Shown here: piece after piece, positions 1-64,000 of the stretch
Position numbering within the stretch: position 1 is the stretch's first letter
Layout of the letters: each line of letters starts with the position of its first letter
Virus record (IMG/VR): IMGVR_UViG_3300020119_000126
Span: 26,157 to 90,156 of that record
Reading direction: 5' to 3' (one strand)
From: a virus
Length of the DNA: 64,000 nucleotides
Made by a program: the position numbers and the translations under genes
The notes under the pieces: generated by a model
Told to the model about the DNA's origin: nothing
What the model saw: the letters and a program-made list of their open reading frames with translations, nothing else
The model's database searches: none

Positions 1-659
1 ACCACAGTGCGATGTCCATTGCCAAAAGTAATGATCAGGGCATACTTATCACGGCCAAGAGTCATCAGACTGGTTTGGGCAGCCGGAAGTTCAACAGTGA
101 CTGTGTTAGCATTGGCATCCACTACCCCGACAAAGCTCTGACCTGAGACATTAAAGACGGCTTCAGCCGAGGTCAGGTCCAGACCGCTGAAGGTCCAGAT
201 GAGTGCCCGGTCTTCACTTTCATAATAGTCTGACCCCTGGAAGATTTCTGGAATATCCCCGGTCTCATTGACCATAGAAGTCAAGGTCACTTCCGTTGAG
301 AAAGCGAATGAGGTCAGAGTACGCGTAGCATACTCCCATACCTCAGCCGCCGTTAGACCTACCACTTCTGCCTGCACCTCAAACTCCTGGTCATAAGCCA
401 GACTTGAGGCCAGGGGGTCATCGACCAGAATGGCGATATAGTATGGCCCGGACTGAGTCACATTATCGGCTGGCAGGGTATAGGTGTATTGCAAGTTGGC
501 AGCATCCCAGGTCAGGACAGGCGTAGGCGTAATGACTGTCTGGTCAGGATAAAGGGCAGTGTCTACTGTTGGTGGCGAAGCTGGCTGGAAGCGAGTGCCA
601 TCCGACATTCGCCTGACCTGAAAGTTAAACAGCAGGGCCTGGTTCAGCGGATACGACAT
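1..659 (-). CDS. Partial virion/tail-associated protein (runs off the left window edge)
   Basis: Open frame read by eye from ATG at 659 (MSYPLNQALLFNFQVRRMSDG...) to the window edge with no stop; beta-rich sequence at the distal end of the late operon. Confidence 0.6.
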   Translation of the reverse strand, partial: MSYPLNQALLFNFQVRRMSDGTRFQPASPPTVDTALYPDQTVITPTPVLTWDAANLQYTYTLPADNVTQSGPYYIAILVDDPLASSLAYDQEFEVQAEVVGLTAAEVWEYATRTLTSFAFSTEVTLTSMVNETGDIPEIFQGSDYYESEDRALIWTFSGLDLTSAEAVFNVSGQSFVGVVDANANTVTVELPAAQTSLMTLGRDKYALIITFGNGHRTV

Positions 660-825
660 TTTCTTTCCAGTCTTCAAGCTGCGCAAAGGCCAACTGAGCG
701 CGGGCCTGCACGACACTATTATTCAACTGTTCGGGCACCAAGACGGCAGTAACAGTGACCCCGTACTGCTGGACCAGAGATTCCAGTGCCTTCTTAAAGG
801 CTTGCTGACGTTCTTCGATAGACAT
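625..825 (-). CDS. Hypothetical protein, 66 aa
   Basis: ORF track; AGGGG Shine-Dalgarno-like sequence upstream; co-oriented with the late operon. Confidence 0.65.
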   Translation of the reverse strand: MSIEERQQAFKKALESLVQQYGVTVTAVLVPEQLNNSVVQARAQLAFAQLEDWKENVVSAEPGPAV

Positions 826-828
826 GAA

Positions 829-1110
829 TTAACCCCTTGCAGCCAGGTTGGACAACGCGGCATAATTAGCCTGTAGTACAGGCAGGACGAGTGCGGTTAG
901 AACGTACATGCTGTCATTCAACTGTGAGTCGGTCAGGCCCGACAGTGAGGGTGTGGCATCTAGATTGGGTTGCGTGACCGTATTCTTGACATTGCCCAGG
1001 CCGTCGAAGTTGATATTGATCTTGTGCAGTAGCGCTTCCAGTTCTAGCGCCTTCCCTGCGGCTGCAATGCCGTTTGAGATAGTGTTGCTTTCGAGACTCG
1101 TGAGAGCCAT
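829..1110 (-). CDS. Hypothetical protein, 93 aa
   Basis: ORF track; GAAAGGT Shine-Dalgarno-like sequence upstream. Confidence 0.7.
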   Translation of the reverse strand: MALTSLESNTISNGIAAAGKALELEALLHKININFDGLGNVKNTVTQPNLDATPSLSGLTDSQLNDSMYVLTALVLPVLQANYAALSNLAARG

Positions 1111-1153
1111 TTGTCTTGACCTTTCTTATATGGCGGTAGTGCCATTTAATCGT

Positions 1154-2824
1154 TTATGTGTAAAGCGGAAGGTAACGCGCCGTGGTGCCATCCCATACTT
1201 TCAGCCACTTGGTAACTGTGGCTGTATTAGCAGGCGTACCACTCACATCATTGGTGAATGTTTCGGTACTGGCTGCGCCGGAGCCGGGGTCGCTGTGGAC
1301 GCGCACGCCGCCTGCTGCCGGGATAGACGCTTGAATAGTTCCACTTGTCCGAAGCTGAATAGGCTGTGCATCTGTCACGTAAATTTCAAAGGGAGCGCCA
1401 ATCGCGCCAGCCATTCTAAAGCTAGTACTGTCGCGAACGATGATGGCAAAAGTATCGCGAAACGCGAGAGATGAACTTGATCCAGCGGCAGGATCGATGG
1501 TGACTCGATGGTTTACTGGATCAAGGCTTAGCAAGTCAACTTCAGTGCCGATGTTGTAGGCGCTAAATGTCATAAGCGCATTGCGACTCGCATCCGTTGC
1601 CGTGGTCCAGATGGTGCGGATGTGGCCCATTGCCCGCTGCGTGTTAGTTGATGAGTGGCCGTCGAACTCAAGGCCAGTGCCAAAGCCAGCGGCGGGAGTG
1701 CCGGATGAGTTGTGTAATACTGTAAGCACGTTGGTTACGGTAGCGGTAGCAGCGTCTGTAGCGACTTCAGTGATTATCCCGCGAATGGCAACTGCATTAG
1801 CGGTATTGTTTGTTCCGATGACCACCGGGCCATTGGAGCCAGTTGCGATATTTACAGTACCGCCACCAGAGCTATTGTCGAAGCGACCCGATCCGTTGAT
1901 AAATATATTGGTGGAAACCTGAAGACTACCAACTATGTCCAGCGCTTGCGTTGGCGTGACCCCGATCCCCACGCGGCCATTCGTAGTATCCACGGTCAGC
2001 ACAGCAGTGCTACCGTCAGCCTTCGTGAGCTTGAGGGCCGTGGTAGAGTCGGCTAGTGGGGCGATGGTGGATAGAGCCAACACACCAGCAGAGGTAATCT
2101 TGACTTTACTAACACTACCTGTCTGAAAATCCGCCAGAAGCTTCGATCCAGCAGCGGCAAGCGCGTTTGTCTCAGTTACGTTGATTTGAAGTGCCGTGTA
2201 AGGCTGAGCGGCTGGTGCGGTCTGATTGATCTCAGGTTTGATGTTGACCATGATAAGCGAAGTGCTGCCAGCGGTAGCATTGTAGATGCCTGAGACTTCA
2301 ACCTGAGTCATGCCGTTTTGCGAAAAGGTATTTGCTGCCCCGCCGAAAATCGTTCTCAGACCAAAACCGGGCTGCACGGTCAGCGTTCCTGGTGAACTAA
2401 AGGTGCTTAGTGTGGCCCCGCCGCCATTACCCAGAGACAATCCCGTAGCGCCAATTCGAAAGGAGGCGATATTTGGGCTTAGCAAACCAGTGCCGTCAGC
2501 ATTAAGGTTGAGAAGGTCAACTTCAGTTCCGCTGTTGTTATACGTTGAGACAGCGAAGTTTACCGTTCGGCTGGCATCTGTAGCCGTACCCCAGGAGAAC
2601 CTAAAGCGCCCCATATCGCGACTTACTGTCGTGCTACTTTGACCCTTGAAGGCCAGCCCAGTTCCGTATGATGCGGCGGGGGTTCCGCTGGTGCTATGGT
2701 CCAGCACGAGGACGTTGGTGACGGCGGCGGTGGCGGTGTCGGTGTCGATGACGTGCAAACGAGCGGAAGGCGCGGCTGTTGTTGCGCCGCCTATTGACAC
2801 GAAGCCCGTCTTGTCGATGAACAT
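1154..2824 (-). CDS. Tail fibre protein, C-terminal part (in frame with 2834..3907 across one TAA)
   Basis: G/T/S/A-rich; fibre-type 'GRVGIGxxxPxxxLDI' motif; internal duplication of about 80 aa; no SD before ATG 2824. Confidence 0.7.
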   Translation of the reverse strand: MFIDKTGFVSIGGATTAAPSARLHVIDTDTATAAVTNVLVLDHSTSGTPAASYGTGLAFKGQSSTTVSRDMGRFRFSWGTATDASRTVNFAVSTYNNSGTEVDLLNLNADGTGLLSPNIASFRIGATGLSLGNGGGATLSTFSSPGTLTVQPGFGLRTIFGGAANTFSQNGMTQVEVSGIYNATAGSTSLIMVNIKPEINQTAPAAQPYTALQINVTETNALAAAGSKLLADFQTGSVSKVKITSAGVLALSTIAPLADSTTALKLTKADGSTAVLTVDTTNGRVGIGVTPTQALDIVGSLQVSTNIFINGSGRFDNSSGGGTVNIATGSNGPVVIGTNNTANAVAIRGIITEVATDAATATVTNVLTVLHNSSGTPAAGFGTGLEFDGHSSTNTQRAMGHIRTIWTTATDASRNALMTFSAYNIGTEVDLLSLDPVNHRVTIDPAAGSSSSLAFRDTFAIIVRDSTSFRMAGAIGAPFEIYVTDAQPIQLRTSGTIQASIPAAGGVRVHSDPGSGAASTETFTNDVSGTPANTATVTKWLKVWDGTTARYLPLYT

Positions 2825-2833
2825 GTTAACGGT

Positions 2834-3907
2834 TTAGGTTGACCCGCTTGGCGTGCCAGAAATGAAACGGATTTGCCCTTCGCCTTGTACGGGGGTAGTA
2901 GGATAACCTGCCGTCAGAAAAATATTGCCGCGTTGAGTGCTGGCCGCACTAAACGCATTGCCGCGTGCGCCGAAATACGGGCCATTTGTGTTCAGGAAGC
3001 CCGTACCATACCCGGCAACCATAAACCCAAATGTGTTGTTGACGGCCCCAGTTGATGTACTGCCTACATAAATGACATTTACAGACGTGCCACTAGCTTG
3101 ATTGAGAAGTAGACCGCTACGTGTCTCAACAATATCACTTGCGCTAACAAGCAGGCCAGCCAACGTATTGCCGCCACGATTCAAGGTCAGGTAGGAGTTG
3201 GAGGTATCGTAAAAGAGCGACCCCTCAAGGGTTGACCCGTTGAAAAGAGAGACTGACGGAAACGTAAACCCGGCGCGATCAACCCTTACGCCCTGCGAGT
3301 TTCCGTCATTAAAGACATGAAACTTGCCAGTGGGAGTTCCGCCGATCCCGATCCGGCTGTTCGTCGTATCCACGGTTAGCACTGCCGTAGTGCCATCGGC
3401 CTTCGTGAGCTTCAAGGCTGTAGTGGAATCAGCGGAAGGCGCAAGGATTGGCCCGACAAATCGGGTCGTAGCGGTGATAATGGTGCCCGTAATCGCCGCT
3501 GGCGTCGTATTGCCAATGGCGGGTGGCGCAGCGAAGTCACTCAGCAGGCTTACTGTTCCGGCTTTATCAGGCAGGACATACACCCTATCCGCCGTGTTGC
3601 TGGTACCGTCGAAGGTGCGGACGAAGCCGTTCGTCCCCTTCCAGCTAAAGCGATTGCTGCTGTCAATGTAAATCCGACTGGCGGCGGTAGGCGTACCCGG
3701 CGCAGTGCTATTAGCAAGCTCAAGGTAGTCGCTAATGGTAGGGTGAGCGATAGTCGGTCCCGTCGCCAGCACGACACTGCCGCTGCCTGTCGTTGGTGCA
3801 GCCGAAGCAGCCGTGACACGGCCCTTGGCATCAATGGTGATGGTAGCCAGCACCACAGTAGCAGGTGTAACGATATTAGGCAGGATATTGAGCGAGCTAC
3901 CAGGCAT
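2834..3907 (-). CDS. Tail fibre protein, N-terminal part
   Basis: 'ITIDAKGRVTAA', 'GSGSVVLATGPTI' and 'RIGIGGTPTGKFHV' fibre motifs; shares the TTALKLTKADGxTAVLTVDTTN repeat with the downstream ORF. Confidence 0.7.
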   Translation of the reverse strand: MPGSSLNILPNIVTPATVVLATITIDAKGRVTAASAAPTTGSGSVVLATGPTIAHPTISDYLELANSTAPGTPTAASRIYIDSSNRFSWKGTNGFVRTFDGTSNTADRVYVLPDKAGTVSLLSDFAAPPAIGNTTPAAITGTIITATTRFVGPILAPSADSTTALKLTKADGTTAVLTVDTTNSRIGIGGTPTGKFHVFNDGNSQGVRVDRAGFTFPSVSLFNGSTLEGSLFYDTSNSYLTLNRGGNTLAGLLVSASDIVETRSGLLLNQASGTSVNVIYVGSTSTGAVNNTFGFMVAGYGTGFLNTNGPYFGARGNAFSAASTQRGNIFLTAGYPTTPVQGEGQIRFISGTPSGST

Positions 3908-3908
3908 A

Positions 3909-5081
3909 CTAGACCTTCTTCAGATATTCAGACTTGATCCACGCCGGGAGTAGAACTTGCGTCCAGCCAGACTGGTCGCCTACCGCTTCTATCTGTTCGC
4001 CTGTATTCATCATCTTGATGATGGTGCCATTAGGGGTCAGGCGAACACGAACAGGACCATCCACTACTTCGGCTGTGCCGTAAATAGGTTCTGGCTGCTT
4101 TGTCTGGACAAAGAGGCATTGCCTGCCGTAGCCCATGTCAGTCAGCGCCTTATCGACCTGACCTGTTGGTACAACGAGGCTTTTGCCGCTATTAGGTGCC
4201 CAATAGTCAGGGTCATGAATAATAAAATTATCCTGATCGTCGTATCCTATAACGACAAAAAAGTGCCCATCACTGCCCGGCACCCTATCAGCCTGATCCA
4301 GTCGGCCTAGAATATCCCTATAAGCGACAAGACAAATAACAGGTCGGCCTGCATCAATCTCTGCCTTGATAGTGGGAATAGCGACGTTGCTCACGGTCTT
4401 GGTGGTCAGGTTATAGAGGCCAGCCAGAGTCACAAGCTGCGGCACGGTTAGACCCGCATCGGTATAGCGCAGTGGCGTGTCCATACTCAGGCGGTCAACT
4501 GTGGCATTAGACTTATTGTAGAAAGCTAACAGCATGGCTACGCAGGCGACTCCACAGTCGTTTCTACGGCCATTAGCTCCAATGCCCCATTGTGTGATGT
4601 AAGGTACGTTGAGAGTGACCACTTTAGATTCCTTTGGCAAAACTTGAATGAATTGATTATCCATTGCAGCTAGACCCTGGCTAAGATGCTCTGGCGTGAT
4701 ATCTTGACGGCCAATATTCGGATCAATGATGGTAAAATTCGGCGTGCCGAACCCAATCACGACGATAGCGTGTGGTCCATACCAATCTACAGCCACAATG
4801 ACTGGTCTACCTTGACGCAGTTCTGACCTGAGATAATCCAGGGTCAGGCCAATGCCATAAGTCACAGGCACGCCCTGGCTGGTGATGAAGTCGGAGAGGT
4901 CCATCAGGTAGACCCCTGTATCTGCCTTTGGCATCAGACGGGCACTAATCTGATCTACAGTTATAGTAAGTTTGCTATAAAACTTCAGCAGCATAGCCGC
5001 GCAGGTCGGGGCACAGTCATTGATGAACTTACCTGCATCGGGTTCGGTTTGCAGGAGCACAGGGACATTGATAATGGTCAT
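3909..5081 (-). CDS. Tandem C39-like (papain-fold) cysteine peptidase with C-terminal SH3b-like domain; probable endolysin or cell-wall hydrolase
   Basis: Two copies of Q..NDCxxxCxAM / HxxVVIG / IxDP; C-terminal 'VRVRLTPNG...GWTQV...WIKSEYL' resembles SH3b. Confidence 0.7.
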   Translation of the reverse strand: MTIINVPVLLQTEPDAGKFINDCAPTCAAMLLKFYSKLTITVDQISARLMPKADTGVYLMDLSDFITSQGVPVTYGIGLTLDYLRSELRQGRPVIVAVDWYGPHAIVVIGFGTPNFTIIDPNIGRQDITPEHLSQGLAAMDNQFIQVLPKESKVVTLNVPYITQWGIGANGRRNDCGVACVAMLLAFYNKSNATVDRLSMDTPLRYTDAGLTVPQLVTLAGLYNLTTKTVSNVAIPTIKAEIDAGRPVICLVAYRDILGRLDQADRVPGSDGHFFVVIGYDDQDNFIIHDPDYWAPNSGKSLVVPTGQVDKALTDMGYGRQCLFVQTKQPEPIYGTAEVVDGPVRVRLTPNGTIIKMMNTGEQIEAVGDQSGWTQVLLPAWIKSEYLKKV

Positions 5082-5803
5082 GCGGCTGCTAAGCCGTATT
5101 CATCGTTGAAATAGTTGGATATATCAGCTTGCTCTGTAGAATTTAGAGCCTTATTGAATAAAGCAAGTTCAGCAAACTGACCAGAAAAGACCGCAGTGAA
5201 TCCAGTGTTAGGGCCAAAGCCAACATACAAGGACGTGTTACACGTGTTAACTGACAGGCCAGAACTTGCTTGAGAGGCCAGATTTGAACCTCTATAGAGA
5301 GTGCCAGAACTCAATATCCCGTAGATCAAGTACCAGGCACCTGTTGATACAGAGACACCGCTACTGTTTGTATTCCAGATGTCCACGTAGGCTGACGAGG
5401 ATTGCACGGTCCACTGCCACATCTGGTCGTTACTAAAGGTGCAGCCCCAACCCAAGAAACTAGCTCTGGTGCTCACATCAGAAAACTTCACAATGGCATA
5501 CATCGAGCGGGCAGCAGAGCCAGAGATACCAATGTTGCCTGATGTAGCCATATAACTACTGCCCCAGGTCAGAGCAGGTTTACCGTTAATTTGATTGGTG
5601 TGGTAAGTTGCTGTCGCGCCGCTCAAGCCAAAGCCGTTGCCAGCGCTATCGGCCCACGTTGTTGTTGTAGCTCCATCGGCCAGGGCAAGACTGCTGGCTT
5701 TATACCAGGCATAAACGCCAATATCAGCGGGCGTCCTGAGATAACTCAGCGCTTTAGGGTCAATAGGGCCTGGATTACGAGAGCGAGTTCGCTGAGTAGG
5801 CAT
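5078..5803 (-). CDS. LamG/concanavalin A-like domain virion protein (possible receptor-binding protein)
   Basis: 'AWYKAS...WADSAGNG...INGKPAL' and 'FSGQFAELALFNKAL..EQ..ISNY' LamG motifs. Confidence 0.75.
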   Translation of the reverse strand: MPTQRTRSRNPGPIDPKALSYLRTPADIGVYAWYKASSLALADGATTTTWADSAGNGFGLSGATATYHTNQINGKPALTWGSSYMATSGNIGISGSAARSMYAIVKFSDVSTRASFLGWGCTFSNDQMWQWTVQSSSAYVDIWNTNSSGVSVSTGAWYLIYGILSSGTLYRGSNLASQASSGLSVNTCNTSLYVGFGPNTGFTAVFSGQFAELALFNKALNSTEQADISNYFNDEYGLAAA

Positions 5804-6153
5804 TAAGTAATCCTGTTCACGAAGCCACTGATGACGATAACGTTGGCTGTCGCGCAGTATGCTTTGACAACCAGTGAATTTTGCAGCAATTCACCAGATA
5901 CCACCAAAACCTTGCCTTCTCGTGGTGCAAGTGTTAAAGCTATATCATCATCAGGTGAAGTGGTTCCACCCCATTGAATAATCAGTTCGCGATTGGCGGT
6001 ATCAGTATTAACGGCATATAACCATATTTCATCAAGGTCAGATGTTCCGCTGACCGCCGTATGTATCGTGGTTCCCGGCGAAGATGTGGCTGCAACCTTA
6101 ATTTGCTTGCCATTGGTGCTGCCGCTCAGTGGATATTTTGTGTATGTCGCCAT
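5803..6153 (-). CDS. Small virion/tail protein
   Basis: 'LSGSTNGKQIKVAAT..GTTIHTA..DEIWLYA..ISGFVNRI' resembles a common phage tail-associated family. Confidence 0.65.
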   Translation of the reverse strand: MATYTKYPLSGSTNGKQIKVAATSSPGTTIHTAVSGTSDLDEIWLYAVNTDTANRELIIQWGGTTSPDDDIALTLAPREGKVLVVSGELLQNSLVVKAYCATANVIVISGFVNRIT

Positions 6154-7290
6154 TTAACTAAAGACCTGCACTTCTAGAATACTTCCGCCACCACCTGTAC
6201 CGAAGTCGAGTTGAGCAACGCCACCACCAAGGTCAGTCAATGTCCCATTGGTCACATGGATTTCTGTGGCAGTGACCGAAGGGGTACCATCCTGCTCTTG
6301 GACAATGACTGATGTTGCGCCTGCTGTGTTGGTCAGTTCAATCCATAGGGCTGCCCCGACTGAAGCGCTAAAACAGGCGTAAAGCCGCGAGTGTGTCTGA
6401 TCCCACCAGAATGATTTATTGCTATAGCCTGCGCTAGAGTCGTCGCTTACCGAGGGGGCCGACGAAGCGCCAAAGTTACATTTAATGGCAGTTAGCGCAC
6501 CATTGGCCGATGCTTGCTGAATGAGTCCTGGTCCACTGCTGGATGACAGGTCACTGCCTGTACCGCCACGAGCTTGACCTAGTTGACCTGTGGTAAGTTT
6601 GGACGTATCCAGATTAGGGATGTCGCCAGAAGCCAAGGCTGCTACTGTGACATTCGCGCCTGTGGTCGCTTGCTTGAGAAAGCCAGCACCAGTGGCAGAC
6701 AGGTCAGCATTAGTGCCGCCTGCGGAAAGCGCCACTTTGGTCATCGGCGTGGCCGTCACCCAGGCAGTCCAACCTGACTTATTCCACTTAATATCAACTG
6801 ACCTGACCCGGACTGATTTGACCGTTGAACTGACATAAGGTAGAACACTACCTGCAATCATCAGATTGACTGCACCAGTTTCGGCAGTATCATCAGCTAC
6901 TTCAAACTCAAGGGTAACTGGTGTATCAACCCCCACTGTACAACGAGCCAGGAAGCCACCCAGGACAGGAATGATGGTCAGGTTAGAAGGAGCCAGGGCA
7001 TTCGTCGAGGTTGAACTGGTATTGCCTGCGGCTTGAGGATTGGCGTAGGAACCTATCACTATCCAGCGGGCTGTGCGGGGAGAGCGAATGAGGACTACGC
7101 GGTCATTCTGCTGTAGGGTTAGACCTTTGGCCGCATAAGCTGATTGATATTTATTGCCTTCAAGTTTGACACGCACCTCAGAAGTAGCAACAGAAATAAC
7201 GGTGCCTTCTTTAACCAGAACCTCAAGAGCGTCATCAACCAGTTTGCGAGTAGCATCAACGTCTGTCTTGTTGTAGAAGGTCTTTCTCAT
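6154..7290 (-). CDS. Tail tip/fibre-associated protein (OB-like N-terminus, FN3-like segment, fibre repeats)
   Basis: ORF track; 'GGTG' fibre repeats; position in the tail module. Confidence 0.6.
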   Translation of the reverse strand: MRKTFYNKTDVDATRKLVDDALEVLVKEGTVISVATSEVRVKLEGNKYQSAYAAKGLTLQQNDRVVLIRSPRTARWIVIGSYANPQAAGNTSSTSTNALAPSNLTIIPVLGGFLARCTVGVDTPVTLEFEVADDTAETGAVNLMIAGSVLPYVSSTVKSVRVRSVDIKWNKSGWTAWVTATPMTKVALSAGGTNADLSATGAGFLKQATTGANVTVAALASGDIPNLDTSKLTTGQLGQARGGTGSDLSSSSGPGLIQQASANGALTAIKCNFGASSAPSVSDDSSAGYSNKSFWWDQTHSRLYACFSASVGAALWIELTNTAGATSVIVQEQDGTPSVTATEIHVTNGTLTDLGGGVAQLDFGTGGGGSILEVQVFS

Positions 7291-8492
7291 GGTTCGCCGT
7301 AGAAATACTTTCGTCCTGTACCACTCACCCGGAAGGTACCTGCTTCACTTGACCAGTTCAGGCTATCAACGATATAGCTGGTCGTACCAGCATTCAGGTC
7401 AGAAATAGCCAGACGGTCTTCTAGTTCAAGTAAGACTAGGCCAAAACTGTCAAAGCGTGCTTGAAAGGCTTGCTCTTTGGAGCGAATCAGCATCTCTAGG
7501 CCGATGGCATAGCAATCATCAGCATTCCAGGCCGAGGTATTCTGAAGTTCCTTAAAGCGGGTCTTATAACCCCTGACCATGTCATAGTCAAAGACCCGCA
7601 CCCAATGGAATGCCCCAAGCACTCGCGCCTCAGTAAAGATTTGCCGAATATCAATAACCTCATTGATATAGAACTGCTTGGAACGGGTCAGAGATAAGCT
7701 GACTGACCTGGCTTTAGGTTTCCAGACCTTCAACTTCCCATTCCAGCGCATCCAATATTTAATATAGCGATCCTCAATCGCCCGCTGAATGGCACCAATA
7801 GGCGCTTCACCAGGATCGAGACTGCTGATAGTGATAATCTCACCCAGGTTTGCCACGCGAATATCGCTGAAGATAAGCTCGCCTGCCGATAGGTTCTGAG
7901 CCACCATGAGACCCATCTTAAGGAGTGATGAACTGGCGCTATTATCAGCAATAGTCGCCACCAGTTCATCGTTGACCCATACTGAGATATAGAGTGTGCG
8001 CAGTGGCGAGTCAGAAGATGCTTGAGCATCACGCACGGCAATTCGCGCTCGACCCCAATCAACTATCTCAAGGCCCGATAGCTCCTTCTCATAAAGCATA
8101 GAGGTAATGCCATCGACGCCTTTCATCAGAGAAAGATAGCCACCTGAGTCATACTTCACCCGATACCAGTTATTATTGCCATCTGACCTGATATAAATCC
8201 CCCACACGCCGACATGAAAGGTAAAGTCAATAACATAGGAGTGAGGCATGTTGTCGCTGTACCACACGATAGAGTCAGCCACGGCAGCCGTAGTCGTGAT
8301 GTCATTGCTATTCACGTCGATATGTAGACTGTCGGGTGTCCACTTCAGAGCATCGAAGGTATTGATAGTGTCCTCGAACTCAAAGCCGTGCAGTCCAGCA
8401 AAGGCCGCATACTTCTGAAAAACGCCTTCAATAGTCAGGGCATCGGCGTTGTCAGACATGTCAAACGAGTAGAAGCTGGCTACACTGGTCAT
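7287..8492 (-). CDS. Tail tip/baseplate hub-like protein
   Basis: 401 aa; lectin-like N-terminal part; C-terminal 'LELEDRLAI...YIVDSLNW' resembles hub C-termini. Confidence 0.55.
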   Translation of the reverse strand: MTSVASFYSFDMSDNADALTIEGVFQKYAAFAGLHGFEFEDTINTFDALKWTPDSLHIDVNSNDITTTAAVADSIVWYSDNMPHSYVIDFTFHVGVWGIYIRSDGNNNWYRVKYDSGGYLSLMKGVDGITSMLYEKELSGLEIVDWGRARIAVRDAQASSDSPLRTLYISVWVNDELVATIADNSASSSLLKMGLMVAQNLSAGELIFSDIRVANLGEIITISSLDPGEAPIGAIQRAIEDRYIKYWMRWNGKLKVWKPKARSVSLSLTRSKQFYINEVIDIRQIFTEARVLGAFHWVRVFDYDMVRGYKTRFKELQNTSAWNADDCYAIGLEMLIRSKEQAFQARFDSFGLVLLELEDRLAISDLNAGTTSYIVDSLNWSSEAGTFRVSGTGRKYFYGEP

Positions 8493-10498
8493 GGATGGAC
8501 ACCTCCAATGTCATAACGTTCAGTCAGATCAGCAATGGCATTGCAGATAAAATGGCCTAAACCACCAGGGTCAAGGGCAATCTGAGTAGCAAAGCCGTCA
8601 AAGGTAACATTGAGATTGGTGTCTGGCATGATTCCTACATCGGGATTAGTCGGCCAGCCATTTAGCCGTGAGGCGAAATTGGCAAAGAAGTCATTACCGC
8701 CAACAGTGGCCTTGGCCCAGGTCTGTCCACCATCGGAAGTGCGCTGTACACTGCCGCTACTATATCTGATGTTGATATAATCACCATTGACGGTCAGGCT
8801 GTTGATAGAGCGAGAACGTCCTACCGTATTGCCAAAAGGTTCAGGAGAATAAAGCTGGTGCCATGTCCCATTGGCATCAAGGAATTGGTGATGATACGGA
8901 GTGCCGTTGTCATACCCTAGAACCATCACGGTCTTTTCGGCAGTATTAGGCGTTCCGCCACTAAGGGTATAAGGAATATTGATCGCCCACCAGGGTATAG
9001 ACGTATAGCTAGGGCCAGACGGGACTGCCCTGGTGGAAAAGGTTTGGCCGCCATCAAAGGATTCGCCTACAACGCCCCCATAAGAGCTAACGACAACATG
9101 TATATTGGTCCAGTTAGTAGCCCGCTGACCGATAGACAGGTCACATGGATAACCTGTGGGAAGGGCCGTGCGATGGATAGTAGCGAAATTATCGTAGGTA
9201 TAAACGAAGTGAGTGCTGACACCAGTTTCCAGCCAGCAGAAATAACCTTCCCAGTTGATACTGGCTGTGATGTCACCGAAATTACCCCAATCAGGATACT
9301 GGTGATGGCAACACCAGCGGTTATTCGTTAATGGCGTATGGGAAGTTAGCACCCATGAATTAGTGTGGACGTTGCTATTTATGGCTATACCCTGATCGCC
9401 TAGCATAATGAAGCGGTGCAGATGATAGGGGTCAGCCACAAAATCAAACTGCGGTTCTGCAAATCCAGTTTTAAGAGCGTTCTGGATCGTGCTCCCAGGA
9501 CTGAGGTCTGTCCATGATGGACTTCCTAATGCACCAGAACCATAGAAGAAGTAGCCCAATGAATCTACTGTGTAATAGCGTGAAGGCTTGAAACTATCCA
9601 TCGGCCCCCAGGCTGAAGGCGCAGCAATAGAGATAATCGGCCCTGGGTCAGTAATGTCACCTGTGTCTTCGTCTGAATAAGCGCAAATAATATAACCGAC
9701 ATAACCTTGCAGCATGGCGGTAGAAGTATGGCCGACGATATAGGTATAAGACGGGTTGTATCGAGCACCGATAGCACTATAGAGAATAGTGCTCTCATAA
9801 ATCTTGATGGTCGCGCCCTTGAACTCGACCCGAATACCAATAGTGAGAGCATTATCAGAGCGGTCAGTGAAGTCTGTGGTTGGCGTGAACGAGGCGCGAA
9901 TACTATCTACACCACTATTGCGCTCGACCAGTTCAATCTTGCCTGACCAATAGTTGTACCAGACTGCCCAAAAGTTATCCTTATCCTGCGCCCGAATAAG
10001 CACGCCACCAAAGGTAGGGCTATCCGAGGCATTGGTTCCACCAAAGCTGGTAGGCGTGGGCAGGTCAAAGATTGCTGCGGCATGACCATCCTGCACTCGT
10101 CCTGAGCCAGTCGTATGAAAGCCAATGCTCTCACGATACTTGGGTTTGGCAACAAGCGCATTATTCTCAGTAGTAAAGACGCCTTTGACCGTGTCAGTAT
10201 GGGCTAAACCAGAGTCAGTCTCGCCATTGATATTAGTAAAAGTGTCCAGGGCAGCCAGTTGGTTGTCCCATTGTTCAGCATGAGCACTTTCAATGCGGTC
10301 AGTTAACCAGGCCAGACGGTCACGAGTAGTAATCTGGATATTCTCAGATAGAGACTGACCATTACCTCTGACCTCTGGTCCAAGACTATCAATCTCCTCA
10401 ATAGAAACCTGCACAGTGCCAAACTTGGCAATCAGGGTATAGACCCCTGGGTTAATAAAGAATGAAGTCCAGAGAGCCTGGTCACGATTATCCAGCAC
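8489..10498 (-). CDS. Tail tip protein, C-terminal part, with Asp-box (BNR) repeats (in frame with 10505..11743 across one TAA)
   Basis: 'SFDGGQTF' and 'TSDGGQTW' Asp-boxes; GTG start has no SD. Confidence 0.65.
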   Translation of the reverse strand: MLDNRDQALWTSFFINPGVYTLIAKFGTVQVSIEEIDSLGPEVRGNGQSLSENIQITTRDRLAWLTDRIESAHAEQWDNQLAALDTFTNINGETDSGLAHTDTVKGVFTTENNALVAKPKYRESIGFHTTGSGRVQDGHAAAIFDLPTPTSFGGTNASDSPTFGGVLIRAQDKDNFWAVWYNYWSGKIELVERNSGVDSIRASFTPTTDFTDRSDNALTIGIRVEFKGATIKIYESTILYSAIGARYNPSYTYIVGHTSTAMLQGYVGYIICAYSDEDTGDITDPGPIISIAAPSAWGPMDSFKPSRYYTVDSLGYFFYGSGALGSPSWTDLSPGSTIQNALKTGFAEPQFDFVADPYHLHRFIMLGDQGIAINSNVHTNSWVLTSHTPLTNNRWCCHHQYPDWGNFGDITASINWEGYFCWLETGVSTHFVYTYDNFATIHRTALPTGYPCDLSIGQRATNWTNIHVVVSSYGGVVGESFDGGQTFSTRAVPSGPSYTSIPWWAINIPYTLSGGTPNTAEKTVMVLGYDNGTPYHHQFLDANGTWHQLYSPEPFGNTVGRSRSINSLTVNGDYINIRYSSGSVQRTSDGGQTWAKATVGGNDFFANFASRLNGWPTNPDVGIMPDTNLNVTFDGFATQIALDPGGLGHFICNAIADLTERYDIGGVHP

Positions 10499-10504
10499 GA
10501 TGTT

Positions 10505-11743
10505 TTATGAACGAGCACTATTGATGCTAGACGTATAAGACAAGACCCGGCTGGTCAGGTCCATGGTGAGGGCTTCAGGCGTATTATAGAATTCCAGGCA
10601 GCCCTCTGAGCTAACTAAAGCCGTTGGAGTTGCCAGGTAAAGCTTCTCACCTGACCTGACAATGGCAGCAGAGTCAGTGAAGTCACCATCCCCATCAGTG
10701 TCTACATCCAGGGGAATAATCTGCTCACTTGACCAATGTTTGCCATCGCGTGAGGAGTAATAGGATGCCACCCTGTAGCCATAGCTGGTATCTACTTCAT
10801 TACGGTCACCTTCAAAGCCGACGCTGGTTACCCATAGGGTGTCATGAGAGTTCGGCACGCCGAATATTGAGTTCGTGCCCATAATCTTGGCTGAAGTGCG
10901 ACACTGAATAGCCAAATCCCACTCGTCAAAAACCTGAACAGGATACCAGCGTGAAGTCTGAGCCAGACGCGAGTCCTGTGGTGGACGAATAATGAAGCTA
11001 ATCAAGCCACCTGCGGGCACTGCCTGTTTAACAGGTAATCCTGCCACTGTCTTATAGGTATAAGTCGATGGCAGCATGGCTGACATGACAATGCAATGCC
11101 TGACCTCGGTTGTGGTATGGTCACCTGTCGTATCATCAGCTTTAGCCGTGAAGTCAATAGCATCCATCTCAAAGATGGTATTGGCCCAGGTCAAGTTCAG
11201 GTCATATTGATCCGTGGTATCTGCTGCAATAAGCGTATAAGTACCATTTACATCGGTAGTTATGACATAAAGCAGAGGAATAGTGCCGACGACCACACTA
11301 AAAAAGGCAGGTTGAACAAAGTTCACTGAGGAATAACTCGTGTTAGTGCCCCAGGTCAAACCATCTAATGAGGTAGCCCGATAGACATAACCCAGGCTAT
11401 TGATGGCATACACTTCCCAGGTCGAGCCATTCTTGATGACCTTGGGTTGGATACCAGGATACTGGTCAGTGTCAATTAGCTCTGGCGAAGCCCAGGAGCC
11501 ACTGACATAAGCCTCGCAATACAGACTGAGTGTTGCCTGATCAATATAGGCCCGAACCAGGGTAGTGTCATCAGCGTCAATTGAGAACTGGGTAGTCACA
11601 TCTCGACTGATCCGACTCAGATAGGTATCAAAGGAAGGATTTTGACGTTGGACCGTGAGTTCTGGCACAATATTGGCTGTAGCAGCCAAAAGCGCGTTGT
11701 AGTCATCTGAAGAAAGGCCAGACTCAGCTTGAGTGATGGTCAT
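10505..11743 (-). CDS. Tail tip protein, N-terminal part (beta-propeller/Asp-box)
   Basis: 'SLDGLTW' and 'SRDGKHW' Asp-boxes; second gene after the tape measure. Confidence 0.65.
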   Translation of the reverse strand: MTITQAESGLSSDDYNALLAATANIVPELTVQRQNPSFDTYLSRISRDVTTQFSIDADDTTLVRAYIDQATLSLYCEAYVSGSWASPELIDTDQYPGIQPKVIKNGSTWEVYAINSLGYVYRATSLDGLTWGTNTSYSSVNFVQPAFFSVVVGTIPLLYVITTDVNGTYTLIAADTTDQYDLNLTWANTIFEMDAIDFTAKADDTTGDHTTTEVRHCIVMSAMLPSTYTYKTVAGLPVKQAVPAGGLISFIIRPPQDSRLAQTSRWYPVQVFDEWDLAIQCRTSAKIMGTNSIFGVPNSHDTLWVTSVGFEGDRNEVDTSYGYRVASYYSSRDGKHWSSEQIIPLDVDTDGDGDFTDSAAIVRSGEKLYLATPTALVSSEGCLEFYNTPEALTMDLTSRVLSYTSSINSARS

Positions 11744-12219
11744 ATAGCTCCTACCGTATTCATATCGACGAAGGCCAGATTGACGATTTGATATTGCAGC
11801 ATTGGGTCAAGGTTACTGTCATAGCTCATGTCGTCGAAGAAGTAGATTTTTACAAATGAGGTGTGGCTGACCGTATCCTCACAGTGGTAGTTATCTACCA
11901 GAAACACCCGGCGCTTGAGCAAATGAATGAGCAGGTCAAAGGTCTCCGGGTCAACACGGACCTCATAGCGCATATCCTTGAAGATGATGGGTTCGCCTGA
12001 TGATTTCAACACATGATCATGCGGCACGCCATTCAAAGCGCGTTCTAGACTTGACATGGTACTGAAGACTGGCAAGCGCTTTTGGACATGACCTATTCGA
12101 TAAGGTGGCTCACCATAGACGCCGAAGCCAGTAGGACTGGTAGACCATACACCAAGATGAAGATGATTGGTCAGGGTTTTAGGGGTATAGGAATATCCTG
12201 CTAACATTACTGGCTCCAT
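11740..12219 (-). CDS. Probable distal tail (Dit-like) protein
   Basis: 159-aa gene immediately after the tape measure; assignment is positional. Confidence 0.5.
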   Translation of the reverse strand: MEPVMLAGYSYTPKTLTNHLHLGVWSTSPTGFGVYGEPPYRIGHVQKRLPVFSTMSSLERALNGVPHDHVLKSSGEPIIFKDMRYEVRVDPETFDLLIHLLKRRVFLVDNYHCEDTVSHTSFVKIYFFDDMSYDSNLDPMLQYQIVNLAFVDMNTVGAI

Positions 12220-15200
12220 GTCTTGTCATACATATTGCTGATTGTGCTGATGGCCTTGCCCGGCTTGCTGTCTGGCACCATGATGATGGCATTAGCCCCC
12301 TCAGAATGAATAACCTTGAGCAAGTCACGAATTTCTTTGAGCAATTCAGTCTGCTCAGGTGACATCACCACAGGCGCACCTGCCTGGGGAATGACATATT
12401 CGCCCTTATGGACTGTACCTGCGGCCTGGTATTTACTGCCTGACCCGGTATAGCCACCCTCAGCAAAACCATGATAGCTTGTCGTCCCATCAGGATGGCT
12501 AACTGCGGTGATGCCCATCGGCTGCTGAGTAATGGTTGGGCTATTATAAGTTGACTGCACATGCCACTGACCATCAGCCCCAGCCACAAGAGCACCACCA
12601 CTAGGAACAACGGTTGCTCCACCTGTGCCAGCATAGCTACCACTACCAGAAGGCATAGGGGCTGAAGCTAATTGTTGAAGTTTGGCTGCCACATTGCCAA
12701 GAGTCGTTATTGCCCCTTGTCCAGTCGTTGAGACATACTGAAGGGCAGCCGCATTCTGGCTATAAAGCGTATTGGCCGCTGTGATTGATCCGGCCAGATC
12801 ATCGATAGCTCGTTTTTCAGCCTGATGGAAGGTCAGGCTTTGCTGAGCTTGAGTCAGTTCTTCCTGAGTAATCTGGCGGTTGAAACGGCGCTTCTCATCA
12901 TCAAGCTGGCGTTCTTCATGGGCAAACTCGATTTGCTTCTGGTAGTTCTGCTGCGCCAGTTGGAAGTTCTGGACCTGGAACTGCTTGTCCTGTTGGAAAT
13001 GCTGCTCATCACGCTTATATTGCTCGTCACCCCACTTAATCCTGGTCTTGGCCCGTTCTTCCTCGGTATCCAGATGGCCCATTTGCATGGAGTGTTGAAC
13101 CACAGCCTCATCACGATGCCGCATTGCCACCCGGCGTTCACGACCTCGCGAATAGCGCACGCTTTCATCAGCATCAATCATCGAGAAGCCAAAATTGACC
13201 TCGCTGACATTGCGCTGGAAAGCCATGTCTTGCAGGCCCCATTGCTGCTCAGACACCTGATGACTACGCTGAATCTGCATACTCTGCTGCTGGTAGTTCA
13301 GGTTATAGTTCATCTGCTGGCCTTGCAGCGCCATCTGCTGACCCTGGTACTGGAAGCCCCAGTCCTGCTGAGCACGCTGCTGAGCTACGCCACGATCCTC
13401 AAAGCCCCAGTTGGCCTGAGTCGAGCGTACCTGCCGATTAAGGTCAACCTGAGCCAGATTGAAGTCATATTCCCTGACCTTATATTGCTCGGCATTCATA
13501 GCCGTGGTCAGTTGGACCTGGTTCATGCTGCTCAGTTGGCTGCCACTATAGAGGCTGTTGCCTGTGACCATACGCTGACTTGAAGCGATACCAGCCCGCT
13601 GTGAAGCAATGTCACCAGTAATCCGCTCGTCATAACCCGCCTGCATCCCCAGTGAACCACCACGAGAGCCAGTCTGGACCAGGCGACGATTATTACCGAC
13701 CATGCCACGGTCAGCCGCAATGGAGTTAGCGATAGGATCACCACCTACTACAGCCATACCGAAGGCAAAGTCCTGACCACTGGCATTAGCAGCGAAGGAG
13801 TCGAAGGCTTGCATGGTGGCTGGATTAGCATTGCCATAGCGGGTATAACCAGCGTAAGTGTTGAAAGCGCCCTGTGCCTGGCGACCAATCCGATTAGCCA
13901 GTGCGTAGTCGCCCGATAATTCGGCACGCCGAACTCCCTGGAAGGCGGCTGAAGACTGGTCATTGAAGCCCAGGCCAGCATTAGCCATACCGCCGAACAT
14001 CTGTGCCCCTTGCAAGATGCCCTGTTGCTGCTCGGTGTTCAGACCCATGAAGGTCTGTTCATTCGTTGAGGTCAGACCAGTCTGCCGGGCAAAGGCGTTA
14101 TAGCTGCCTGCATAGGCAGTGGCTACTGTCAGGTTCTTGCCTGCGGTGCCTGTCATCCCATTCATCTGATTAATGGCATTGACCCGGTATTGGTACATTG
14201 CCGCATCATCTGAGGTACCCTTACCTGCCATCTGTGCCCTGGCCTGTGCTAACGCTTCAGGGTCAAGGCCGCGCATCTGCAAGGTGGCATAGCTCAAACC
14301 GATGTGATTGATGTCACCAGAGGATTGAGTCTGGTCAAAGGCATTGATATTATTGAGGTAGTTCCAACCTTGCTGCATATTCCCAGTGCTCATCTCGCCT
14401 GCATTCAGGACGTAGGAAGCACCCATATTGCCAGCCGATGTGGTGTCCATACCTCGACCCAGTTGAAGCTGGTTAGTCATACCAGCCTTCATGCCTGTTC
14501 GACCTAGTAAGCGCTGGAATTGAGCCGGGTCAGAGGTTCTGACACTGTTCAGGATATTGCCCCACAGGTCGCCCTTGGTAGAGTCGTTAAACTGTGACTG
14601 GTAGTCAATACCATACTGCGCCCAGGCACCAGACTGCTGGATACCACCCAGGATGTCGCGCATCGAGCCGGGATTGGCAGTGAACTGGTTGAGCAGGTCA
14701 AGAGGATTAACTATCTGCTGGCCTGCGGCATATTGCTGCTGCTGAGTAGACTGCGCCTGGCCTGAGAAGAAACCCAGTTGTTGCTGCTGAGCGATAGATA
14801 GTCCTGTGACTGCTGTAGCGGCTGTCTGGTAAGCTTTAGAGCCATAAGTGCTGGCTTGAGGACCGCCTTGAGCAAAAGCCACCCCACCCATGATGCCAGC
14901 CGCATCAAAGCCATACTGCTTACCTGCGGCAAACAGTTGGGCGACATTGCCAAAGTTGGCATAATCATTGCCTGCGGCTCCCCCACGCGCTCCACGACCA
15001 CGCAGTCTGTCTTCAGGAATGCCACCAAAGATAGCTTCAGCCTGTACCGTGCCAGCAAACTGAGCAGTGGCATCATATTGGCCGAGCAGTTCGCCGTGCT
15101 CTGAGATGTAGCCCTGCGTAATACGCTGCATCATCTCTGACCCGTACTTCGGTTTCCCATCAGGACCAATAGTGTAGAGGCCAGCATTCAGCGAACTACT

Positions 15201-18200
15201 CTGCATCCAGTTGCTTGCCAGACCAGTCTGACCACGTGAAGCAGATTGAGCAGCAAAGATAGCCGCATAGTCAGCCTGTTTTTGGTTAGGGTCAGCTAAG
15301 CCAGCCAGAACAGTGCCCACATTCTCAATGGGATGTGACCAGGCATCTGAACCAAGCAAATCCATCCGGGTGCTACGGTCTGTAGCTGCCGTATGGATCA
15401 TGCCTGCCACACCCAGGGCAGCCGCCGTACCACCAGCCACTAAACCAGCCGTAGGGCTTTTTGTGGCAAAACCCACACCCATGCCAGCAGCAAGAGCAGG
15501 GCCACCAATGGAAGCCAGTTCACCCAGGAAGCCGCCTGTGCCCACTTGAGCTAGACTGCCAACCAATGGCTGCCAGGTACCTTCGAACATCTTGCCGATA
15601 GATAGCTGCTGAGCTAACTGCGCATTGGAGATTTGAGTCCGAGCATCCTGGCGAGAGGTCGGCTGGTAGAGACTGCCCATACCAGCGGCTTGCAACTGCT
15701 GTATCTGACTAGTGTCAGTTTTGCCATAAAGTTCAGCCGCTTGCTGCAAGGGACCAACGGTCTCCTGCGCGATGTTGCGGAACATACGGTAGCCCATGAC
15801 TGAACTATTGAGGGTACTAAGGGCGGAACCACCCACTTCCCAGGCCAGGCGACCAAGACTGCCGTCCTGACCATACCAACCATTTGCCCGCGCCTCTTTA
15901 CGAGCGTTATAGCCTGACCTACCGCCAGCCATGAAGGGTGCCAGCTTCTCGCGGAAGTCAGGCTCCACATCCATATCGCCAAGGCCCTCGTACTTCTGCG
16001 CAAGCATCCGGTTATACAGACCACCACCACGGGCACCTGTGGCATCAGCACGGCCAAAAAGTCGGTCTTCAGTTCGAGCAAGACCACCAATAGCTTCGCC
16101 GTTCTGCCAGACATTAGCATGACGGTCAAGAACGGCTTGGGCCATCGCCCCACCTGCGCCGCCTTGCTTGACCATGTCTTCAGCATCGCGCAAAGTAGAG
16201 GTCAAGCTGGCATACATCTTGGCCGAGACATCGACGGACTTCATCTGTTCTTCAGTCAGGCGGCCTGTACTGGTTGAGGCTTTACCAGCCGCGTCACTCA
16301 GGCCCAGGAAGGACTTGGCAATATCAGTAAGGTTCTTGTTGACCCCATCCAACGAGCCAACCTGAGCTTGAAGTGTTGCCACAGACTGGTCAGTGCCAAA
16401 CTTACGCATCCCAGCCCGGTCATTCTCTGGAGTCTTGGCAACCCCAGCTTGCTGCTGGTTCTGCATGAACTGCTGCAAGAGAGCAGGATTGCCAGTCGCC
16501 TGACCATTAATGTCTGACCCGAACATCTGCTGGTAAGCACCATAAGCATCACCTGCATTGACATTAAGGCCAGTAATTGCCGCCGCCATAGGATCGTTAT
16601 TGCCACCAGCCTGAGAAGCCACCGCCAGCCCTGCGGATTTAAAGTAACCACGGAGAGAGTTGGCAATAGCCTTAAAGCGTTTACTCTGGTCAGTGCCAAG
16701 CTTGCCTTGACCCATGGCTGAGGTCAGAGTTGCTAGTTCAGCCTGTAGTGTGGCATGACCCCCTTGTGGCGCGAGAATGCCAGCAGCTTTTAGTGCAGCA
16801 TCGCGCTGACTCTCAGTCACCATCTTAGGTGGCTTATCTGATTTCTGACCGCTAGTAATTACCCCTTCAGCACGAGCCTCAAGACTGCCACCCTGGAACA
16901 TTGCGTCAAGGTTTTCGAAGGGTGTATTGATAGAGTCAGCCGGAACCGTCTGGCCTGACCCATAGTCATAGGCAGTACCAGTCTTCTCGTTAATATCATA
17001 CTGACTAGGGTCATGCTTCAGATAACCATAGTCATCGAGAATTTTCTCAGCCCAGCCATAGGTACGCTCACCTGTAGGGTCATCGGCTGACCCCCATTGT
17101 TCAGTTAGTGCGCCACGCTCCACAGCCAGGTTACGTGCTTCACGGTACAGATTTTTGTAAGCACCGAAGTCATTCTTCTTGGTCTCAGCCATCCATTGGC
17201 TGAAACGCGTGGAGCCGTCATAGCCATACTTTTGTTCAGCAACTTCCTGAGCAACACCCCAGGCAGCCCGGTGAGCAGTACGCCAGACCTGACCTGCCAT
17301 ACCCAGGCCCTTACCAACAGTCTTGATATATTTGCCTGTGCGCTTTAGTTCCCTAGCTTCCTCAAGACTTAATTGTGACTGACCCGCCAGAGTAGCTGCA
17401 CGAGCAAACCGACTGCTCATTGCTCCCTGAACTGAGTTAGGGTCATCAGTGTTAATATCGCCCATTGCCAGACCGCCCAAAGCAATAGTTGTTTTGTTCA
17501 ACATACTACGACCAGGCAGGTCAGGCGCTAAGCGTGTCCAGAAGGCATTGGCCTTACTATTAGGGAAGCCCGGACCACTGGGTGGCATTGCCATCGCTCC
17601 ACCAGCAACAGGCGGCATTGGAGGCACTGGTGGCATATTGCCAGCACCCGGAGGCATAGCCGCCGCCGAGGTCTGTTGACCCAGGATATTCGCCATCACG
17701 TCAGCCGTGGTGGTATTCGTGTCAAAGCCTTGCTGGAATGCAGCCCAGTCCATGTCCATATTGTTGCCTGCTTCTATTCCGAGTTCCGCTTGCATCGCCG
17801 CGATTGCTTCTGGCGAAGCATTGTTGGGCATATTGGAGAGCATAGGGATAGCGGGATGGTCAGGAGTTGAGCCATCCCACACTGTTGATTTACCGTCATG
17901 ACTTGTCGTGTAGAACGAAGCCGGACCTTGCGCAGCCGCGAACTGTTCCACAATGGGCTTGAGTTCAGAAGCCGCTTGAGCCAGCACCAGTGGCTCTGCC
18001 GTTGTCGTTTCTTTTCTATTCTTGGTAGCTGCATAAGCAGCCTGCATCGCTGAGATAACCTTCTTGCGACGGTCAGGGTTCTTACCTACCCAGGCTTTGA
18101 ACTTCCGGCCATCAGTGAAGTGCTCAGCGAACTCAGTCTCACTGACCCCGGCTCCCTTGAGATGATTGGCAAAAGTCTCAAAGTCCAAGAAGGCAGTGGT

Positions 18201-21200
18201 CGCTGAGGAAGCTCCGGTGCCCGCCATATATGCATTCAACTGCCGGGTGTGCCTGACCTGGTCTTCAGGGTCAGACATATCACTGAAGGTCAGGTTCCAA
18301 ACCGAGTTATTCTCCTGGTCATACCAGGCTGCCTGACCATTGACCCACACCCCGCCAATATTCAAGCCACCAGTGAACTTCTCACCAGAAGGATCAAAGT
18401 AAAGGGACTGTTTCTTGGAGCGGGCAATGCCATTCATCGTGCCAGGCTTCAAGCCAAGCACCTGCGCGGCAATCTCATGACCAAAGCCTGATGGGTCAGA
18501 CTGCCAGATAGGTGCGCCTGACTTAGATTTGCCCATCTTCTCTGACTGGAAGGGCACACGCAGTACGGTACGACCTACGGCACGAGCCAGTGAGACACCG
18601 CCCATTTCACCAGCACCAAGTAGAGTCTCCATGGCTGCTTCCGCAGTCAGGGCATAAGCTGGCACATGGAAGCGGGCATAAGACTCCTCAGAGTAAGGAG
18701 CGCGAGGCATCATCTGACCCCGGTCTACATTCATTCGTCCCGGTTGAGTAGGTGGAGCACCCATCCCAGCATTGAAACTAGCTGAGAATTCAGCCCAGTC
18801 ACCCGGATCAGGTGGCAGGTCAGCCGCCATAACCATAGGTTCCACAGGAGCCTTAGTCTGCATTCCTGTTAATGCCGTGGCAAAGGCGGTTGGAAATGCC
18901 TGACCTTTTGACCATGGCTGCTCAAAGAAAGTTGTGGCTGCGGTCTTGATTTGATCTATTTGCCGAGCAAAGACTGCTGAAAGTTCTTGAGCACTCTCAT
19001 AAAATAAATCGACATGTTCTTGAGACAGTTGGATAGGGTCAGTAATTAGCTGAGTCGTCAAAGCCCAGGTCATGATGTCACTACGATGAGACAAGGCTCG
19101 CGACTCAATGCCCGACACAGCCATTTCAGCCGCAACACCAGCTAGAAGCCGCTTGGCCTGAGCCTTGCGGTCACTGGTCACGGTAACAATAGCCGCACCT
19201 TTACGACTTAGCTCAGCATCACGCTCAGAACCAATGCTAATGCCCTCTAGACTGCCTGGGGTCAGGAATTCGGCTACTAGAGCATGACCTATCTCATGAA
19301 CGCCTGTGCTTAGTGCGCCAAGGATTGGATGCTCTGGACGAACTGGAAGCAATTCATGAAGCTTGTCTCGGAAGTCGAGATTTTTATATGATTCTTCGAT
19401 TTGCTCCCGATAGCGCTGGCGAGTGGCATCACTCAAGCGGTTGGGGTTAAGCGCCGCCGCTCTAATATTAGAGAAGTCAATTACATCTACTGGCGCAGTC
19501 GGTTCGGCAACATTCGGCATGCCGAAATCTTGCGGAGCCTTGCCAAAGTCCCAGGCTACACCCTTTGAGGTTGGTTTGCCTACCTTATTACGTAGGTCAA
19601 CTGCCCGCTGAGCATATTTTGCCAATGGATCATCAAAGGTTGACCCCTTGAGATGGACCAGTTGGGCAGCCCGCTGAATGGCTTCATTGCCTGCTTCACC
19701 AGTCGGGAAGAACTCCTTATTGTGGTAAAGTGCGTCCATCAGGTCAGTGGCAGACATCTCACCTGACCCATAGAGTCCACCAGTGCCAACGGCCAGTTCT
19801 AGCCGAGCCGCTTGAGCAGCAATCTCCCGGTAGCGGTCAGCCCGTTGTTGAGAACCAAAGCGCTCCTTGGTGAAGAAGGTCGCCACATCATAGGGTAGAT
19901 ACTCGCGTTGTTTCTCCTTGGTAGTGAAGTTCTGGCCGACTTCCTTAGTAATCTGGTTGAGGACCATCTTGCCTGTGAAGTACGAGGCAAAGGAATTACC
20001 CAGGGCAACCCCTGACCCTAGTAACTGGCTGATCTTGCCAGAGGCTGAGCTATCACCATTACGGAAATCTTCCACATGGCGAGTAACTTCAATTAAGGTC
20101 TTCTCATAACTATTTTGGTCAACCGGAACCATGAGCCGCGCAATGTCCTGCGCTGTCATGTTCTCCTTTTTATTGACCAGGAAAGCTTGAATAAGTTTAT
20201 TGGAGACACTACGGTCACTACTCAGGTTGGTATAGTCAACCTTACCCTTCAGATCAGGAAAGAAAGTGCCAAGACTCTCATTAGACAGCTTGAGTAGTTC
20301 CGCACCAGCCGGGTCAAGTGGTTTGGTGTCGAGCACCGTCTGATACTGGTAGGCACGAAAGTTCTCAGAGGCAGTTAGCGCCGCTTCATTATTGCCAAGG
20401 GTCTTATACCAGGCCCTCATGCCAAAGGTCATATTGAATATCTGACCCATCGCAGCTTTGGCTGTGGCAGTATCCTGCGTACCCTGACCAAGCACATTGA
20501 TTGCGGCTGTGGCTGAGTTCTGCTTATTGGCAATGGTATTGGCGATACCAGAGATGGTCAGGCCGCCATAGTCCGTGTTCTGAATTTCAAGCCAGGTTCC
20601 GGCCTGACCCGCTGGATGATTAGGATCAAGAGAGGCAGCCAAAATTTCGGCATGAGGCGTAGGCCGCTGGATACTGACCAGCTTGCCATCACGCAGCGTA
20701 ACCATAGCTGGACCAATGGTTGTGGTATCTTTGTCGAAGTCACCGCCCTGCTTGAACTGGTCAAGAGGTGAAATCATCAACTGGTCTTCGTTGAATTCCA
20801 TGTCGCTCAGACCAAGCCGACGACTTAAGCCCTCACTCATAATTGAGGTATAGCTGGCCTGCTTCAAGGTCATATGAGGTGACCTGAAGATAGGCGCAAC
20901 GGGCAGAATGCCTGCATCCAAAGCACCGACCAGACCTACCTGATGCACTGCCCCCAGGAACTCATGTTCCTTGGCTTTGATAAGGTTAGTAAGGTCTTGC
21001 TCAGACAGGTCATGACCAAGTTCTTTCAGGTTGGCCTTGATGTACTCCCGGTAGCGATGACTGCTCATTCCAGCCAGGCCAGCCGTCATCATCGGGTCAC
21101 CACCCACTGGCAAATGGGCTGCCGCATCACCACGACGACCAATGACTGAGTCGCGAGTTGCCTCTCGACTAGCCAGCTTGGAGACTGCCTCAACTGCACC

Positions 21201-24200
21201 ACGAGCTATCTTGTTATAGTCAAGACCACCACTCAAGCCGCGCTTGCGAGAGCGCAAGGCCATGAGTACACTTTCGTTCAGTGCCCCAATAATTGAGGTC
21301 GCTTCACCGCTGGCCCGGTCATCATCCGTATCCCTGACCATGCCCATAATGGACTCAGGGGTAGGCATGAAGAAACCACGTCGCTGGCCTTCCAGAGTAG
21401 TTGAGATAACTGAGAACTTGTTCGAGCCACCAAGAATGTGTTCCTGGTAAGCCTGAAGCTGAAGCTCAAGCTTATTGGTCGCACCAGAAGCCTTGATTTC
21501 CTCAAAGCGATTGCCAAAAGCTTCCAGTGAGGAATAAGGCGCATTACCAGGTACGACATACTGGTCAGCACCCATACCTTCCACGCCAGCGCCTTCATTG
21601 ATAGCTGCTGCATAGAGCACATCAGCCTTGCGCTGAGCACCAGCCGCACCAAAGCGACTCAAGCGGTCATGCACCGCAGGGTTATCTGCCACAGAACGGG
21701 TCAGAGCCAATAAGTCCTGAGTGTTAACCGTACCACCCTGACCTGCAATCTTGGCTTCAGGCCGAGTCAGCAAAGGTAGCCGAGTTACGGCTTGCCGAAT
21801 TGTTATCTGTGCCTGGTTGTTCTGACCATACTCGACGTTCTGCACCAACCCTGATGGCAACAATGAGCCAAAGTAATTCTGCTGCATGGCCTGATGCTGC
21901 TTATTCAGCATCTCACCTGGCGCAAAGAGCGGTAGCATGTCCTGGCTGACCGTGCGAGTGTGAAGTTCTACACGAGTACGATTGGCAATAAGGTCTTCGA
22001 AAGCCCCACGGAAGACTTCACGGTTTCTGCCAGACCACTGGACTGACCCTTCGTAATCCTGCATGAGACTGCGGTCCCAGGCAGGACGGGACAGCATTTG
22101 ACTGACCTCAGCATTGCTTAATTGCTCATTGCCACGCAGATACTTCTCGCGTATGCCCTTGTCAAACTGAGCATACATCAGGGTCATGTATTCTTCAGGC
22201 CGCGAGGTCGCTAGAGCATTAAGCGCACTAAAGGCAAAAGCTTGCGGGTCATTGATCTTGTTATAGACCAGGTCAGCGTTATATTGCTCTCGTGCTGAGC
22301 GATTCCAGGTGGCAAACGCCTTGGTGCCAGACATGTCCGTGTCGAAAGGCGCACCACGCTCGACATACCCTACCTGGCTATTGAGAGTGTCAATGCGATT
22401 GATATAAGCTTCGTCAAAGCCTCGACCAAGGGTAATCTCCTTGGGTGTACCCGGATTGAGTGTGGTGTCACGACCTGTGCGCAGCCAGTTGCCAGCCATC
22501 TTATTAAGCTGGTCAAGGGTTTCGCCCTCAATCCCCGCATAGAGGTCCAGACTGGCTCGACGTTGCACACCAAGGCGAGGGTCAACGACCACACCACCAT
22601 CGGTGTCCAGAGAGCCATAATGGATAACAGCCGCATCCATCAAGTAACCTGTCAGACCCTGGTTACCATAAGATGTGGTAATGCGTGTACTGCTAGTGAG
22701 CGGCAGTTCCTGACCCGTCTGGCGGTCATAGAACTCAGCCATGGGACGACCACCAAGCTGCTGTGACTTGAGACCCTTGGCCGGATCAGACTTCTTGGTC
22801 AGGTCAGACTTGATACCCTTGATGTCATACATGGTCATGGGCTGACCAAACTCATTCAGTTCAATGGTGCCACCAGGAGCATCGAAGACTGACTTGATGG
22901 TCTGCATGTCGGAATTGCGGGTATAGCCAATGTTCCCGGCAATAGTCCGAGGTGAGGCTACGGCTGAATAGCGTTCATTGGTGTCAGGATTGCGGGCATA
23001 GAGCCACTTGCGGGCATAGTCTGGTACCTGATAACGCGGGTCTTCCTTGATCTGCTTCCGCACTTCATTGAGGTCAAGATAATTAGGCACACCCCCTGCC
23101 CCAAAGTTCACATCATGGGCAATGCGAGTATCGACGACATATTTATTCTGTGTCGAAGCAGCAGCCGGAGGCAGGTACTCCTCAAAGTTAATGCGCGAGA
23201 CCACATCATCAGAACTTCTCGACCTGTGAGAAGCATAGGTCATACGCTGCTTCAGGTCATTGATAGGTTTCTTGGTGAAGGTATCGCGACCCTGCTCATC
23301 AACCTCAATCTGTGCCACATGGCCCGGCAAGCCACCACCCAACAGGATATTCTGCACTGAAGCCCGCTGGTAAGCCATGTTACCTGCTAGAGCGCCTTTG
23401 ACCTCACGGAAAGAATTCGGGTCAGTGATATTGCCGCCTGCGTCCATCTCAGCCGTAGAGTAGCCAACCACCTGATTGCCACGAGCATCCAGAGTCATAA
23501 CAGGCAGCATGGCATAGCCATTGGCATACAACTGCCGCCGCTCTTGCACCTGACCCTGGTCATCCATGTACTCACCAGTCTTGAGTACTGCCACATTCTG
23601 TGTCCAGCGCTGGTTGCCCTGAGCATCGAAGTAACTTACCGCCACATGAGGCTGATTGCCTACGAAGGTAATGGCATCATCAATCTTGACCTGACCGACT
23701 CCTGGCCGTTTATTCAGGTTATTGATTAATGGTTCTAGCACTTCAGTGCGGGTTTTCTTCAGACGGTCAATCTGTTCCTGCTGCCAGCCGACAGTGCGGC
23801 GGGCATTCTCTAGACTATAGGGGCCATTGGCGTGCAGGTAAGACAATTGACTACGTAGGGATACGTAGGCAGCCTGGCGTTCTGCTTCGGGCAGAGTGTC
23901 ATTGTGCATTCGACTGAGGACAGGATTGACGACATCAGGGTGAAGATAGCCAGCTTGAATACCCTTCTTGACGGCAAGGGCAGTTTGGCTGGCTAGTTTA
24001 CTGCGGATATGAGAACGGACACCGGGTTCAGGAATGATCGAAGGATCACGTTTGATGTGCTCAAACGCTTCTTGTCCATACTGGTTAATAATACCAGAAT
24101 GCGCGAGTTGCCTAGCTTGTTCGCCACTGACCCCGATACCCTCAAGTTCATTGACGAGGCGGTCAGCATAGCGGTCATGCAGTTCCGGGGTTAGGTCCAT
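12207..24200 (-). CDS. Giant tape measure protein, 3997 aa, with putative N-terminal two-barrel virion RNA polymerase and M41-like zinc peptidase domains
   Basis: Follows the tail chaperones; A/G/Q-rich helical C-terminal half with 'GFAEGGYTG...AGTVHKGEYVIP' TMP C-terminal motif; 'IFRSP' and 'ISPL..QGGDFDKD' RNAP motifs; HEIGH zincin motif. Confidence 0.8.
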   Translation of the reverse strand: MDLTPELHDRYADRLVNELEGIGVSGEQARQLAHSGIINQYGQEAFEHIKRDPSIIPEPGVRSHIRSKLASQTALAVKKGIQAGYLHPDVVNPVLSRMHNDTLPEAERQAAYVSLRSQLSYLHANGPYSLENARRTVGWQQEQIDRLKKTRTEVLEPLINNLNKRPGVGQVKIDDAITFVGNQPHVAVSYFDAQGNQRWTQNVAVLKTGEYMDDQGQVQERRQLYANGYAMLPVMTLDARGNQVVGYSTAEMDAGGNITDPNSFREVKGALAGNMAYQRASVQNILLGGGLPGHVAQIEVDEQGRDTFTKKPINDLKQRMTYASHRSRSSDDVVSRINFEEYLPPAAASTQNKYVVDTRIAHDVNFGAGGVPNYLDLNEVRKQIKEDPRYQVPDYARKWLYARNPDTNERYSAVASPRTIAGNIGYTRNSDMQTIKSVFDAPGGTIELNEFGQPMTMYDIKGIKSDLTKKSDPAKGLKSQQLGGRPMAEFYDRQTGQELPLTSSTRITTSYGNQGLTGYLMDAAVIHYGSLDTDGGVVVDPRLGVQRRASLDLYAGIEGETLDQLNKMAGNWLRTGRDTTLNPGTPKEITLGRGFDEAYINRIDTLNSQVGYVERGAPFDTDMSGTKAFATWNRSAREQYNADLVYNKINDPQAFAFSALNALATSRPEEYMTLMYAQFDKGIREKYLRGNEQLSNAEVSQMLSRPAWDRSLMQDYEGSVQWSGRNREVFRGAFEDLIANRTRVELHTRTVSQDMLPLFAPGEMLNKQHQAMQQNYFGSLLPSGLVQNVEYGQNNQAQITIRQAVTRLPLLTRPEAKIAGQGGTVNTQDLLALTRSVADNPAVHDRLSRFGAAGAQRKADVLYAAAINEGAGVEGMGADQYVVPGNAPYSSLEAFGNRFEEIKASGATNKLELQLQAYQEHILGGSNKFSVISTTLEGQRRGFFMPTPESIMGMVRDTDDDRASGEATSIIGALNESVLMALRSRKRGLSGGLDYNKIARGAVEAVSKLASREATRDSVIGRRGDAAAHLPVGGDPMMTAGLAGMSSHRYREYIKANLKELGHDLSEQDLTNLIKAKEHEFLGAVHQVGLVGALDAGILPVAPIFRSPHMTLKQASYTSIMSEGLSRRLGLSDMEFNEDQLMISPLDQFKQGGDFDKDTTTIGPAMVTLRDGKLVSIQRPTPHAEILAASLDPNHPAGQAGTWLEIQNTDYGGLTISGIANTIANKQNSATAAINVLGQGTQDTATAKAAMGQIFNMTFGMRAWYKTLGNNEAALTASENFRAYQYQTVLDTKPLDPAGAELLKLSNESLGTFFPDLKGKVDYTNLSSDRSVSNKLIQAFLVNKKENMTAQDIARLMVPVDQNSYEKTLIEVTRHVEDFRNGDSSASGKISQLLGSGVALGNSFASYFTGKMVLNQITKEVGQNFTTKEKQREYLPYDVATFFTKERFGSQQRADRYREIAAQAARLELAVGTGGLYGSGEMSATDLMDALYHNKEFFPTGEAGNEAIQRAAQLVHLKGSTFDDPLAKYAQRAVDLRNKVGKPTSKGVAWDFGKAPQDFGMPNVAEPTAPVDVIDFSNIRAAALNPNRLSDATRQRYREQIEESYKNLDFRDKLHELLPVRPEHPILGALSTGVHEIGHALVAEFLTPGSLEGISIGSERDAELSRKGAAIVTVTSDRKAQAKRLLAGVAAEMAVSGIESRALSHRSDIMTWALTTQLITDPIQLSQEHVDLFYESAQELSAVFARQIDQIKTAATTFFEQPWSKGQAFPTAFATALTGMQTKAPVEPMVMAADLPPDPGDWAEFSASFNAGMGAPPTQPGRMNVDRGQMMPRAPYSEESYARFHVPAYALTAEAAMETLLGAGEMGGVSLARAVGRTVLRVPFQSEKMGKSKSGAPIWQSDPSGFGHEIAAQVLGLKPGTMNGIARSKKQSLYFDPSGEKFTGGLNIGGVWVNGQAAWYDQENNSVWNLTFSDMSDPEDQVRHTRQLNAYMAGTGASSATTAFLDFETFANHLKGAGVSETEFAEHFTDGRKFKAWVGKNPDRRKKVISAMQAAYAATKNRKETTTAEPLVLAQAASELKPIVEQFAAAQGPASFYTTSHDGKSTVWDGSTPDHPAIPMLSNMPNNASPEAIAAMQAELGIEAGNNMDMDWAAFQQGFDTNTTTADVMANILGQQTSAAAMPPGAGNMPPVPPMPPVAGGAMAMPPSGPGFPNSKANAFWTRLAPDLPGRSMLNKTTIALGGLAMGDINTDDPNSVQGAMSSRFARAATLAGQSQLSLEEARELKRTGKYIKTVGKGLGMAGQVWRTAHRAAWGVAQEVAEQKYGYDGSTRFSQWMAETKKNDFGAYKNLYREARNLAVERGALTEQWGSADDPTGERTYGWAEKILDDYGYLKHDPSQYDINEKTGTAYDYGSGQTVPADSINTPFENLDAMFQGGSLEARAEGVITSGQKSDKPPKMVTESQRDAALKAAGILAPQGGHATLQAELATLTSAMGQGKLGTDQSKRFKAIANSLRGYFKSAGLAVASQAGGNNDPMAAAITGLNVNAGDAYGAYQQMFGSDINGQATGNPALLQQFMQNQQQAGVAKTPENDRAGMRKFGTDQSVATLQAQVGSLDGVNKNLTDIAKSFLGLSDAAGKASTSTGRLTEEQMKSVDVSAKMYASLTSTLRDAEDMVKQGGAGGAMAQAVLDRHANVWQNGEAIGGLARTEDRLFGRADATGARGGGLYNRMLAQKYEGLGDMDVEPDFREKLAPFMAGGRSGYNARKEARANGWYGQDGSLGRLAWEVGGSALSTLNSSVMGYRMFRNIAQETVGPLQQAAELYGKTDTSQIQQLQAAGMGSLYQPTSRQDARTQISNAQLAQQLSIGKMFEGTWQPLVGSLAQVGTGGFLGELASIGGPALAAGMGVGFATKSPTAGLVAGGTAAALGVAGMIHTAATDRSTRMDLLGSDAWSHPIENVGTVLAGLADPNQKQADYAAIFAAQSASRGQTGLASNWMQSSSLNAGLYTIGPDGKPKYGSEMMQRITQGYISEHGELLGQYDATAQFAGTVQAEAIFGGIPEDRLRGRGARGGAAGNDYANFGNVAQLFAAGKQYGFDAAGIMGGVAFAQGGPQASTYGSKAYQTAATAVTGLSIAQQQQLGFFSGQAQSTQQQQYAAGQQIVNPLDLLNQFTANPGSMRDILGGIQQSGAWAQYGIDYQSQFNDSTKGDLWGNILNSVRTSDPAQFQRLLGRTGMKAGMTNQLQLGRGMDTTSAGNMGASYVLNAGEMSTGNMQQGWNYLNNINAFDQTQSSGDINHIGLSYATLQMRGLDPEALAQARAQMAGKGTSDDAAMYQYRVNAINQMNGMTGTAGKNLTVATAYAGSYNAFARQTGLTSTNEQTFMGLNTEQQQGILQGAQMFGGMANAGLGFNDQSSAAFQGVRRAELSGDYALANRIGRQAQGAFNTYAGYTRYGNANPATMQAFDSFAANASGQDFAFGMAVVGGDPIANSIAADRGMVGNNRRLVQTGSRGGSLGMQAGYDERITGDIASQRAGIASSQRMVTGNSLYSGSQLSSMNQVQLTTAMNAEQYKVREYDFNLAQVDLNRQVRSTQANWGFEDRGVAQQRAQQDWGFQYQGQQMALQGQQMNYNLNYQQQSMQIQRSHQVSEQQWGLQDMAFQRNVSEVNFGFSMIDADESVRYSRGRERRVAMRHRDEAVVQHSMQMGHLDTEEERAKTRIKWGDEQYKRDEQHFQQDKQFQVQNFQLAQQNYQKQIEFAHEERQLDDEKRRFNRQITQEELTQAQQSLTFHQAEKRAIDDLAGSITAANTLYSQNAAALQYVSTTGQGAITTLGNVAAKLQQLASAPMPSGSGSYAGTGGATVVPSGGALVAGADGQWHVQSTYNSPTITQQPMGITAVSHPDGTTSYHGFAEGGYTGSGSKYQAAGTVHKGEYVIPQAGAPVVMSPEQTELLKEIRDLLKVIHSEGANAIIMVPDSKPGKAISTISNMYDKTWSQ

Positions 24201-24510
24201 TCGCCTGCTGCTTCAAGAATGCTTCAAATTTACGTTCGCCGGATAGTGCCGCCTCTAGCATGACGCACAGACAATACGGTTGGTCGTAATATCCGCCTTC
24301 AACTAAGAGGGGAAGCCCACCAGTGGGGCCAGCAAACGTTCTGAGCTTCCTGAGCATGAGATATTCTTCAGGGATGGGTAGTTCTTCCGCCAACATGAGT
24401 TGACGCCCCGCATCATCAGTTTTGGCTAAATCGACCTGAAACGAGAGGTGAGCGTAGACCTCTCGTTCAATACGATACTGCTCCTGGTCGATTAGCCCTT
24501 CCAGTTTGGG
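24175..24510 (-). CDS. Tail assembly chaperone, -1 frameshift extension (lambda gpGT-like)
   Basis: Overlaps the upstream chaperone in the -1 frame; slippery heptamer C CCA AAC; 'GGYYDQP' motif. Confidence 0.7.
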   Translation of the reverse strand, partial: PKLEGLIDQEQYRIEREVYAHLSFQVDLAKTDDAGRQLMLAEELPIPEEYLMLRKLRTFAGPTGGLPLLVEGGYYDQPYCLCVMLEAALSGERKFEAFLKQQANGPNPGTA

Positions 24511-24944
24511 TTCCACTGAGGATTCACCTGTAGAACCGCATCGTGGATAGCTTCTGCCCATTCTTCGGGCAATAAGCCCCAGGCATCATTGAATTCTGCC
24601 TCAGACATGGATAAAACCATCTTGCCACCATCTTTGCGATAGCGGAATAGACTGTGGGTTGCCGCACCATCAGAGTCAGGGGGAGCCTGAATATTTGAGC
24701 CAGCCAGGGTCAGGTAGACCTCAAGGCGCTTTTGCTCCTCAATGCTCCAACGTTGCTTGACCTCAACTTCCTGAGTGCCAGAACGGAAAATACGACTGGC
24801 ATCAGCCGTTAGTTCTGCCCGACGCTCGACCTCGCGCTGAGTAGCCTGACGGACTTCAACATAAGTATCCTGATCCGGGTCAGACTCAGTATCAAGGGTG
24901 AGGAAGATTTTCTTCTGGATGGGCAGCTTTAAAACAGCAGGCAT
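24492..24944 (-). CDS. Tail assembly chaperone (gpG-like)
   Basis: Position between tail tube and TMP; AGGAG SD; frameshift site at the 3' end. Confidence 0.7.
   Translation of the reverse strand: MPAVLKLPIQKKIFLTLDTESDPDQDTYVEVRQATQREVERRAELTADASRIFRSGTQEVEVKQRWSIEEQKRLEVYLTLAGSNIQAPPDSDGAATHSLFRYRKDGGKMVLSMSEAEFNDAWGLLPEEWAEAIHDAVLQVNPQWNPNWKG
24504..24510 (-). other. Programmed -1 frameshift slippery site CCCAAAC
   Basis: XXXYYYZ heptamer in the correct phase (AAC CCA AAC) just before the chaperone stop; shifting gives ...PKLEGLIDQEQY. Confidence 0.7.
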
Positions 24945-25010
24945 AATAAACTCCTACAAGGTGATGTCTCACCCTGTAGGATATGAAGTTTTGTCGTGAG
25001 GTTTGTGACG

Positions 25011-25406
25011 CTATTCGGTGTAGTAGCCGATAGTATAGTTGTGAGCGTTCGCGCCACTCAGGTTGAGAATGAGGGCAGTAGCAGCAGTTAACTTAGGCCG
25101 GGCATCGGGCGGATAGACCCGGTCACGACCATAACCTGCTGTCAGCAAGGTTACCTGTTCGATAATTGCGCCACTGGCTCCATCAGACAGTTTTGACAGC
25201 GTAGAAACGGCTGTCGCATTCTGAATTGAGACATAGACCAGGACAATCCTGACTCCTGAAGCCGGAGCCGCAATCAAGGAGTTATCACCACTGGAAGCAG
25301 CCTGACCAGAGACATAGGTGATAGTCTTTTGCTCTGGCGTGGTTTGAAGACTGCCATTAGCACTGGCAGTCACGAGAAGGTTCTGAAGACGGTCAGTTGT
25401 ACTCAT
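25011..25406 (-). CDS. Small beta-sandwich virion protein
   Basis: ORF track; GGAG SD; follows the tail tube gene. Confidence 0.55.
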   Translation of the reverse strand: MSTTDRLQNLLVTASANGSLQTTPEQKTITYVSGQAASSGDNSLIAAPASGVRIVLVYVSIQNATAVSTLSKLSDGASGAIIEQVTLLTAGYGRDRVYPPDARPKLTAATALILNLSGANAHNYTIGYYTE

Positions 25407-25409
25407 GGC

Positions 25410-27218
25410 TTACGGCTCCGAAGGAACGGTGTAACCCGTTGTGTTACCGTTGATGAGAATGAACTCACAGTAACCCGCCGCATCATAGAGAACCGTACCA
25501 ATGATTTCCAGCATGACGATGTCACCCGCCCGTAGACGGATAGGCAGCGGTTGCCAGAAGACCTGGTTGGCTCGGATACGCAAGCTATAGGGTGTCGTGG
25601 TGTTCGTGATGCTGAAGGGACTCTCTACTTCAAGGTCAACCGCATAGTTCGAGCCGCTGGTTGCGGTGATGAATGGCGTTGGTGTCCAGGCAGTCGCCTT
25701 GAGTTGGTTACCAAATAGATAGTTGGCGAGATTGGCGTCCTTCCACTTATAGCTGAAACGCAGGGTCAAGGCACGAGTACGGGTCACCACATCATCCATG
25801 AAGTAGCTACCCACGACCATTTCCTCGCGGGGTGTGGTTGTGACGTTACTCATCTCGACAATAACCTGAGTGACAGGCAGTGGATTAGGCAGCCCGGCCA
25901 CAGTAGGCAGACTGAACGTACCCTTGCAGGCCAGAGGGATACTGCGGAAGTCTTCAAAGCTATTGCCTGCCCACACTTCGGGATGATTGTCGTATTCAGG
26001 AACACGACCCATCAACTGCATCATCATTTCAACCGGAGCCGTGGCTGCTACAGTCGTGCGCAACAGATTGACCTTGTTGTCAAAGCCAATCACGCCCTGA
26101 CCATAGACATTGTCACGCCCAGGGATCATCTTACGAGCCGCAATCCAGGGCATGTTCGCTTCGTTGGTCTGGAAGGTAAAGACATGCTGACCAACACCCG
26201 TTGAAGGATTAGTGGTCGTTGCCTTGCCAAGAGCAGCCAGGAGCAAGACACCGATACTGTCCTGCAAACGCGGCATGATCTGAGCGCCACCTGCCACAGC
26301 CACGCCTGACTTATAAGCGCCCGTTGGCGTCATGGTACCACCCACTTCTAGTGGGATGGTTTCCTGCATCTGGCTTTCGCCATAGTCTACTTCGCGAGTA
26401 CGCAGTCTCCACCAGGTCAACTGATTGCGGTTAAAGTCCTTGGCCGCATAACCACCCAGGATACCCAGGGTCACAACTGCTGTCGCATCGACGACAGTTT
26501 CATATAGGGGTACCGAGTTGGCAGCCACCCCTGTGGTCACAGTGCGGAAGCTGATGATGGTGCCTTCATAGGCAATACTGGTTACGGCTGAGTTAGAAGC
26601 CAGACGTGTAGCAATCGTCGCAGCCAAACCAAGGATAGTGCTCTGGCCTGTCGCTGTGATGTCGATGTTATTGCCAGTGTTGCTGCTGGTTGAGAAGGTA
26701 TAGGTTGTTGAACCAACGACCAGGGTTTCAGTGTTGAGTGGCATAGCAGCAATCGCTACGCGGCCAAAGCCTGCACGCAGGTCACCACCATTCAAGCCAC
26801 CTGTGAAGGTTGAACCTGAAAGGGTAATAACCGAGCTTGACTTCGCCAGAGTGAAGGCATTACCAGCCTGACCTGGTATCCAGGCTTCGAAGAACAGAGT
26901 CGTCACACTACCAGAAGCCGTGACATGGATTGCCGGGCGAGTAGCCGTATAATAGCCACCATTGCCTGTACCCTTCATGGCTGACACGGCATTAGCCAAG
27001 GTGTCCGTCAGAAGTGTACCAATGGCAATATCATTGGCCGCAGCCGGGGTTGTCTTGAAACGATAAGCGATGCCATTGACGGTCAGTGTGTCGGAATCGG
27101 CTGGATTGGCTGAGAACGTGGCATAAGCCTGAGCCGCAATAGCTTCGGGCTGACCATCCTCATACTTGCCATATTGGAGAGCAACAGCGAATTCGCCTTG
27201 CTGAGTAGTAATCGTCAT
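25410..27218 (-). CDS. Major tail tube protein with two inserted beta-rich modules
   Basis: Position after the tail terminator; core with 'LLLAALG...HVFT' and 'VEMSN' tube-like motifs; GAGG SD. Confidence 0.7.
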   Translation of the reverse strand: MTITTQQGEFAVALQYGKYEDGQPEAIAAQAYATFSANPADSDTLTVNGIAYRFKTTPAAANDIAIGTLLTDTLANAVSAMKGTGNGGYYTATRPAIHVTASGSVTTLFFEAWIPGQAGNAFTLAKSSSVITLSGSTFTGGLNGGDLRAGFGRVAIAAMPLNTETLVVGSTTYTFSTSSNTGNNIDITATGQSTILGLAATIATRLASNSAVTSIAYEGTIISFRTVTTGVAANSVPLYETVVDATAVVTLGILGGYAAKDFNRNQLTWWRLRTREVDYGESQMQETIPLEVGGTMTPTGAYKSGVAVAGGAQIMPRLQDSIGVLLLAALGKATTTNPSTGVGQHVFTFQTNEANMPWIAARKMIPGRDNVYGQGVIGFDNKVNLLRTTVAATAPVEMMMQLMGRVPEYDNHPEVWAGNSFEDFRSIPLACKGTFSLPTVAGLPNPLPVTQVIVEMSNVTTTPREEMVVGSYFMDDVVTRTRALTLRFSYKWKDANLANYLFGNQLKATAWTPTPFITATSGSNYAVDLEVESPFSITNTTTPYSLRIRANQVFWQPLPIRLRAGDIVMLEIIGTVLYDAAGYCEFILINGNTTGYTVPSEP

Positions 27219-27281
27219 GATGAAACCTCATTGACCTATTCGGTATGCCGAATTCTCAGCCATGTCGAAGCGGGACGGTGA

Positions 27282-27830
27282 CTAGAGAGTTTTTCCGGTT
27301 AAGACCTGGAACCATATCTTGCCGTACCAGATGAATTGGCCTTCGCCACCCCCTTGGGTCAAGGTCGAAGACATCACGCGAGTTTGAAGCGGTTCCTCGC
27401 CAAATTCATCAATTCCAAGGGCTACCGGAGCCAGAGCGACAGAGCGCTCGGCGCGAGAGATAATGACAGCAGCTAACTGGCGGGCGTTGTCGCGGGTAAT
27501 TCGTGTGCTGAAGAACATTTCTAACTGCACGGTGAAACGGCGATACCACATCTCACCACCCCCTAGTTCATAGGGCGGCGGGTTGTGCTCAGCACCATTG
27601 GCATTCGGGACCACAATCTCGTGTCGCCATTGTCCATCGGCGTCGGGATCATTGGGGAATGTCATAACACTGACCTTGAATCGAGTCGGGTCATCTTGCA
27701 GTAGACCGGGACGAACTAAGCCTGCGCGAGTTGAATCACTGGTGTCAACATCATCTTGTAGTAATTCCGTCAAATGATCATTGACGCTTTCAATAATCAT
27801 ATTAATGATGGCATCAGTCATCGAGGCCAC
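27282..27830 (-). CDS. Probable tail terminator/completion protein
   Basis: Size and position between the head adaptor and the tail tube. Confidence 0.55.
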   Translation of the reverse strand: MASMTDAIINMIIESVNDHLTELLQDDVDTSDSTRAGLVRPGLLQDDPTRFKVSVMTFPNDPDADGQWRHEIVVPNANGAEHNPPPYELGGGEMWYRRFTVQLEMFFSTRITRDNARQLAAVIISRAERSVALAPVALGIDEFGEEPLQTRVMSSTLTQGGGEGQFIWYGKIWFQVLTGKTL

Positions 27831-27927
27831 CTTTCACATAACTCATCAATAGTTTTACAGAGCCAGCGCCAATGGCACCTGAAGATAATGGTGTCAAGAC
27901 GGTCAAGAAGAAAAACTATCCACCATT

Positions 27928-28629
27928 TCATCGTTGGGGCTTCCTGGGGTTAAGTAGATAGAAGCTTTCGCGATCCTGGGGTGCAATCTTGGACAACACC
28001 CGTTGAGCTTGTTCAATGAACCACTTGGCCTGCTTCTGCGCCGGGTTATGTTCAGGATTACCGCTGTCTTGCTTACGATTCCACTGCCGCACGTTAGCAG
28101 CCTGCACACTGATTGGCTCCATTGCCATGGCTGCCACCAGGTAGACGAAGGGCTGCTCCATCCACTGCGGAAATTCCATCAGGTCATCATCCTGTTCCGG
28201 GGGATGCCAGATACGAAAATAATTGAGCACCAGTTTCTGTGAGGCAGAAGGAGTAAAGCCAAGGGTCAGGTTGCCTGTCGGCCATTCCCAATAGGCTTCA
28301 CGAGGTAGGCCAGTCACATCAGTCGGCCAGCTTACTTCGGGCAAGCGTTTATAGGGTGGAATGAACCTTGTGGAAGATGTGTCTACCAGAGCGACGAGAC
28401 CTGATTTTTCGACAGTGTCTATAAGGTCGGAAGGCAGGACGAAGCGACTCTGTGTCCCATCGCCCTGGTAGACATATTCATCAGCCCGCGCTGTATGCTG
28501 TGATAGCTCAGCGCAGGCCCAGCGTGCGTAGGCCGCGAATTGGAGTGCGGTGTAACGACTATCAGCAGTGTCATCCTTGAGAATACCCTCTTGGATGTAC
28601 GTCTTCATCGTGGCCCACGTCACGCTCAT
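27928..28629 (-). CDS. Head-tail adaptor protein
   Basis: Position; 'FVLPSD', 'LGFTPS' and 'VYLVAAMA' pattern typical of adaptor proteins. Confidence 0.6.
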   Translation of the reverse strand: MSVTWATMKTYIQEGILKDDTADSRYTALQFAAYARWACAELSQHTARADEYVYQGDGTQSRFVLPSDLIDTVEKSGLVALVDTSSTRFIPPYKRLPEVSWPTDVTGLPREAYWEWPTGNLTLGFTPSASQKLVLNYFRIWHPPEQDDDLMEFPQWMEQPFVYLVAAMAMEPISVQAANVRQWNRKQDSGNPEHNPAQKQAKWFIEQAQRVLSKIAPQDRESFYLLNPRKPQR

Positions 28630-28632
28630 GAG

Positions 28633-29043
28633 TTAGAGACCCCCGACGATGTTGACCGGGATGTCATCGCGCCGGACATACTTGCCTGCATACGTGCCAT
28701 TCAGAATCTTGAGGTAGCCATAGGTCGTGTTGGAGTCCAGATAGACATGGCGGTCAACGGCGAATGAGGTAGCCGCAGGCAGGTTACCTTCAAAGGTGTA
28801 GACGCCATTGGATGCACTGTAGTAAGCAGTGCCACCTGTGGCAGTGCCCCACTGTGCTGTTGCCTGGTCACCATAAGCAGCAATCACGGCAGTACGGACA
28901 GCATCTGAGGTCAGGCCAGGTGCCTGGATGGTGCCTGTGTCCGTATAGATATAAATCTTGGCGGTGCCTGTTGCCAGAGCAGCGACAAGACCTGCAACAG
29001 TCGTCACATCGACGGCAGATGAAGGCGGGTTAGTCGGTGTCAT
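28633..29043 (-). CDS. Virion protein, possibly capsid decoration
   Basis: Follows the capsid gene; AAGGAG SD. Confidence 0.5.
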   Translation of the reverse strand: MTPTNPPSSAVDVTTVAGLVAALATGTAKIYIYTDTGTIQAPGLTSDAVRTAVIAAYGDQATAQWGTATGGTAYYSASNGVYTFEGNLPAATSFAVDRHVYLDSNTTYGYLKILNGTYAGKYVRRDDIPVNIVGGL

Positions 29044-29093
29044 TGATTTCTCCTTGGAAAAGGGTCAGGTTATTGGTCTGACCCTCTCATTAA

Positions 29094-30503
29094 CTAGCCT
29101 TGCAGCATCGCGCCGACCTGACGGAAGGACGCGCTGAGGAATAGGGTTTCCAGAACGTTCGGGTTATAGTTGCAATAGCCCTGGTAGCTATCCCACGAAA
29201 AGCGCCAGATGCTGTCGAAGTCATCAATGGGACCAGGCGCGTGCAAACGCGGCGGGCGACCAACACCCATGACGATGCCATCTGACCCACCCACGAAAAT
29301 GCAGGAGTGGATGTGCAGACCCTTGGTCACATAAGCGTAAACACCAGCACCCAGGTTGGTGCTCATGTCTACCATGATCGGCTGGTCAAAGCTCAACCGC
29401 TTGTTGGTCGTGTCGATGTCCACGATACGACGATTGGTCAACTTACCATCGCGGAAGTCCACACCGTTCGACACGCCAAAATCGCTGGTGCGCTGAACAT
29501 GGATAGACACGATGTCATTGATGGCGAAGTTGGTCATGGTCGTACCACTGTCAAGCTGGACATAGTGCGTAGCACCAGGTTGTCCAACCTTCCAGGTTGA
29601 ATCGACCATCTTGGTCGGATCATTCGGGTCAGGTGAGCCGTCACCAGCCGCAATTGCTGCGGAGACACTGGCCTGCACCGTGATAGTGCCTGCATTGAAC
29701 AGAGTCGCCTTGGGTGTCTCGACGAAACGCACGTTACGATAGGTGCCGACTTCATAGTTCAACAGACGGCTCGGATCAGCATAGGCCATGGGGGTTAGCC
29801 AATCCTTGGGGTCTGTCTGCTGCTGAAGGTCGAAGATCACGCCGGGTGAGGTGATGCAGACGATGGTACCGACTGTACCATTCAGGTTCTGCGCATAGGG
29901 CACACCACGATACTTCATGCCCAGGTGAATTTCGTTCAACTGGCTGGTGGAGATTTTGTCGTCACTGGTCAAGCCAGCAAAGCTGCTTGCGCCAGAGGCG
30001 TAGAGTTTGAAAGGAACACTGAGCATAGCATTGCGGGCCAGCATGTCCTGCACGTCAATCATGTGCTGACCGAGCTTGTCCTGAACGATGCGGCGAATAG
30101 CCGACATATTGCCGCCCTGGTACTGCCAGTAGGTCACCAGTTCGTCGTAGACATGGTAGCTAACCTTGCCACCATAACGCTCGAACGTGATTTCCTGACC
30201 CTTGCTGTCGAAATGTGCTGAGGGCGCACTCATATCGCGCAGGCCAATGCGGTTGAAGTCGGGGTGAATGTCATACAGGCTGGTGACCGACATCGTCTTG
30301 GCGGCGCGGTTTGCCAGGTTCTGCTGGAATGAGATATACGGTGAGAAGACTGAGCGCCAGCGGTAAACATCACGCAAGACCGGATCGTAGAACATACGCT
30401 CCTTGGTCGTGATGCCTGCCCAGGGATGGTTGGCGTACAGACTCGTGTCGAATGTGGGAGAGAAGTCAGACCGTTGGTACGGTGAACCGATGATGTCAGC
30501 CAT
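29094..30503 (-). CDS. Major capsid protein (N4-gp56-like HK97 fold)
   Basis: 469 aa after the scaffold; 'YEVGTYRNVRFVETP' and 'ITFERYG' motifs; GAGGT SD. Confidence 0.8.
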   Translation of the reverse strand: MADIIGSPYQRSDFSPTFDTSLYANHPWAGITTKERMFYDPVLRDVYRWRSVFSPYISFQQNLANRAAKTMSVTSLYDIHPDFNRIGLRDMSAPSAHFDSKGQEITFERYGGKVSYHVYDELVTYWQYQGGNMSAIRRIVQDKLGQHMIDVQDMLARNAMLSVPFKLYASGASSFAGLTSDDKISTSQLNEIHLGMKYRGVPYAQNLNGTVGTIVCITSPGVIFDLQQQTDPKDWLTPMAYADPSRLLNYEVGTYRNVRFVETPKATLFNAGTITVQASVSAAIAAGDGSPDPNDPTKMVDSTWKVGQPGATHYVQLDSGTTMTNFAINDIVSIHVQRTSDFGVSNGVDFRDGKLTNRRIVDIDTTNKRLSFDQPIMVDMSTNLGAGVYAYVTKGLHIHSCIFVGGSDGIVMGVGRPPRLHAPGPIDDFDSIWRFSWDSYQGYCNYNPNVLETLFLSASFRQVGAMLQG

Positions 30504-30512
30504 TGTTACCTC

Positions 30513-31238
30513 TTAGAAGGTCTTACGGGAAGCCATCGCTGCATCCATTTCCCGTTCCAGCGTAATGTACTGCTGCTGGTACTTTGGATCGCGATAATCA
30601 AGCTTCTCCATGTCATCTTGAATTTCGTTCATCGAGCGTGCCCGATTATTGTCACGTGAGCCGAGGCTGACGGTTGGGGTAGCACCTGCCAGAAAGTTAC
30701 GACGCTGTGCAGCCAGGCCCTGTTCTTCGGTGTCAGTCTGTTGTGTCTGCTGCTGCGTGGTATCTGTCTTGGTCTCATCTTGCTTGGAAGGCGTAATCTT
30801 GTCGCTCAGGCGCTTCAGGTAGGCTTCGTAGTCTTCCGGCTTGTCGAAGTCGTCCGGTGCCCGGAGGTCTTCTGGCTCAAACACCTTAAAGACATCTTTG
30901 TACTTGTCTTTAACCACGGTTGAGGTCTTAAGCAGGCTGTGCTCACGTTCCCACTTGGTAGCTAACTTCTCGAACTTGTCTTTCTCGGAAGTCATGTCAT
31001 TCAGTTGCTTCTGAATGTCCTTGGTTCCTGTGCGAACCTTGCCTTCGGCTTCTTCAGCGCGAGAGACTGCATCGTCGTAGAGTTCTTGCAGTTTTTCCTG
31101 GTCTTTTTCCAGCTTGGTGTACTTTTTGGACAGGCCGCGATACTTGGCTTCGTAGTCCACTGATTTGACGCCGTCAGTGTCGCGCTTCACCGCTTCTGAA
31201 CGCGAGGCTGTAGTGTCAAGGTCAGATGTGTCAGGCAT
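30513..31238 (-). CDS. Capsid scaffolding protein
   Basis: Highly charged coiled-coil between portal and capsid; ATG 31238 has a GGGGG SD (the ORF track starts at TTG 31298). Confidence 0.7.
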   Translation of the reverse strand: MPDTSDLDTTASRSEAVKRDTDGVKSVDYEAKYRGLSKKYTKLEKDQEKLQELYDDAVSRAEEAEGKVRTGTKDIQKQLNDMTSEKDKFEKLATKWEREHSLLKTSTVVKDKYKDVFKVFEPEDLRAPDDFDKPEDYEAYLKRLSDKITPSKQDETKTDTTQQQTQQTDTEEQGLAAQRRNFLAGATPTVSLGSRDNNRARSMNEIQDDMEKLDYRDPKYQQQYITLEREMDAAMASRKTF

Positions 31239-31312
31239 GAGAGAACCCCCAAATAAAATAGTCGGATTTCTCCGACTATCGTCAACTATGCCCGACAAGT
31301 GAAACCTGACAC

Positions 31313-31510
31313 TTATATGGACTTCTGAACTTTCCTGATCAGTTCGATGTCAGCCAGGTTCAGCTTGACCTTTTCTTCCCAAAAGGCCAGTTCAACCTCA
31401 ACCCTGTCCTTGTCGATGTAGCGAATGAAGTAGCCCTGCGGGAAGGACTGCAAGTCTCCCCGCAATGCTTCCCGGCGTATCTTGACCGTGTCACCGTACT
31501 GAAAGGTCAT
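31313..31510 (-). CDS. Small KOW/SH3-like protein
   Basis: 'FQYGDTVKI...RVEVELAFW' resembles NusG C-terminal/KOW domains; TAATG overlap with the portal gene. Confidence 0.5.
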   Translation of the reverse strand: MTFQYGDTVKIRREALRGDLQSFPQGYFIRYIDKDRVEVELAFWEEKVKLNLADIELIRKVQKSI

Positions 31511-33147
31511 TACTGCTCACCGGGTTCCTTCATGATGGTCGAGATAGCCTGCGTTTTGGTGTGGACCTGGACTTTGCCCTGGGATGGAGCACTGGTCGTT
31601 TCCTTGGTTTCGCTTGAGCCTGCCAACTGCTGCAAGAACTGCAACCACTTCATGACATCTTCCTCAGTGCGCTGCGCGTCTTCGGTCAGGTTTAGCAGCT
31701 TATTGCCATCGCGGGGCGTAATCATCTGGCTCTGGATGCCAATCGCCACTTCATTCAGGTCAGCTTCACGATCACGCGGGATCATGGGTGACCAATCAAC
31801 TGCCCAATCGACTTCTTCCAGATGTTTCGTGGTGATGCCAGCAATACCCTTCTGTGCAGCCAACTGTGCTATAGCCTTGGCAATCAGGATCAGACCAGTG
31901 GTCCAGTATGTCCTGACTGCTCTAACCTTAGCCGTGAGGGGGTGCATACGGAAAGCCAGGGTCAAGGCTGAACGCTGGCTACCTTCGTCTTCGCCTTCAG
32001 CCACACCAGGGATAAACGTATCTCGACCAAACTGCTGGCGCAGGGTTTCGACATGGTTGACCATCGCCTCATTAAGTGGAGGTGGGTCAATAGCAAACAC
32101 GTCTGGTTCTTCACCACCTGGCGGTGTCTGACCCAAATTGATGGCTGGCCTGGTTCCACCAATGTCCATAGTCTTGGGAGCCGTATTAACATTACGGATA
32201 TAGGTGTCACGATGGCTCACTTCTTCAATCACGTCAGAAATGTCAGCCTGCCGAGCATTCATTTCCTTGGCAAGTTCAACCACGTCATCTAGCAGACTCA
32301 AGCCATAAAAGCTGCCAGCCCGTTCGCGAGGGATATAGAAGAAAGGCACCTTACCAAAGGGATTATCCATGTCATCAAACAGGAACTCGGTACTGCCAAT
32401 CTTATACTTCAGCGGCTTATCACCTAGCTTGATGGTGACCTTCTTTTCGGTCCAATGCTCGATGAACAAAGGATCAGCCGCGCCATCAGCAAGGTCATAG
32501 CCAAAACGAAGATGAGCTTCGCGACCTGACATTCGGTAAATAACCCAGGCTTCAAGCAAATACTCTGGTCGCCCAGTGTCCCATACAGGTAGAAAAAAAT
32601 CAGGAAGGATATGTTCCAGCCGGATGCCATATTCCAGCTTAAGGTCTTCAGGATTCCAGCCCAGGCGAAAGACGATACCGCCCAGGAACGACTGAAGTAG
32701 CCCGGCTTCTTGCTGTAAGGAGCGCCCATTATTATCAGTCCACACCCGGTTGATGAAGTCTTCAAGCTCATCGGCTCGTGTTCTGGCCGCATCATCCACC
32801 TTGTCTTTGCCTGGTTTATTGCGTGGCGTAATGCGGATAGGAGCCAGTGGACCTGGCGTATCATTGACCTCGCCAAATAGAACATAGCTATGCTCCATGC
32901 ACACTTTCTTCAGGTAGTTAATCTGAAGGGGATAACGCAGCGCCGGATTGCCATGATCATCCACGCCTTCAGGCATAGTCTCATTGAGCCATTGCCCAGT
33001 AAAGCCCCACCAATACTTCAGGTAGCGGTCTGCCTGATAGGACCAGCGGGCAAAGGGAAAGATAGCGGGGAACTCATCCTGGGTAAAAGGAACAGTTGTG
33101 CCCGTACCTATGCGGCGGTCTTCGATGTCTTGAAAATATGAAGGCAT
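31510..33147 (-). CDS. Portal protein (SPP1-like)
   Basis: 545 aa after the terminase; 'NPFGKVPF', 'GLSLL', 'SALTL' and 'WSPMIPRD' portal motifs. Confidence 0.85.
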   Translation of the reverse strand: MPSYFQDIEDRRIGTGTTVPFTQDEFPAIFPFARWSYQADRYLKYWWGFTGQWLNETMPEGVDDHGNPALRYPLQINYLKKVCMEHSYVLFGEVNDTPGPLAPIRITPRNKPGKDKVDDAARTRADELEDFINRVWTDNNGRSLQQEAGLLQSFLGGIVFRLGWNPEDLKLEYGIRLEHILPDFFLPVWDTGRPEYLLEAWVIYRMSGREAHLRFGYDLADGAADPLFIEHWTEKKVTIKLGDKPLKYKIGSTEFLFDDMDNPFGKVPFFYIPRERAGSFYGLSLLDDVVELAKEMNARQADISDVIEEVSHRDTYIRNVNTAPKTMDIGGTRPAINLGQTPPGGEEPDVFAIDPPPLNEAMVNHVETLRQQFGRDTFIPGVAEGEDEGSQRSALTLAFRMHPLTAKVRAVRTYWTTGLILIAKAIAQLAAQKGIAGITTKHLEEVDWAVDWSPMIPRDREADLNEVAIGIQSQMITPRDGNKLLNLTEDAQRTEEDVMKWLQFLQQLAGSSETKETTSAPSQGKVQVHTKTQAISTIMKEPGEQ

Positions 33148-33381
33148 TTAGAGTTCCTTTAACCAGAGTGTCTTGACCCATCCAATGAGGCCACCATACT
33201 CCACCAGGGAATAGGGGTCTTGGATTGGCAAGGTATAGATGTGATAAACGGTTTCACCTGCATCAGCGCAACCACCCCGGTAGCCTTTACAGCGCCGGGC
33301 AGTTTCAGATGGCCCCATACGTATTTGGACATTGACCAGCGTTTCGCGTGGTTCAAGTTCCATGATTCGCTTTAAGGTCAT
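33148..33381 (-). CDS. Hypothetical protein, 77 aa
   Basis: ORF abuts the portal start; SH3-like ending 'GWVKTLWL'. Confidence 0.5.
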   Translation of the reverse strand: MTLKRIMELEPRETLVNVQIRMGPSETARRCKGYRGGCADAGETVYHIYTLPIQDPYSLVEYGGLIGWVKTLWLKEL

Positions 33382-33537
33382 CGTCGTCTGCGCCTGATGA
33401 CCTGCTTGGTCCCTACAATCGGACTATCATAGAAGCCTTTGGCTATCCAGAAGCAGAGTCGAGCCAGTTTATGGTCCAGCATGAGCAATTGACCCCAACG
33501 GTTGAAGGTCAGGCCAATAATTCGGCATGCCGAAAAT

Positions 33538-35343
33538 CTAACGTCTGCGATGGCGTCTGAAATGTCGGTCTTTAAGCGGCCTATCTCGACGATCAGTGCG
33601 CGTAGTAGCAACCGGATACGTTCCATCATCATCCTGTGCGTCTTCCCAATAATATCTGCGCATGTAAAGTGCGCTCATACAGATTCCCATGACTAAATCT
33701 TGTCGAATCTTGGTATCCGGCAAAACATAGTTGGTCAGTTGGTTCGAGAGGTGCGATATATAGGGGAAAACCATCAATCGCTTGCCCATAAACATCTTGG
33801 CGGCGTTCAAAGCCAGGTATTTGCCATTTTGGGCCATGTTCAACCCCTCAGCATGGAGACTCATCATGGCAAACACCAACTCATCGAAGCCTTTTTGCAC
33901 CCCAGTGGCATCAAAAGCATTCCTACCCTGCGCCCGGTAGAGTTTGACGTACCTTTCATACTCGGTCAGGAAGGGCCAGTAGCTGCCATTGCCAAAAACC
34001 CAGTTAAAACCACGCAGATAGGCAGGTTTTTCGGGAAACTCGGTAATATCCCAGGCAAAAATGGCTGCCGAGTTACGGTCAGGTGGATTGCCTTGACCCG
34101 GATCAGCTATAACGATGTACTGCCGACCCGCTTTATGGTCTGGTGGCATCTCCCACTGGTAAACCCCGATTTTTTGGCTGGTTTTCTTGATGAAATAGTA
34201 TTCCGGCAGGTCTTCCAGCTTAATCGGCGTCTTCCCCCTGGTCCGTTCTATCACCTCACGTGCTTCTTTGACCGTGGCCTGCGCCTGATCCATGATATGG
34301 TCCAATCCATCATCTGTGCAATCCTTCACCATATCAGGTGGGAAGTGCTCACCGCGACCCATAGGTCGCTTGGCGGCCATCCACTGGTCAACATCAACGC
34401 CTTCACCACCCACGCGGCGCTTGAGGTTCGTGATGTCAGACTTGGTCAGGTAGATATTGTCCCAGGACGCGGGGTTGAAGGACTTATAGGTGTCCGGCTC
34501 CCACTCCGCCATGTCATAGCGCATCCATAACTGAGGGTTATCACCTGCATTGGCGACCAAATTGAGCTTTCCCAGTTTGGCACGACCCTGAATCTGGCCG
34601 CGCAAACGGCTGCCCAAGTCCCTAATCAGATCATCCAGTTCCATAATCTTCTCAGCCTGGTCCAAGAAGATGATGTCCCCTTCCAATGTCCTGACCTTTT
34701 CCGGGTCATGCTCGATGGATAGGATTTCGATAGTGCTCTCCCCTATATAGTCCGACTTCAGCACGAACTGTGGATAGGGCTTCTTGGGGAAGTTCCAGAC
34801 AAAGCGGTCAAACCAGGGCGTGCCAGAGAAGTTCATCATGATGTACTTATAGACTTCCATGGCCTGGATCATCTGCGGAGCCACAGCGAAGCCTCGGAAG
34901 TTAGGCGTGGTCATCGCCAATACCGCCAGGATGGTGGCAATGGCGGCTGTTTTACCTGACCCAAAGCCACCTACTACTGTCACTTCCGGCTGAGGACACA
35001 AAAACCAGTCCTTCTGCCAGGGTTGCCATAACCAACCATGCTTGTGCCAGAACAGTGGGTAGCCTTCCATGTCCCACTGCATGGTGTATTCGATGTCATC
35101 ATGGACAAACAGGCGTTCGGGCCGATCCGCCTCATTCCACTTCTGATAAAGAAAAGCCCAACCACGAGCCTTGTCCTCATCAAAGGGCTGCGGAGTACGC
35201 ATCCAGCGAGTGCCAGAAGTGGGCGCACGCATATAGTAGTCTGTAATATAGTTCGGGTCAGTCTTACCCCGTTCCATAATTTCATAGTCAGCCTGCGACA
35301 TGCGGTAAATCTGGCGCTGGGCGTTAACCGGGCGCTTGCTCAT
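33538..35343 (-). CDS. terL: Terminase large subunit
   Basis: Walker A GGFGSGKT; Walker B variant IFLDQA; RNase H-like nuclease motifs 'IADPG..DRNSA', 'FDATG' and 'QDLVMG'; start at ATG 35343 (ATGA overlap). Confidence 0.9.
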   Translation of the reverse strand: MSKRPVNAQRQIYRMSQADYEIMERGKTDPNYITDYYMRAPTSGTRWMRTPQPFDEDKARGWAFLYQKWNEADRPERLFVHDDIEYTMQWDMEGYPLFWHKHGWLWQPWQKDWFLCPQPEVTVVGGFGSGKTAAIATILAVLAMTTPNFRGFAVAPQMIQAMEVYKYIMMNFSGTPWFDRFVWNFPKKPYPQFVLKSDYIGESTIEILSIEHDPEKVRTLEGDIIFLDQAEKIMELDDLIRDLGSRLRGQIQGRAKLGKLNLVANAGDNPQLWMRYDMAEWEPDTYKSFNPASWDNIYLTKSDITNLKRRVGGEGVDVDQWMAAKRPMGRGEHFPPDMVKDCTDDGLDHIMDQAQATVKEAREVIERTRGKTPIKLEDLPEYYFIKKTSQKIGVYQWEMPPDHKAGRQYIVIADPGQGNPPDRNSAAIFAWDITEFPEKPAYLRGFNWVFGNGSYWPFLTEYERYVKLYRAQGRNAFDATGVQKGFDELVFAMMSLHAEGLNMAQNGKYLALNAAKMFMGKRLMVFPYISHLSNQLTNYVLPDTKIRQDLVMGICMSALYMRRYYWEDAQDDDGTYPVATTRTDRRDRPLKDRHFRRHRRR

Positions 35344-35552
35344 CGAACAATGCCACCCAATGAGGTCGCATTCCACAACGAATTGTCATCAGTGTCGAGC
35401 TTGATGAAGAAAATGGTGCTATCTGAGTCCAACTTCATCCACTGCGACCCGTTGGTCATATGGACTATGGCAGGCTTATCACCTTGCAGCCATGCCTGGA
35501 AGATAGCTAAATAGCCCTGGTCAGTCGGGCCGAGCTTGATTGGTTCAGTCAT
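35340..35552 (-). CDS. Hypothetical protein, 70 aa
   Basis: Translationally coupled to both neighbours. Confidence 0.55.
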   Translation of the reverse strand: MTEPIKLGPTDQGYLAIFQAWLQGDKPAIVHMTNGSQWMKLDSDSTIFFIKLDTDDNSLWNATSLGGIVR

Positions 35553-36009
35553 AGAGATATTCCACGTAATCCATTAGTGTCCAGCCCCGGTCTCCAAAGT
35601 TCGTCACCGGAATGCCAGCCTGACTGAGCAGGTCGAATTGACGATATATAGTCTGCCGCCTGACCCCACTGCTTTTGGCATACTTGGTCGGGGAGACTTC
35701 ATTACCTCGCACCAAATCCTGGTACAGACTGACCAGTCTTTGTGCTGCCGTCTTGTGTGTATTGCCGTAAGTCATGGACAGCAGGTCAAAGCTAACGTCC
35801 TGAAAACTACCAAAAGCCCACTCGCCGTGGTCGATATTGGCGATAGGGAAACCCATGCGCTTGAGCAGCGCGAGTTGGTAGTAAACTGATTGCCTCTTGA
35901 TGCCATGTTCTGCGGCGTATTGCGCTGGTGAGACTGGAAACCCTTGGGCCAGGTGTCTGTAAAGCATGACTAGCCGTTGGCTTCCGGTGTATTGAGGCTC
36001 GTCGTTCAC
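35545..36009 (-). CDS. Tandem winged helix-turn-helix DNA-binding protein
   Basis: Two repeats of QRLVxLYxxLxxG..SPxxYA..G..RQxxY.Q..LL...G.P. Confidence 0.75.
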   Translation of the reverse strand: MNDEPQYTGSQRLVMLYRHLAQGFPVSPAQYAAEHGIKRQSVYYQLALLKRMGFPIANIDHGEWAFGSFQDVSFDLLSMTYGNTHKTAAQRLVSLYQDLVRGNEVSPTKYAKSSGVRRQTIYRQFDLLSQAGIPVTNFGDRGWTLMDYVEYLYD

Positions 36010-36251
36010 GCCAGTTCTTCGTCATCCTCCTCATCATCATCAAAGTCAATGCCGTTGATGCGGGCCATCAGTTCGCCAGCCAGCTTCATGGCTATATAGT
36101 CATTCGGAAGCTCACTGCGAACTCCCAGGAAAACGCGGGCCATCGCTGACCCCATGTCGAAGTAAGGGTCGTTTTCATGATTGGATGGTTCGGGGTTCAT
36201 GTCGCGTAGAAACTCCCCCAGGTTGTAGTAGAAGCGTTGTGGTGGCAGCAT
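36006..36251 (-). CDS. Hypothetical protein with acidic C-terminus
   Basis: ATG 36251 with AGGGGA SD; last gene of the leftward arm. Confidence 0.6.
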   Translation of the reverse strand: MLPPQRFYYNLGEFLRDMNPEPSNHENDPYFDMGSAMARVFLGVRSELPNDYIAMKLAGELMARINGIDFDDDEEDDEELA

Positions 36252-36421
36252 CGGAATCCCCCTTACGAGTAGTGTTGAGCTTGGCTGACAAGCAGGACTT
36301 GACATCTCACGTGGGAACCCCCCGGAAAAATAGAGAAGCCTCACATGACCACCCCAAGAATTCAAATGGGTGTGGTCTGTTAGTTGGGCAATCTCGTAAG
36401 TGAACCTATAGGGGGGTCTAC

Positions 36422-36793
36422 ATGTTACGCACACTCACATCTGTGACAGTCTCTGCATCTGGTCATGTTTCAGCGTCTTCTGGTGAAGAAGACAATCGTC
36501 GTGTCCGTGTCTCGGCTGGCAATGGCTTGGACAACGTCTTCCTGGCTTGGGTCAAGGCCAAGGCTGAAGCTAAGGGTTTGAGCATCAAGGTCATTCCCAA
36601 TCGCAGCAACGGTCAGACGCTCTTGTTCATCGGCAAGGATGACAAGGACCGTGAAGCCCAGGCTGAATTGGTCATCGACTTCGGCACATTCCTCAGCAAT
36701 GCTCGTGACAGCGAGTACAACGGTACGTTGCAGAGGACGTATTGGCTTGGTGCTCCTCGCATCAGTGTCAATCTCGGTGCCTTTGGCGAGTAA
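36422..36793 (+). CDS. Hypothetical (pre-)early protein
   Basis: First rightward gene; G-run SD. Confidence 0.7.
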   Translation: MLRTLTSVTVSASGHVSASSGEEDNRRVRVSAGNGLDNVFLAWVKAKAEAKGLSIKVIPNRSNGQTLLFIGKDDKDREAQAELVIDFGTFLSNARDSEYNGTLQRTYWLGAPRISVNLGAFGE

Positions 36794-36869
36794 TCAACAT
36801 TGTCCCTCGCTCATTGAGTGGGGGACATCTCAATTCTTTCGCAATCATCTATATATAGGGGTAAACATC

Positions 36870-37067
36870 ATGTTCAAGAATTTTCTGATTGTTGCAGCTA
36901 ATGACTATGCCAAAGCAATGTCATCCTCAAATCCGAGCATTGCACAGCGTCAACTCATCACTGTCTACACGGCAGTGAATACCGCAGTGAAAGATGGGTC
37001 AGGCTCAATGAGCATGGCTGTGGCAAAGAAGTATGGTGAGTTCATTTCTCGTTACACCAGGGCTTAG
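36870..37067 (+). CDS. Hypothetical (pre-)early protein
   Basis: ATG 36870 after TATATAGGGG. Confidence 0.6.
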   Translation: MFKNFLIVAANDYAKAMSSSNPSIAQRQLITVYTAVNTAVKDGSGSMSMAVAKKYGEFISRYTRA

Positions 37068-37081
37068 GCTCTGGTTCTTTT
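37057..37081 (+). terminator. Intrinsic terminator
   Basis: CCAGGGC-ttag-GCTCTGG hairpin followed by TTCTTTT. Confidence 0.55.
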
Positions 37082-37279
37082 GGCAACTATCAGGCGTAAT
37101 TGAACGAGCGTTTGATTAGCAGGGTAATCCTCTTACCTCAAATTACAGGATTGGCACTACATTTAATCCTTTCATTAATGTGCAAATATATACTTTGCAT
37201 CATAGCAGCAGTTATCCACCCCCTTTAGCTGCTGCTATGTCCTTTATATATATAGGGGCTTATCCATATAGGGTTTATC

Positions 37280-37456
37280 ATGAACAGCCAGAATGATGCG
37301 CCGAGCATACAGTCTATTCGTTCTCTATCGTCAGAAGACAAGGCTAAGGTCTGTGTATCAGTCAAAGCCTTGATTGAGAAGCTTAAGTCTAATAAGGAGA
37401 AGGGTAATAATGAGTATCATGCGGTTACAGTCCACCAAGAACGGCATGACAGGTAA
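37280..37456 (+). CDS. Small hypothetical protein, 58 aa (below the ORF track cutoff)
   Basis: Read by eye: MNSQNDAPSIQS...; preceded by ATAGGGT. Confidence 0.45.
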   Translation: MNSQNDAPSIQSIRSLSSEDKAKVCVSVKALIEKLKSNKEKGNNEYHAVTVHQERHDR

Positions 37457-37784
37457 GGATAAGAACGGACACACCTGGGTAATGATGGGTGTTGTTAACC
37501 GTGACCTGAGTGCCCCTGAGAAACCGTTCTTTGCTACACTCAAGGCTTTTGGCAAGCAGGCAGATGCACTGCTGGCGGTTATCAAGCCTATCGTTGCTGA
37601 GGATGGCAAGTTCATCACCGCCAAGAGCTATCCGGTGAACATCAACACGGATAACGTGGTGGAAGCCATTGACCTGAATGGCGAAGCTCGTGTGAGCTAC
37701 ATCTGGTCAGAGGCCAAGGAAGAAGAAGTGGTCACAGAAGCTCCTGCACCAAGCAGTGAAGCGGCTGCACCCTTCAACGTCTAA
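37410..37784 (+). CDS. Hypothetical protein, possibly OB-fold/SSB-like
   Basis: AGGAG SD; beta-rich with an acidic tail ending 'APFNV'. Confidence 0.6.
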   Translation: MSIMRLQSTKNGMTGKDKNGHTWVMMGVVNRDLSAPEKPFFATLKAFGKQADALLAVIKPIVAEDGKFITAKSYPVNINTDNVVEAIDLNGEARVSYIWSEAKEEEVVTEAPAPSSEAAAPFNV

Positions 37785-37973
37785 CCTGGTTAATTGGCTA
37801 TATAAGCTCCTACACGTAAGTGTGGGAGCTATCCATATATAGTAGCGAGACCAGGGTCAGGTAAGCACGTAAAAGCGTGGGCTGGAAAGTTGAATATGCC
37901 GCTGGTATATCATCAAGTACAGATAGCCTGACAAGATATAACCTCGTTCGAGTAAAAATTCGGCAGGCCGAAT

Positions 37974-38222
37974 ATGGTAAATCTCATTGATACTGTCCAT
38001 CAAATGGAAGACACAAGCGCAGCTATCTTCCGGGCTGATGAAGTCTATCGGGTAGCCAAGCGCATTGTCTATATGGCTAATTGGGAGAAATCCCAACACA
38101 TGCCTGAAATGAATGATGTAACGCTGTACTATCACATCAAAGGCATGAGCGAAGACATTCAACTGAATGACGCCGAAGTCAACTGGCTGTCATTTTTGTA
38201 TTACTTGACCTTGTCCAATTAG
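37974..38222 (+). CDS. Hypothetical protein
   Basis: ORF track; a palindrome copy sits directly before the ATG. Confidence 0.6.
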   Translation: MVNLIDTVHQMEDTSAAIFRADEVYRVAKRIVYMANWEKSQHMPEMNDVTLYYHIKGMSEDIQLNDAEVNWLSFLYYLTLSN

Positions 38223-38541
38223 TTCCAGGGGATACCAACCATGAACGCAATTGTTTCGCAGGCCAGCAAGACCGATGCTCACAATGTCGATGACAGCCGT
38301 GAGCGCATGACCATCAAGCGCCAGATTCAGCCTGTGTATCGCAATGATTACGAACGCCGCATTGCCAATGGCAAGGCGCGGGAACAGCAGGCACGCTTCA
38401 AGAACGGGCGCTAACGCGCCTTAATGCTGGGTCAGCAGGAATATATGCCATGCTTTGAGTGAATGGTTACTACATAGAAGCTCTCCTCGTTGAGAGCTTC
38501 ACCCTTTTTTCAGAACTATCAGGCGCTCAAACTTATTAATA

Positions 38542-38570
38542 TTGCTTTTTAATAAGATGACGTTTATAAT
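38542..38570 (+). promoter_or_regulatory. Sigma70-type promoter TTGCTT-N17-TATAAT
   Basis: Consensus -10 element, 17-bp spacer, intergenic, upstream of 38596. Confidence 0.65.
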
Positions 38571-38595
38571 ATAAACATGATAGGGGGAAATAAGG

Positions 38596-39390
38596 ATGTC
38601 AAATATGCTAATCGCCCTACTGCTTATTGGCGTAGGCTGGCTCATCTTCAATATGTTTCGCCAGGCTAATGTGGAAGCCAGGCGCAATCGATTGAAGGCA
38701 AAAGCCGTTGATGCTGTGGTTGCCTGGGTACCGGACGACCTCAACTATGACCATAGCAGGCTTGAGAATAACTATGTGTATGAAGTTGAAGATGGTGATT
38801 ATCTCTATGATGCTAAGGGCAAGCGTATCAAAGCAACCCATACGGCTATCAATGAGAGAGGTCAGCCTGAAACAAGGAATATACGCAAGCCTCACTATCG
38901 ATTGGATGACCGCAAATCAGTGAGCGACAAACGCACGCCGCTCTATGATATTGATGGCCGACCTATCAGGCCCTGGGAAGTGACCTTTGCCTCTCAAGGG
39001 CACATTGACTATGATGAGGAAGCGCGATTGCGCAACAGTCGCGAGGATAATATCACTGACCTGAATTGGTTCGACATCATCAAGGTAGCTCAGGTGCCTA
39101 ATGTCAATCCAGCCTCACCACAATGGGTCAGGTTCCTCAATTTGCTGCATAGCAATTTCAAGAACCTCAGCTTGAAGACTGACCGCAAGCTCTTGGGTGA
39201 GGATGCTCTGGTATGGGCTATTGGGGATAGTGGCAAGGAAATCCCTATGATGGCGCTTAAGATTGGGTCAGGTGAATTGGTCTATGCTGAGACTCAATTT
39301 GGTTCAGCCACCTGGTTCACTTTGACTCTAGATGATGCCATCACTCGTCTAGAAGGCATTCAAAACAGCAAAAGGAATAACACGCCGTGA
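38596..39390 (+). CDS. Membrane-anchored hypothetical protein
   Basis: N-terminal hydrophobic helix. Confidence 0.7.
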   Translation: MSNMLIALLLIGVGWLIFNMFRQANVEARRNRLKAKAVDAVVAWVPDDLNYDHSRLENNYVYEVEDGDYLYDAKGKRIKATHTAINERGQPETRNIRKPHYRLDDRKSVSDKRTPLYDIDGRPIRPWEVTFASQGHIDYDEEARLRNSREDNITDLNWFDIIKVAQVPNVNPASPQWVRFLNLLHSNFKNLSLKTDRKLLGEDALVWAIGDSGKEIPMMALKIGSGELVYAETQFGSATWFTLTLDDAITRLEGIQNSKRNNTP

Positions 39391-39659
39391 GCATTGAGGA
39401 AGTGACCCGGACTATCGTTGGTCTACTCATTGACCAGGGGCCAAAGGAACAGATTGATTGGCACCTTAGCACCATTCCAGTTCATGAGCTAACAGCGGCC
39501 AATATTCAGAAGCTTACTCGCGAGATTGATGCTATTGGCTTACTGAGCCGCCATGAACACAACACACATGATATTCTGACCAGCTTGAATGGTGTGCATG
39601 GTCGGGAGATGGTCATTCGTTATATCCAGAGCAAACTCAAATTCGGCATGCCGAAGTAA
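39387..39659 (+). CDS. Hypothetical protein
   Basis: GTGA overlap; AAGGA SD. Confidence 0.65.
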   Translation: MSIEEVTRTIVGLLIDQGPKEQIDWHLSTIPVHELTAANIQKLTREIDAIGLLSRHEHNTHDILTSLNGVHGREMVIRYIQSKLKFGMPK

Positions 39660-39728
39660 CTCTGGTCCAACTCGTGTCACACTCGATTGCAACTCTTGTT
39701 CTACTCTAGTATCACTATAGGAGTACAC

Positions 39729-40166
39729 ATGTCACACCGCTTGCCTATTCGTTCTATTATAGAGGCCATTGAGGACTTGCTGGTCAGCGTCAAGCAGATT
39801 GACGAAAACAACGAAGGTCTGGCCTGGGATGAACTGCATGAGCATATCCAGAAGGCTGACGAGCTTCAGAAGGAACTGGAACAGGCCAAGAGCCGCATGT
39901 TGTTTCGGGCTGCCAGTATGGAAACGCTTGAAATGGCTATTCGTGGCTGGATGAAATCTGAACCTGAACGCAAAATTCATGCCATCAAGTTCGTCCGTGA
40001 AGTGACTCAATGGGGTCTGAAGGAAGCCAAAGACTTTGTTGAAGCTAATACTGCAATCCAACCCAAGCAGTCTTGGTCTGACCTCAGTCGGATGCCCGGC
40101 TTCCAGTCTGGTGCAACGGATTATTATAATAACCTGGGGGGTGCTGACGAAGATGACGATCAGTAG
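39729..40166 (+). CDS. Protein with a ribosomal protein bL12 (L7/L12) C-terminal-like domain
   Basis: 'KIHAIKFVREVTQWGLKEAKDFVE' matches the bL12 KIxVIKxVRxxTGLGLKEAKDLVE motif; AGGAG SD. Confidence 0.7.
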   Translation: MSHRLPIRSIIEAIEDLLVSVKQIDENNEGLAWDELHEHIQKADELQKELEQAKSRMLFRAASMETLEMAIRGWMKSEPERKIHAIKFVREVTQWGLKEAKDFVEANTAIQPKQSWSDLSRMPGFQSGATDYYNNLGGADEDDDQ

Positions 40167-41299
40167 GCCCGTCGAGAATAGGGCGCTAGGCTCTATTGAG
40201 TCAGTGCGCCAGAAGAAACTGCGCTCATTGCAGGATGCTATCAAGCTCAAGCTTGATGAAGCACGGCAGCGCACACCGGGTTCAGTCAAGCATGAGGTCA
40301 GGGTGGATTATGATCCTGATCTGATTCGCTTGGATGAGGTCAGTGAAGTGCTATCACGTTTTGACAGTGAGTATGCGGTCTCATGGCGTACTGAGCAGAA
40401 AGCCATCAAGGTGGTGTTCCGATGACAGTTCAAAAGCCAAAGCTATTGGGCAAGACAGAGGATGAGGTCAAGCTATATCAGTGGCTTGAAGGGTTTATTG
40501 ATGCTCAGCTTGAGAACTCTATCAAGAAAAATCCATATAGCCCTGAACATATGGTTTTCATTCCCCGTAGCAACAGCCATAATGTTTCTGGCTGGCACAT
40601 CAATAGCATCATTGCTCTCTATGAACCATTCGATTGGCAGGTAACCTGGATTGCAAATATGGAAGCTCAGGCACCAGGCTATTACATGTTGTTCAAATAG
40701 GAGTGTCCCATGCCTGTCCCAAAACCAAGTGCGGCTGATGCTGAAGAATTCTTGCGCAAGCAGTTTAAGGCTGCCGTAGACAGAATTCAAATCACGATTG
40801 ATACCCAGCTAACCCACAACATTGAATGTGACCCCAAAGCTGAAGTGCGTTTCGTTTACATTGACCCTTATGAACGTGGTATGGGTCAGCCTTATCAGAA
40901 AGAAGCAGTGCAGCAAGCGCTAGAAGCTTATGATGACTGGGAAACCAGCATCGAGAACTGCACTATTCGCACCGAAACAGGAGCACATATGGGCTGGAAG
41001 ATAACCTTCAAATGACAGTAGCCAAACCTAAGCGCCTGACCCATGAAGAACAAGAGGTCAAGTTACTCAAATGGCTGGAAGCACAGATTGATGATGCCCT
41101 AACCTGGCAGCTTGAGCTATACCCCAACAGAAATAGCTGGTCTATCTTCATTGCCGATGATGAGCGCTATCCAGTCTATCCCTCACATCTCAAGAAGCTT
41201 CTACCCAAATATGCTGATTTGAACTGGGAAACAGAGTGGGCCAGGGTTGATCCAGATGATGATGTGTTCAAACGTGGTTATAACATAACATTTGAATAG
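40153..41299 (+). CDS. Four tandem small paralogous genes (40153-40425, 40422-40700, 40710-41015, 41012-41299)
   Basis: Shared N-termini (MTISRP, MTVQKPK, MPVPKPS, MTVAKPK), 'IDxxL' helix, 'Y...W...W' and C-terminal 'xF' strand. Confidence 0.65.
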
Positions 41300-41335
41300 G
41301 GGCCTTGTGCCCCTTCTATCTAGATGAGGGCGTAA

Positions 41336-43795
41336 ATGAATGTTATCAATTCCAAATCGAAAACAGGTGGTCAGGTCTATCCCTTCCTTGCCAAGCTAGG
41401 TGACTGGACCATCACCAGTTATCTGCTACGCGAAGAAGAAGACATGACCTTGCTTCAGGCTAATCTCAGTAAGGGCCTGGTCTGGAATAAAGATGATCAG
41501 GTTAATGTCCTGACTACACCCCTGGCCGAGAATGGGCAGGCTATCCTAGACCTATTAGGATGGCAGGTCAGTTTCAAGAAATCACCTGCGACAGCCAGTA
41601 AGCGCATCAGTCGTATGGTGCGGCCATATAGATATGGGGCCGAGAATGTCAGTCTGTCCATATGGGAAGATGATACGCTCGACGCCAAGGTGTGGGATGG
41701 TGTCTTTCAAGTGAGTCGCGAATTCGTTCTCAAATGCGACCAGTATTTGAGCGGCCTCTCTCGCAAGAAGTATAAGCGACATATGGCTGAACTTGAATAC
41801 TGTCGCCGTTGGGAATTAACTATCATGGGGCCATTCGGCCAATATAAGGGTCATGCTGAAGTGGTTGACCTGCCCACTGGTATAGACATCCGGTGTCCAG
41901 TGGACGTAGCCAAGACTGAATTCAAATCAGCTTACCAATTTGCTGGCCTCAATGCCGTTCATGGGGCACAACAGATGAAGCTGGACATTCAGAGCCTCAT
42001 TAACCTGCTCAACTTTTTCGGCGTGCCGAATATTGTGCAATGGCTAGAGCAAAGCACGCGCCATGTTCTCAAGGGTATCAGCAATAGTGATACCCCTGAA
42101 CTAGCACGAATGCTCTATAACCTTGAGAGTGCGGAAGCCATTGACCGTCTGGATGAATGGGCCGTTGGTGCTTATATTGTCAGTGGTGGCAAGATTGAAT
42201 GGTTCTCCAAGGCTATCATGGGTGCGGCTGACCAATATAAGAACCAACTGCGCAGCCAGAATGATGGTATGCGCTTCCCTGTACCTGGTGGTGGTGCTTA
42301 TATTGCTCCTGCTTCAATGGGCAATCGCGTGGTTGAGCCAGGCAAATGCTTGCTCGACTGGGATACAGCCAGTCTATATATCGCTGATGAAGACTGGTCA
42401 GCCTATTCGCGGCGTAATGGAGGCTTTGATGCTGATGATAGGCACTGGGTCGTGTATTTCTTGGACAAGGCCGATAATCGTCATAAGGTGCTGTTCTATA
42501 GGAGTCCAAACCAATCGGGCGAATATCTTCTCTGTGAGCCAATGCTGGGCAGTGATACCACAGCCTGGTTTGACGGCACTATCCCCGAACTCAATAGTCT
42601 TGACCTACCTCTGCCGATTGAGAGCCAGGGCAATCATTATGGCACAATCGAGCGACTAGATGTGCTAGGCATGTATCCTGACCACTATGAACCTCAAGCC
42701 CTGTGGCTGACCATTGAACAATGCGCTAAGAACCTGGGTGTGTTGGGCCGCTTCTGTAATATGCTCATGCTCCATGTGGCTGTGTTTGATGATAGTCCTC
42801 ATGACCTGCCTGCCAAACTTGAGGATGTGATTGATTTCACAGTCAAGGAAGTAGGCGATCTCAGTCAAGTGCTGCTATGGATACAGAAGATAGCTGAGGT
42901 CATTGCAGCCCGACCTGTGCCCAAGTCATTGGCTCCACGGTTAGCTGGCATGGTGGACTTCAAGCTGAGCTATACCAGTGCTCATGAGATTGACCAGTTG
43001 ACTGAGGCTATGCAGCGCACGATGGCCTGGTTTGAAGATGAGGTCAGCCAAATAGCTATTAAGGCTATGCCGCCTGTGACTCTCTTTGAGTATGGCCGTG
43101 AACATATGCCACGAGTCAATGAAATGCGCAGTATCTATGGACAGTTCTTGCGCAAGGTCATTGAGCAGCGGGTACCTAATAGTGATGACATGCAGAAGGT
43201 CAAGGAGTTGGTGCAGAAGAAGCTTGCTGAGTTTGAGACTGCTGAACATCCTGACCTGATGTATGGCCTGGTCTCCAATGTCTATACCCTTGGTGCTCAT
43301 GGTGTAGGGGCTAAAGATAGAGGTTATATCCGTGATGGCATTCTGTTCAATGCAGTCGGTGAGCAGTTCATCGAAACGCTGCGTATGCAGGGCATCATTG
43401 GCGATATTGAGTGGGATGGTCAGAAGGCTGAGCTTATCTTCAATAACCCTGAGATTGATCCGATACGTCCTTTGAACATGCTAATGAAGGCAGTGTGGTA
43501 CAACCTGTACCGTCTGCACACCAAGCAGGATATTGCCATGGGTCAGATCAGTAAGGAGAAGCGTACCGAGTATAAGCTGATGGTCAGGAACTTCATACCC
43601 ACCTGGCTAGGGCAGCCATTTACCTTGATGACCAGTCCTACTATGGAAGGCAGGCAGGAGTTCAGAACCAAACTGGGCAATATGATTGCGCTGTTATCGA
43701 CTGACCAGTCTATACCAGATGGTCACTATGAAATGGTCAGTGCCATTGAAGATGATGGCAACTTGCATACCGTAATGAAAGGGATACTAACGTGA
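41336..43795 (+). CDS. Putative single-chain two-barrel (non-virion) RNA polymerase
   Basis: Motifs WDG (aa ~121), YKG (aa ~171), NGGFDADD (aa ~365) and YRSPN; 819 aa. Confidence 0.6.
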   Translation: MNVINSKSKTGGQVYPFLAKLGDWTITSYLLREEEDMTLLQANLSKGLVWNKDDQVNVLTTPLAENGQAILDLLGWQVSFKKSPATASKRISRMVRPYRYGAENVSLSIWEDDTLDAKVWDGVFQVSREFVLKCDQYLSGLSRKKYKRHMAELEYCRRWELTIMGPFGQYKGHAEVVDLPTGIDIRCPVDVAKTEFKSAYQFAGLNAVHGAQQMKLDIQSLINLLNFFGVPNIVQWLEQSTRHVLKGISNSDTPELARMLYNLESAEAIDRLDEWAVGAYIVSGGKIEWFSKAIMGAADQYKNQLRSQNDGMRFPVPGGGAYIAPASMGNRVVEPGKCLLDWDTASLYIADEDWSAYSRRNGGFDADDRHWVVYFLDKADNRHKVLFYRSPNQSGEYLLCEPMLGSDTTAWFDGTIPELNSLDLPLPIESQGNHYGTIERLDVLGMYPDHYEPQALWLTIEQCAKNLGVLGRFCNMLMLHVAVFDDSPHDLPAKLEDVIDFTVKEVGDLSQVLLWIQKIAEVIAARPVPKSLAPRLAGMVDFKLSYTSAHEIDQLTEAMQRTMAWFEDEVSQIAIKAMPPVTLFEYGREHMPRVNEMRSIYGQFLRKVIEQRVPNSDDMQKVKELVQKKLAEFETAEHPDLMYGLVSNVYTLGAHGVGAKDRGYIRDGILFNAVGEQFIETLRMQGIIGDIEWDGQKAELIFNNPEIDPIRPLNMLMKAVWYNLYRLHTKQDIAMGQISKEKRTEYKLMVRNFIPTWLGQPFTLMTSPTMEGRQEFRTKLGNMIALLSTDQSIPDGHYEMVSAIEDDGNLHTVMKGILT

Positions 43796-44037
43796 AAGAC
43801 TTTTTTGGATGGGCTGTTATTGGCCTAGGCGCTCTAGGCTTCGTCATTTTCCTGGGTGTAGCCAGTCTATGGCTGATTACAGTCATTTGGACCTGGGTTG
43901 TACCAGACATTTTCCGTGGGGCTGTAGCCTGGGGCATTCTACCTGCGGCACTGAATATGGGTCAGGCATTCAAGCTCTTGATTCTATTTTGTGCGCTTGG
44001 CTTGGGCACACGTGTTAGCGTGAATTCTAGCAAGTAA
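43792..44037 (+). CDS. Small membrane protein with two TM helices
   Basis: Hydrophobic stretches. Confidence 0.65.
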   Translation: MKDFFGWAVIGLGALGFVIFLGVASLWLITVIWTWVVPDIFRGAVAWGILPAALNMGQAFKLLILFCALGLGTRVSVNSSK

Positions 44038-44089
44038 GGCTAAGGGGGAGCAATCCCCCTTTATAGTGTGGCGCTAACGCGCCAGGAGC

Positions 44090-44590
44090 ATGAACGTGCA
44101 TAATATTTCAATCTGGACAGATGGTTCGGCTGTACCCAACCCAGGCCGTGGTGGTTGGTGCGCTATTCTATTATATATAGTAGAGGGCGAAATCCAGGCT
44201 GAGAGGGTTATTGGTGGTTCTGACCCTGTATCAACCAACAATCGGATGGAGCTTCAAGCCGCTATCAGTGCGCTCAAGGCCCTCAAGCCTGAAGCAGTAC
44301 AGCATACCATTGTGCTGAAGACTGACAGCAACTATATGAAAGACAACCTGCAATATGTACCACGTTGGCAAGCCAAGGGTTGGCGAGGTAGCAAAGGCCC
44401 TATTGCTAATGTGGACCTCTGGAAAGAACTTTATACCTTGACCCAGGCTTATAAGGTGGAGTTCAAATGGGTCGAAGCCCATGCTGGTGACACCTACAAT
44501 AAGCGGTGTGACCAAATTGCCGGAGCACTAGCTCATGGTGAAATCCCTGAAGGCGTGACCATCATCGACTCTAACTTGTCATATTGCTAA
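44090..44590 (+). CDS. rnhA: Ribonuclease HI
   Basis: TDGS..NPG.GGW, TNNRMEL.A, TDS.Y, N.DLW and WV.AH.G...N.RCD motifs. Confidence 0.95.
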   Translation: MNVHNISIWTDGSAVPNPGRGGWCAILLYIVEGEIQAERVIGGSDPVSTNNRMELQAAISALKALKPEAVQHTIVLKTDSNYMKDNLQYVPRWQAKGWRGSKGPIANVDLWKELYTLTQAYKVEFKWVEAHAGDTYNKRCDQIAGALAHGEIPEGVTIIDSNLSYC

Positions 44591-44597
44591 GCGACTA

Positions 44598-44627
44598 GCC
44601 CTCTCATGTAGAGGGCTTTTCTTTTTA
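44598..44627 (+). terminator. Intrinsic terminator
   Basis: AGCCCTCT-catgt-AGAGGGCT followed by TTTCTTTTT just after rnhA. Confidence 0.8.
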
Positions 44628-44667
44628 GTCTAGTTATGTTATACTTCTCCACATTAGAGGATGCTTT

Positions 44668-45027
44668 ATGGACGAATATTCGCCAGAAGAAATCGAAGCT
44701 TTCTTCAAGCGTGAGCGGGCTAAAGCCAACAAACGCAAGCGACGTGATGCAGAGAAGGATGACCGTCATAATATTGCAGGTGAGATAGCTGTCCTACGTC
44801 GAGCACATCTTAGAGGCGAGGTAGAGCTATGGCCTTTAGACTCTAGAATTGTTGGTCGTCAGGTCTGGTATCGCAAGTATGGCCGTAGCTTTGACCGCTA
44901 TAAAGGTTATCGTTATGAGGCTCAGCGTATTAACCGCAAGGCCAGACGGCTTACTAAGGCAGCATTAAAACGAGGTCAGGACATTGATCCTGACCAATTT
45001 GAAGAAAGGATGCCCTACATTGACTGA
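44668..45027 (+). CDS. Basic hypothetical protein
   Basis: GAGGA SD; Arg/Lys-rich. Confidence 0.6.
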   Translation: MDEYSPEEIEAFFKRERAKANKRKRRDAEKDDRHNIAGEIAVLRRAHLRGEVELWPLDSRIVGRQVWYRKYGRSFDRYKGYRYEAQRINRKARRLTKAALKRGQDIDPDQFEERMPYID

Positions 45028-46880
45028 AGAAGAAATGAAAGAATTTATGCGGCTTCAACGTGAGCTTGAAACAGCCTATATGCTCATCAGCACCTATGAG
45101 AAGGACTTTGACAACATATTCTTTGATGAAGTCAAGGCTCATAAGGCTCACAAGGCTAAGCAAAGACAGATTGAGCAATGGCTGGCTACCATTATTCTGG
45201 TGACTGCCATCATTGTAATCGTCGTTGTCCTTGGTCCGGCAGTTCAGCACCTATTTCACAGTGGGGGAATGCAATGAAAATCTCCAAGTCTGATCTGGTT
45301 GCCATGATCCTGTGTATTCTGGCTCTATTCATTCTCTGGATGGCAATTATTCATGCGCCAGCGCCATTGGAACAGCAAATGCTTACCACGCCTATGTGCA
45401 ATAGCCTGACCTATGTGGGTAAGACAGCCATCTATAAGATGGAGGTATGCAAGAAATGAGCATGAATTTTGTTTATTGTCCTAGCTGTGGTACTTGGAGC
45501 AAGTTCCAGCCAATGGTCATTTTAGAGATGGAAATTGGCTATGGTCCTAAGCTGAGACCATATCAAGAACAACAAGGCGTCTATGAGCCAGAAGCTATTG
45601 GTCAGCCAGTAGAAGAAGACTATTGCTCTGACTGCTTATACTGGATGAATATCTATAACAATCGCTTCAGCCATCGCAGCATTCGCATTGATGGTACTCA
45701 CTACTGGCTCTATGACATGAAGACAGATGGGTCAGGCTTTCTGCCCTATGGTGGCAGGCAATTTGAAATCCGGCGCAAAGGATTTTGGCATACCGAAATT
45801 GTCATGATGTGGTACAACGCTGAAATCCCTGAAGCCTTACGTGAAGACCTTTACGATAACGCGGAGTGGGTAATTCATGAAAATCGTTAGCGCAGCCTGG
45901 GAACAGGCCATTGGTCCTCTAACCATTGAACAGGTTGCCAAGGTCAGGGGCCTATATCGCAATATGTTCGATGCTCGGCGTAAGCCAAGGGCTTATGCCA
46001 CAACAATTTGTGCTCTGACGGCTGAGGAGCGCACCTTTCTCTACTATCAGCTAGTCGAAACTTATAGTGAGGAAAGCTCACTGGCAAAGGTGGTCAAAGG
46101 CTATGGCATTAACCACTTACGATGAAATGGTCCAGGGCTGGGCCAAGTACATCGAGAAGGGTCTTTGCGGCTTTGATGAAGCTATCTGGATAGTTTCTCG
46201 ACGTATGAATACAGCCGTTGGCTACGTGGAAGAAGACATGGCAAAAATCATTCCCTTTTCTCTGACCAATGAACAGCGAGTCGCCACCCTGCTGCATAGC
46301 ACATTATGTCGCATTAGCCATACGCATCTGTGCAGTTGGTATGATGAGACTTGGGCCAAGCCGGGCACAAGTCGCAAATACTATATCAAGCAGGCCCAAA
46401 GTGTGCTGACCCATGCTACTGAGGATGAAACTAGACGAGTATTGGAGGCTATTCATGGCAAATGACATTCCGTGGACTCACTTTTTTGACATGCACTCAG
46501 GTGGTGGGCAGAAGGAAGAATGGGAGCATATCTACATTCAGGCTCCTGAAGATGAGGCAGTCATCATCTTCCAGAATTTATTCGGTCACAATCCCTGGCG
46601 TGTATCTTGCTCATGTTGTGGATCAGACTATATCCTGACTGAAAGCAATGACCTGGCACAACTAACTGCTTACTATCGGGAGTGTCGCTTCAGCCGTTTG
46701 ACAGGTGAATATATAGAGGAACCAAATGTCTATGAATATTCACCAGCAGTCAAAGTGAACTATCGCACGTTAGGTCAGTATCTAAACGATCCTGACGCTG
46801 TGTTCATCCCGCATGAGGATATTTACCCTGAAGACCGTGAGGGTGAACTGCGGCGACAGGGCTATGTATGGGTGGAATAA
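45020..46880 (+). CDS. Run of about six small coupled hypothetical genes (two membrane proteins, Cys-rich proteins)
   Basis: Overlapping start/stop codons; ORFs end at 45277, 45459, 45890, 46125, 46465 and 46880. Confidence 0.55.
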
Positions 46881-46881
46881 G

Positions 46882-48069
46882 ATGAGCGAACCAACAATCA
46901 GGCGTAAGTTCATATGCTTTGACCCGACTGACAATCACAATAAGGTATGGACCATTGAATGGTGGGCAGAAACAGGTCAGGCTAAAACGACCTGGGGTCG
47001 GGTCGATGTATCCATGCAGTCCAAGTCTTTCACTGGCTGGTCAAAGGGCGATGTGTACCGTAAGGTCTATGAGAAGGAAGGCAAAGGCTATACCGAAGTC
47101 AGTCTCCATGTGCCTACGGCTGCACCAGTAACTACTGTGGCTGATCCAGCTATCACGGATAAGCGCGTGGCTGATTTGCTTGACCTTATCTTCCGTGAGG
47201 CAGGTGAGCACATCAAGTCCTATATGGCTGTGGGAGTTGACGCACTAAGTAAGGATCAGATAGCCAAGGGCAAGGCCATCTTAGGGCGACTGATTGCTTA
47301 TCATCAGGTTACTAACCCTACATTAGCTGAGCGTCTGGCAGTTAGTGAACAGGTCAAGCAGTTCTATAATACCATTCCTACACAGCTTCCGACCCGGATT
47401 GATGCGGCAACCTGGGATTGGCTTGTTAGCCGCTTCATCTCTGACCTTCACGAGCAAGAGGACCGATTAGACCAGCTTGAAGCAGGACTCGCTGCATATC
47501 AGGCGGCATCGACTGGTCAGACGAATTATCTGACCCAACTTGGCGACGTGGAACTAAAGACGATGGAGCAGAGCAGTGCGGCTTATGGGACTATTTCGGA
47601 TTATATTCTACGGACTAGTGGTGGCGGGCACCACCTTACTGGCTTATTTTCTGTTCATATTCGGCCCGAACGTGCCGCGTGGGATACTGATGGGGTGGGT
47701 CGGCATTATATCAATCCCATGTTTCATGGAACTCGCGGGGCTAATGTCCGGCACATCCTACGGACGGGACTTATCATACCTAAGATCGCTGCTAATGGCA
47801 GCCGTTTTGGGCGGGGCATTTACTTTGCTGATATGTCTCGCCGTTCTTTGAACTACTGTAGCACCAACCATAGCCGGGCAAAGTTTCTGTTCATTGCTGA
47901 TGTAGCCCTGGGCACCATGAAGACCTTGGATGGGGATGATTCGCACCTAACGGCGGCACCCAACGGCTTTGATTCGGTGAGAGGGGTCAAGTCCTATAGC
48001 GGCATGGATGAATTTATCATTTACCGTCCGAGCCAGCAAACAATCAGGGCAATTGCCTTGGTGGAATAA
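46882..48069 (+). CDS. WGR-domain poly(ADP-ribose) polymerase-like ADP-ribosyltransferase
   Basis: N-terminal 'HNKVW...TWGRV...KEGKGY' WGR domain; helical domain 'FYNTIPT'; catalytic FHGT, FGRGIYFAD...SLNY and DEFIIY (H-Y-E triad). Confidence 0.9.
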   Translation: MSEPTIRRKFICFDPTDNHNKVWTIEWWAETGQAKTTWGRVDVSMQSKSFTGWSKGDVYRKVYEKEGKGYTEVSLHVPTAAPVTTVADPAITDKRVADLLDLIFREAGEHIKSYMAVGVDALSKDQIAKGKAILGRLIAYHQVTNPTLAERLAVSEQVKQFYNTIPTQLPTRIDAATWDWLVSRFISDLHEQEDRLDQLEAGLAAYQAASTGQTNYLTQLGDVELKTMEQSSAAYGTISDYILRTSGGGHHLTGLFSVHIRPERAAWDTDGVGRHYINPMFHGTRGANVRHILRTGLIIPKIAANGSRFGRGIYFADMSRRSLNYCSTNHSRAKFLFIADVALGTMKTLDGDDSHLTAAPNGFDSVRGVKSYSGMDEFIIYRPSQQTIRAIALVE

Positions 48070-48210
48070 TGGAAGTTTTCTGCCAGCCTATGAAGAAGCG
48101 GGAGTGTCGCTTGCTGGCCCAATGGTGGAATGAACACCATCAGGGCTGGCACTATAAGATAAGAAAAGCACCACGCCAACGATGGATCGTGGTCAGATGG
48201 AGAATATAAA

Positions 48211-48612
48211 TTGAGTAATCTAACCGTACAGCGTCAGCCAGTGGACATTCAGACTTTGCATGCCATGGTCGATGACTTCCTCGAAACCCTGCGTGCAAAT
48301 AAGGCTGAGTTCACCGCCTGGGGTGTCACCATGGCCTTGCGCACCATTCATCCTGACCTGGAAATCCCTCACTATAGCGGGGTCAGAGAACGCGTGCATT
48401 TCATCATGGGTGGTCCAGTGCCAGCTTATGGCACTCATCCCACGAATTTTGCAGACTATGTCATGGTCGAGCAGAAATGGCCGGGCGATTATGCCACGAC
48501 CTATAAGTCTGAACCGACCCTGACCATTTCAGTGGCAGCTACACCTGCTATTCCAGCAGCGCGGCCTCTGCCTCAGTTGCCTGCGGCAGTCCAGATCAAG
48601 TGGGATAACTAA
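48211..48612 (+). CDS. Hypothetical protein
   Basis: TTG start with GGAG SD. Confidence 0.6.
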   Translation: MSNLTVQRQPVDIQTLHAMVDDFLETLRANKAEFTAWGVTMALRTIHPDLEIPHYSGVRERVHFIMGGPVPAYGTHPTNFADYVMVEQKWPGDYATTYKSEPTLTISVAATPAIPAARPLPQLPAAVQIKWDN

Positions 48613-48639
48613 ATTCGGCATGCCGAAAAAGGATACCAA

Positions 48640-49149
48640 ATGACCAAGACTTTATTTGCTATGGGCACCTGTGGGGACAAAAAAGACCCGATGTTCGATG
48701 ATTGGCGGGATGCTATCAAGGCGTTGCTACCACCAACTATCGAACTCTTTGACCCGGTAGTGGATGAATGGAATGATGCAGCAGACCGGGCTGAAAAGGA
48801 AGCCTTCAGGAACGCTGACATCTTCATCATGGCTGTTCGTACCAGCGCCGAGTCCTGGGGTAGCCTGGCTGAAAGTGGCTGGATGGCAGTCAGGGCTTTG
48901 CTCACTGGCAAGCCAGTCATCATCTATGTTGAACAGTTCACTGAAGGTGACATTCTGCGTGGTCAGCACCTGACCAAGAGTGAGTGCAAATCACTCAATC
49001 AGGCCCGCAAGCTCATGCTGAGCCGGGCTGATGATTGCTATGCCATGGATGACAATGGCCGCTTAAAAAATGTCACCGTGCTTCAGATTTGGGGTGACTT
49101 TGTCGAAGCTGTGCTCAATGAATGCAATGGAAAAACCTACCGATGGTAA
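48640..49149 (+). CDS. Nucleoside 2-deoxyribosyltransferase-like protein
   Basis: 'FDPVVDEW...EKEAF..ADIFI...GSLAESG' pattern of the NDT-like flavodoxin fold. Confidence 0.6.
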   Translation: MTKTLFAMGTCGDKKDPMFDDWRDAIKALLPPTIELFDPVVDEWNDAADRAEKEAFRNADIFIMAVRTSAESWGSLAESGWMAVRALLTGKPVIIYVEQFTEGDILRGQHLTKSECKSLNQARKLMLSRADDCYAMDDNGRLKNVTVLQIWGDFVEAVLNECNGKTYRW

Positions 49150-50057
49150 AACGTGATTATCAGGCCAAGTTATGGTCAGCCATCTGGCCGAGTGCGATTG
49201 AAACCCTGGATAAGCTGACTGATGACCAGCTTGACCTTGTCTTCTCTGTTCGTCGCTGGATGCAGGAAGAAGCAGGCCATGACTTGCTTCCTTTCATTGG
49301 CGGCAGTTTCAAAATCTATGCTCTGACCTACGAAGACTCGTATTATGTCTATATCACCTTGGGTCAGCCCCGAAATGGCATAGGCGATGCTATTGAGGCA
49401 ATTCAGTCCGAGGTTTACGTTGCTATCGTCTTTAAGGGTGGTGAGGCATTTGCTACTCAGATGATCTATGGGGTCAATGTGCCTGGGCGAATTGAAGCCA
49501 ATAATGTTGATCGGACAACACTGAAATCCTATTCCAGTAAGGATGTGGGCAACGACAAGTTCACTGGTCAGGAGTTAGAAGAAGAACACCAGAGGTCAGA
49601 AGCTAGACTGGCTGAATTGAACAAGCCGCAAGAGCCAGTGCCTGCGGGCTATGTCAACTCAGGCAAGGTCAAGCTCTATGATATGACTGCGCCGCTGTGC
49701 AATGAAAGCTGGTTTGACCGTAGCATCTACGATGATGCCAATCGGCTCATCATAGCCCTAGAAGCTAACCCGTTTTACCTGAACCATCTGCTGCACTATA
49801 TGGCAGCCGCAGGTAAATGGGAAGGCGAGTTCAAGGCTATGGATGGCCTGACCGAAGAAGAACACAAGGGCTGGTATAGTGTTTCCATGCCCTGCGATAC
49901 TCATGGTCATAGCGGCTTTTCATTCAACATGGTCATTGCCAATGCGCTATGGCGTGTTTGCGGCATGAAGAATGTCGATGGCACGTTGGTTGAGCCAGCC
50001 CCTGACCTGGTCCAGTTAATCAATGTCGAACAGGTACTGCCTGGTTCGCTGAAGTAA
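49143..50057 (+). CDS. Hypothetical protein
   Basis: ORF track; C-terminal 'HGHSGFSF' motif. Confidence 0.65.
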   Translation: MVKRDYQAKLWSAIWPSAIETLDKLTDDQLDLVFSVRRWMQEEAGHDLLPFIGGSFKIYALTYEDSYYVYITLGQPRNGIGDAIEAIQSEVYVAIVFKGGEAFATQMIYGVNVPGRIEANNVDRTTLKSYSSKDVGNDKFTGQELEEEHQRSEARLAELNKPQEPVPAGYVNSGKVKLYDMTAPLCNESWFDRSIYDDANRLIIALEANPFYLNHLLHYMAAAGKWEGEFKAMDGLTEEEHKGWYSVSMPCDTHGHSGFSFNMVIANALWRVCGMKNVDGTLVEPAPDLVQLINVEQVLPGSLK

Positions 50058-50116
50058 TTTGTCTGGCTATCAGCAATCCTGGTAGCCATCCTGACCAAAC
50101 CATAAAAGGAAATAAC

Positions 50117-52413
50117 ATGCGCGAATTGAAAACCCTGGGCTATGACGAAGTCATTGAAAGCATGGAGTATGAACTCATCGCTCAGGCAAACATCGGCTCC
50201 TACCAAGGCGACTATCTATACCTGCTAAAGAACGAGAAGGGCAAGTATGCTTTCACCAGCTTGAGCTATGGCTCCTGTTCGGTCTGTGACTACATTGAGG
50301 GCCTGGCACGTGAGCATGGCTATGACTATCAGTCACCTGAAGCCCTGATGGAACTGACCGAGTATCGCGACGGAATTCACAATGGTCTGACCTGGATCAG
50401 TGCCAAGCGTATGCTGTGGGCTGTTCTCGATGGAGTACGGCGCATGAGTTGGTATGGGACCGGGTCAGACTATCTGAACTTTTGCCGGGCAGCCATCAAT
50501 GCTTTGGCCGATGAAGCTGATGTCAGTCTACTCAAGGAGCTAATCTAATATGCCTAATGGATTCTGGATCGTCGCCTTCGTTACTACCTGTGTCATGGAA
50601 ACCTTCTTCTGGTATCTTGGTATCCAGATGCTTGGCGAAGGCTACGGTAAGGGTAAGGGTGATGATTTGTGGCAGGGTTTATTTGTCATGGCTGCGGCTA
50701 TTTGCAGCACACTCTATATTCTTCACATTCAGCTTGGTTGGTTCACTCAAGGAGCACAGTAAGATGAAAATCCAAGGTATGGATGAGAACGACAAGCTGG
50801 CTAGAGTCAATGAGGTTATCGAATTGCTATCCAAATTGGCTGCTGAAGATAATGTGACCACTGATGAATGGCTAAAGCAAGCCATAATCAAGGCTCATCA
50901 AAATCGTCATATGCAGTGGTCGCCCAAGGAACAGAAATTCATTGAGGTCAAGTGTGGTAATCCAAGGTGCTGGATTACCCATAGCCGCTTGCCAGCGGGA
51001 TATGGAGACTAAATGGAATGTACATCAGTTCGACTATCACCCACTCGTGGGGAGTTCGCCTTTAACATCATCGTCACCGATGTTGCGCCAGCCACAATCT
51101 GGAAAATGATCAGGGTTGCCAATGAGCAGTCTGGCTGTAGCGGGGTAGAAGTATGTATGCCAATAAATACCTGGCTCTCGCCTGAGTATTTCACCAGGGA
51201 AGAAGCCGAAAGTGCTTTATTGGTCATGGTCAAGACGTTCGGGATTACGGTAGTGCCATGATTTATCAGCCCCTTGATATTACCAGCGACATGCAAGCCT
51301 GGGCCTGGAAAGAATTACGCGAGGCCAATGACTGGCTATATTACTGCTACTTTGACCCGGTCAACGAACACCGCACAGATGACCGGATTGAGGAAGTGCT
51401 TGATGATGCTCGTTGGAAACGGCGACATGCTATGAAACGGGCCAAGTTTTATGAAGTAGACTGCGAAATGCACATCTTCGTCAAGAACGAGCGCGGTCAT
51501 AACATCTGCCGCAAGTGCCATTACTTTTCTATCTTGGAGGCCAGTCTATGAGATGTCCTGAGTGTAAGCAAGAAGTCGTCGTCGCACAGTATTATACTCA
51601 CCTGCTATGCATGAACTGCTTTGCCAAGTTTCGCTATGACCCAACAAAAATTGAGAAGCTCTGGTTCTCACTGGCTATCATCGCCGCTCTGCAAGAACTA
51701 TCTAACCAGGTCAACAAGCGCTACTGGACTAGCTGGTGGACTAGCGTTGAAGATGGCACGCCGGGTATACCTTTTCAGTATTGGGTCACAGGCTATCGGG
51801 ATAACTTGATGGCAGTTTGTGCTCTCCTTGAAGGGCCTAACCGCTGGTATATTGAACAAGGGGTCAAGAAACTGTTTCCCGATGCCGAGTTTCGCTTTAT
51901 TGAGCCACGTGACCATGACTGGAACCCTGGTGAACGGTTTCCAGGCTATGAAGAAAGGGTCAAGATATGAAGCTCTCAGAAAACCAGCAGGCTATTGTGG
52001 ACCGCCTCAATGCAGGCGAAAAGCTATGGTGGTATCACGGCATTCGATATAACGGGCATTACTCGTTTGAGCATGATCACACAGGCGGCAAAAGTATTAC
52101 TCGAACCGTGGATAGCCTCATCAAACAAGGAGTCCTTAAGATGCTGCCTGCCCAATCTGGCGCATTCAGAAATGCTATTATCCTGACAGCTACTAATCCG
52201 CCAAAGATAAGCATAGTCAACATCGAACTAGAAGCCCATGTCGTGGCAACTCTGTTCAATCTTATTCAGGCAGCCGTTGAAGATTCAGACTGGCTTGACC
52301 GTCCACAGAAGCTGCACCTATGTATTGCCGCCAAGCAAATCGCCAAAGCGACAGCTTCTGGTGAATATGAAGCCATCGTCAAGGAATTGATAGCTATTAC
52401 CGATAGCTTTTAG
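50117..52413 (+). CDS. Run of seven small hypothetical genes
   Basis: Closely packed ORFs ending at 50548, 50762, 51012, 51261, 51551, 51970 and 52413. Confidence 0.55.
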
Positions 52414-52429
52414 TTTTTCTCCGCTCTTG

Positions 52430-52458
52430 TTGCATTACTTCACGTTGTAGTGTACAAT
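52430..52458 (+). promoter_or_regulatory. Sigma70-type promoter TTGCAT-N17-TACAAT
   Basis: Near-consensus elements, 17-bp spacer, intergenic. Confidence 0.65.
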
Positions 52459-52828
52459 GGAGTCATACACTCTATTGGGAAGGACTCTAACGTGAAGGGC
52501 ACCTCTGAACATTTTCTCCGCAACGAAGGTCGGCTCAATGAGTCAACCATTACCATCGAGACCATTGAGTTCGACAGCCGCGAAATTTTCCATGTCACCA
52601 TTTGCTATACTCGTAAGGCGCTCAACACCCAATGGGGTCGGGACGACTGGGAAGTAGGCTGGTTTGACAAGCGCGAAGAAGCCGAAAAGATGGCTATTCG
52701 CAAGCTGCGCGAATTCAATAGTCTCATTCGGGCAGCCTATAAAATGCCACGGTTTCGTGGTGCGCCTAACGGCGTCAGAGTGCGAGAGACTAACCACAAA
52801 TAATTCGGCGTGCCGAAAAGGAAAAACC

Positions 52829-53872
52829 ATGAAACAGGCCAAGAGTTTGAATGAACTGGCGAATGCCCTTCAGCAGCAACTTGCTACCAAGAAGGATTAC
52901 ATCGTCCCCACTCGCGAAATGATCTTTGATGACCCGAACACTATTTATGTTAACAGCGTCGGCACGCTCGGTGCCAATGAGCATTTCCAGCAGCAGGTCG
53001 CAACCTTCCTGGGCTATCCCTATAGCTTCTGGCAGGACACACAGAAGACCTATGCGGCGGAATGGATGGCGCTGACCAATCAGATGCTTCGGCAAGCTGA
53101 TGCACAGAGGATGGTCAGGACATTAGAGGGCAAGGCACGCGCCTTCATGTCGAACAAGTACCGCGCCATTGACAACTGGGACGTGGCTGAGACTGCGCTG
53201 ACCACCATTGGCAATATGGATGGCTGGCAGGTTGATAGTGCTGACCTGACCGACAGCCGGATGTATATCAAGGTTATCTCCCCCAAGATTGAACGTGAAG
53301 TCAAGCGGGGTGATGTGGTCCGGGCAGGCTTGCTCATCACGAATAGTGAAGTGGGCCTGGGCAGTGTCAGTGTCAGTCCCATCATTCTGCGCCTGGCCTG
53401 TTTGAATGGTATGGTCATTGAGGACATGGGTGTCGCCAAGCGTCACTTGAGCAAGGCTCAGATTGGCGTGCCAGATACCTACGAACTGTTCTCCGATGAG
53501 ACCAAGCGCTTGTCTGATGTGGCACTCATGGCACAGATTGCTGATGTGGTTCGTACCACGGTTGATGAAGCCCGCTTTGAACTGGTGGTCAAGAAGTTCA
53601 CTGACACGGCTGACCGGAAGATTGACGGCGACGTGCCCAAGGTCGTAGAAGTGCTGGCGAAGACCGTGAACCTGAATGACAACGAGCGTTCGAGCGTTCT
53701 GCGGCACCTGATTGAAGGTGGCGACCTGACCCAGTTTGGACTGATCAACGCAGTCACAGCCACGGCTCAACAGGTTTCCTCATACGACAGGTCAGTCGAG
53801 TTGGAGCGGGTGGGTGGCAATATGATGGACATGTCGGCAGCGACATGGAAATCGATTGCGAGTGCCAACTAA
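52829..53872 (+). CDS. DUF932/DUF945-like phage/plasmid protein
   Basis: 'MVRTL...RAFMSNKY..IDN', 'ITNSEVG.GS' and 'RLACLNGM' motifs; AAGGA SD. Confidence 0.75.
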   Translation: MKQAKSLNELANALQQQLATKKDYIVPTREMIFDDPNTIYVNSVGTLGANEHFQQQVATFLGYPYSFWQDTQKTYAAEWMALTNQMLRQADAQRMVRTLEGKARAFMSNKYRAIDNWDVAETALTTIGNMDGWQVDSADLTDSRMYIKVISPKIEREVKRGDVVRAGLLITNSEVGLGSVSVSPIILRLACLNGMVIEDMGVAKRHLSKAQIGVPDTYELFSDETKRLSDVALMAQIADVVRTTVDEARFELVVKKFTDTADRKIDGDVPKVVEVLAKTVNLNDNERSSVLRHLIEGGDLTQFGLINAVTATAQQVSSYDRSVELERVGGNMMDMSAATWKSIASAN

Positions 53873-55996
53873 TGTGGGAATACCACATGGAAATCTTGAG
53901 GGGCGAGTCCATTGAGGGCTTGCCCGACCTACTGTTCATCCTGGGTAACGAGGGTTGGGAACTCGCTACCCTCAATATCGTTGATGGGTCTTTGATTATC
54001 TTCTTTAAGCGACAAAGATCAGGAGAAGCCGATGCCTAAGAAAACTACCGCTGAGCTACCCAAGCAGCCTGGTGAACCCACTGACCTGATGAAAGCCAAC
54101 TTCAACCTGATGACAGGTCAGAACCAATTGGTCCTGCTCTCTGGTTTCTATAACAATCAGCCTGCGGTACATCTGGCTGCGGTCATCAAGGACGGCGAGG
54201 ACTTCCTCATCTTCCCTATTGCCCGAATGTATACCGAGCGAGACATGAAGCTCATTGGCGATCCTGAGAATAAGCGCACGGAGAATGTGGATAAGGAGCA
54301 AAATTAAGCATGGGTTATTATCGAACCATGATTACCATCGAAGTCCTTAGCGAAGACCCTATTGAGGCCATTTCTCTACAGGATGTTGTCTATGGTATTA
54401 CCGAAGGACATTGGTCAGGTGATTGGAATGCTGAGGAATCATTAGAAGTCACCGCTCCACAGATGGCTAAACTCCTGATAGCCCAAGGTTCTGACCCTGA
54501 GTTCTTTAATCTCGATGATGACGGAAACGAGATTGATGAAGAAGAAGAAACCGAATGACCAAGTATCTCCTGATCAAGTACAGTGACAACTACTCGGACG
54601 AGTTCGACGTTGAAGGCTTCAAGGTCATGACTCAGGACGAGTGGAAAGCTTTTCGGGAACAGGTCCAGTATGGCCTGTACCCCTATGACTATTACATCGG
54701 CACTAATGAACTCATTCAGTACGCTGACTCACAGAGGCTACTCGATGCCCTGACCCCTGTTTCTGTTGGCAGCAATGTCCTCAAGGAAATACTTCTGGCT
54801 TTGGGTAAAGAAGTGGTCAAGGAATTTGGTTTCTTCCCTTCTGGCCCTGAGCTTCCTATTGAGGCCGAAGAAAATCCTACAGGCAAGCAAGCCTTCTGCT
54901 CCTATTGTCAGACCACAGTTTCAGTTGTCATCCATGACGATATGGTCTGGAACAGTAAGGCGCAGGTCTATGACACTGATTATATGCTTCGCAGCCACTA
55001 CTATGACAATGATGCTGAAACTGGCTTGCTGTGTATGGGCAGCAATACACTAGTGGCAAATGAGGACATAGAGGATGTTCCGCAATGAACTTTTGGGATT
55101 ATGCCTTTTTACTCAATGCTATAGAACAACATGACAAAGCCACTCGCCATAACTTCGGCTTGCCGGAAGGTTGGACCACTGACCTGCGCAATGAAATTGC
55201 AGGTCGGCTTGAAATATGGCAGTGGGTCAACATGCCTCTTTCCATTGGCGAGGCTTATGGCTGTTATGTGACTGAGGAAGAAGGTCAGCATTTCCTGACC
55301 ATCTGGCCTGGGCACAAACTGGCACGAGTGGTCTCCATGGGAAAGGTATGGGAAGGTAAGCGTTCCTACTTCCGTAAGAACCGCCGCCGTATGGTTTATG
55401 CCAGGGATGATCGGGGCTATAGCTACCGGGGCTTATGGTGTTTCGATGCTCAAGACCTGGTCAGGATCAGGCGAACGGCATGACCCGCTAACGCGGGGCG
55501 CTCCGAAAGGAGTGTGCTATGGAACCCTATTTTGATGCTGCTGACCTGCATGATGCAATTGCCGCCAAGAAGCCGCATTTTGACTGGAATGAAGATGACG
55601 GCTTCATGGAAATCTACGTATATTCTCCTTACGATGGTCATGTTCTGTTATCCATACCTGTCACACAGTTGGGATACGACAGGGTCAATGACCTAGTAAA
55701 CTCCCTGCAACAAGTGCGTCAATACCTGCAAGAGCGACTTGTCCCTTCAGTTGATTCAGAGGGCAAAGTCTGCTATAATGGTGTTTACAAACGCAACGTT
55801 GTAGGTGATAATGGACAATCCCTCTCAGACGGTGATAGACGAGCAGATAGAGCGGGTCATCGACCTGCGCAATCAAGCAGCGATGCAGAACGACGCGAAG
55901 CTGACTGCGCAGCATGACCTGAATCTTAATCGTCTATTTCAGGCTGATTTCGCCCTAAACTCCAATCCGAATATCAATAAGCAAAGGACACATTAA
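53872..55996 (+). CDS. Run of small hypothetical genes
   Basis: Coupled ORFs ending at 54039, 54307, 54558, 55088, 55483, 55917 and 55996. Confidence 0.5.
55751..55779 (+). promoter_or_regulatory. Sigma70-type promoter TTGATT-N17-TATAAT with extended -10 TG
   Basis: Consensus -10 with TGn and 17-bp spacer; upstream of the SSB operon. Confidence 0.65.
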
Positions 55997-56410
55997 ATGA
56001 GTTCACTCATGGTTATCAATGGCACCGTCAATGGTGACATTCGCATTTTTGATAATGAACAGACCGGGTCACACCGGGCCAGCTTCACGGTGCAGGATTA
56101 CTATAAGAAGACTGACCGCGATTCCGGCGAGAAGTCCTATGTCAACCTGAATTATGACGTGACGCTGTGGGGCAAGGATGCTGACCGCGTTGCCGAGTAT
56201 TTCAAGGATGGCAAGGCTATCGTCATCACCGGACACTTCAAGGGCATGCGCGAATGGACTAGCAAGGATGGCTCCAAGAGCGGCGTGAACTTCGTGCTGG
56301 ACAATTGCATCATGGACTTCGCCGCACAGGATAAGGCCGAGCGGGGTCAGACTAACGGTAGCAACTCCCGCAAGCGGAGTGAGCCTGCCGAAGAACTTGA
56401 CTTAGGCTAG
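55997..56410 (+). CDS. ssb: Single-stranded DNA-binding protein
   Basis: 'VTLWGKDADRVAEYFKDGKAIVITG..REWTSKDG' SSB motif and acidic tail. Confidence 0.85.
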   Translation: MSSLMVINGTVNGDIRIFDNEQTGSHRASFTVQDYYKKTDRDSGEKSYVNLNYDVTLWGKDADRVAEYFKDGKAIVITGHFKGMREWTSKDGSKSGVNFVLDNCIMDFAAQDKAERGQTNGSNSRKRSEPAEELDLG

Positions 56411-56963
56411 TGCGTAAAAAGGTGGTCCCGAAGCGGTTATACATTCACTTTGGCTCGGATATAAATGCCATAGTGAGTGCGACTAACCGTCTTCGGGACA
56501 CTCAACCCCGCACGGTGCTCTACGAAATTGACACCCTTGAGCAACTTCGATGGGCACTAGACTTCGCTGACAGTGACCCGGCTGAGAACGCTATCATTGA
56601 GGTAGCGGCCTATACTGCCGAGATGGATAAAGTCGTGCGGGCCTATCATGGTCAACGCGAACTCAACTTCTACGCTTTTTTCGGCATGCCGAAAAAGCAA
56701 TATATTCCTGAAGGAGATGTATGGGTTACTTATACCAGACCTCAGTAATCGCCAATGAGGATGTTTCCCTCAATCCAGGCGATGGGGCTGTAATCAAAAT
56801 CGTGGCTATTGTTGGCGACATTGGCAAAGACTGGGCAGCCTATTGGGGCTGGAACAGTATGCACGACCATCAGATTGCCGAATATGGCATGAAGCTGCCA
56901 AGAGATACTGCTGAGGGGCTATTCCCCTATTTCCGAGAGAAAGGGTTGCACTACCGTGATTAA
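56410..56963 (+). CDS. Two small hypothetical genes (56410-56748 and ~56721-56963)
   Basis: ORF track; coupled to neighbours. Confidence 0.5.
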
Positions 56964-57708
56964 TTCATTTCATGAGGCTGATAAGACTATCGGCCAGGAT
57001 AAGGTCAAGAAGTTAGGCGCACGCGGCCTGGAACTGCATAAGGATGGCAATGATGTCATCGCGGTGAACTACCGTGGCACCGACATCGTGACCTTCTATT
57101 GGAATGGCAGCATCCAGTTGAACTCAGGTGGCTGGCTAACGCGCAGCACCTTGACCCGCATGAACCAGCATCTGCCAACTGACTTCCGCATTGAGCCAGA
57201 CAAAGAAGGCATCTGGACGGTCAAGCATGTGCCAAGTGGTGTGTGGGGCTTCTACTGCGATGGCCTGGTCATCGACCCATCGAGCAAGACCATCTTCAGC
57301 AGCACTGTGGCAACTGACGTGACCCAGGCCCTGCGCTTGCAGGATAAGGTGGATAAGTACGTCAGCGCCTACATCGAGCACATTGCCAACGGCACCCTGC
57401 ATGAGCAGACTGATGTGCAGGCGCTCGAACTACGCGACAAGGAAGTGACCGAAGGCGACATTCAGTGGCTGACCGCAGATCAGGTCAAGTGGATTCTGAA
57501 CAGCCAGAAGTATCCGCCCTCACTCCTGCGCCGCGCTGTCTATCTGGATAGTCCTGACCCGTTCTACTTCGAAATGATGGAGAACGTCACGACCTTTCCC
57601 AAGCAGTTATGGCATTACCAGGATGAGCGGTCCATGGACTTCGCCCTACGCTGCTTCCGCCGTGTTCTACTGCGCTTGATGCGCAAGAGCCTGAAGTTGC
57701 CGCTATGA
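56956..57708 (+). CDS. Hypothetical protein, paralogue of 57904..58674
   Basis: Shared 'IAVxYxxTDIVTxxxxGxIxLxSGGxxTxxTxxxxNxxLP'. Confidence 0.7.
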   Translation: MINSFHEADKTIGQDKVKKLGARGLELHKDGNDVIAVNYRGTDIVTFYWNGSIQLNSGGWLTRSTLTRMNQHLPTDFRIEPDKEGIWTVKHVPSGVWGFYCDGLVIDPSSKTIFSSTVATDVTQALRLQDKVDKYVSAYIEHIANGTLHEQTDVQALELRDKEVTEGDIQWLTADQVKWILNSQKYPPSLLRRAVYLDSPDPFYFEMMENVTTFPKQLWHYQDERSMDFALRCFRRVLLRLMRKSLKLPL

Positions 57709-57903
57709 AAGTAGACATCAGGGTCAAGGCAGTTTTTAGCGTTGAATTGACCGATGTGGAAGTGGCAGACTCAACGGCCATTCCTCAGTGGCTACAGGAC
57801 AATCTTAGTCCTGTGGTTACTGATAAGGATGGCGTGAACTATCGGCCTGTAGATGCCCACGTCGAATTTTATGTAACAGCATTCACAACGAAGGATACCA
57901 ACA

Positions 57904-58674
57904 GTGAGAGCAAGTTACCACGGGATCATCAAATCCTACCCGCAGGCGGCTGAGTACCTGGCGACAGGCAAGAACAAGGCTGACCGTCCTTTGCCTGGGC
58001 GCGAGACACGGTTACAGCGAAGGTCAGACACAAGCATTGCAGTGCGCTACTGGCAGACTGACATCGTGACCTATCATGAGGATGGCACGATTGTTCTTGA
58101 CTCAGGTGGCTATCACACCTTCACGACCAAGGCCAAGATAAACGAATATCTGCCTCGCGAGTATGGGCTTAACCAGGATAAGAATATCTGGTATGTCCAC
58201 AATGGCGTGACGACAGCGTTATTTAAGAATGGTATGAGCTTTGCGCCAGACGGAACCATGACAGGCACTCTACCTGAGTCTGACATCAAGAAGCAGGCCA
58301 AGCTGAATAGGGCCATCGCCAAATACGCCAGAGACTTTATCGACGCCTGGCTTGATAGCACGGTTCCAGCACCCTCTAGTGGTGACTGCTGGTTCTGCTC
58401 AATGCACACTACTGAAGGTCAAGCATTAGGTGAGGTTAGCCAGTCTGACCATATCCTGAGCCATATGAAGGAAAAGTATTACGTTCCTTCTCTGCTGGTC
58501 AACGCTTTGAAGAAATATGACTGGTCAAGTGCTTCACAATGGGCGCTGGGTGAAGCATGGGGTGGAGCCACAACGGAACACAAAACATACTGGATGGAAA
58601 CTATGGCTCCACGGTTCGTCAAAGCTTTGCGCCGCTACATTCGTTCACAACTTGATCTGGCAAGTAGCCAGTAG
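57904..58674 (+). CDS. Hypothetical protein, paralogue of 56956..57708
   Basis: Same N-terminal motif; also shares 'YxPSLL'. Confidence 0.7.
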   Translation: MRASYHGIIKSYPQAAEYLATGKNKADRPLPGRETRLQRRSDTSIAVRYWQTDIVTYHEDGTIVLDSGGYHTFTTKAKINEYLPREYGLNQDKNIWYVHNGVTTALFKNGMSFAPDGTMTGTLPESDIKKQAKLNRAIAKYARDFIDAWLDSTVPAPSSGDCWFCSMHTTEGQALGEVSQSDHILSHMKEKYYVPSLLVNALKKYDWSSASQWALGEAWGGATTEHKTYWMETMAPRFVKALRRYIRSQLDLASSQ

Positions 58675-58884
58675 GAGACATCATGGCTGTCAAAGCAGTT
58701 GGCATCATCGAGTGTGATGCCTGTCATCAAGAACAGGAACTCACCAAGACTGCTGAACGCAGCCATTTCTCACCTGACCTGATTATCCGCGCTGACCTGC
58801 TAGAACAGGCAGCCATCGCCATTGGCTATGTCCGGGTTGATGATAAGCTCATCTGCCCGGATTGCCAGGAATGGGTAGAAACTG

Positions 58885-59532
58885 ATGATACAAGGTCTCA
58901 CATACAAGCGTGATTACCTCTTTATTCGGCAAGCCGAAGGAATCCTGAAGCAGATTGATGAAGCGCCATGGAACCATGACCTGAAGCGCCGCACGCAGCA
59001 TTATGGTTTCAAGTACGACTATACCCGGCGTAAGGTCAGCATGGACCTGGATAAGTGTGCGCCACTGCCGAAGTGGGCCGATACTATTGCCATGATGCTC
59101 AGCCAGGATAAATACATGCGACCTGAGCCAAACCAGTGCATCGTCAATGAGTACGAGCCAGGTCAAGGGATTGGCGCTCATGTGGACTGTGAGCCATGCT
59201 TCGGCAATACCGTGGTCTCCATTAGCCTGGGTGGGCCATGTGTGATGGAGTTCACAAACCGTTCTGATCCCGGAGAAGAAATCGGCAAGCAGTACAAGCT
59301 CTTACTTGAGCACAACTCGCTATTGGTGCTCACTGGGCCAGCCCGGTTCTGGTGGACTCATGCTATTCCACCACGGAAGACAGATAGCTGGAAAGGTCAA
59401 GACATTCTACGGCAGCGCCGAGTAAGTCTGACCTTCCGCACTGTGCTTGATGAGATTTACCAGATAGATGACCCGCTAATCATCGATATGCGGGCTGAAG
59501 GTGGATTGGTTACGAGCGTACAGCGTCATTGA
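58885..59532 (+). CDS. AlkB-family 2OG-Fe(II) dioxygenase
   Basis: 'RRTQHYG..YDY', 'NEYEPGQGIGAHVD', 'WTHAI' and 'RRVSLTFR'. Confidence 0.9.
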   Translation: MIQGLTYKRDYLFIRQAEGILKQIDEAPWNHDLKRRTQHYGFKYDYTRRKVSMDLDKCAPLPKWADTIAMMLSQDKYMRPEPNQCIVNEYEPGQGIGAHVDCEPCFGNTVVSISLGGPCVMEFTNRSDPGEEIGKQYKLLLEHNSLLVLTGPARFWWTHAIPPRKTDSWKGQDILRQRRVSLTFRTVLDEIYQIDDPLIIDMRAEGGLVTSVQRH

Positions 59533-59572
59533 ACACTCACAAGCCATCATCAGGAACGAAAAGGAGTCTACC

Positions 59573-59902
59573 ATGGCTAACAATACCGTTCCTGTTGAGC
59601 TTGCTTCCATCCTGGCTGATATTATCAAGGACATCTATGTCGCCAACAATATCAGCAATTACTACAATGCCACCACCCTGGCAGAAAAAACACCATCCGG
59701 CACACCTGACCGTCTTCTCCAACATATCGTCGAGTTAGTCCTCAATGTGCGCAGCCCACTGCTCTATGGCTATGGCGCAGCAATGAGTGACGCCGAGCGA
59801 AAGGATTTATATGGAGACCTTAGCCGACATCTCCAAGACGCCATTGACATCCTCACCGCCATCCAAGCCCCCCTTGATGTCATTTACGCCTCCATATCCT
59901 GA
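59573..59902 (+). CDS. Hypothetical helical protein
   Basis: AAGGAG SD before ATG 59573. Confidence 0.6.
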   Translation: MANNTVPVELASILADIIKDIYVANNISNYYNATTLAEKTPSGTPDRLLQHIVELVLNVRSPLLYGYGAAMSDAERKDLYGDLSRHLQDAIDILTAIQAPLDVIYASIS

Positions 59903-60503
59903 GTATAGTAGCCTACGGCCAGTTCCTGACTGGCCCTTTGGTGACCAGGAGTATACAGGTCTCATTGCCAGTTATCAGGATGCACTCAGGTCAGGTAATC
60001 TGACGGCAGAGGCCAGTCTCAAAGACATCTTGCTGCAAGCCCGCCTAACGGCAGAAGAACTTGAGGTCATTCAGCGCGAAACCATTGCTGACATGACCTT
60101 TATTATTTTCTACCGTCAGTCCTGGTACTACCGCATTCCCATCTGTGAGACTACTGACCGGGAACATATGTTCCGCGTTATCCAGGGAAATATTCACGAG
60201 CCATTCAAGTATTCTGGCAAGGGTAAGCGAAGCAAGAAGGCCAAGGAACTACCTGACCTCGACCTCAATCATTGGGGTACGCCAAAGAAGAAGGTCAAGC
60301 CAGTTGCGGCCAGGGTATCTCAAGCTCATCACCATCCCGATGGGGTTGACCTGGTGAACCTAGCCAAAAGCGCCGCCATCCATTATGCTTTACCGGGCAA
60401 AAAGAAAACTCTATGTGGCAAGCCCTGGGATAGACCTGTCAAAGATGAACACAAGCTCGACACCCTGTATCCTATTTGCCCAAAGTGTCAGACCAAGACA
60501 TAA
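59787..60503 (+). CDS. Hypothetical protein with C-terminal zinc finger (true start uncertain)
   Basis: H..TLCG..CPKC motif. Confidence 0.55.
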   Translation: MTPSERIYMETLADISKTPLTSSPPSKPPLMSFTPPYPEYSSLRPVPDWPFGDQEYTGLIASYQDALRSGNLTAEASLKDILLQARLTAEELEVIQRETIADMTFIIFYRQSWYYRIPICETTDREHMFRVIQGNIHEPFKYSGKGKRSKKAKELPDLDLNHWGTPKKKVKPVAARVSQAHHHPDGVDLVNLAKSAAIHYALPGKKKTLCGKPWDRPVKDEHKLDTLYPICPKCQTKT

Positions 60504-60505
60504 TG

Positions 60506-60534
60506 TTGACTTTCATGTGGAACACCTGTACAAT
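60506..60534 (+). promoter_or_regulatory. Sigma70-type promoter TTGACT-N17-TACAAT
   Basis: Near-consensus; directly upstream of dcd. Confidence 0.7.
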
Positions 60535-60555
60535 ATAGGACGAATAAAGAACACA

Positions 60556-61137
60556 ATGAATCTACTCAACGACACAGAAATCAAAATGCTGCATGAAGAT
60601 GGCGAATGGATGATTAACCCATTCGTGCCACACGCAGTTCGGCGTACCGAAAATGGTGAATGCGTGAGCTATGGCTTAAGCAGCGTTGGCTATGATATTC
60701 GTCTAAGCGAGGAGTTCAAGCGTCCTCTGGACCGTGTTTCAGAAGGCTACTTTCGACCTGTTCTCGACCCGCATTTTCCTGGGAATGTCGAATGGAAGCT
60801 AGAAACACATCAGAACCTTGTGCTTCAAGCTGGTGAGATGATCCTTTGTGCAAGCCTTGAGTATTTCAACATGCCCTTGGACGTGGTCGGTATCTGTTTA
60901 GGTAAGTCTACCTATGCCAGACTGGGGTTGTTTGTGAACGTTACCCCGCTAGAGCCTGGCTGGAAGGGTCAACTGACAATGGAGCTATCCAACATTGGAC
61001 ACGTTCCACTCATGATTTATGCCAAGGAAGGCATTGCACAGCTATTGTTCTTCCGGGTGAACAGGCCACAGACTACCTATGCCGACAAGAAGGGCAAATA
61101 TCAGGGTCAGACAGGTGTAACCACTGCTCGACTATAG
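60556..61137 (+). CDS. dcd: dCTP deaminase
   Basis: 'SYGLSSVGYDIRL', 'GKSTYARLG', 'TPLEPGWKGQLTME' and 'KYQGQ'. Confidence 0.95.
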   Translation: MNLLNDTEIKMLHEDGEWMINPFVPHAVRRTENGECVSYGLSSVGYDIRLSEEFKRPLDRVSEGYFRPVLDPHFPGNVEWKLETHQNLVLQAGEMILCASLEYFNMPLDVVGICLGKSTYARLGLFVNVTPLEPGWKGQLTMELSNIGHVPLMIYAKEGIAQLLFFRVNRPQTTYADKKGKYQGQTGVTTARL

Positions 61138-61309
61138 CTCCCAAAGGAGCTTATGACATTACTAGGATACCTGACCTGGCTTCTGGCTTCGGGCTTCTTA
61201 TGGAAGCTAAGCCATGAAGCCCAATATTTCATCGGAAGACAGGCGTATGTAGGGTACATATGCTCTGGCTTTATGTTCGCCTTGACCCTATTAGACATGG
61301 CAGGAAGAT

Positions 61310-62119
61310 ATGCTGGCAGATAACACTGGGAAAGCCTACTATAAAATCCTGGGCGATGATTATGGCTACGTCGCTCTTGAAGGAACATTGCCTGATCCTT
61401 TGCGTGGCTTTACCCTGGATGACTGGGTCACCAAAGGCGCACGAGTCTCTTACCGTGGCAAGTCCAGAGATAAAGATGCTGACGCTGGCCTCATCAAGCG
61501 CCTCATCTTGCATGACCATTCTTCTCCCTCAGAACAGCCACATATGACCTTCAGCGTCCGGGCACCCATGGCAATCATTGTCCATATGCTCCGGCACCGC
61601 TCCTTCCATGTGAATGGCGAAAGCTCCCGCTTCAAGGCAGTCAAGGACGAACAGTATGTGCCCAAGCAGTGGCGCAAACAGTCCCTGACCAACAAGCAGT
61701 TGTCAGACCGTGGCGTGGAAGCTGATGCCAATGACCTGTTGAGTATTCAGTCTCGCCGCAACTTTGCCAATACCTACAGTCTATATCAGACCATGCTCAG
61801 CCAGGAAGTAGGCCGCGAACAGGCCAGATTGGTGTTACCCACTGATGCAATGTACAAATCCTATGTTTTCACCGTTGACCTGCGCAATTTCCTGCACTTC
61901 ATCGGTCTGCGTGCGGCATCAGATGCTCAACCCGAAACGCAGTCCTACGCCTGCGCCATGTACTGGCTTATCGCTCCAATGGCCCCCCTTACCTGTGGTG
62001 CCTGGCGAGAGCGGCTTATTAGCAACGATCCGAAATTTGACCGAAGCAGTGTTGGGATCAACCTTGATACTTGGAAGCGAGAACATGGCGAACCAGAACC
62101 CGCTCGACACAGTGATTGA
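61310..62119 (+). CDS. thyX: FAD-dependent thymidylate synthase
   Basis: 'ARVSY', 'HSSPSE', 'RHRSFHVNGESSRF', 'REQARLVLP' and 'AQPE'. Confidence 0.9.
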   Translation: MLADNTGKAYYKILGDDYGYVALEGTLPDPLRGFTLDDWVTKGARVSYRGKSRDKDADAGLIKRLILHDHSSPSEQPHMTFSVRAPMAIIVHMLRHRSFHVNGESSRFKAVKDEQYVPKQWRKQSLTNKQLSDRGVEADANDLLSIQSRRNFANTYSLYQTMLSQEVGREQARLVLPTDAMYKSYVFTVDLRNFLHFIGLRAASDAQPETQSYACAMYWLIAPMAPLTCGAWRERLISNDPKFDRSSVGINLDTWKREHGEPEPARHSD

Positions 62120-62378
62120 CCGTCTGAGAACTGTCTTAGAGGGTCGCGAAGGAAACTTCCAAGACCCCACCGAGATGTTCAACCGGATAGCCAAGGCGTG
62201 GGAAGCATATAAAGGAGTCCCTTTTAATGCTTTTGATGCAGCTATCATGATTGAACTGTTCAAGATCGTGCGTATGGGGGTATCATACAAACCTGACCAT
62301 GCTGATGATCAGGTCAACTATGGCTTACTCAGTTTAGTCATCAAAGAATTGGAACCTAGCAATGACACTACCGAATGA
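62085..62378 (+). CDS. DUF6378-like small helical protein
   Basis: 'F.RIA..W..Y......D.AIM....K..R.....DH..D..NY' pattern. Confidence 0.6.
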   Translation: MANQNPLDTVIDRLRTVLEGREGNFQDPTEMFNRIAKAWEAYKGVPFNAFDAAIMIELFKIVRMGVSYKPDHADDQVNYGLLSLVIKELEPSNDTTE

Positions 62379-62595
62379 AGTAGTTACCGCTTTACAGGCT
62401 ATTCGTGAAACAGGTCAAGTCAATATGCTGGACCGCGAAGCTGTCATCTCCTTCATGGGCCATGCCAGCCATGAGGCTGCTATCCTACGCGAGACTGACC
62501 CTAATGAATGGTCAACCATCATCATCGAGACTGTCCAGCCGGACAAACCCAAGCAGCGTGGCCGCAAAAAGAAGCTTGACGAAACCGAAGAATAG
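62362..62595 (+). CDS. DUF5049-like protein
   Basis: 'AIRETGQVNMLDREAV' motif. Confidence 0.55.
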   Translation: MTLPNEVVTALQAIRETGQVNMLDREAVISFMGHASHEAAILRETDPNEWSTIIIETVQPDKPKQRGRKKKLDETEE

Positions 62596-62604
62596 CGTTA
62601 CACT
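62576..62604 (+). promoter_or_regulatory. Sigma70-type promoter TTGACG-N17-TACACT, probably giving a leaderless transcript
   Basis: -10 element ends 7 nt before ATG 62612; no SD. Confidence 0.55.
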
Positions 62605-62611
62605 TATTCAC

Positions 62612-62896
62612 ATGGTCGGAGAGAAACCTTGCACTCGTTGTGGGTATAGCTACCCCAACGATAATGAACACTTCTCCTACACTAGCTCACGAGGGGTCAG
62701 GTATTTGCGAAGCATCTGCAAGCCCTGTCAGGCTCTCGACAGCGCCGCACATTACCAACAGAATAAGCAAAAGCTCAAAGCTCAACATGTAGAATACAAC
62801 CGGCGCTACCGCGCCGAGCATCGTGACGCCTATAACTTCAAGAACAGACAGTATCGCCAGCGGAAGTCGTGGGCAGACGCAGAAGGATCAGAATGA
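62612..62896 (+). CDS. Zinc-ribbon protein resembling the N-terminal module of phage HNH/EndoVII nucleases
   Basis: CTRC...F.......RSICKPC followed by a basic helix; no HNH catalytic domain. Confidence 0.55.
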   Translation: MVGEKPCTRCGYSYPNDNEHFSYTSSRGVRYLRSICKPCQALDSAAHYQQNKQKLKAQHVEYNRRYRAEHRDAYNFKNRQYRQRKSWADAEGSE

Positions 62897-63132
62897 AACT
62901 CAGAGTTATCTTCCATGATAATACAATACGAGACTTCCAAGTCAACGGTCAAGTAGAGCTTGACCAAGTCTATGAAATGGTCAGACGGCAGCCTGCCCCT
63001 ATGCAAGAGTACACTCGTGGTACAGGGTACAGCCAGGAAATGCTAACCTTCAAGTACAATGATGGCAAAGACTTCGCCTGTATCAATATGGGTACAGTCA
63101 AAGCCATCCTCACCGTTCGAGATGACTGTTAG
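62893..63132 (+). CDS. Hypothetical protein
   Basis: ATGA overlap; AAGGA SD. Confidence 0.55.
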   Translation: MKLRVIFHDNTIRDFQVNGQVELDQVYEMVRRQPAPMQEYTRGTGYSQEMLTFKYNDGKDFACINMGTVKAILTVRDDC

Positions 63133-63240
63133 TGAATAATGAGCGGGTCGAAGTGTAAGGGTTACCAAGCGAAAATGACCGCAACCCCTTGTGCTAAACG
63201 GTCACCAGTGTCCCTCGCACATAACCTTATCCGCTCTTAT

Positions 63241-63312
63241 TGTCAGATAGCTCAAAGGCCGAGCGCGGTGCTGTTAACACCGGAGATGTAGGTTCGAGTC
63301 CTACTCTGACAG
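63241..63312 (+). tRNA. tRNA-Asn(GTT)
   Basis: Acceptor TGTCAGA/TCTGACA; anticodon arm CGGTG-CTGTTAA-CACCG; T arm GTAGG-TTCGAGT-CCTAC; G73; no encoded CCA. Confidence 0.9.
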
Positions 63313-63546
63313 CTAGAGGTATGCGATTGCAAGCGCTATCCTTGAACGCGGGGGTTTATCCCTTCCACGTTAGGCACGCAGTATTCCCAACTATGCGACC
63401 CATCCATGCTGGTTGCGCTGAGGGAAGGGCTAGAGGTCATGGTGATGTGCGCCCTACTGCTACGACCTGTAGGGGCTGACCCCCTAGACCAAAAGAGGTC
63501 AGAGATTGTTCTGGCAGTCTTAATCGTAAAACCAAGACTGCACTAT

Positions 63547-63617
63547 CCTGCTCAAGCTGACTGGAAGGCAAGTGCCTGTAGAGCACTCGGTACATAGTTC
63601 GATTCTATGGAGCAGGA
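63547..63617 (+). tRNA. Atypical tRNA-Tyr(GTA): C1:G72, short variable loop
   Basis: Acceptor CCTGCTC/GAGCAGG with A73; anticodon arm AGTGC-CTGTAGA-GCACT; T arm CATAG-TTCGATT-CTATG. Confidence 0.7.
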
Positions 63618-63746
63618 CTTGACCTGGTGAAGCCATGTCAATCTCCCTATGGGAAGACTTCATGAAGCTAAACCATCAGCCCTAGTTATAAAAGCTCTAG
63701 GGTAGCAGCACTGGTAATGATGGCTAGGAGTTTAAGCTGCTTCAGA

Positions 63747-63819
63747 CCTTCTGTAGCTCACTTGGATAGAGCATCAGGCGAAAGCCTGAAGGATGCAGGT
63801 TCGAATCCTGCCAGAAGGT
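63747..63819 (+). ncRNA. tRNA-like RNA with the anticodon loop replaced by a GAAA tetraloop
   Basis: Perfect acceptor (CCTTCTG/CAGAAGG), D arm and T arm; anticodon arm is TCAGGC-GAAA-GCCTGA. Confidence 0.75.
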
Positions 63820-64000
63820 TTTGGTAGATGAGGTATCTTGGTGTAAGGCATCGTCTGTGCAGTAGATACCATCCGTCGCACCTACTGTTAATAGCTACAA
63901 TGTGGTCGCACAACCTAGTAGCGGGTCGCGCTTTGAAATAACGGTTAAAGCCTGAACTCATCTATCTAAGGTCAGGATAACCTCGTGGGGGTCATGACCC

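Follow-up and report, generated by a model that had tools for sequence, protein, structure and literature searches.

We characterize an array of a 14-bp palindrome, TTCGGCNNGCCGAA, in the 90,156-bp virus record IMGVR_UViG_3300020119_000126 (hereafter G000), where one copy occurs per ~3.6 kb on average, within genes and gaps alike. Because one exact palindrome runs through genes and gaps, and relatives carry their own versions of it, the copies are most likely places on the DNA duplex where a dimeric protein with two-fold symmetry, encoded by the phage, docks with high specificity, forming a lattice over the whole chromosome; we put the probability of this reading at about one half. The array's symmetry, even spacing, strand neutrality, turnover and lineage-specific words are observed; the protein binding, the encoding of the binder by the phage and the binder's role are inferred. 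An earlier note on the 64,000-nucleotide stretch comprising bases 26157-90156 of the record (the window, whose coordinates are used below) had listed 11 exact and four one-mismatch copies. All of these were found again, together with one exact copy that had been overlooked (58925-58938), confirming that the palindrome array is real and stronger than first described.

The window contains 12 exact matches versus 0.02 expected (0 of 100 shuffles reached 12), or 16 with the four one-mismatch copies included (12 + 4), versus 0.14 expected. Across the complete 90-kb genome, for which the record has a 127-bp terminal overlap and a completeness rating of 100%, there are 20 exact and 5 one-mismatch copies where ~0 are expected, and the density of the 14-mer is 222 per Mb. 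The mismatch spectrum is all-or-none, with 20, 5, 7 and 26 occurrences at 0, 1, 2 and 3 mismatches compared to 0, 0.13, 2.7 and 29 in 100 shuffles. Among the 6-NN-6 palindromes of G000, the 14-mer alone is over-represented (20 copies; the next best has 2), and lone half-sites occur at chance level (20 and 22, expected 22); the dyad is therefore the functional unit.

The arms of the 14-mer have perfect two-fold symmetry. Its centre had been described as usually RY and its flanks as usually A/T, and both descriptions hold: the central dinucleotide is RY in 20 of the 25 copies (AT 11, GT 5, AC 4), and W occupies positions -1, -2 and -3 at 84%, 78% and 66% in a genome with 49% A+T, so that three symmetric positions on either side are A/T-rich. 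The remaining five centres are AA, TT or AG, and the YR step is absent from all 25. No strand bias of the centres relative to transcription was seen in G000 (in sense orientation, AC 4 and GT 5), and G001, a related genome, is mixed. Small hairpins, with stems of 5-6 bp and loops of 3-4 nt, are also open to every word of the family (dG -2.2 to -6.7 kcal/mol). A palindrome suits a hairpin on either single strand equally well, which is a point against docking on the duplex.

Eleven copies in the window lie inside genes, seven in frame 0 and four in frame 1. Those in frame 0 are TTCGGCGTGCCGAA at 4738-4751, encoding FGTPN within a 390-aa ORF (3909-5081, -); TTCGGCACGCCGAA at 10851-10864, encoding FGVPN within a 412-aa tail ORF (10505-11743, -); TTCGGCATGCCGAA at 19513-19526, encoding FGMPN within a 3997-aa ORF (12207-24200, -); an exact copy at 39642-39655 in the last codons of a 90-aa ORF (39387-39659, +), with the TTG start codon of ORF 39687-40166 following 31 nt later; an exact copy at 42017-42030, encoding FFGVPN within a putative two-barrel RNA polymerase gene of 819 aa (41336-43795, +); the one-mismatch copy TTCGGCTTGCCGGA at 55154-55167 within a 132-aa ORF (55085-55483, +); and an exact copy at 56680-56693 within a 112-aa ORF (56410-56748, +), which lies ~270 nt past the SSB gene and precedes the ATG at 56721 by 27 nt. 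Frame 1 is used by an exact copy at 13920-13933 and the one-mismatch copy TACGGCTTGCCGAA at 21786-21799, both within the 3997-aa ORF, by the exact copy TTCGGCAAGCCGAA at 58925-58938 near the 5' end of an AlkB-like ORF (58885-59532, +), and by the one-mismatch copy TTCGGCGTACCGAA at 60638-60651 within a dCTP-deaminase-like ORF (60385-61137, +). The earlier statement that in-gene copies impose FG[MVT]P[KN] thus applies to 7 of the 11 and not to the 4 in frame 1. Over the whole genome, frame counts from crude ORF calls are 10, 6 and 4, i.e., all three frames are used; 17-20 of the 25 copies are inside genes, with 3 in the 12-kb tape-measure gene, and copies force odd residues into conserved proteins.

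The other copies in the window sit at or between gene ends. The large terminase gene (33538-35376, -) is followed, 3 nt past its stop codon, by an exact copy at 33521-33534. The remaining four had been placed just before ribosome-binding sites or start codons, and their distances to the start agree: the one-mismatch copy TTCGGTATGCCGAA at 27239-27252 is intergenic, 20 nt upstream of a 602-aa ORF (25410-27218, -) whose G001 ortholog has a site 29 nt upstream; TTCGGCAGGCCGAA, an exact copy at 37959-37972, is 1 nt upstream of the ATG at 37974 of an 82-aa ORF (+); the exact copy at 48614-48627 is intergenic, following the stop codon of ORF 48211-48612 by 1 nt and preceding the ATG at 48640 by 12 nt; and that at 52804-52817 abuts the end of ORF 52450-52803, with an in-frame ATG (52829) of a DUF932 gene 11 nt further on. 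About 7 of the 25 sites in the genome are 1-31 nt ahead of start codons.

The recurrence every 2-6 kb noted previously is borne out, and the spacing is moreover significantly regular: gaps between copies range from 1281 to 6597 bp with a CV of 0.46, more even than chance (P = 5e-5). The one-mismatch copies at 21786 and 27239 close a 14-kb gap between exact copies. In G001, the CV is 0.56 and 0 of 20,000 simulations were equally regular. The evenness in both genomes survives nulls that model a preference for gene junctions (P <= 1.5e-4). The array of a third genome, G002, is unevenly spaced (CV 0.85).

In the five related records checked, the G000 14-mer is absent save for a single one-mismatch match in each of two. 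Relatives have palindromic words of their own, dispersed in a similar pattern: TTCGAT-NN-ATCGAA in G001 (22 exact copies, 36 within one mismatch), which L113 has in common with it; GCTTCC-NNN-GGAAGC in G002 (14 and 23); TGGGAA-N-TTCCCA in L118 (5 and 10, in 22 kb); and GCGCAC-N-GTGCGC in L131 (5 and 6, in 9.9 kb). The trait is patchy, as no array was found in several relatives with 12-21 kb sampled (L116/L136, L133, L139, L115, L144). Where an in-gene site could be mapped to an ortholog, it never falls on the same codon, and the residues that sites impose are non-conservative, e.g., PEFDQSK in the RNR of G001 versus PEFKAQE in that of G000; likewise, the RNA polymerase of the nearest relative (a 79%-identical homolog) reads FFGVSN where G000 reads FFGVPN. 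With no conservation of where sites lie inside genes, selection appears to maintain coverage rather than the position of sites. The relatives with different words, which span 43-57% G+C, probably infect different hosts.

Such differences between words would also suit recognition by a host protein, or a word of the host genome, with each lineage copying a regulator, nucleoid-protein or uptake/repair word from its host, and the binder was not found among the phage proteins. Several observations make this a distinctly improbable explanation. A common host repeat had been named in the earlier note as something that would speak against its reading; in the search, run on the Chloroflexota only (the candidate host phylum), the word is at background, occurring at least once in 216 of 401 sampled genomes and at most 7 times per genome, versus a maximum of 8 for a reversed-pattern control. 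This host test is weak because the link to Chloroflexota rests solely on 33-36% identical terminases on MAG contigs. Three MAGs that carry distant prophage-like relatives have 0-2 copies of the word. Lone half-sites are not enriched, and the comparable repeat of Cluster O mycobacteriophages is reported to be missing from its host genomes (PMC4351075).

A tandem winged-HTH protein (154 aa; 35545-36009, -) had been put forward as the first candidate binder. We disfavour it: its two repeats differ in their recognition helices and therefore fit perfectly symmetric sites poorly, and its family follows the terminase module, not the arrays. In G000, G001, G002, L128 and L114, the gene keeps its place upstream of those for a small protein and TerL; the array is not significant in L128 and L114, and L118 and L131 have arrays with no such gene upstream of TerL. 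The protein is more likely packaging-related and a weak candidate. In a Pfam search of ~77 G000 ORFs, it has the sole recognisable DNA-binding domain. A second HTH protein, of 198 aa, looks like a small terminase: HTH_23 is matched by 17 of 50 members of its family and PHROG "terminase small subunit" families by 11 of 50, and its best independent fold match is the NV1 small terminase (Z 6.3). ParB_N, HTH_ParB and KorB domains were not found in G000, leaving the best-understood spreading mechanism without an identifiable agent there, and ParB_N was not found in G001, G002 or G006. Neither a tyrosine nor a serine integrase was found in G000, which is probably a virulent phage.

The sites might instead be packaging or self-recognition tags, read by the TerS-like 198-aa protein or the TerL-adjacent winged-HTH protein, through which phage DNA would be told from host DNA or engaged at many places rather than at one pac site. 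The two sequence-specific HTH proteins recognisable in G000 both appear to be related to packaging, the winged-HTH family is directly upstream of TerL in five loci, one site is 3 nt past the TerL stop and another 2 nt past the stop of the 198-aa gene, and the terminal overlap of the assembly fits a permuted genome. The recognition helices also vary between phages with different words, but no more than general divergence (27-28% identity) would give. We consider such tags unlikely, since it is hard to see what even spacing would contribute to packaging, the winged-HTH gene occurs in L128 and L114 without a significant array, and, for an all-helical model, fold matches of this strength are weak; moreover, the known pac and cos sites each occupy one locus, and small terminases are rings that are not known to read short perfect dyads. 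On similarly slim odds, the palindrome could act as a strand-neutral hairpin in single-stranded DNA during replication, e.g., for priming or helicase loading on either strand when it is the lagging one, read by the phage primase-helicase; it would secure an identical small hairpin on both strands. The stem and loop available to every word, a Zn-ribbon primase, DnaB-type helicase and SSB encoded by the phage (primase and helicase being common to all three full genomes), and phage Okazaki fragments of the order of the site spacing (1.3-6.6 kb) are compatible with this, as are strand neutrality and selection on density. However, the stems are short and weak, and arm sequence is invariant instead of co-varying. 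Only 11 of the 25 centres are self-complementary, so that loops usually differ between strands, and yet there is no bias. DnaG/T7-type primases recognise trinucleotides, and the G002 array is unevenly spaced.

A role in gene expression appears less probable. The 819-aa protein is predicted by fold to be a two-barrel single-subunit RNA polymerase, with matches to QDE-1/RDR2 (E 5e-10 to 1e-7) and to the phage enzymes P74 gp62 and P32 gp64, and the sites might serve the phage's own two-barrel polymerases as promoter elements, pause sites or terminators, which could account for those ahead of start codons and for a weak terminator-like hairpin score at four early-arm sites on the antisense strand. 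We think this improbable given that sites have no orientation relative to transcription, lie mostly within genes (including the three in the tape-measure gene) and cover the early and structural arms equally, and that G002 (80% complete) lacks a homolog of the 819-aa polymerase and nonetheless carries an array. The P23-45 polymerases, as described in the main text of their study, have AT-rich and GC-rich promoter motifs tied to pre-early and early start sites; "palindrom" and "hairpin" have 0 occurrences in that text, the motif logos being in figures and supplements. An RNA-level element, in which a small mRNA hairpin tunes translation or stability at cistron junctions, would explain the enrichment immediately upstream of ribosome-binding sites and start codons, and small hairpins are feasible. 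It has very little probability, as the majority of copies are in coding sequence in three frames, the loops lack strand bias, the stems are invariant rather than co-varying, and the even DNA spacing is left unaccounted for. We would be just as surprised if the word were the target of a DNA-modifying or DNA-cutting enzyme, such as an MT-A70 methyltransferase or a nickase, with the sharp sequence demand reflecting enzymatic recognition. The mismatch spectrum is indeed sharp like that of enzyme sites, an MT-A70 adenine methyltransferase is common to G000 and G001, each of 36/36 G001 sites contains one GATC, and the phage encodes two T5orf172-type nucleases and an HNH-like protein. Against this, such sites are normally neither over-represented nor evenly spaced, GATC is absent from the G000 word, BLASTP found no methyltransferase homolog in G002, and symmetric cutting would break the genome.

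Returning to docking sites for a symmetric protein, dispersed palindromes with one dimeric reader and chromosome-wide or multi-operon roles are known from the phiC31 repressor inverted repeats, matS/MatP, SBS/SlmA and NBS/Noc, but those site sets are degenerate, region-restricted or intergenic, and not known to be evenly spaced, unlike the G000 array. The stoperators of Cluster A mycobacteriophages follow the direction of transcription and occupy intergenic gaps in temperate phages; the G000 word is palindromic, unoriented and mostly inside genes, in a genome without a detected integrase. The likeness is that of one 13-14 bp word in many copies across a phage genome, which in Cluster A is reported to be bound by one phage protein (PMC9283540, PMC6550527), the stoperator being asymmetric and its reader a monomeric repressor (PMC9283540).

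The closest published case, not named in the earlier note, is the 17-bp dyad repeat found in Corndog and its relatives, the Cluster O mycobacteriophages, an invariant inverted repeat with tens of copies per siphovirus genome (Cresawn et al. 2015, PMC4351075); we recounted 34 exact copies in Corndog. That report describes copies between and inside genes, few near-misses and no meaningful orientation relative to transcription, all as in G000, and leaves the function unexplained while proposing a dimeric DNA-binding protein, a precedent that we count in support of docking sites here. The half-site core is the same (TGTTCGG-NNN-CCGAACA in Cluster O, TTCGG-CNNG-CCGAA in G000), with 7-bp arms and a 3-bp spacer in Cluster O versus a 4-bp spacer in G000 counted on the shared core. 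The phages are unrelated, the G000 terminase having no match in 50,697 phage records. Corndog copies are uneven (CV 1.06, P = 0.77) and crowded into one arm, whereas those of G000 and G001 are strongly regular; five Cluster O phages have, in the same account, one word at mostly the same positions, whereas the relatives of G000 have different words at different positions. The Cluster O word is described as absent from its host, and ours is at background in a candidate host phylum. Corndog gp90 is annotated as ParB-like, and G000 has no such protein.

KorB of the IncP plasmid RK2 reportedly slides away from the sites where it loads, O_B, and in this way has effects at a distance (McLean et al. 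2025, PMC11790492). There, too, a short perfect palindrome with a symmetric reader is scattered across tens of kb of a mobile element, and sliding of this type from loading sites would explain why coverage is selected over position. The element here differs in being a probably virulent phage rather than a plasmid, and in the KorB and ParB domains not being found.

The proposal of sites for a dimeric protein along the whole genome is thus the best reading and partly supported, backed by symmetric arms, an unbiased centre, even spacing and the relatives' own words. Roadblock repression, segregation, staged DNA entry and shielding, the roles named in the earlier note, are candidates that these results do not tell apart. 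Under the docking-site reading, coverage would be selected, at one site per ~1.3-6.6 kb wherever placed, and sites would therefore emerge where they are cheapest: gene junctions, gene ends and variable protein segments. Sites would turn over rapidly, and the word would co-evolve with the protein reading it, hence the different palindromes in related phages. The role would most likely be chromosome-wide rather than gene-by-gene: loading, anchoring or self-marking of phage DNA, with a protein that, from such sites, would cover or identify that DNA by a logic similar to KorB/O_B on RK2, minus the ParB-family protein.

Exact matches to TTCGGCNNGCCGAA number 12 in the window, where 100 shuffles give an expectation of 0.02. 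The earlier note had listed 11 exact copies, all of which are present, and had missed one at window positions 58925-58938; the four near-copies that it named are also real, and with up to one mismatch allowed the window holds 16 copies versus 0.14 expected. The window covers positions 26157-90156 of a record of 90,156 bp from an uncultured tailed phage (hereafter G000); the ends of this record overlap by 127 bp, and it is rated as a complete genome bounded by direct terminal repeats. Across the whole genome, the word TTCGGC-NN-GCCGAA is found in 20 exact and five one-mismatch copies, while the next commonest palindrome of the same 6-NN-6 form is found twice. Outside these copies, the half-sites TTCGGC and GCCGAA occur 20 and 22 times, respectively, where 22 are expected, so the enrichment is confined to the dyad. 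The mismatch spectrum is all-or-none: at 0, 1, 2 and 3 mismatches there are 20, 5, 7 and 26 sites, compared with 0, 0.13, 2.7 and 29 in shuffled sequence, with background reached at three mismatches. The central dinucleotide of the 25 copies is AT in 11, GT or AC in 9, AA or TT in 4 and AG in 1, and never a YR step. In a genome of 49% A+T, A/T makes up 84%, 78% and 66% of the bases at the first, second and third positions beyond either end of the word, which suggests a footprint of about 20 bp.

By crude ORF calls, 20 of the 25 copies lie within ORFs, divided among the three frames as 10, 6 and 4, and five lie between ORFs; once start codons are inspected, about eight of the 25 sit at gene junctions, of which approximately seven are 1-31 nt 5' of a start codon. 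It had been proposed that the in-gene copies impose the peptide FG[MVT]P[KN] on unrelated proteins. This is correct for one frame, but the copies use three frames and the peptide arises in only one of them. Read in the sense orientation, the asymmetric centres comprise four AC and five GT, and strand bias is thus absent. The gaps among the 25 sites range from 1281 to 6597 bp (mean 3600, CV 0.46), and 5 of 100,000 random placements were as regular. Taken alone, the exact copies (n = 20) have a CV of 0.63 (P = 0.026); one-mismatch copies fill the two widest holes among them. When the null model was made aware of gene junctions, with 40%, 70% or 100% of sites put there, random spacing became less regular (mean CV 0.98-1.21), and the evenness of the G000 sites still rejects it (P <= 5e-5).

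Comparisons of 10 kb of G000 DNA, of the 819-aa protein discussed below and of the terminase with 50,697 deposited phage genomes each failed to turn up a relative, and a single-protein scan of viral contigs with the terminase returned nothing. Contigs of 70-92 kb carry terminase homologs with identities of 85% and below, the closest being those of a 92-kb contig (85% for the large terminase, TerL, and 79% for the 819-aa protein); the relatives compared as DNA, which come from alignment-based scans of viral contigs, are limited to terminase identities of 60% or less. The G000 word is absent from five related viral records, two of which have a single one-mismatch match. We therefore identified the dominant palindromes of the relatives de novo. 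The related genome G001 (73.9 kb sampled) carries TTCGAT-NN-ATCGAA in 22 exact copies and 36 within one mismatch, and the same word is found twice, exactly, in 6 kb of the related locus L113. In the genome G002 (79.9 kb sampled), the word is GCTTCC-NNN-GGAAGC (14 exact, 23 within one mismatch); in the loci L118 (22 kb) and L131 (9.9 kb), it is TGGGAA-N-TTCCCA (5 and 10) and GCGCAC-N-GTGCGC (5 and 6), respectively. The G001 array is evenly spaced (CV 0.56), a regularity that none of 20,000 simulations reached and that persists against null models aware of junctions (P <= 1.5e-4); the G002 array is not (CV 0.85). The array trait is patchy among relatives: L116/L136, L133, L139, L115 and L144 (12-21 kb each) contain no palindrome above shuffles, and L128 and L114 are borderline with 3 copies.

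Each of the 36 G001 sites includes a single GATC, and about a third of them are one fixed asymmetric variant, TTCGATCCGTCGAA (L119-L122). In G002, three one-mismatch copies at 75189-75549 (L126), 120 and 240 bp apart in a 1022-aa gene, sit in longer repeated flanks and represent an internal protein repeat rather than independent sites. An apparent preference for one orientation in that genome (ACA in the sense strand in about 16 of 21 copies) was dropped, given the three copies in one repetitive gene and the crude ORF calls, as was an apparent recoding of stop codons in the tape-measure region of G001, which is an ORF-calling artefact. G002 and L118 have long TerL ORFs (731 and 739 aa), and P0008, P0023, P0028, P0042 and P0051 are among several terminase homologs of 720-950 aa with intein-type domains (PF14890, PF14528).

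The positions of the sites turn over quickly. When sites were mapped by pairwise ortholog alignments among G000, G001 and G002, none of the mappable in-gene sites fell at the same codon in orthologs, and the closest pair, in the 819-aa protein, is separated by 17 residues. In the ribonucleotide reductase, a G001 site gives PEFDQSK where G000 has PEFKAQE, and in the portal, G001 has FGFDGSN versus FGYDLAD in G000. The G000 site in the 819-aa protein is built on an invariant FF and reads FFGVPN; a protein-level check of this one site finds it absent from the 79%-identical homolog, which has FFGVSN, and more distant homologs have FFGVDN or FFGTER. Even G001 and L113, which share a word and 65-68% nucleotide identity, have their terminase-gene sites in different places. 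A few junction sites of G000 and G001 look alike in position, 5' of a 602-aa gene, at the 3' end of TerL and after the SSB gene; we dropped the idea that these are conserved, as a rough estimate expects about 2 such coincidences and the 3-4 seen are no clear excess over it.

We put at about one in two the probability that a symmetric dimer recognises the palindrome in duplex DNA and has a specificity that evolves along with it, and that coverage of the whole chromosome is what is selected. The perfect two-fold symmetry, the symmetric A/T flanks, a centre limited in its step type and not in its sequence, strand neutrality, the all-or-none mismatches and the different words among relatives together suggest a symmetric dimeric protein that would read the duplex and whose specificity would evolve together with the word. 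The even spacing, the quick positional turnover and the alteration of conserved proteins suggest that selection would act on coverage of the chromosome, not on control of particular genes.

The gene content of G000 includes a terminase, a portal, a major head protein and, where a tape-measure gene would lie, an ORF of 3997 aa. The replication module encodes a Zn-ribbon primase, a DnaB-type helicase, ribonucleotide reductase, ThyX and a dCTP deaminase. Other products are SSB, RNase H, two T5orf172 nucleases, an MT-A70 adenine methyltransferase common to G000 and G001 (G000 genome 21092-21868), a product bearing the C-terminal domain of ribosomal L7/L12 (window 39687-40166), a PARP-type ADP-ribosyltransferase (window 46813-48069), a weak match to nucleoside 2-deoxyribosyltransferase (window 48640-49149) and an AlkB-like 2OG-Fe(II) oxygenase (window 58885-59532). 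The complete genome has no Phage_integrase or Resolvase match, and since it lacks a tyrosine or serine integrase, G000 is probably virulent. Separately from the palindrome, the hexamer GGTCAG/CTGACC occurs 338 times in the genome versus about 44 expected (7.7x), and the pentamer GGTCA/TGACC 750 times versus 176 (4.3x). This excess has the same count on both strands and across all three gene arms, and is particular to G000 (0.9-1.8x in relatives). T7-type primases read GGGTC/TGGTC.

The earlier note had also called the 819-aa ORF (window 41336-43795, + strand) an RNA polymerase (RNAP), and the predicted fold agrees. Pfam, PHROG and PDB sequence searches gave no match, but the model (mean pLDDT 78.5) has the form of a two-barrel single-subunit RNAP and matches QDE-1 and RDR2 (E 5e-10 to 1e-7), as well as the phage enzymes P74 gp62 and P32 gp64. 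An alignment of the family contains invariant GG-D-DD and RSPNQ-GEY blocks.

Which protein might read the palindrome? The candidate favoured earlier, a tandem winged-helix (wHTH) protein (window 35545-36009, - strand), is disfavoured. In G000, G001, G002, L128 and L114, members of its family are encoded 5' of TerL and of a small conserved protein, but the tandem duplication is found only in G000, with single-domain versions of 76-114 aa in the others. An alignment of the family has no stretch conserved enough to serve as a search query. The putative recognition helices of the two repeats differ (KRQSVYYQLALL vs RRQTIYRQFDLL), and two unlike helices are a poor fit to 20 perfectly symmetric sites. 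The gene and the array also come apart among relatives: L128 and L114 carry the gene but no significant array, and in L118 and L131 an array is present with no such gene upstream of TerL.

Another candidate is a 198-aa HTH protein encoded outside the window in the replication module (genome 10892-11488, - strand; L140), which is kept in the same arrangement in G000, G001 and G002, transcribed against its neighbours. An alignment search of viral contigs returned only G001 and G002, and the family has 144 representatives. In 50 members tested, the Pfam matches were HTH_23 (17), HTH_28 (13) and HTH_7 (7), and the commonest named PHROG was 'terminase small subunit' (11 of 50). In the model (pLDDT 83), an N-terminal HTH is joined to a long helical hairpin. 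Small terminases (TerS) give the best fold matches, which are weak, with NV1 TerS at Z 6.3 over 52 residues, and the non-significant Foldseek rows include 2ao9 and the PaP3, G20c and E217 TerS. Based on the PHROG and fold matches, we consider this protein TerS-like and rejected it as a regulator. Pfam and PHROGs found no further DNA-binding domains across approximately 77 ORFs of G000. Six-frame searches of G000 with PF02195, PF17762 and PF08535 (ParB_N, HTH_ParB and KorB) gave 0 matches at E <= 0.1, with control genomes matching, and ParB_N was not found in G001, G002 or G006, another record compared. At the level of profile searches, G000 appears to encode no ParB-family protein.

This matters for the comparison with the KorB/O_B system of plasmid RK2. 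G000 does have a dispersed perfect palindrome of 13-16 bp in multiple copies on a replicon, as ParB/KorB arrays do, and selection for coverage would follow the logic of such loading-site arrays; it falls outside that family because no ParB-type protein appears to be encoded. The stoperators of Cluster A phages are asymmetric, transcription-oriented words in temperate phages with an integrase and an immunity repressor, whereas the G000 word is palindromic with an unbiased centre, and the genome lacks an integrase and, by Pfam across the same ORFs, a repressor-type HTH.

The most serious rivals to recognition by a dimer are hairpin-based replication signals and self-recognition tags linked to the terminase, and we consider both improbable. 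The word can form a stem, which is 5 bp long (dG -4.1 kcal/mol), and weak 5-bp terminator-like hairpins occur at four of seven early-arm sites, on the antisense strand only (20 kb scanned). An intrinsic terminator or REP-like hairpin would be expected to have a stable G+C-rich stem with a T-run, to be extragenic and to show co-varying stems, whereas the arms in G000 are invariant and most copies are in genes. With respect to terminase-linked tags, a palindrome copy lies 2 nt after the stop codon of the 198-aa gene. A pac site is a single locus, and pac or cos sites lie in or near the terminase genes, whereas G000 has 25 sites round its genome.

Signals for the phage's own polymerases are less likely. 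With the 819-aa RNAP and a candidate RNAP fused to the tape measure, G000 would resemble the Thermus phage P23-45 (PMC10770324). However, a promoter for a P23-45-type RNAP is asymmetric and upstream of early-class starts, whereas the G000 word is symmetric, unoriented and spread over all gene classes and coding sequence. We rejected the 819-aa RNAP as a partner of the array because its presence does not track the arrays. No sigma-70-like promoter match overlaps a site, and early-arm matches are at shuffle level (27 vs 26.2). Host factors are also less likely. Terminases of 33-36% identity on contigs binned to Anaerolineales and Caldilineaceae MAGs give a hint of the host, and those MAGs contain 0-2 copies of the word. 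Of the Chloroflexota genomes sampled (n = 401), 216 contain the word, with a maximum of 7 copies per genome versus 8 for a reversed-pattern control; the density is at most about 1 per Mb, compared to 222 per Mb in the phage, in a phylum that may not be the host. (Four of the 401 are unpublished, G052, G159, G286 and G358, with 1, 2, 3 and 2 copies; the claim is independent of them.) Within the genomes searched, which were chosen on the hint from those terminases only, the word does not constitute a repeat. RNA elements are likewise less probable, as are enzyme targets.

In viral contigs, the exact 14-mer is found in single copies in the best 80 of 111 stretches, and a 16-mer version gives 14 single matches, with one copy each in the five records checked whole. 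The G001 word likewise occurs in single copies among the matches listed, aside from G001's own record. Dense palindrome arrays may be a wider phage habit: a 6+6 palindrome occurs at least four times in 3 of 120 unrelated viral loci of at least 8 kb (1.42 Mb in total), a sample that is not perfectly neutral, as each locus was chosen via one chance 14-mer copy. The three are GTGTGA-N-TCACAC, 6 times in 8 kb (L178), TCGCGA-N4-TCGCGA, 4 times in 14.7 kb (L013), and AACGTT-N2-AACGTT, 4 times in 14.5 kb (L035).

A case of dispersed exact palindromes in phage DNA, as yet without explanation, was published in 2015 for the Cluster O mycobacteriophages. That paper (PMC4351075) describes a 17-bp repeat, TGTTCGGNNNCCGAACA, with 34 invariant copies within and between genes of Corndog, no meaningful orientation, absence from host genomes and a function left unexplained. 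Our re-count of Corndog gives 34 exact and 3 one-mismatch copies, which are unevenly spaced (CV 1.06) and crowded into the right arm. Like this repeat, the G000 word is an invariant inverted repeat in tens of copies with few near-misses, located in and between genes and unoriented with respect to transcription. Unlike it, the G000 lattice is regular and mostly intragenic, and its word is replaced among relatives; these differences make the G000 array a variant of a known, unexplained type. In the literature that we searched, no explanation of the Cluster O repeat came up, nor any account of phage palindrome lattices with even spacing.

Three points are new relative to Cluster O and open that puzzle to experiment: the spacing itself appears to be selected, density is kept while positions turn over, and relatives swap the word, providing natural specificity variants whose co-variation could reveal the binder. 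A more specific proposal, which we hold as doubtful, is that the array is a novel chromosome-wide cis element of virulent phages, an even lattice of self marks read by a fast-evolving non-ParB phage protein, possibly a terminase-associated HTH. It would discriminate self from host DNA for packaging, nuclease protection or replication, and co-evolution of word and binder would isolate related phages. The function of the array is probably important to the phage, as selection has been strong enough to alter conserved proteins. Should the binder label or cover phage DNA as 'self', it could supply orthogonal DNA-protein recognition pairs as tools, and the finding would bear on how virulent phages tell their own DNA from that of the host.

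What the first reader, a model, noticed from the sequence alone, without database searches (positions are those of the whole stretch)
19400..24200. Tape measure protein fused to a putative virion RNA polymerase
Seen: the 3997-aa ORF occupies the TMP position (after the frameshifted chaperones) and ends with a TMP-type 'FAEGGYTG' motif. Its first ~1600 aa are globular and carry TDG (aa ~534), GTK (aa ~627), IFRSP (aa ~1106) and LMISPL-x4-QGGDFDKD (aa 1154-1158, nt 20727-20741). These parallel the beta' RxP...HPL...NADFDGD catalytic barrel of two-barrel polymerases. Established knowledge: a TMP-fused virion RNAP plus a second non-virion RNAP is described for Thermus phage P23-45. Inference: this is a divergent further instance, here with a DFDKD variant and an N4-gp56-like capsid, injected with the DNA to transcribe the first genes.
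Basis: partly seen in the sequence, partly recalled or inferred. Interest (0 to 1): 0.8.

Follow-up and report, generated by a model that had tools for sequence, protein, structure and literature searches.

The report
Tape measure with probable RNA polymerase head
The giant tail "ruler" protein of an uncultured 90-kb phage starts with a large conserved module that carries the catalytic signature of cell-type RNA polymerases, so the phage probably injects its own transcription enzyme, but the fold could not be shown here.

Summary

The family has only five known members, all giant proteins. One was found by searching a single contig that also encodes a relative of the window's 819-aa polymerase. 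Across the five, 110 of 1560 positions are invariant, and the only invariant run of three or more is G-D-F-D-K-D (1153-1158). R1106, P1108, R615 and K627 are also invariant, and D534 is D or E. These eight residues match, in order, the published universal residues of two-barrel RNA polymerases (passages of PMC2919709).

The same genome encodes a free-standing 819-aa protein. It folds confidently (pLDDT 90) as a QDE-1/RDR2/P23-45 gp64-type polymerase.

Against the reading: no sequence or profile method links the tape measure module to any polymerase. hhalign scores do not exceed controls.

My verdict is a probable (about 0.55) tape-measure-fused virion RNA polymerase of the P23-45 kind, belonging to an unrelated sequence family with a Lys variant of the catalytic loop. 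This scan's earlier notes hold similar candidates on other DNA.

The parts
12207..24200 (-). Giant tape measure protein gene, 3997 aa (P0001)
   Evidence: ORF list and translation. It follows the frameshifted chaperone pair. Its C-terminal end hits tape measure PHROGs.
19551..24200 (-). N-terminal conserved module, aa 1 to about 1550: the candidate two-barrel RNA polymerase
   Evidence: Identity to P0003 stays at 30-49% per 100-aa block up to about aa 1500, then collapses; P0003 lacks about aa 1550-1780. Five family members exist. 110 of 1560 positions are invariant.
22596..22601 (-). D534-G535, candidate Mg-B aspartate of barrel B
   Evidence: The column reads D,D,D,D,E and G535 is invariant. 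Assigning it to barrel B is inference from the universal residue list in PMC2919709.
22320..22358 (-). R615 to K627, candidate basic pair of barrel B
   Evidence: R615, P618, D622 and K627 are invariant in 5 of 5; G625 and T626 are not. The assignment is inference.
20877..20885 (-). R1106-S-P1108, candidate RxP of barrel A
   Evidence: R and P are invariant in 5 of 5. It lies 48 aa before the acidic loop. A sub-window hhalign places it on gp96 FRNP (741-743), but the score is not above controls.
20727..20744 (-). G1153-D-F-D-K-D1158, candidate Mg-binding catalytic loop (a DxDxD with Lys in place of the usual Gly)
   Evidence: It is the only invariant run of 3 or more residues in the five-sequence alignment and is present in 5 of 5 family members.
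19284..19298 (-). HEIGH, putative zinc peptidase motif after the module
   Evidence: Position. Pfam Peptidase_M50B scores E 0.016 and 15.3 bits, below its cut-off of 26. No solved relative was found. An HExxH is present in 3 of 5 family members.
15396..15518 (-). Two hydrophobic, Gly/Ala-rich, transmembrane-like segments (aa 2895-2935)
   Evidence: Hydropathy scan. Comparable segments lie in the C-terminal half of all five members.
12207..13706 (-). C-terminal tape measure homology region, including FAEGGYTG (12444-12467)
   Evidence: phrog_24 E 9.4e-13, phrog_1506 E 1.1e-8, phrog_339 E 1.7e-6. aa 3912-3966 match three IMG/VR contigs at 47-49% identity; in one of them (L002) the matching ORF is a 1156-aa tape measure protein, phrog_9959 E 5.3e-67.
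24175..24944 (-). Tail assembly chaperone pair with a -1 frameshift site (CCCAAAC at 24510-24504)
   Evidence: ORFs and sequence. The same 155-aa plus 125-aa overlapping pair precedes the giant ORF in contig G001.
41336..43795 (+). Free-standing 819-aa two-barrel RNA polymerase (P0004), the likely non-virion enzyme
   Evidence: AlphaFold2 with 19 sequences: pLDDT 90.0, pTM 0.86. Foldseek against PDB: RDR2 7w82 E 6.8e-9, QDE-1 7y7t_A E 8.3e-9 and 2j7n_B E 4.3e-8, P74-26 gp62 8f5m E 6.4e-6, P23-45 gp64 8f72 E 1.9e-5, all at probability 1.0. BFVD: P23-45 A7XX94 E 9.8e-6.

Best explanation
The first ~1550 residues of the tape measure protein are a very diverged single-chain two-barrel (double-psi beta-barrel) nucleotide polymerase, most likely a DNA-dependent RNA polymerase.

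Proposed active site: D1154, D1156 and D1158 in the invariant GDFDKD loop would hold the catalytic magnesium. R1106-x-P1108 lies 48 residues upstream in the same barrel. D/E534, R615 and K627 would come from the other barrel.

Proposed mechanism: because the module is part of the tape measure protein, it is built into the tail and leaves the virion with the DNA. Inside the cell it would transcribe the first genes of the rightward early arm. That arm includes the gene for the free-standing 819-aa two-barrel polymerase about 5 kb into it, which would then take over. This is the cascade shown experimentally for Thermus phage P23-45.

Shown here: tape measure identity, conservation of the signature residues, the fold of the second polymerase, and co-occurrence of the two genes.

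Inferred: the fold and activity of the tape measure module, its injection, and which genes it transcribes.
For: 1. Tape measure identity: position after a chaperone pair with an in-register slippery heptamer, and tape measure PHROG hits at the C-terminal end.

2. The module is a discrete conserved unit, found only in five giant proteins. An exhaustive profile search of 1.84 billion representatives gave 3 clusters. One further member came from searching a single contig that also carries a relative of the window's 819-aa polymerase: HMM E 1.7e-11 inside a 4264-aa open frame.

3. Across these five sequences (P0001 and P0024 share 20.5% identity over 1421 aligned pairs), 110 of 1560 positions are invariant. 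The only invariant run of 3 or more is G1153-D1158. R615, K627, R1106 and P1108 are invariant, and D534 is D or E. With residue-specific invariance rates, the six reader-named residues being invariant has p about 1.3e-6. That figure assumes independence, which neighbouring residues violate.

4. The eight residues correspond, in order, to the eight residues reported as invariant in all two-barrel RNA polymerases. In QDE-1 these are D709, R738, K743, R962, P964, D1007, D1009 and D1011 (passages of PMC2919709). The RxP-to-Asp spacing is 48 here, against 45 in QDE-1 by those numbers and 38 in gp96.

5. Local context resembles gp96: FRSP against FRNP, and GGDFDKDT against GVDFDGDT.

6. Architecture parallels gp96 as described in PMC10770324 section 6: N-terminal polymerase, then a metallopeptidase motif, then membrane segments, then the tape.

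7. The genome encodes a second two-barrel polymerase, shown by fold. The tape measure module and this polymerase co-occur on the window's genome and on contig G001, in the same divergent arrangement. The P0002 and P0006 pair probably shares one 92,031-bp contig; this is inferred from equal contig lengths.

8. Control for the blindness of sequence methods: the fold-verified 819-aa polymerase family also finds no polymerase among PDB sequences (11 unrelated hits, best E 0.041), nor in Pfam or PHROGs.

9. Lead only: in the ESM Atlas feature search of aa 480-1560, the first named cluster is a viral PF05183 RdRP cluster at rank 10, score 0.88, with a low recognition value.
Against: - No significant similarity to any polymerase was found by Pfam, PHROGs, phmmer or hmmsearch against PDB sequences, or tblastn against 50,697 phage records.
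- Profile-profile comparison with the gp96 family gave probability 0.75%. With the 819-aa family it gave 0.16%. With the five-sequence profile the values were 0.78% and 0.09%.
- The sub-window alignment that lands on gp96 721-809 scores 24.0. Reversed-sequence controls reach 24.1, and other windows (aa 960-1162) score 26-28 on a non-colinear part of gp96. That alignment therefore carries no statistical weight.
- The AlphaFold2 model (4 sequences) has mean pLDDT 41.5 and pTM 0.28, and the motif region is below 50. Foldseek on it gave no match at E <= 0.001. The fold is not shown.
- I found Lys at the fourth loop position in no described polymerase. A full-text search for 'DFDKD' returned 7 papers, none about polymerases by title.
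- The candidate barrel-B residues lie about 480-620 aa before the loop, much further than in gp96 (K548 to D779). Their assignment is post hoc.
- No second promoter-like motif class was found in intergenic DNA.
Confidence: 0.55

Rival explanations
1. The N-terminal module is an ejected or tail-lumen protein of some other function, such as a different metal-dependent enzyme, an anti-defence effector or a structural plug. The invariant GDFDKD loop with RxP would be a metal- or ligand-binding site unrelated to two-barrel polymerases.
For: No method linked the module to polymerases above control level. The fold is unknown. The motif pair alone arises in 1-3% of shuffles. The loop has Lys where described polymerases have Gly. 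The barrel-B assignment is post hoc.
Against: All eight universal two-barrel residues can be placed in the right order, and seven are strictly invariant. The loop does not fit an EF-hand or DxDxDG calcium site: position 6 is T, T, D, A or R rather than G (column 1159), and position 12 in the window protein is Ala rather than Glu (counted by me). The precedent (gp96) is in the same protein class, and the partner polymerase is in the same genome. The fold-verified partner shows that sequence methods miss this superfamily.
Confidence: 0.27
2. The module is a two-barrel polymerase fold but does not act as the transcriptase of pre-early genes. It could be an RNA-dependent or primer-synthesising enzyme, a DNA polymerase of the PolD kind, or an inactivated relic kept for assembly. 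Host RNA polymerase would then start the infection.
For: Template and product cannot be read from the signature residues. AT-rich elements with TATA-like boxes stand before the first small early ORFs and could be host promoters. No polymerase-specific promoter class emerged. Relatives of the 819-aa polymerase are common in Chloroflexota assemblies that lack the tape measure module: 0 of 5 and 0 of 401 genomes matched. PMC10770324 section 9 likewise reports Thermus phages with gp64 homologues but no fused polymerase.
Against: Strict invariance of all three aspartates and of the basic residues argues for a working active site. The only characterised tape-measure-fused example is a DNA-dependent transcriptase (PMC10770324, sections 6-9). 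No conventional DNA polymerase domain was searched for systematically, so a replicative role is untested.
Confidence: 0.15
3. The motifs are chance matches in an ordinary long tape measure protein.
For: One D.D.D is expected by chance in a protein of this size; a second one, DTDDD at 957, is present and is not conserved.
Against: The loop is the only invariant run of 3 or more across five proteins at about 20-76% identity, and six of seven reader-named residues are invariant. The module is a distinct conserved unit of ~1550 aa, not a low-complexity tape.
Confidence: 0.03

Closest known systems
Thermus phage P23-45 gp96 (also P74-26, G20c, TSP4 and the P23-45_stolb phages): tape-measure-fused virion RNA polymerase; PDB 8H2M, 8H2N (PMC10770324)
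   Same: - A giant tape measure protein with a large N-terminal module carrying a D-F-D-x-D loop preceded by F-R-x-P.
- An HExxH motif and membrane-like segments further along.
- A second, free-standing two-barrel polymerase elsewhere in the genome.
   Different: - No detectable sequence or profile similarity: hhalign probability 0.75%, and tblastn of gp96 aa 1-1200 finds only 10 Thermus phage records.
- The loop is DFDKD rather than DFDGD and sits at residue 1154 rather than 779.
- The module is about 1550 aa, against about 1050-1200 aa.
- The candidate barrel-B residues are about 530 aa upstream, against 231 aa.
- The fold and activity are not shown here.
- The likely host phylum differs (Chloroflexota by association).
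P23-45 gp64 / P74-26 gp62 non-virion RNA polymerase (PDB 8F72, 8F5M) and QDE-1/RDR2 cellular RNA-dependent RNA polymerases (PDB 2J7N, 7Y7T, 7W82)
   Same: The window's 819-aa protein (41336-43795) shares their fold: Foldseek E from 6.8e-9 to 1.9e-5, probability 1.0. It plays the role of the second polymerase in the proposed cascade.
   Different: This comparison concerns the partner gene, not the tape measure module. Its family's acidic loop is G-G-x-D-G-D-D in the consensus (GGFDADD in the window protein), with invariant D365, D367 and D368, rather than DxDxD. It has no sequence-level match to these structures.
crAss-like phage phi14:2 gp66 virion-packaged RNA polymerase (PDB 6VR4)
   Same: It is a two-barrel polymerase delivered from the virion as part of a very large protein (as described in PMC10770324 section 11).
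   Different: It is not a tape measure fusion. The only structural link obtained here is from the 819-aa protein and is weak: E 2.9e-2, probability 0.38.

Membership tests
Two-barrel (double-psi beta-barrel) RNA polymerases | DxDxD magnesium-binding loop in barrel A | tested here: met
   D1154, D1156 and D1158 are invariant in 5 of 5 family members and lie within the only invariant run of 3 or more. The fourth position is Lys, not Gly.
Two-barrel (double-psi beta-barrel) RNA polymerases | Invariant Arg-x-Pro some tens of residues before the loop | tested here: met
   R1106 and P1108 are invariant in 5 of 5, 48 aa upstream. The feature definition comes from passages of PMC2919709.
Two-barrel (double-psi beta-barrel) RNA polymerases | Barrel-B aspartate plus two basic residues | tested here: inconclusive
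   The candidates are D/E534 (D in 4, E in 1), R615 and K627 (both invariant). Their assignment is post hoc, without a structure, and the spacing to barrel A is unusually long.
Two-barrel (double-psi beta-barrel) RNA polymerases | Two double-psi beta-barrel folds facing one active site | tested here: inconclusive
   AlphaFold2 on aa 380-1579 with 4 sequences gave mean pLDDT 41.5 and pTM 0.28. Foldseek against PDB found no match at E <= 0.001.
Two-barrel (double-psi beta-barrel) RNA polymerases | Significant sequence or profile similarity to a known member | tested here: not met
   all failed. The fold-verified 819-aa polymerase of the same genome also fails this test, so the feature is not diagnostic for this superfamily.
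Two-barrel (double-psi beta-barrel) RNA polymerases | Template-dependent RNA synthesis | not testable with these tools
   This needs the biochemistry set out under the next steps.
Tape-measure-fused virion RNA polymerase (P23-45 gp96 type) | The carrier protein is the tail tape measure protein | tested here: met
   Frameshifted chaperone pair directly upstream. C-terminal tape measure PHROG hits. Transmembrane-like segments.
Tape-measure-fused virion RNA polymerase (P23-45 gp96 type) | Homology to gp96 | tested here: not met
   hhalign probability 0.75%. The sub-window score equals controls. tblastn with gp96 finds only Thermus phages.
Tape-measure-fused virion RNA polymerase (P23-45 gp96 type) | A separate non-virion two-barrel polymerase in the same genome | tested here: met
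   The 819-aa protein: pLDDT 90, Foldseek probability 1.0 to gp64, gp62, QDE-1 and RDR2.
Tape-measure-fused virion RNA polymerase (P23-45 gp96 type) | Metallopeptidase and membrane domains after the polymerase | tested here: inconclusive
   The HEIGH motif has only a sub-threshold Pfam hit and no solved relative. HExxH is present in 3 of 5 members. Transmembrane-like segments are present in 5 of 5.
Tape-measure-fused virion RNA polymerase (P23-45 gp96 type) | Presence in virions and transcription of pre-early genes | not testable with these tools
   The phage is uncultured (an IMG/VR record).
EF-hand / DxDxDG calcium-binding loop | Gly at loop position 6 and Glu at position 12 | tested here: not met
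   Position 6 (column 1159) is T, T, D, A or R. Position 12 in the window protein is Ala (counted by me).

The most novel reading that the evidence does not exclude
Fusing a polymerase to the tape measure may be a recurrent phage strategy rather than a Thermus-phage curiosity. On this reading, a sequence family with no detectable similarity to gp96, in phages probably infecting Chloroflexota, fused a two-barrel RNA polymerase to its tape measure protein. That enzyme would use a Lys-containing catalytic loop (DFDKD), would have an insertion of ~480 aa between the two barrels, and would work in tandem with a partner polymerase whose own loop is rewired to DxDD.
Probability: 0.4. Interest if true: 0.75.

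Novelty: new variant of a known kind. Interest (0 to 1): 0.62.

Why it matters
In print, a polymerase built into the tail ruler is known only from Thermus phage P23-45 and its relatives. The two full-text searches list no other case.

A second family with no detectable sequence similarity would show that delivering a transcriptase on the tape measure is a general way for phages to be independent of host RNA polymerase from the first second of infection.

It would also supply a natural Gly-to-Lys variant of the most conserved loop of cellular-type RNA polymerases. That bears on how the active site tolerates change.

Finally, it pairs two very diverged two-barrel enzymes in one 90-kb genome, which is useful for tracing the origin of this polymerase superfamily.

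The practical limit is that the phage is uncultured and the fold is not yet shown.

Tried and rejected
Searches and tests that led nowhere:
- Whole-protein Pfam and PHROGs scans gave nothing useful. Only the C-terminal 499 aa scanned alone revealed the tape measure families.
- tblastn of aa 1-1600 against the phage collection found no match.
- PDB sequence searches with the protein and with the family profile gave only unrelated hits at E >= 0.66.
- The search for related loci with aa 380-1579 found nothing in viral or genome contigs. With the full alignment it found only C-terminal matches. With A7 it found only contig G001 again in viral contigs and nothing in metagenome contigs.
- The profile found no module in 5 Chloroflexota genomes that hold relatives of the 819-aa polymerase, none in 401 genomes of that class, and none in the 10-kb flanks of 74 loci.
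- hhalign of the family against gp96 and against the 819-aa family was not significant. The motif-window alignment was rejected as evidence after sliding-window and reversed controls.
- The AlphaFold2 model of aa 380-1579 was unusable, and Foldseek on it was meaningless.
- Pfam at E <= 10 on sub-pieces gave no polymerase family.
- The metallopeptidase reading of aa 1590-1800 has no support among solved structures.
- A search for promoter classes did not succeed. TATAGG-type elements are not a repeated class, and a 9-mer enrichment over 41 intergenic gaps gave only genome-wide words and a tRNA fragment.
- The EF-hand reading of the loop was rejected (see the membership test).
- N4-like capsid: no sequence support.

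Not seen:
- Supplementary Figs 7-11 and Supplementary Data 3 of PMC10770324, the structure-based alignments of 23 polymerase families. They could show whether any family has Lys in the loop, and which gp96 residues form barrel B.
Full report
**What is there.** The window is bases 26157-90156 of a 90,156-bp IMG/VR virus record with direct terminal repeats, rated 100% complete. On the minus strand lies a late-gene block:
- large terminase (phrog_2, E 3e-11)
- portal (PF05133, E 3.4e-11)
- major head protein (phrog_1357, E 6.3e-15)
- a 602-aa and a 131-aa tail protein of unknown family
- two overlapping small ORFs
- the 3997-aa ORF 12207-24200
- tail-tip and fibre-like genes

The two small ORFs are joined by C-CCA-AAC at 24510-24504, in the exact register for a -1 shift from the first frame into the second (read by me). 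This is the usual mark of tail assembly chaperones that precede the tape measure gene. The last 499 residues of the giant protein, scanned alone, hit tape measure PHROGs: phrog_24 E 9.4e-13, phrog_1506 E 1.1e-8 and phrog_339 E 1.7e-6. The whole-protein scans had missed them. DFDKD is residues 1154-1158, nt 20727-20741.

**The family.**
- A word-indexed search of 5.8 billion proteins gave two relatives: P0002 (4043 aa, 76% identity) and P0003 (3426 aa, 38%).
- An exhaustive HMMER profile search of 1.84 billion cluster representatives, using aa 380-1579, gave only three clusters. All are giant proteins, and they added P0005 (4139 aa). No free-standing form of the module appeared, although that search has no length limit.
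- A fifth member came indirectly. A relative of the window's 819-aa gene lies on IMG/VR contig G001, 73,860 bp. Searching that contig with the module profile hit a 4264-aa open frame at E 1.7e-11 (profile positions 639-884) and at E 0.0054 (positions 143-267).
- That giant ORF runs off the contig end. It is preceded by a 608-aa protein and a 155-aa plus 125-aa overlapping pair, which is the same synteny as in the window.
- Identity between P0001 and this protein is 20.5% over 1421 aligned pairs.
- Block-wise identity shows that aa 1 to about 1500 form a unit. After it, similarity collapses, and P0003 lacks about aa 1550-1780.

In the five-sequence alignment, 110 of 1560 positions are invariant. 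The only invariant run of three or more is G1153-D-F-D-K-D1158. R1106 and P1108 (of IFRSP) and K627 (of GTK) are invariant. D534 (of TDG) is D in four and E in one, and G535 is invariant. R615, P618 and D622 are also invariant. G625 and T626 are not. With residue-specific invariance rates, the six invariant ones have joint p about 1.3e-6. That figure assumes independence, which adjacent positions violate. By itself the motif pair occurs in 169 (strict form) to 583 (loose form) of 20000 shuffles.

**Comparison with what defines two-barrel polymerases.** Passages of PMC2919709 state that all members share eight invariant residues around the catalytic magnesium. In QDE-1 they are D709, R738 and K743 in one barrel, and R962, P964, D1007, D1009 and D1011 in the other. 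The tape measure module offers D/E534, R615, K627, R1106, P1108, D1154, D1156 and D1158 in the same order. The barrel-A part is convincing in spacing: 48 residues from Arg to the first Asp, against 45 in QDE-1 by those numbers and 38 in gp96 by the invariant columns. Its context is also convincing: FRSP against gp96 FRNP, and GGDFDKDT against gp96 GVDFDGDT. The barrel-B part is my post hoc assignment, and it lies unusually far upstream. From memory, and not from any call, the segment hydrophobic strand - SPL - short helix - GG - DFDxD - T - strand also resembles the bacterial beta-prime pattern around NADFDGD.

**The second polymerase.** The 819-aa ORF at 41336-43795 (+) has no Pfam, PHROG or PDB-sequence match. 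It has 18 relatives at 24-79% identity. With that alignment AlphaFold2 gave pLDDT 90.0 and pTM 0.86. Foldseek against the PDB gave the following, all at probability 1.0:
- maize RDR2 7w82, E 6.8e-9
- QDE-1 7y7t_A, E 8.3e-9, and 2j7n_B, E 4.3e-8
- P74-26 gp62 8f5m, E 6.4e-6
- P23-45 gp64 8f72, E 1.9e-5

Weaker rows were phi14:2 gp66 (E 2.9e-2) and gp96 8h2m (E 9.6e-2). In BFVD the best matches are two uncharacterised phage proteins (E 7.6e-38 and 4.6e-31). P23-45 A7XX94 scores E 9.8e-6. The family's acidic loop is G-G-x-D-G-D-D in the consensus (GGFDADD in the window protein), with invariant D365, D367 and D368. It is followed by an invariant R-S-P-N-Q.

This protein also serves as a control. 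A profile of this fold-verified polymerase family finds no polymerase among PDB sequences: 11 unrelated hits, best E 0.041. Negative sequence searches therefore say little about membership in this superfamily.

**Evidence against, told in full.**
- No sequence method connects the tape measure module to any polymerase.
- hhalign against a three-sequence gp96 family alignment (P23-45, P23-45_stolb3, TSP4) gave probability 0.75%. Against the 819-aa family it gave 0.16%. The five-sequence profile did no better, at 0.78% and 0.09%.
- A 116-residue window around the motifs aligns best to gp96 721-809, in register at both motifs, with score 24.0 and P 0.022. In the control run, however, reversed windows reached 24.1. 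Windows covering aa 960-1162 scored 26-28 on gp96 about 800-1009, which is not colinear with that mapping. I give the alignment no weight.
- AlphaFold2 on aa 380-1579 with four sequences gave mean pLDDT 41.5, with the motif region below 50. Foldseek on this model found nothing at E <= 0.001.

**Leads and context.**
- The ESM Atlas feature search with aa 480-1560 returned unnamed viral clusters first (scores 0.95, 0.92, 0.90). The first named family was a viral PF05183 RdRP cluster at rank 10, score 0.88. The recognition value was low, so this is a lead only.
- The architecture after the module recalls gp96 as described in PMC10770324 section 6: an HExxH motif (3 of 5 members), hydrophobic Gly/Ala-rich segments (5 of 5), and a GGYTG end (4 of the 4 complete members). 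The peptidase reading itself rests on a sub-threshold Pfam hit.
- The tape measure module and the 819-aa polymerase co-occur on the window's genome and on G001, in mirrored but equal arrangement: divergent strands, 15-17 kb apart. P0002 and P0006 probably share one 92,031-bp contig. This is inferred from equal contig lengths.
- The converse does not hold. Relatives of the 819-aa polymerase are frequent in bacterial assemblies: 121 by tblastn, 74 loci listed. Of the 74 titles, 61 name Chloroflexota/Chloroflexi(a), Anaerolineae/-aceae/Anaerolinea or Ardenticatenaceae/-ales. Eleven name taxa that I recall as Chloroflexota but did not check. One names Elusimicrobiales and one is an unclassified 'bacterium'. 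Several genomes hold more than one copy.
- The module was found in 0 of 5 such genomes and in 0 of 401 genomes sampled from the class.
- PMC10770324 section 9 reports the same asymmetry for Thermus phages: G18 and phiFa have a gp64 homologue but no fused polymerase.

**How it most likely works.**
- Shown: the gene is the tape measure protein. Its first ~1550 residues are a conserved unit whose most constrained site is a DxDxD-type loop with an upstream RxP. A bona fide two-barrel polymerase is encoded about 5 kb into the rightward early arm.
- Inferred: the module is a two-barrel RNA polymerase that travels with the tape measure protein out of the tail. It would transcribe the small ORFs at window 36.4-41.3 kb and the 819-aa polymerase gene, after which the latter enzyme transcribes further early and middle genes, as in P23-45 (PMC10770324, sections 8, 9 and 12).
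- I could not find distinct promoter classes. The AT-rich TATATAGGGG-like elements before the first ORFs are unassigned.

**Novelty.** In the two full-text searches, the only tape-measure-fused polymerase in print is that of P23-45 and its relatives. 'DFDKD' occurs in 7 papers, none of them on polymerases by title. This scan's own earlier notes list many candidate polymerases fused to or next to the tape measure in other uncultured phages: 89 notes in at least 75 genomes, unchecked by me. None is a sequence look-alike of this module. I therefore class it as a new variant of a known kind: a family with no detectable sequence similarity to gp96, a Lys-bearing loop and a longer module.

**Papers: what I saw.**
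- PMC10770324: outline and sections 6, 8, 9, 11, 12 and 42.
- PMC2919709: passages returned by a term search.
- All other papers: search listings only.
- Supplements were not seen.

Noticed in passing
window 41336-43795 (+): The free-standing 819-aa two-barrel polymerase has a rewired acidic loop, G-G-x-D-G-D-D in the family consensus (GGFDADD in the window protein), with D365, D367 and D368 invariant in 19 sequences. An invariant R-S-P-N-Q follows it about 21 aa later. A nearly invariant R313-x-P315 lies about 50 aa before the loop.
   Followed up: partly
loci L015-L088 (genome contigs): There are 121 relatives of the 819-aa polymerase in bacterial assemblies. Most are in Chloroflexota (Anaerolineae, Ardenticatenaceae and others), often with several copies per genome, some on megabase contigs. 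This suggests a host phylum for the phage, and a mobile-element or cellular life for this polymerase family.
   Followed up: partly
window 24504-24510 (-): A canonical -1 slippery heptamer, CCCAAAC, links the two tail chaperone ORFs. The same ORF pair is present in contig G001.
   Followed up: yes
window 46813-48069 (+): A 418-aa early protein carries a PARP-type ADP-ribosyltransferase catalytic domain (PF00644, E 2.2e-23). It may be a host-takeover or anti-defence enzyme.
   Followed up: no
window 3909-5081 (-): A 390-aa protein in the tail-fibre region has two C39-like papain-fold peptidase domains (PF13529 E 2.8e-29, PF03412 E 4.5e-16) and an endolysin-type PHROG hit.
   Followed up: no
window 36840-37280 and 38560-38590, 39700-39725 (+): AT-rich elements of the form TATATAGGGG or ACTATAGGAG lie 8-12 nt before the start codons of the first small early ORFs. 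They are not a genome-wide repeated class, and their role (promoter, ribosome site or both) is open.
   Followed up: partly
P0003 versus P0001 aa ~1550-1780 (window ~18860-19550): The HExxH region is missing from P0003 and P0005 and is duplicated in the G001 protein (HEAGH and HEFAH). The putative peptidase is therefore an optional insert, not a core part of the fusion.
   Followed up: partly
window 56956-62119 (+) and genome 1-26 kb (L008, L009): The genome has a rich nucleotide-metabolism and nucleic-acid set: ThyX, a dCTP deaminase-like protein, a 2OG-Fe(II) oxygenase, an MT-A70 methyltransferase, class I/II-type ribonucleotide reductase, RNA ligase, primase zinc ribbon and a DnaB-like helicase. 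No DNA polymerase domain appeared among the proteins I scanned.
   Followed up: no
P0001 aa 960-1162 versus gp96 aa ~800-1009: Sliding-window hhalign gave its highest scores (26-28, P 0.005-0.01) for this non-colinear pairing. It may be composition or helical-repeat noise and remains unexplained.
   Followed up: no
window 12207-24200: Whole-protein hmmscan against PHROGs found nothing, while the last 499 aa alone hit three tape measure families. Long low-complexity proteins can hide real domain hits from whole-length scans.
   Followed up: yes

What the first reader, a model, noticed from the sequence alone, without database searches (positions are those of the whole stretch)
63747..63819. Anticodon-less tRNA: intact cloverleaf capped by a GNRA tetraloop
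Seen: the acceptor stem, U8-A9, D arm (GCTC-ACTTGGATA-GAGC, Arg-like with A20), 5-nt variable loop and T arm (GCAGG-TTCGAAT-CCTGC) are all canonical. The anticodon arm, however, is TCAGGC-GAAA-GCCTGA, with no U33 and no 7-nt loop. Perfect stems plus a stable tetraloop argue against random decay. Inference: a tRNA mimic that cannot decode. It could act as a decoy for anticodon nucleases or tRNA-sensing defences, a synthetase/EF-Tu sink, a non-ribosomal aminoacyl donor, or a processing signal for the neighbouring ncRNAs.
Basis: partly seen in the sequence, partly recalled or inferred. Interest (0 to 1): 0.75.

Follow-up and report, generated by a model that had tools for sequence, protein, structure and literature searches.

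The report
Anticodon-less tRNA mimic in phage
A 90-kb uncultured phage carries a gene for a tRNA-shaped RNA whose codon-reading loop is closed into a four-base cap, the same design as little-studied tRNA look-alikes in bacterial RNA-repair operons, so it is more likely a kept, non-decoding mimic than a broken tRNA.

Summary
Window 63747-63819 (+) is a perfect cloverleaf (Rfam tRNA 56.2 bits; ARAGORN 'tRNA-???') whose 16-nt anticodon arm folds as a 6-bp stem capped by GAAA, with no U33 and no 7-nt loop. It lies in a tRNA cluster of a 90,156-bp phage record.

The design recurs. A motif scan of IMG/VR gave 34 of 89 matches with a perfect 6-bp stem around GNRA (about 0.25 expected by chance), with 20 different stem/loop combinations. 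A matched GNYA control gave 6 of 49. UNCG-capped forms also exist. A covariance model built without the target scores it 76.9 bits, 15 bits above any normal tRNA searched.

In bacterial genomes, 24 of 34 such elements sit beside RtcB, Band-7 or RtcR genes, against 1 of 72 controls. This matches the predicted but unvalidated 'band 7-associated tRNA' of RNA-repair operons.

This phage has no RtcB, Band-7, Ro60 or PTH2 gene, only an RNA ligase in the same cluster. No orthologue could be recovered and no reads cover the loop.

Best reading: a selected, non-decoding tRNA mimic with an Arg-like body, probably acting in the conflict over tRNA damage and repair. The function is inferred, not shown. 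Earlier notes of this scan report the same design on other DNA.

The parts
63747..63819 (+). Sealed-anticodon tRNA mimic (73 nt with the discriminator T); Arg-like body
   Evidence: class model R1 gives 76.9 bits
63774..63789 (+). Anticodon arm replaced by a 6-bp stem TCAGGC/GCCTGA capped by the GAAA tetraloop (63780-63783)
   Evidence: Sequence; minimum-energy fold
63744..63822 (+). Possible extension of the acceptor helix by leader/trailer pairing (A-1:T73, G-2:T74, A-3:T75); no CCA is encoded
   Evidence: Sequence; ARAGORN draws an 8th pair; extension counted as 3
63241..63313 (+). Neighbouring normal tRNA-Asn(GTT), first gene of the cluster
63547..63618 (+). Neighbouring 72-nt tRNA with anticodon GTA (Tyr), C1-G72 and no long variable arm
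   Evidence: (47.9 bits)
63874..64000 (.). 127-bp terminal repeat of the record; the tRNA cluster continues at the record's start (C1:1-6545), outside the window

Best explanation
This is a real gene for a non-decoding tRNA mimic. It derives from an Arg-type tRNA and keeps the whole L-shaped body: acceptor, D arm with G18 G19 A20, variable loop and T arm. The anticodon loop has been closed into a 6-bp helix with a GAAA cap, so it cannot read a codon and offers no anticodon loop to cut. It belongs to a recurrent class of sealed-anticodon tRNA look-alikes. The bacterial members of that class sit at the head of RtcR/Band-7/RtcB RNA-repair operons, and these are presumably the 'b7a-tRNA' predicted in 2016. 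The rest is inferred. The RNA is probably transcribed with the phage tRNA cluster and trimmed like a tRNA. It then probably acts through its tRNA body in the contest over tRNA damage, either as an uncleavable competitor for a host tRNA-cutting or tRNA-binding defence enzyme, or as a cofactor for RNA repair (the phage has an RNA ligase gene 3.7 kb downstream in the same cluster). The structure and the recurrence of the design are shown here. Expression, processing, binding partner and function are not.
For: The structure is intact: all 22 stem pairs are standard, the tetraloop fold is the minimum-energy fold, and 0 of 200 shuffles fold as well.

The design recurs. In IMG/VR, 34 of 89 matches to AGAGC-N7-GNRA-N14-GGTTCRANTCC have a perfect 6-bp stem, where (6/16)^6 x 89 = 0.25 is expected, in 20 distinct stem/loop combinations. 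The matched GNYA control gave 6 of 49 (Fisher p = 0.0015). UNCG caps gave 28 of 119.

The sealed helix covaries: all 6 pairs change on both sides.

The target fits the class. Model R1, built from 30 class members without the target, gives it 76.9 bits, the top of 38 hits in 145,059 bases. The best normal tRNA scores 61.7.

The bacterial counterparts are linked to RNA repair. Of 34 loci with a perfect sealed element, 24 hold an RtcB, Band-7 or RtcR homologue, mostly within 5-460 nt, against 1 of 72 loci with 4 or fewer pairs (p = 7e-15).

There is a published precedent. The b7a-tRNA is described next to Band-7 and RtcB (passage in 10.1101/312249). For the anticodon-loop-less YrlA tRNA-like domain, competitive inhibition of an anticodon nuclease has been proposed (passage in PMC7790460).

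The local context fits. An RNA ligase (PF09414, E = 7e-14) lies inside the same tRNA cluster. A second tRNA-like gene with perfect stems and a 6-nt loop lies in the same genome. Relatives G005 and G009 carry tRNA-likes with closed arms of 7 bp + AAUU and 8 bp + UCA.
Against: No orthologue of this gene was recovered. IMG/VR holds no near copy. The closest accessible relatives, G005 (60% TerL identity) and G001 (52%), have other aberrant tRNA-likes, and G005's has acceptor and T-stem mismatches (z = -1.43), as decay would give.

The genome lacks Band_7, RtcB, TROVE and PTH2 genes: 0 hits at E <= 1 in each.

At the level of whole records, phage records with class members are not enriched for RNA ligase PF09414: 8 of 49 against 14 of 49 control phage records. 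RtcB is in 7 of 49 and Band_7 in 5 of 49.

The motif scans impose the D-arm and T-arm motifs and the loop type. The rows of the covariation alignment were preselected for at least 5 of 6 pairs.

The C15/T48 pair is not canonical. There is no expression, processing or read evidence for this locus.
Confidence: 0.55

Rival explanations
1. A young pseudogene: a duplicated Arg-type tRNA gene that lost decoding by changes in the loop and is drifting without function in a fast-evolving tRNA cluster.
For: The cluster looks fluid. Several tRNAs share acceptor stems, the 'Leu(tag)' and 'Tyr(gta)' genes have atypical class-I bodies, and a degenerate tRNA-like lies at C1:2133-2206. No orthologue was found in G005 or G001. 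G005's closed-arm tRNA-like has mismatches. The C15/T48 pair is odd.
Against: All 22 stem pairs are intact and the loop is an exact GNRA cap on an added C-G pair. Drift should break stems rather than build a sixth pair. The same end state recurs far above chance and with covariation. In bacteria it sits at a fixed place in operons.
Confidence: 0.2
2. An RNA-processing or punctuation element. The tRNA shape is kept only as a cleavage site for RNase P and 3'-end enzymes, to release flanking RNAs from the cluster transcript.
For: The acceptor/T-arm half, which is enough for RNase P (established knowledge, recalled), is what G001's three tandem tRNA-likes keep while their anticodon arms differ or are absent. 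Leader/trailer pairing of 3 bp or more is commoner in sealed elements: 5 of 23 against 5 of 698.
Against: The element is flanked by normal tRNAs that would already serve as cleavage sites. The spacers are not clearly structured (z -0.9 to -2.1) and are not conserved. This reading does not explain why the D arm and an anticodon helix of normal length with a stable cap are kept.
Confidence: 0.12
3. A decoding tRNA with a 6-membered anticodon loop (CGAAAG), reading Phe-type codons or a doublet and so promoting frameshifting.
For: ARAGORN offers 'Phe|Phe (aa)'. The same genome has a second tRNA-like with a 6-nt loop (CUUGUA).
Against: There is no U33. C32 and G38 pair, so the fold leaves a closed GAAA tetraloop in 71% of the ensemble. 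The body is Arg-like, not Phe-like. Sealed arms also occur with UNCG, AAUU and UCA caps, which share no anticodon logic.
Confidence: 0.04
4. An assembly artefact: a 1-nt deletion (of a T after C32) in a normal tRNA gene.
For: Inserting one T would give a formally 7-nt loop, CTGAAAG. The only public run found does not cover the site, so the loop has no independent read support here.
Against: The missing base would not lie in a homopolymer. The restored gene would be an odd hybrid, with a Phe anticodon on an Arg-like body and a C32-G38 pair. A second gene in the same record also has a 6-nt loop. The sealed design is found in dozens of independent assemblies.
Confidence: 0.04

Closest known systems
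[quoted passage not shown] I know it only from a citing passage in 10.1101/312249 and from recall of the abstract; the paper itself was not held.
   Same: [quoted passage not shown] The bacterial elements I found beside Band-7, RtcB and RtcR have the same 6-bp + GNRA sealed anticodon arm as the target. The Burkholderia ones are the target's nearest sealed look-alikes, about 52 of 73 positions.
   Different: The target is in a phage tRNA cluster, with no Band-7, RtcB or RtcR gene in the genome. The only repair-type gene is an ATP-dependent RNA ligase. I could not check whether the 2016 paper describes the sealed loop or phage copies.
YrlA, the Y RNA-like RNA with a tRNA-like domain (Rfam RF02553)
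   Same: It is a bacterial and phage tRNA mimic without an anticodon loop, encoded in rsr-yrlBA-rtcBA repair operons. It has been proposed as a repair cofactor or as a competitive inhibitor of an anticodon nuclease (passages).
   Different: The topology is inverted. In YrlA the acceptor stem is closed by a loop and the anticodon stem opens into the Ro60-binding stem. Here the acceptor is open and the anticodon stem is capped. The Rfam score is 21.5 bits against a gathering score of 69. The genome has no Ro60/TROVE gene.
Canonical tRNA (Rfam RF00005), in particular phage and bacterial tRNA-Arg
   Same: Cloverleaf, T8 A9, G18 G19, A20, T-loop TTCGAAT; 56.2 bits. The nearest normal tRNAs are Arg.
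   Different: The arm is 16 nt with no U33, no 7-nt loop and no C35. The discriminator is T. ARAGORN cannot assign an anticodon.
Sealed-anticodon tRNA mimics noted earlier in this scan, several behind a phage PTH2 gene (AI notes)
   Same: The same architecture: a tRNA body with a GNRA-capped anticodon stem, in phages.
   Different: This genome has no PTH2 gene, and only 8 of 49 phage records with class members have one. No CCA is encoded here. No quadruplet-reading tRNA is adjacent.
tmRNA tRNA-like domain; tRNA-like RNAs of murid herpesvirus 4; mascRNA (recalled; listings only)
   Same: They are tRNA-shaped RNAs that do not decode, yet are handled by tRNA-processing enzymes.
   Different: tmRNA lacks the D stem and anticodon arm and carries an mRNA part, and ARAGORN finds no tmRNA here. 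The others are eukaryotic or eukaryotic-viral.

Membership tests
Decoding tRNA | Cloverleaf with conserved tertiary nucleotides; Rfam RF00005 above the gathering score | tested here: met
   56.2 bits against 29; fold
Decoding tRNA | 7-nt anticodon loop with U33 and an assignable anticodon | tested here: not met
   16-nt arm, 6 bp + GAAA; ARAGORN 'tRNA-???'
Sealed-anticodon tRNA mimic (informal class defined here) | tRNA body with a 6-bp anticodon stem capped by a stable tetraloop | tested here: met
   top hit (76.9 bits) of model R1, which was built without it; best normal tRNA 61.7
Sealed-anticodon tRNA mimic (informal class defined here) | Sealed arm kept in orthologues of related genomes | tested here: inconclusive
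   No orthologue found. G005 and G009 have other closed-arm tRNA-likes. The closest relatives were unreachable.
b7a-tRNA / Rtc RNA-repair operon RNA | Encoded next to Band-7 (SPFH) and RtcB, often divergent from RtcR | tested here: not met
   0 hits for PF01145 and PF01139 in the phage genome
b7a-tRNA / Rtc RNA-repair operon RNA | tRNA-like RNA with the same sealed architecture as the operon RNAs | tested here: met
   Operon elements in Enterovibrio, Burkholderia and Sphingomonas have 6 bp + GNRA
b7a-tRNA / Rtc RNA-repair operon RNA | Association with some RNA ligase | tested here: inconclusive
   PF09414 ligase lies 3.7 kb away in the same cluster, but there is no record-level enrichment in phages: 8 of 49 against 14 of 49
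YrlA (RF02553) | Score at or above the gathering score; closed acceptor and Ro60-binding stem; rsr gene nearby | tested here: not met
   21.5 bits against 69; no TROVE gene
PTH2-cassette tRNA mimic (earlier scan notes) | Directly behind a PTH2 (PF01981) gene | tested here: not met
   0 hits at E <= 1
tRNA pseudogene | Broken stems or lost conserved nucleotides | tested here: not met
   22 of 22 stem pairs are standard; only C15/T48 is unusual
Any functional small RNA | Expressed, processed, stable transcript | not testable with these tools
   No RNA data; the one run laid does not cover the site

The most novel reading that the evidence does not exclude
Sealed-anticodon tRNA mimics are one widespread family of RNAs that has never been tested experimentally. 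On this reading they are shared by bacterial Rtc RNA-repair operons and by many phages, and phages have taken them up as counter-defence. The RNA keeps every feature a tRNA-cutting or tRNA-sensing defence enzyme grips, but offers nothing to cut and nothing to decode. It would therefore block the enzyme, or recruit a ligase to damaged tRNAs. This phage copy, with an Arg-type body, would be aimed at a defence that attacks tRNA-Arg.
Probability: 0.3. Interest if true: 0.85.

Novelty: new variant of a known kind. Interest (0 to 1): 0.6.

Why it matters
Phage tRNA genes are usually read as codon supplements, or as replacements for host tRNAs cut by defence nucleases. A tRNA kept by selection without any anticodon shows that the tRNA body itself is useful to phages.

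The link found here ties two things together. The same sealed design heads bacterial RtcR/Band-7/RtcB repair operons, and that matches an RNA predicted in 2016 and, according to the 2018 preprint read here, never validated experimentally.

This also gives concrete experiments in cultivable bacteria such as Enterovibrio and Burkholderia, and in cultured Vibrio phages that carry short-loop tRNA-likes mis-annotated as tRNA-Cys. It warns annotators that 'tRNA-undetermined', 'pseudo' or odd-anticodon calls in phages may hide a distinct RNA class.

Tried and rejected
Read support. One public run (soil metagenome, share 0.16) was found and laid. Three 151-nt contigs matched at 62723-63378 and none covers 63747-63819, so the loop is neither confirmed nor refuted. 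No RNA holder was listed.

Close relatives.
- An exact 24-mer of the arm has 0 hits in IMG/VR.
- TerL as a single protein found no IMG/VR relative and no cultured phage.
- TerL homologues at 65-85% identity exist only on Logan or JGI contigs, which I could not fetch.
- The six JGI loci found could not be searched beyond 500-nt flanks and were dropped.

Acceptor/T-arm motif scan: 31 loci. By my reading, 15 are tRNA-Arg, 2 Asn, 2 Met, 4 odd tRNA-likes and 8 not tRNA. None has a sealed arm.

Neighbouring ncRNAs. Spacer folds give z -0.9 to -2.1 with mononucleotide shuffles, and nothing but tRNAs is conserved with G005 or G001. No plus-strand sigma-70-like promoter or terminator lies next to the gene.

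PTH2 lead from earlier notes. It is absent here and present in 8 of 49 class records.

Kinase of a Pnkp-type repair pair. Only weak P-loop matches (12 bits) were found.

Origin of the GNRA loop. I considered whether it is simply G34-N35-R36-A37 left after loss of U33. I rejected this as a general rule, because body type and loop do not match for the target (Arg body, GAAA loop) and UNCG, AAUU and UCA caps exist.

Unbiased census of closed arms in the held loci. It failed because my rule also caught normal loops of the form UU-NNN-AA. Only one incidental 16-nt arm (L305, loop TTCC) was real.

Gene neighbours of the solitary gut-phage elements. PHROG families were of unknown function, plus an anti-repressor and a helicase, which was not informative.

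Literature. Searches found no paper describing phage tRNA genes with a tetraloop in place of the anticodon loop. Only the b7a-tRNA passage came close. I did not ask for supplementary files, and those of the 2016 paper may list such RNAs.

Rows dropped. Alignment A3 uses the target plus 30 of the 40 distinct sequences among the 51 hits with at least 5 of 6 pairs. Near-duplicates and those with a poorly defined acceptor were left out. L160 was left out, and L123 is not held.

Full report
WHAT IS THERE

The window is the last 64 kb of a 90,156-bp IMG/VR virus record with a 127-bp terminal repeat. Weak PHROG hits identify a tailed phage: portal, large terminase and major head protein.

At 63747-63819 (+) the sequence reads: CCTTCTG, TA, GCTC-ACTTGGATA-GAGC, A, TCAGGC-GAAA-GCCTGA, AGGAT, GCAGG-TTCGAAT-CCTGC, CAGAAGG, T. 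Every stem is fully paired. The anticodon arm has 16 nt instead of 17. It has no U33, and C32 and G38 pair, which leaves a GAAA tetraloop.

- ARAGORN reports 'tRNA-???' with a 2-base anticodon.
- Rfam tRNA gives 56.2 bits.
- The minimum-energy fold is the cloverleaf with the 6-bp stem and tetraloop: -30.9 kcal/mol, 71% of the ensemble, z = -3.78, 0 of 200 shuffles as good.

The only irregular tertiary position I see is C15/T48.

GENOMIC SETTING

The gene is the third of a tRNA cluster that runs across the record's ends. ARAGORN finds 15 genes in the whole record.

- Thirteen have normal loops: Asn, Tyr, His, Lys x2, Ser x2, Leu, Glu x2, Asp, Thr, Gly. There is no tRNA-Arg and no tRNA-Phe.
- Two have 6-nt loops: the target, and C1:5308-5378 with loop CUUGUA, which also has perfect stems (z = -3.56).
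- A further degenerate tRNA-like lies at C1:2133-2206.
- An RNA ligase gene (PF09414, E = 7e-14) lies inside the cluster at C1:3505-4206.
- ThyX and a dCTP-deaminase-like gene precede the cluster, and ribonucleotide reductase follows it.
- The genome has no PTH2, TROVE/Ro60, Band_7 or RtcB gene: 0 hits at E <= 1 in each.

ARTEFACT OR DECAY?

The one public run found does not cover the site, so this needs other evidence.

No near copy exists in IMG/VR.

More distant relatives were reached through a TerL alignment and searched for tRNAs.

- G005 (60% TerL identity) has nine normal tRNAs. Three bases upstream of its Tyr-like tRNA it has a tRNA-like whose arm folds as 7 bp + AAUU, but with mismatches in the acceptor and T stems.
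- G009 (33%) has one with 8 bp + UCA.
- G001 (52%) has three tandem tRNA-likes. They share the same acceptor and T arms, but their anticodon arm is shortened, absent or enlarged.

Aberrant, closed or missing anticodon arms therefore recur in this lineage, but I found no true orthologue of the target.

THE DESIGN IS A CLASS

I scanned IMG/VR for AGAGC-N7-GNRA-N14-GGTTCRANTCC. This spacing puts G where U33 should be.

- Of 89 matches, 34 have a perfect 6-bp stem around the tetraloop and 24 more have 5 of 6, in 20 distinct stem/loop combinations. By chance (6/16)^6 x 89 = 0.25 perfect stems are expected.
- A matched control with GNYA gave 6 perfect stems of 49 matches (Fisher p = 0.0015).
Of these, 75 are normal Arg-type tRNAs and 28 are perfect 6-bp + UNCG arms in 7 combinations, 20 of them from one family.
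- In an alignment of the target with 30 distinct members, all six pairs of the sealed helix change on both sides. The covariation score is 0.903 against 0.21 for shuffles. The rows had been preselected for at least 5 of 6 pairs, so the percentage paired is not independent evidence.
- A covariance model built from the 30 members without the target gives the target 76.9 bits. That is the best of 38 hits in 145 kb of tRNA-rich phage DNA, and the best normal tRNA scores 61.7. Under the general Rfam tRNA model the target scores below most of its normal neighbours.

Members occur both in large tRNA clusters of big phages, some with an encoded CCA end, and as solitary genes at a conserved place in gut phages of about 40-60 kb.

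Leader/trailer pairing that lengthens the acceptor helix by 3 bp or more is seen in 5 of 23 strictly defined sealed elements, against 5 of 698 normal tRNAs. The target has 3 such pairs.

A cultured example of a related kind is the 'tRNA-Cys (anticodon ACA)' of Vibrio phage 1.122.A, whose arm is really TTCAC-TACAG-GTGAA.

LINK TO RNA REPAIR

Pfam scans of the neighbours gave the following:

- Enterovibrio norvegicus: RtcR, divergent from the element, then Band-7 (SPFH), then RtcB.
- Burkholderia: the same, with RtcR, the element and Band-7.
- Sphingomonas: the element directly before RtcB.

By tblastn, 24 of the 34 loci with a perfect sealed element hold an RtcB, Band-7 or RtcR homologue within the 8-kb locus, mostly within 5-460 nt. 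Only 1 of 72 loci with 4 or fewer pairs does (p = 7e-15).

A passage in Wang et al. 2018 (10.1101/312249) describes just this. [quoted passage not shown] It credits this to Burroughs & Aravind 2016, says it is not validated experimentally, and suggests it is interchangeable with YrlA.

A passage in Hughes et al. [quoted passage not shown]

I could not read the 2016 paper. I therefore do not know whether it notes the sealed loop or phage copies.

HOW FAR THIS CARRIES TO THE PHAGE GENE

The architecture is shared, but the gene context is not. This phage has none of Band-7, RtcB or RtcR, only an ATP-dependent RNA ligase in the cluster.

Across phage records with class members:
- RNA ligase PF09414 is in 8 of 49, against 14 of 49 control phage records with a normal Arg tRNA. 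There is no enrichment.
- RtcB is in 7 of 49.
- Band_7 is in 5 of 49.
- PTH2 is in 8 of 49.

The PTH2 cassette reported in earlier notes of this scan therefore covers only a subset and does not apply here.

READING

The most likely account is a selected, non-decoding tRNA mimic derived from an Arg-type tRNA. Of the 31 loci that share its acceptor and T-arm motifs, 15 hold tRNA-Arg by my reading. Its nearest normal tRNAs are Arg, although that reference set is biased by the scan. It has A20 but lacks C35 and has T73, so charging by ArgRS is unlikely; that rests on recalled E. coli identity rules.

Sealing removes both decoding and any anticodon-loop cleavage site while keeping the tRNA body. 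By analogy with b7a-tRNA and YrlA, I infer a role in the conflict over tRNA damage, as a nuclease or sensor decoy or as a repair cofactor.

Shown here: the structure, the recurrence, the covariation, and the bacterial operon association. Inferred: expression, processing, partner and function.

Rivals are a young pseudogene (0.2), a processing signal (0.12), a decoding tRNA with a 6-nt loop (0.04) and an assembly artefact (0.04).

NOVELTY

Non-decoding tRNA mimics are a known kind (tmRNA domain, YrlA, b7a-tRNA). I found no paper that describes phage tRNA genes with a tetraloop in place of the anticodon loop. Earlier AI notes of this scan report the same design on other DNA: 156 notes in at least 143 genomes. 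This instance adds a case without PTH2, and the tie to bacterial Rtc operons.

Noticed in passing
L001:5308-5378 (= G000 C1, outside the window): A second tRNA-like gene with a 6-nt anticodon loop (CUUGUA) and perfect stems (z = -3.56). Its acceptor (CTCTCTG/CAGAGAG) and T arm resemble the target's. Leader/trailer pairing could extend the acceptor helix to about 11 bp. It lies directly after tRNA-Gly.
   Followed up: partly
L001:3505-4206 (+): An RNA ligase gene (PF09414, E = 7e-14) embedded in the phage tRNA cluster. No convincing polynucleotide kinase partner was found.
   Followed up: partly
window 63547-63618 (+) and L001:2331-2404 (+): The 'tRNA-Tyr(GTA)' is 72 nt with C1-G72 and no long variable arm. 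The 'tRNA-Leu(TAG)' is 74 nt and also lacks the long arm. Both are unusual for bacterial tRNAs of these types (recalled rule), and several tRNAs share the acceptor stem GCTCCTA. This suggests anticodon switching after duplication.
   Followed up: no
L049:4732-5069 (minus strand; G001, 52% TerL relative): Three tandem tRNA-likes have the same acceptor (TGCGCTG/CAGCGC) and T arm. Their anticodon arm is, in turn, 3 bp + 7 nt, absent (58-nt element, Rfam tRNA 38.1 bits), or 6 bp + 19 nt. A fourth element with only the acceptor and T arm lies at 4582-4647.
   Followed up: partly
L101:11870-11984 (minus; G005): A full-length but sub-threshold match to YrlA (32.2 bits, gathering score 69, E = 5.7e-5 in the narrow search) lies just upstream of the tRNA cluster of the 60% TerL relative.
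   Followed up: no
L195:1493-1566 (Vibrio phage 1.122.A, MG592496.1): The annotated 'tRNA-Cys, anticodon ACA' has a 15-nt anticodon arm (TTCAC-TACAG-GTGAA). It is a short-loop tRNA-like in a cultured phage, next to tRNA-Met and after a CsrA-like gene. Five sister Vibrio phage records match it too.
   Followed up: partly
L339, L352, L418, L431 (Enterovibrio/Vibrio); L340, L357, L363, L400, L423 (Burkholderia); L345, L360, L390, L396, L425 (Sphingomonas-type): GNRA-sealed tRNA-likes at the head of RtcR/Band-7/RtcB operons, with compensatory stem changes between species. L396 has two in tandem. The Sphingomonas-type ones have an unusual D region (GGGACTACAGG...).
   Followed up: partly
L115, L129, L173, L177 (gut-phage family with solitary sealed elements): These phage records also encode an RtcB (about 155 bits), but not within 4 kb of the element. 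The distance was not measured.
   Followed up: no
window 63758-63961 (-): A 67-aa open frame overlaps the tRNA mimic on the opposite strand. It has no supporting evidence and is probably spurious.
   Followed up: no
L102:3585-3659 (G009): ARAGORN calls this 'tRNA-SeC(tca)', but the fold gives an 8-bp stem with a UCA triloop. It is more likely another closed-arm tRNA-like than an opal suppressor.
   Followed up: partly
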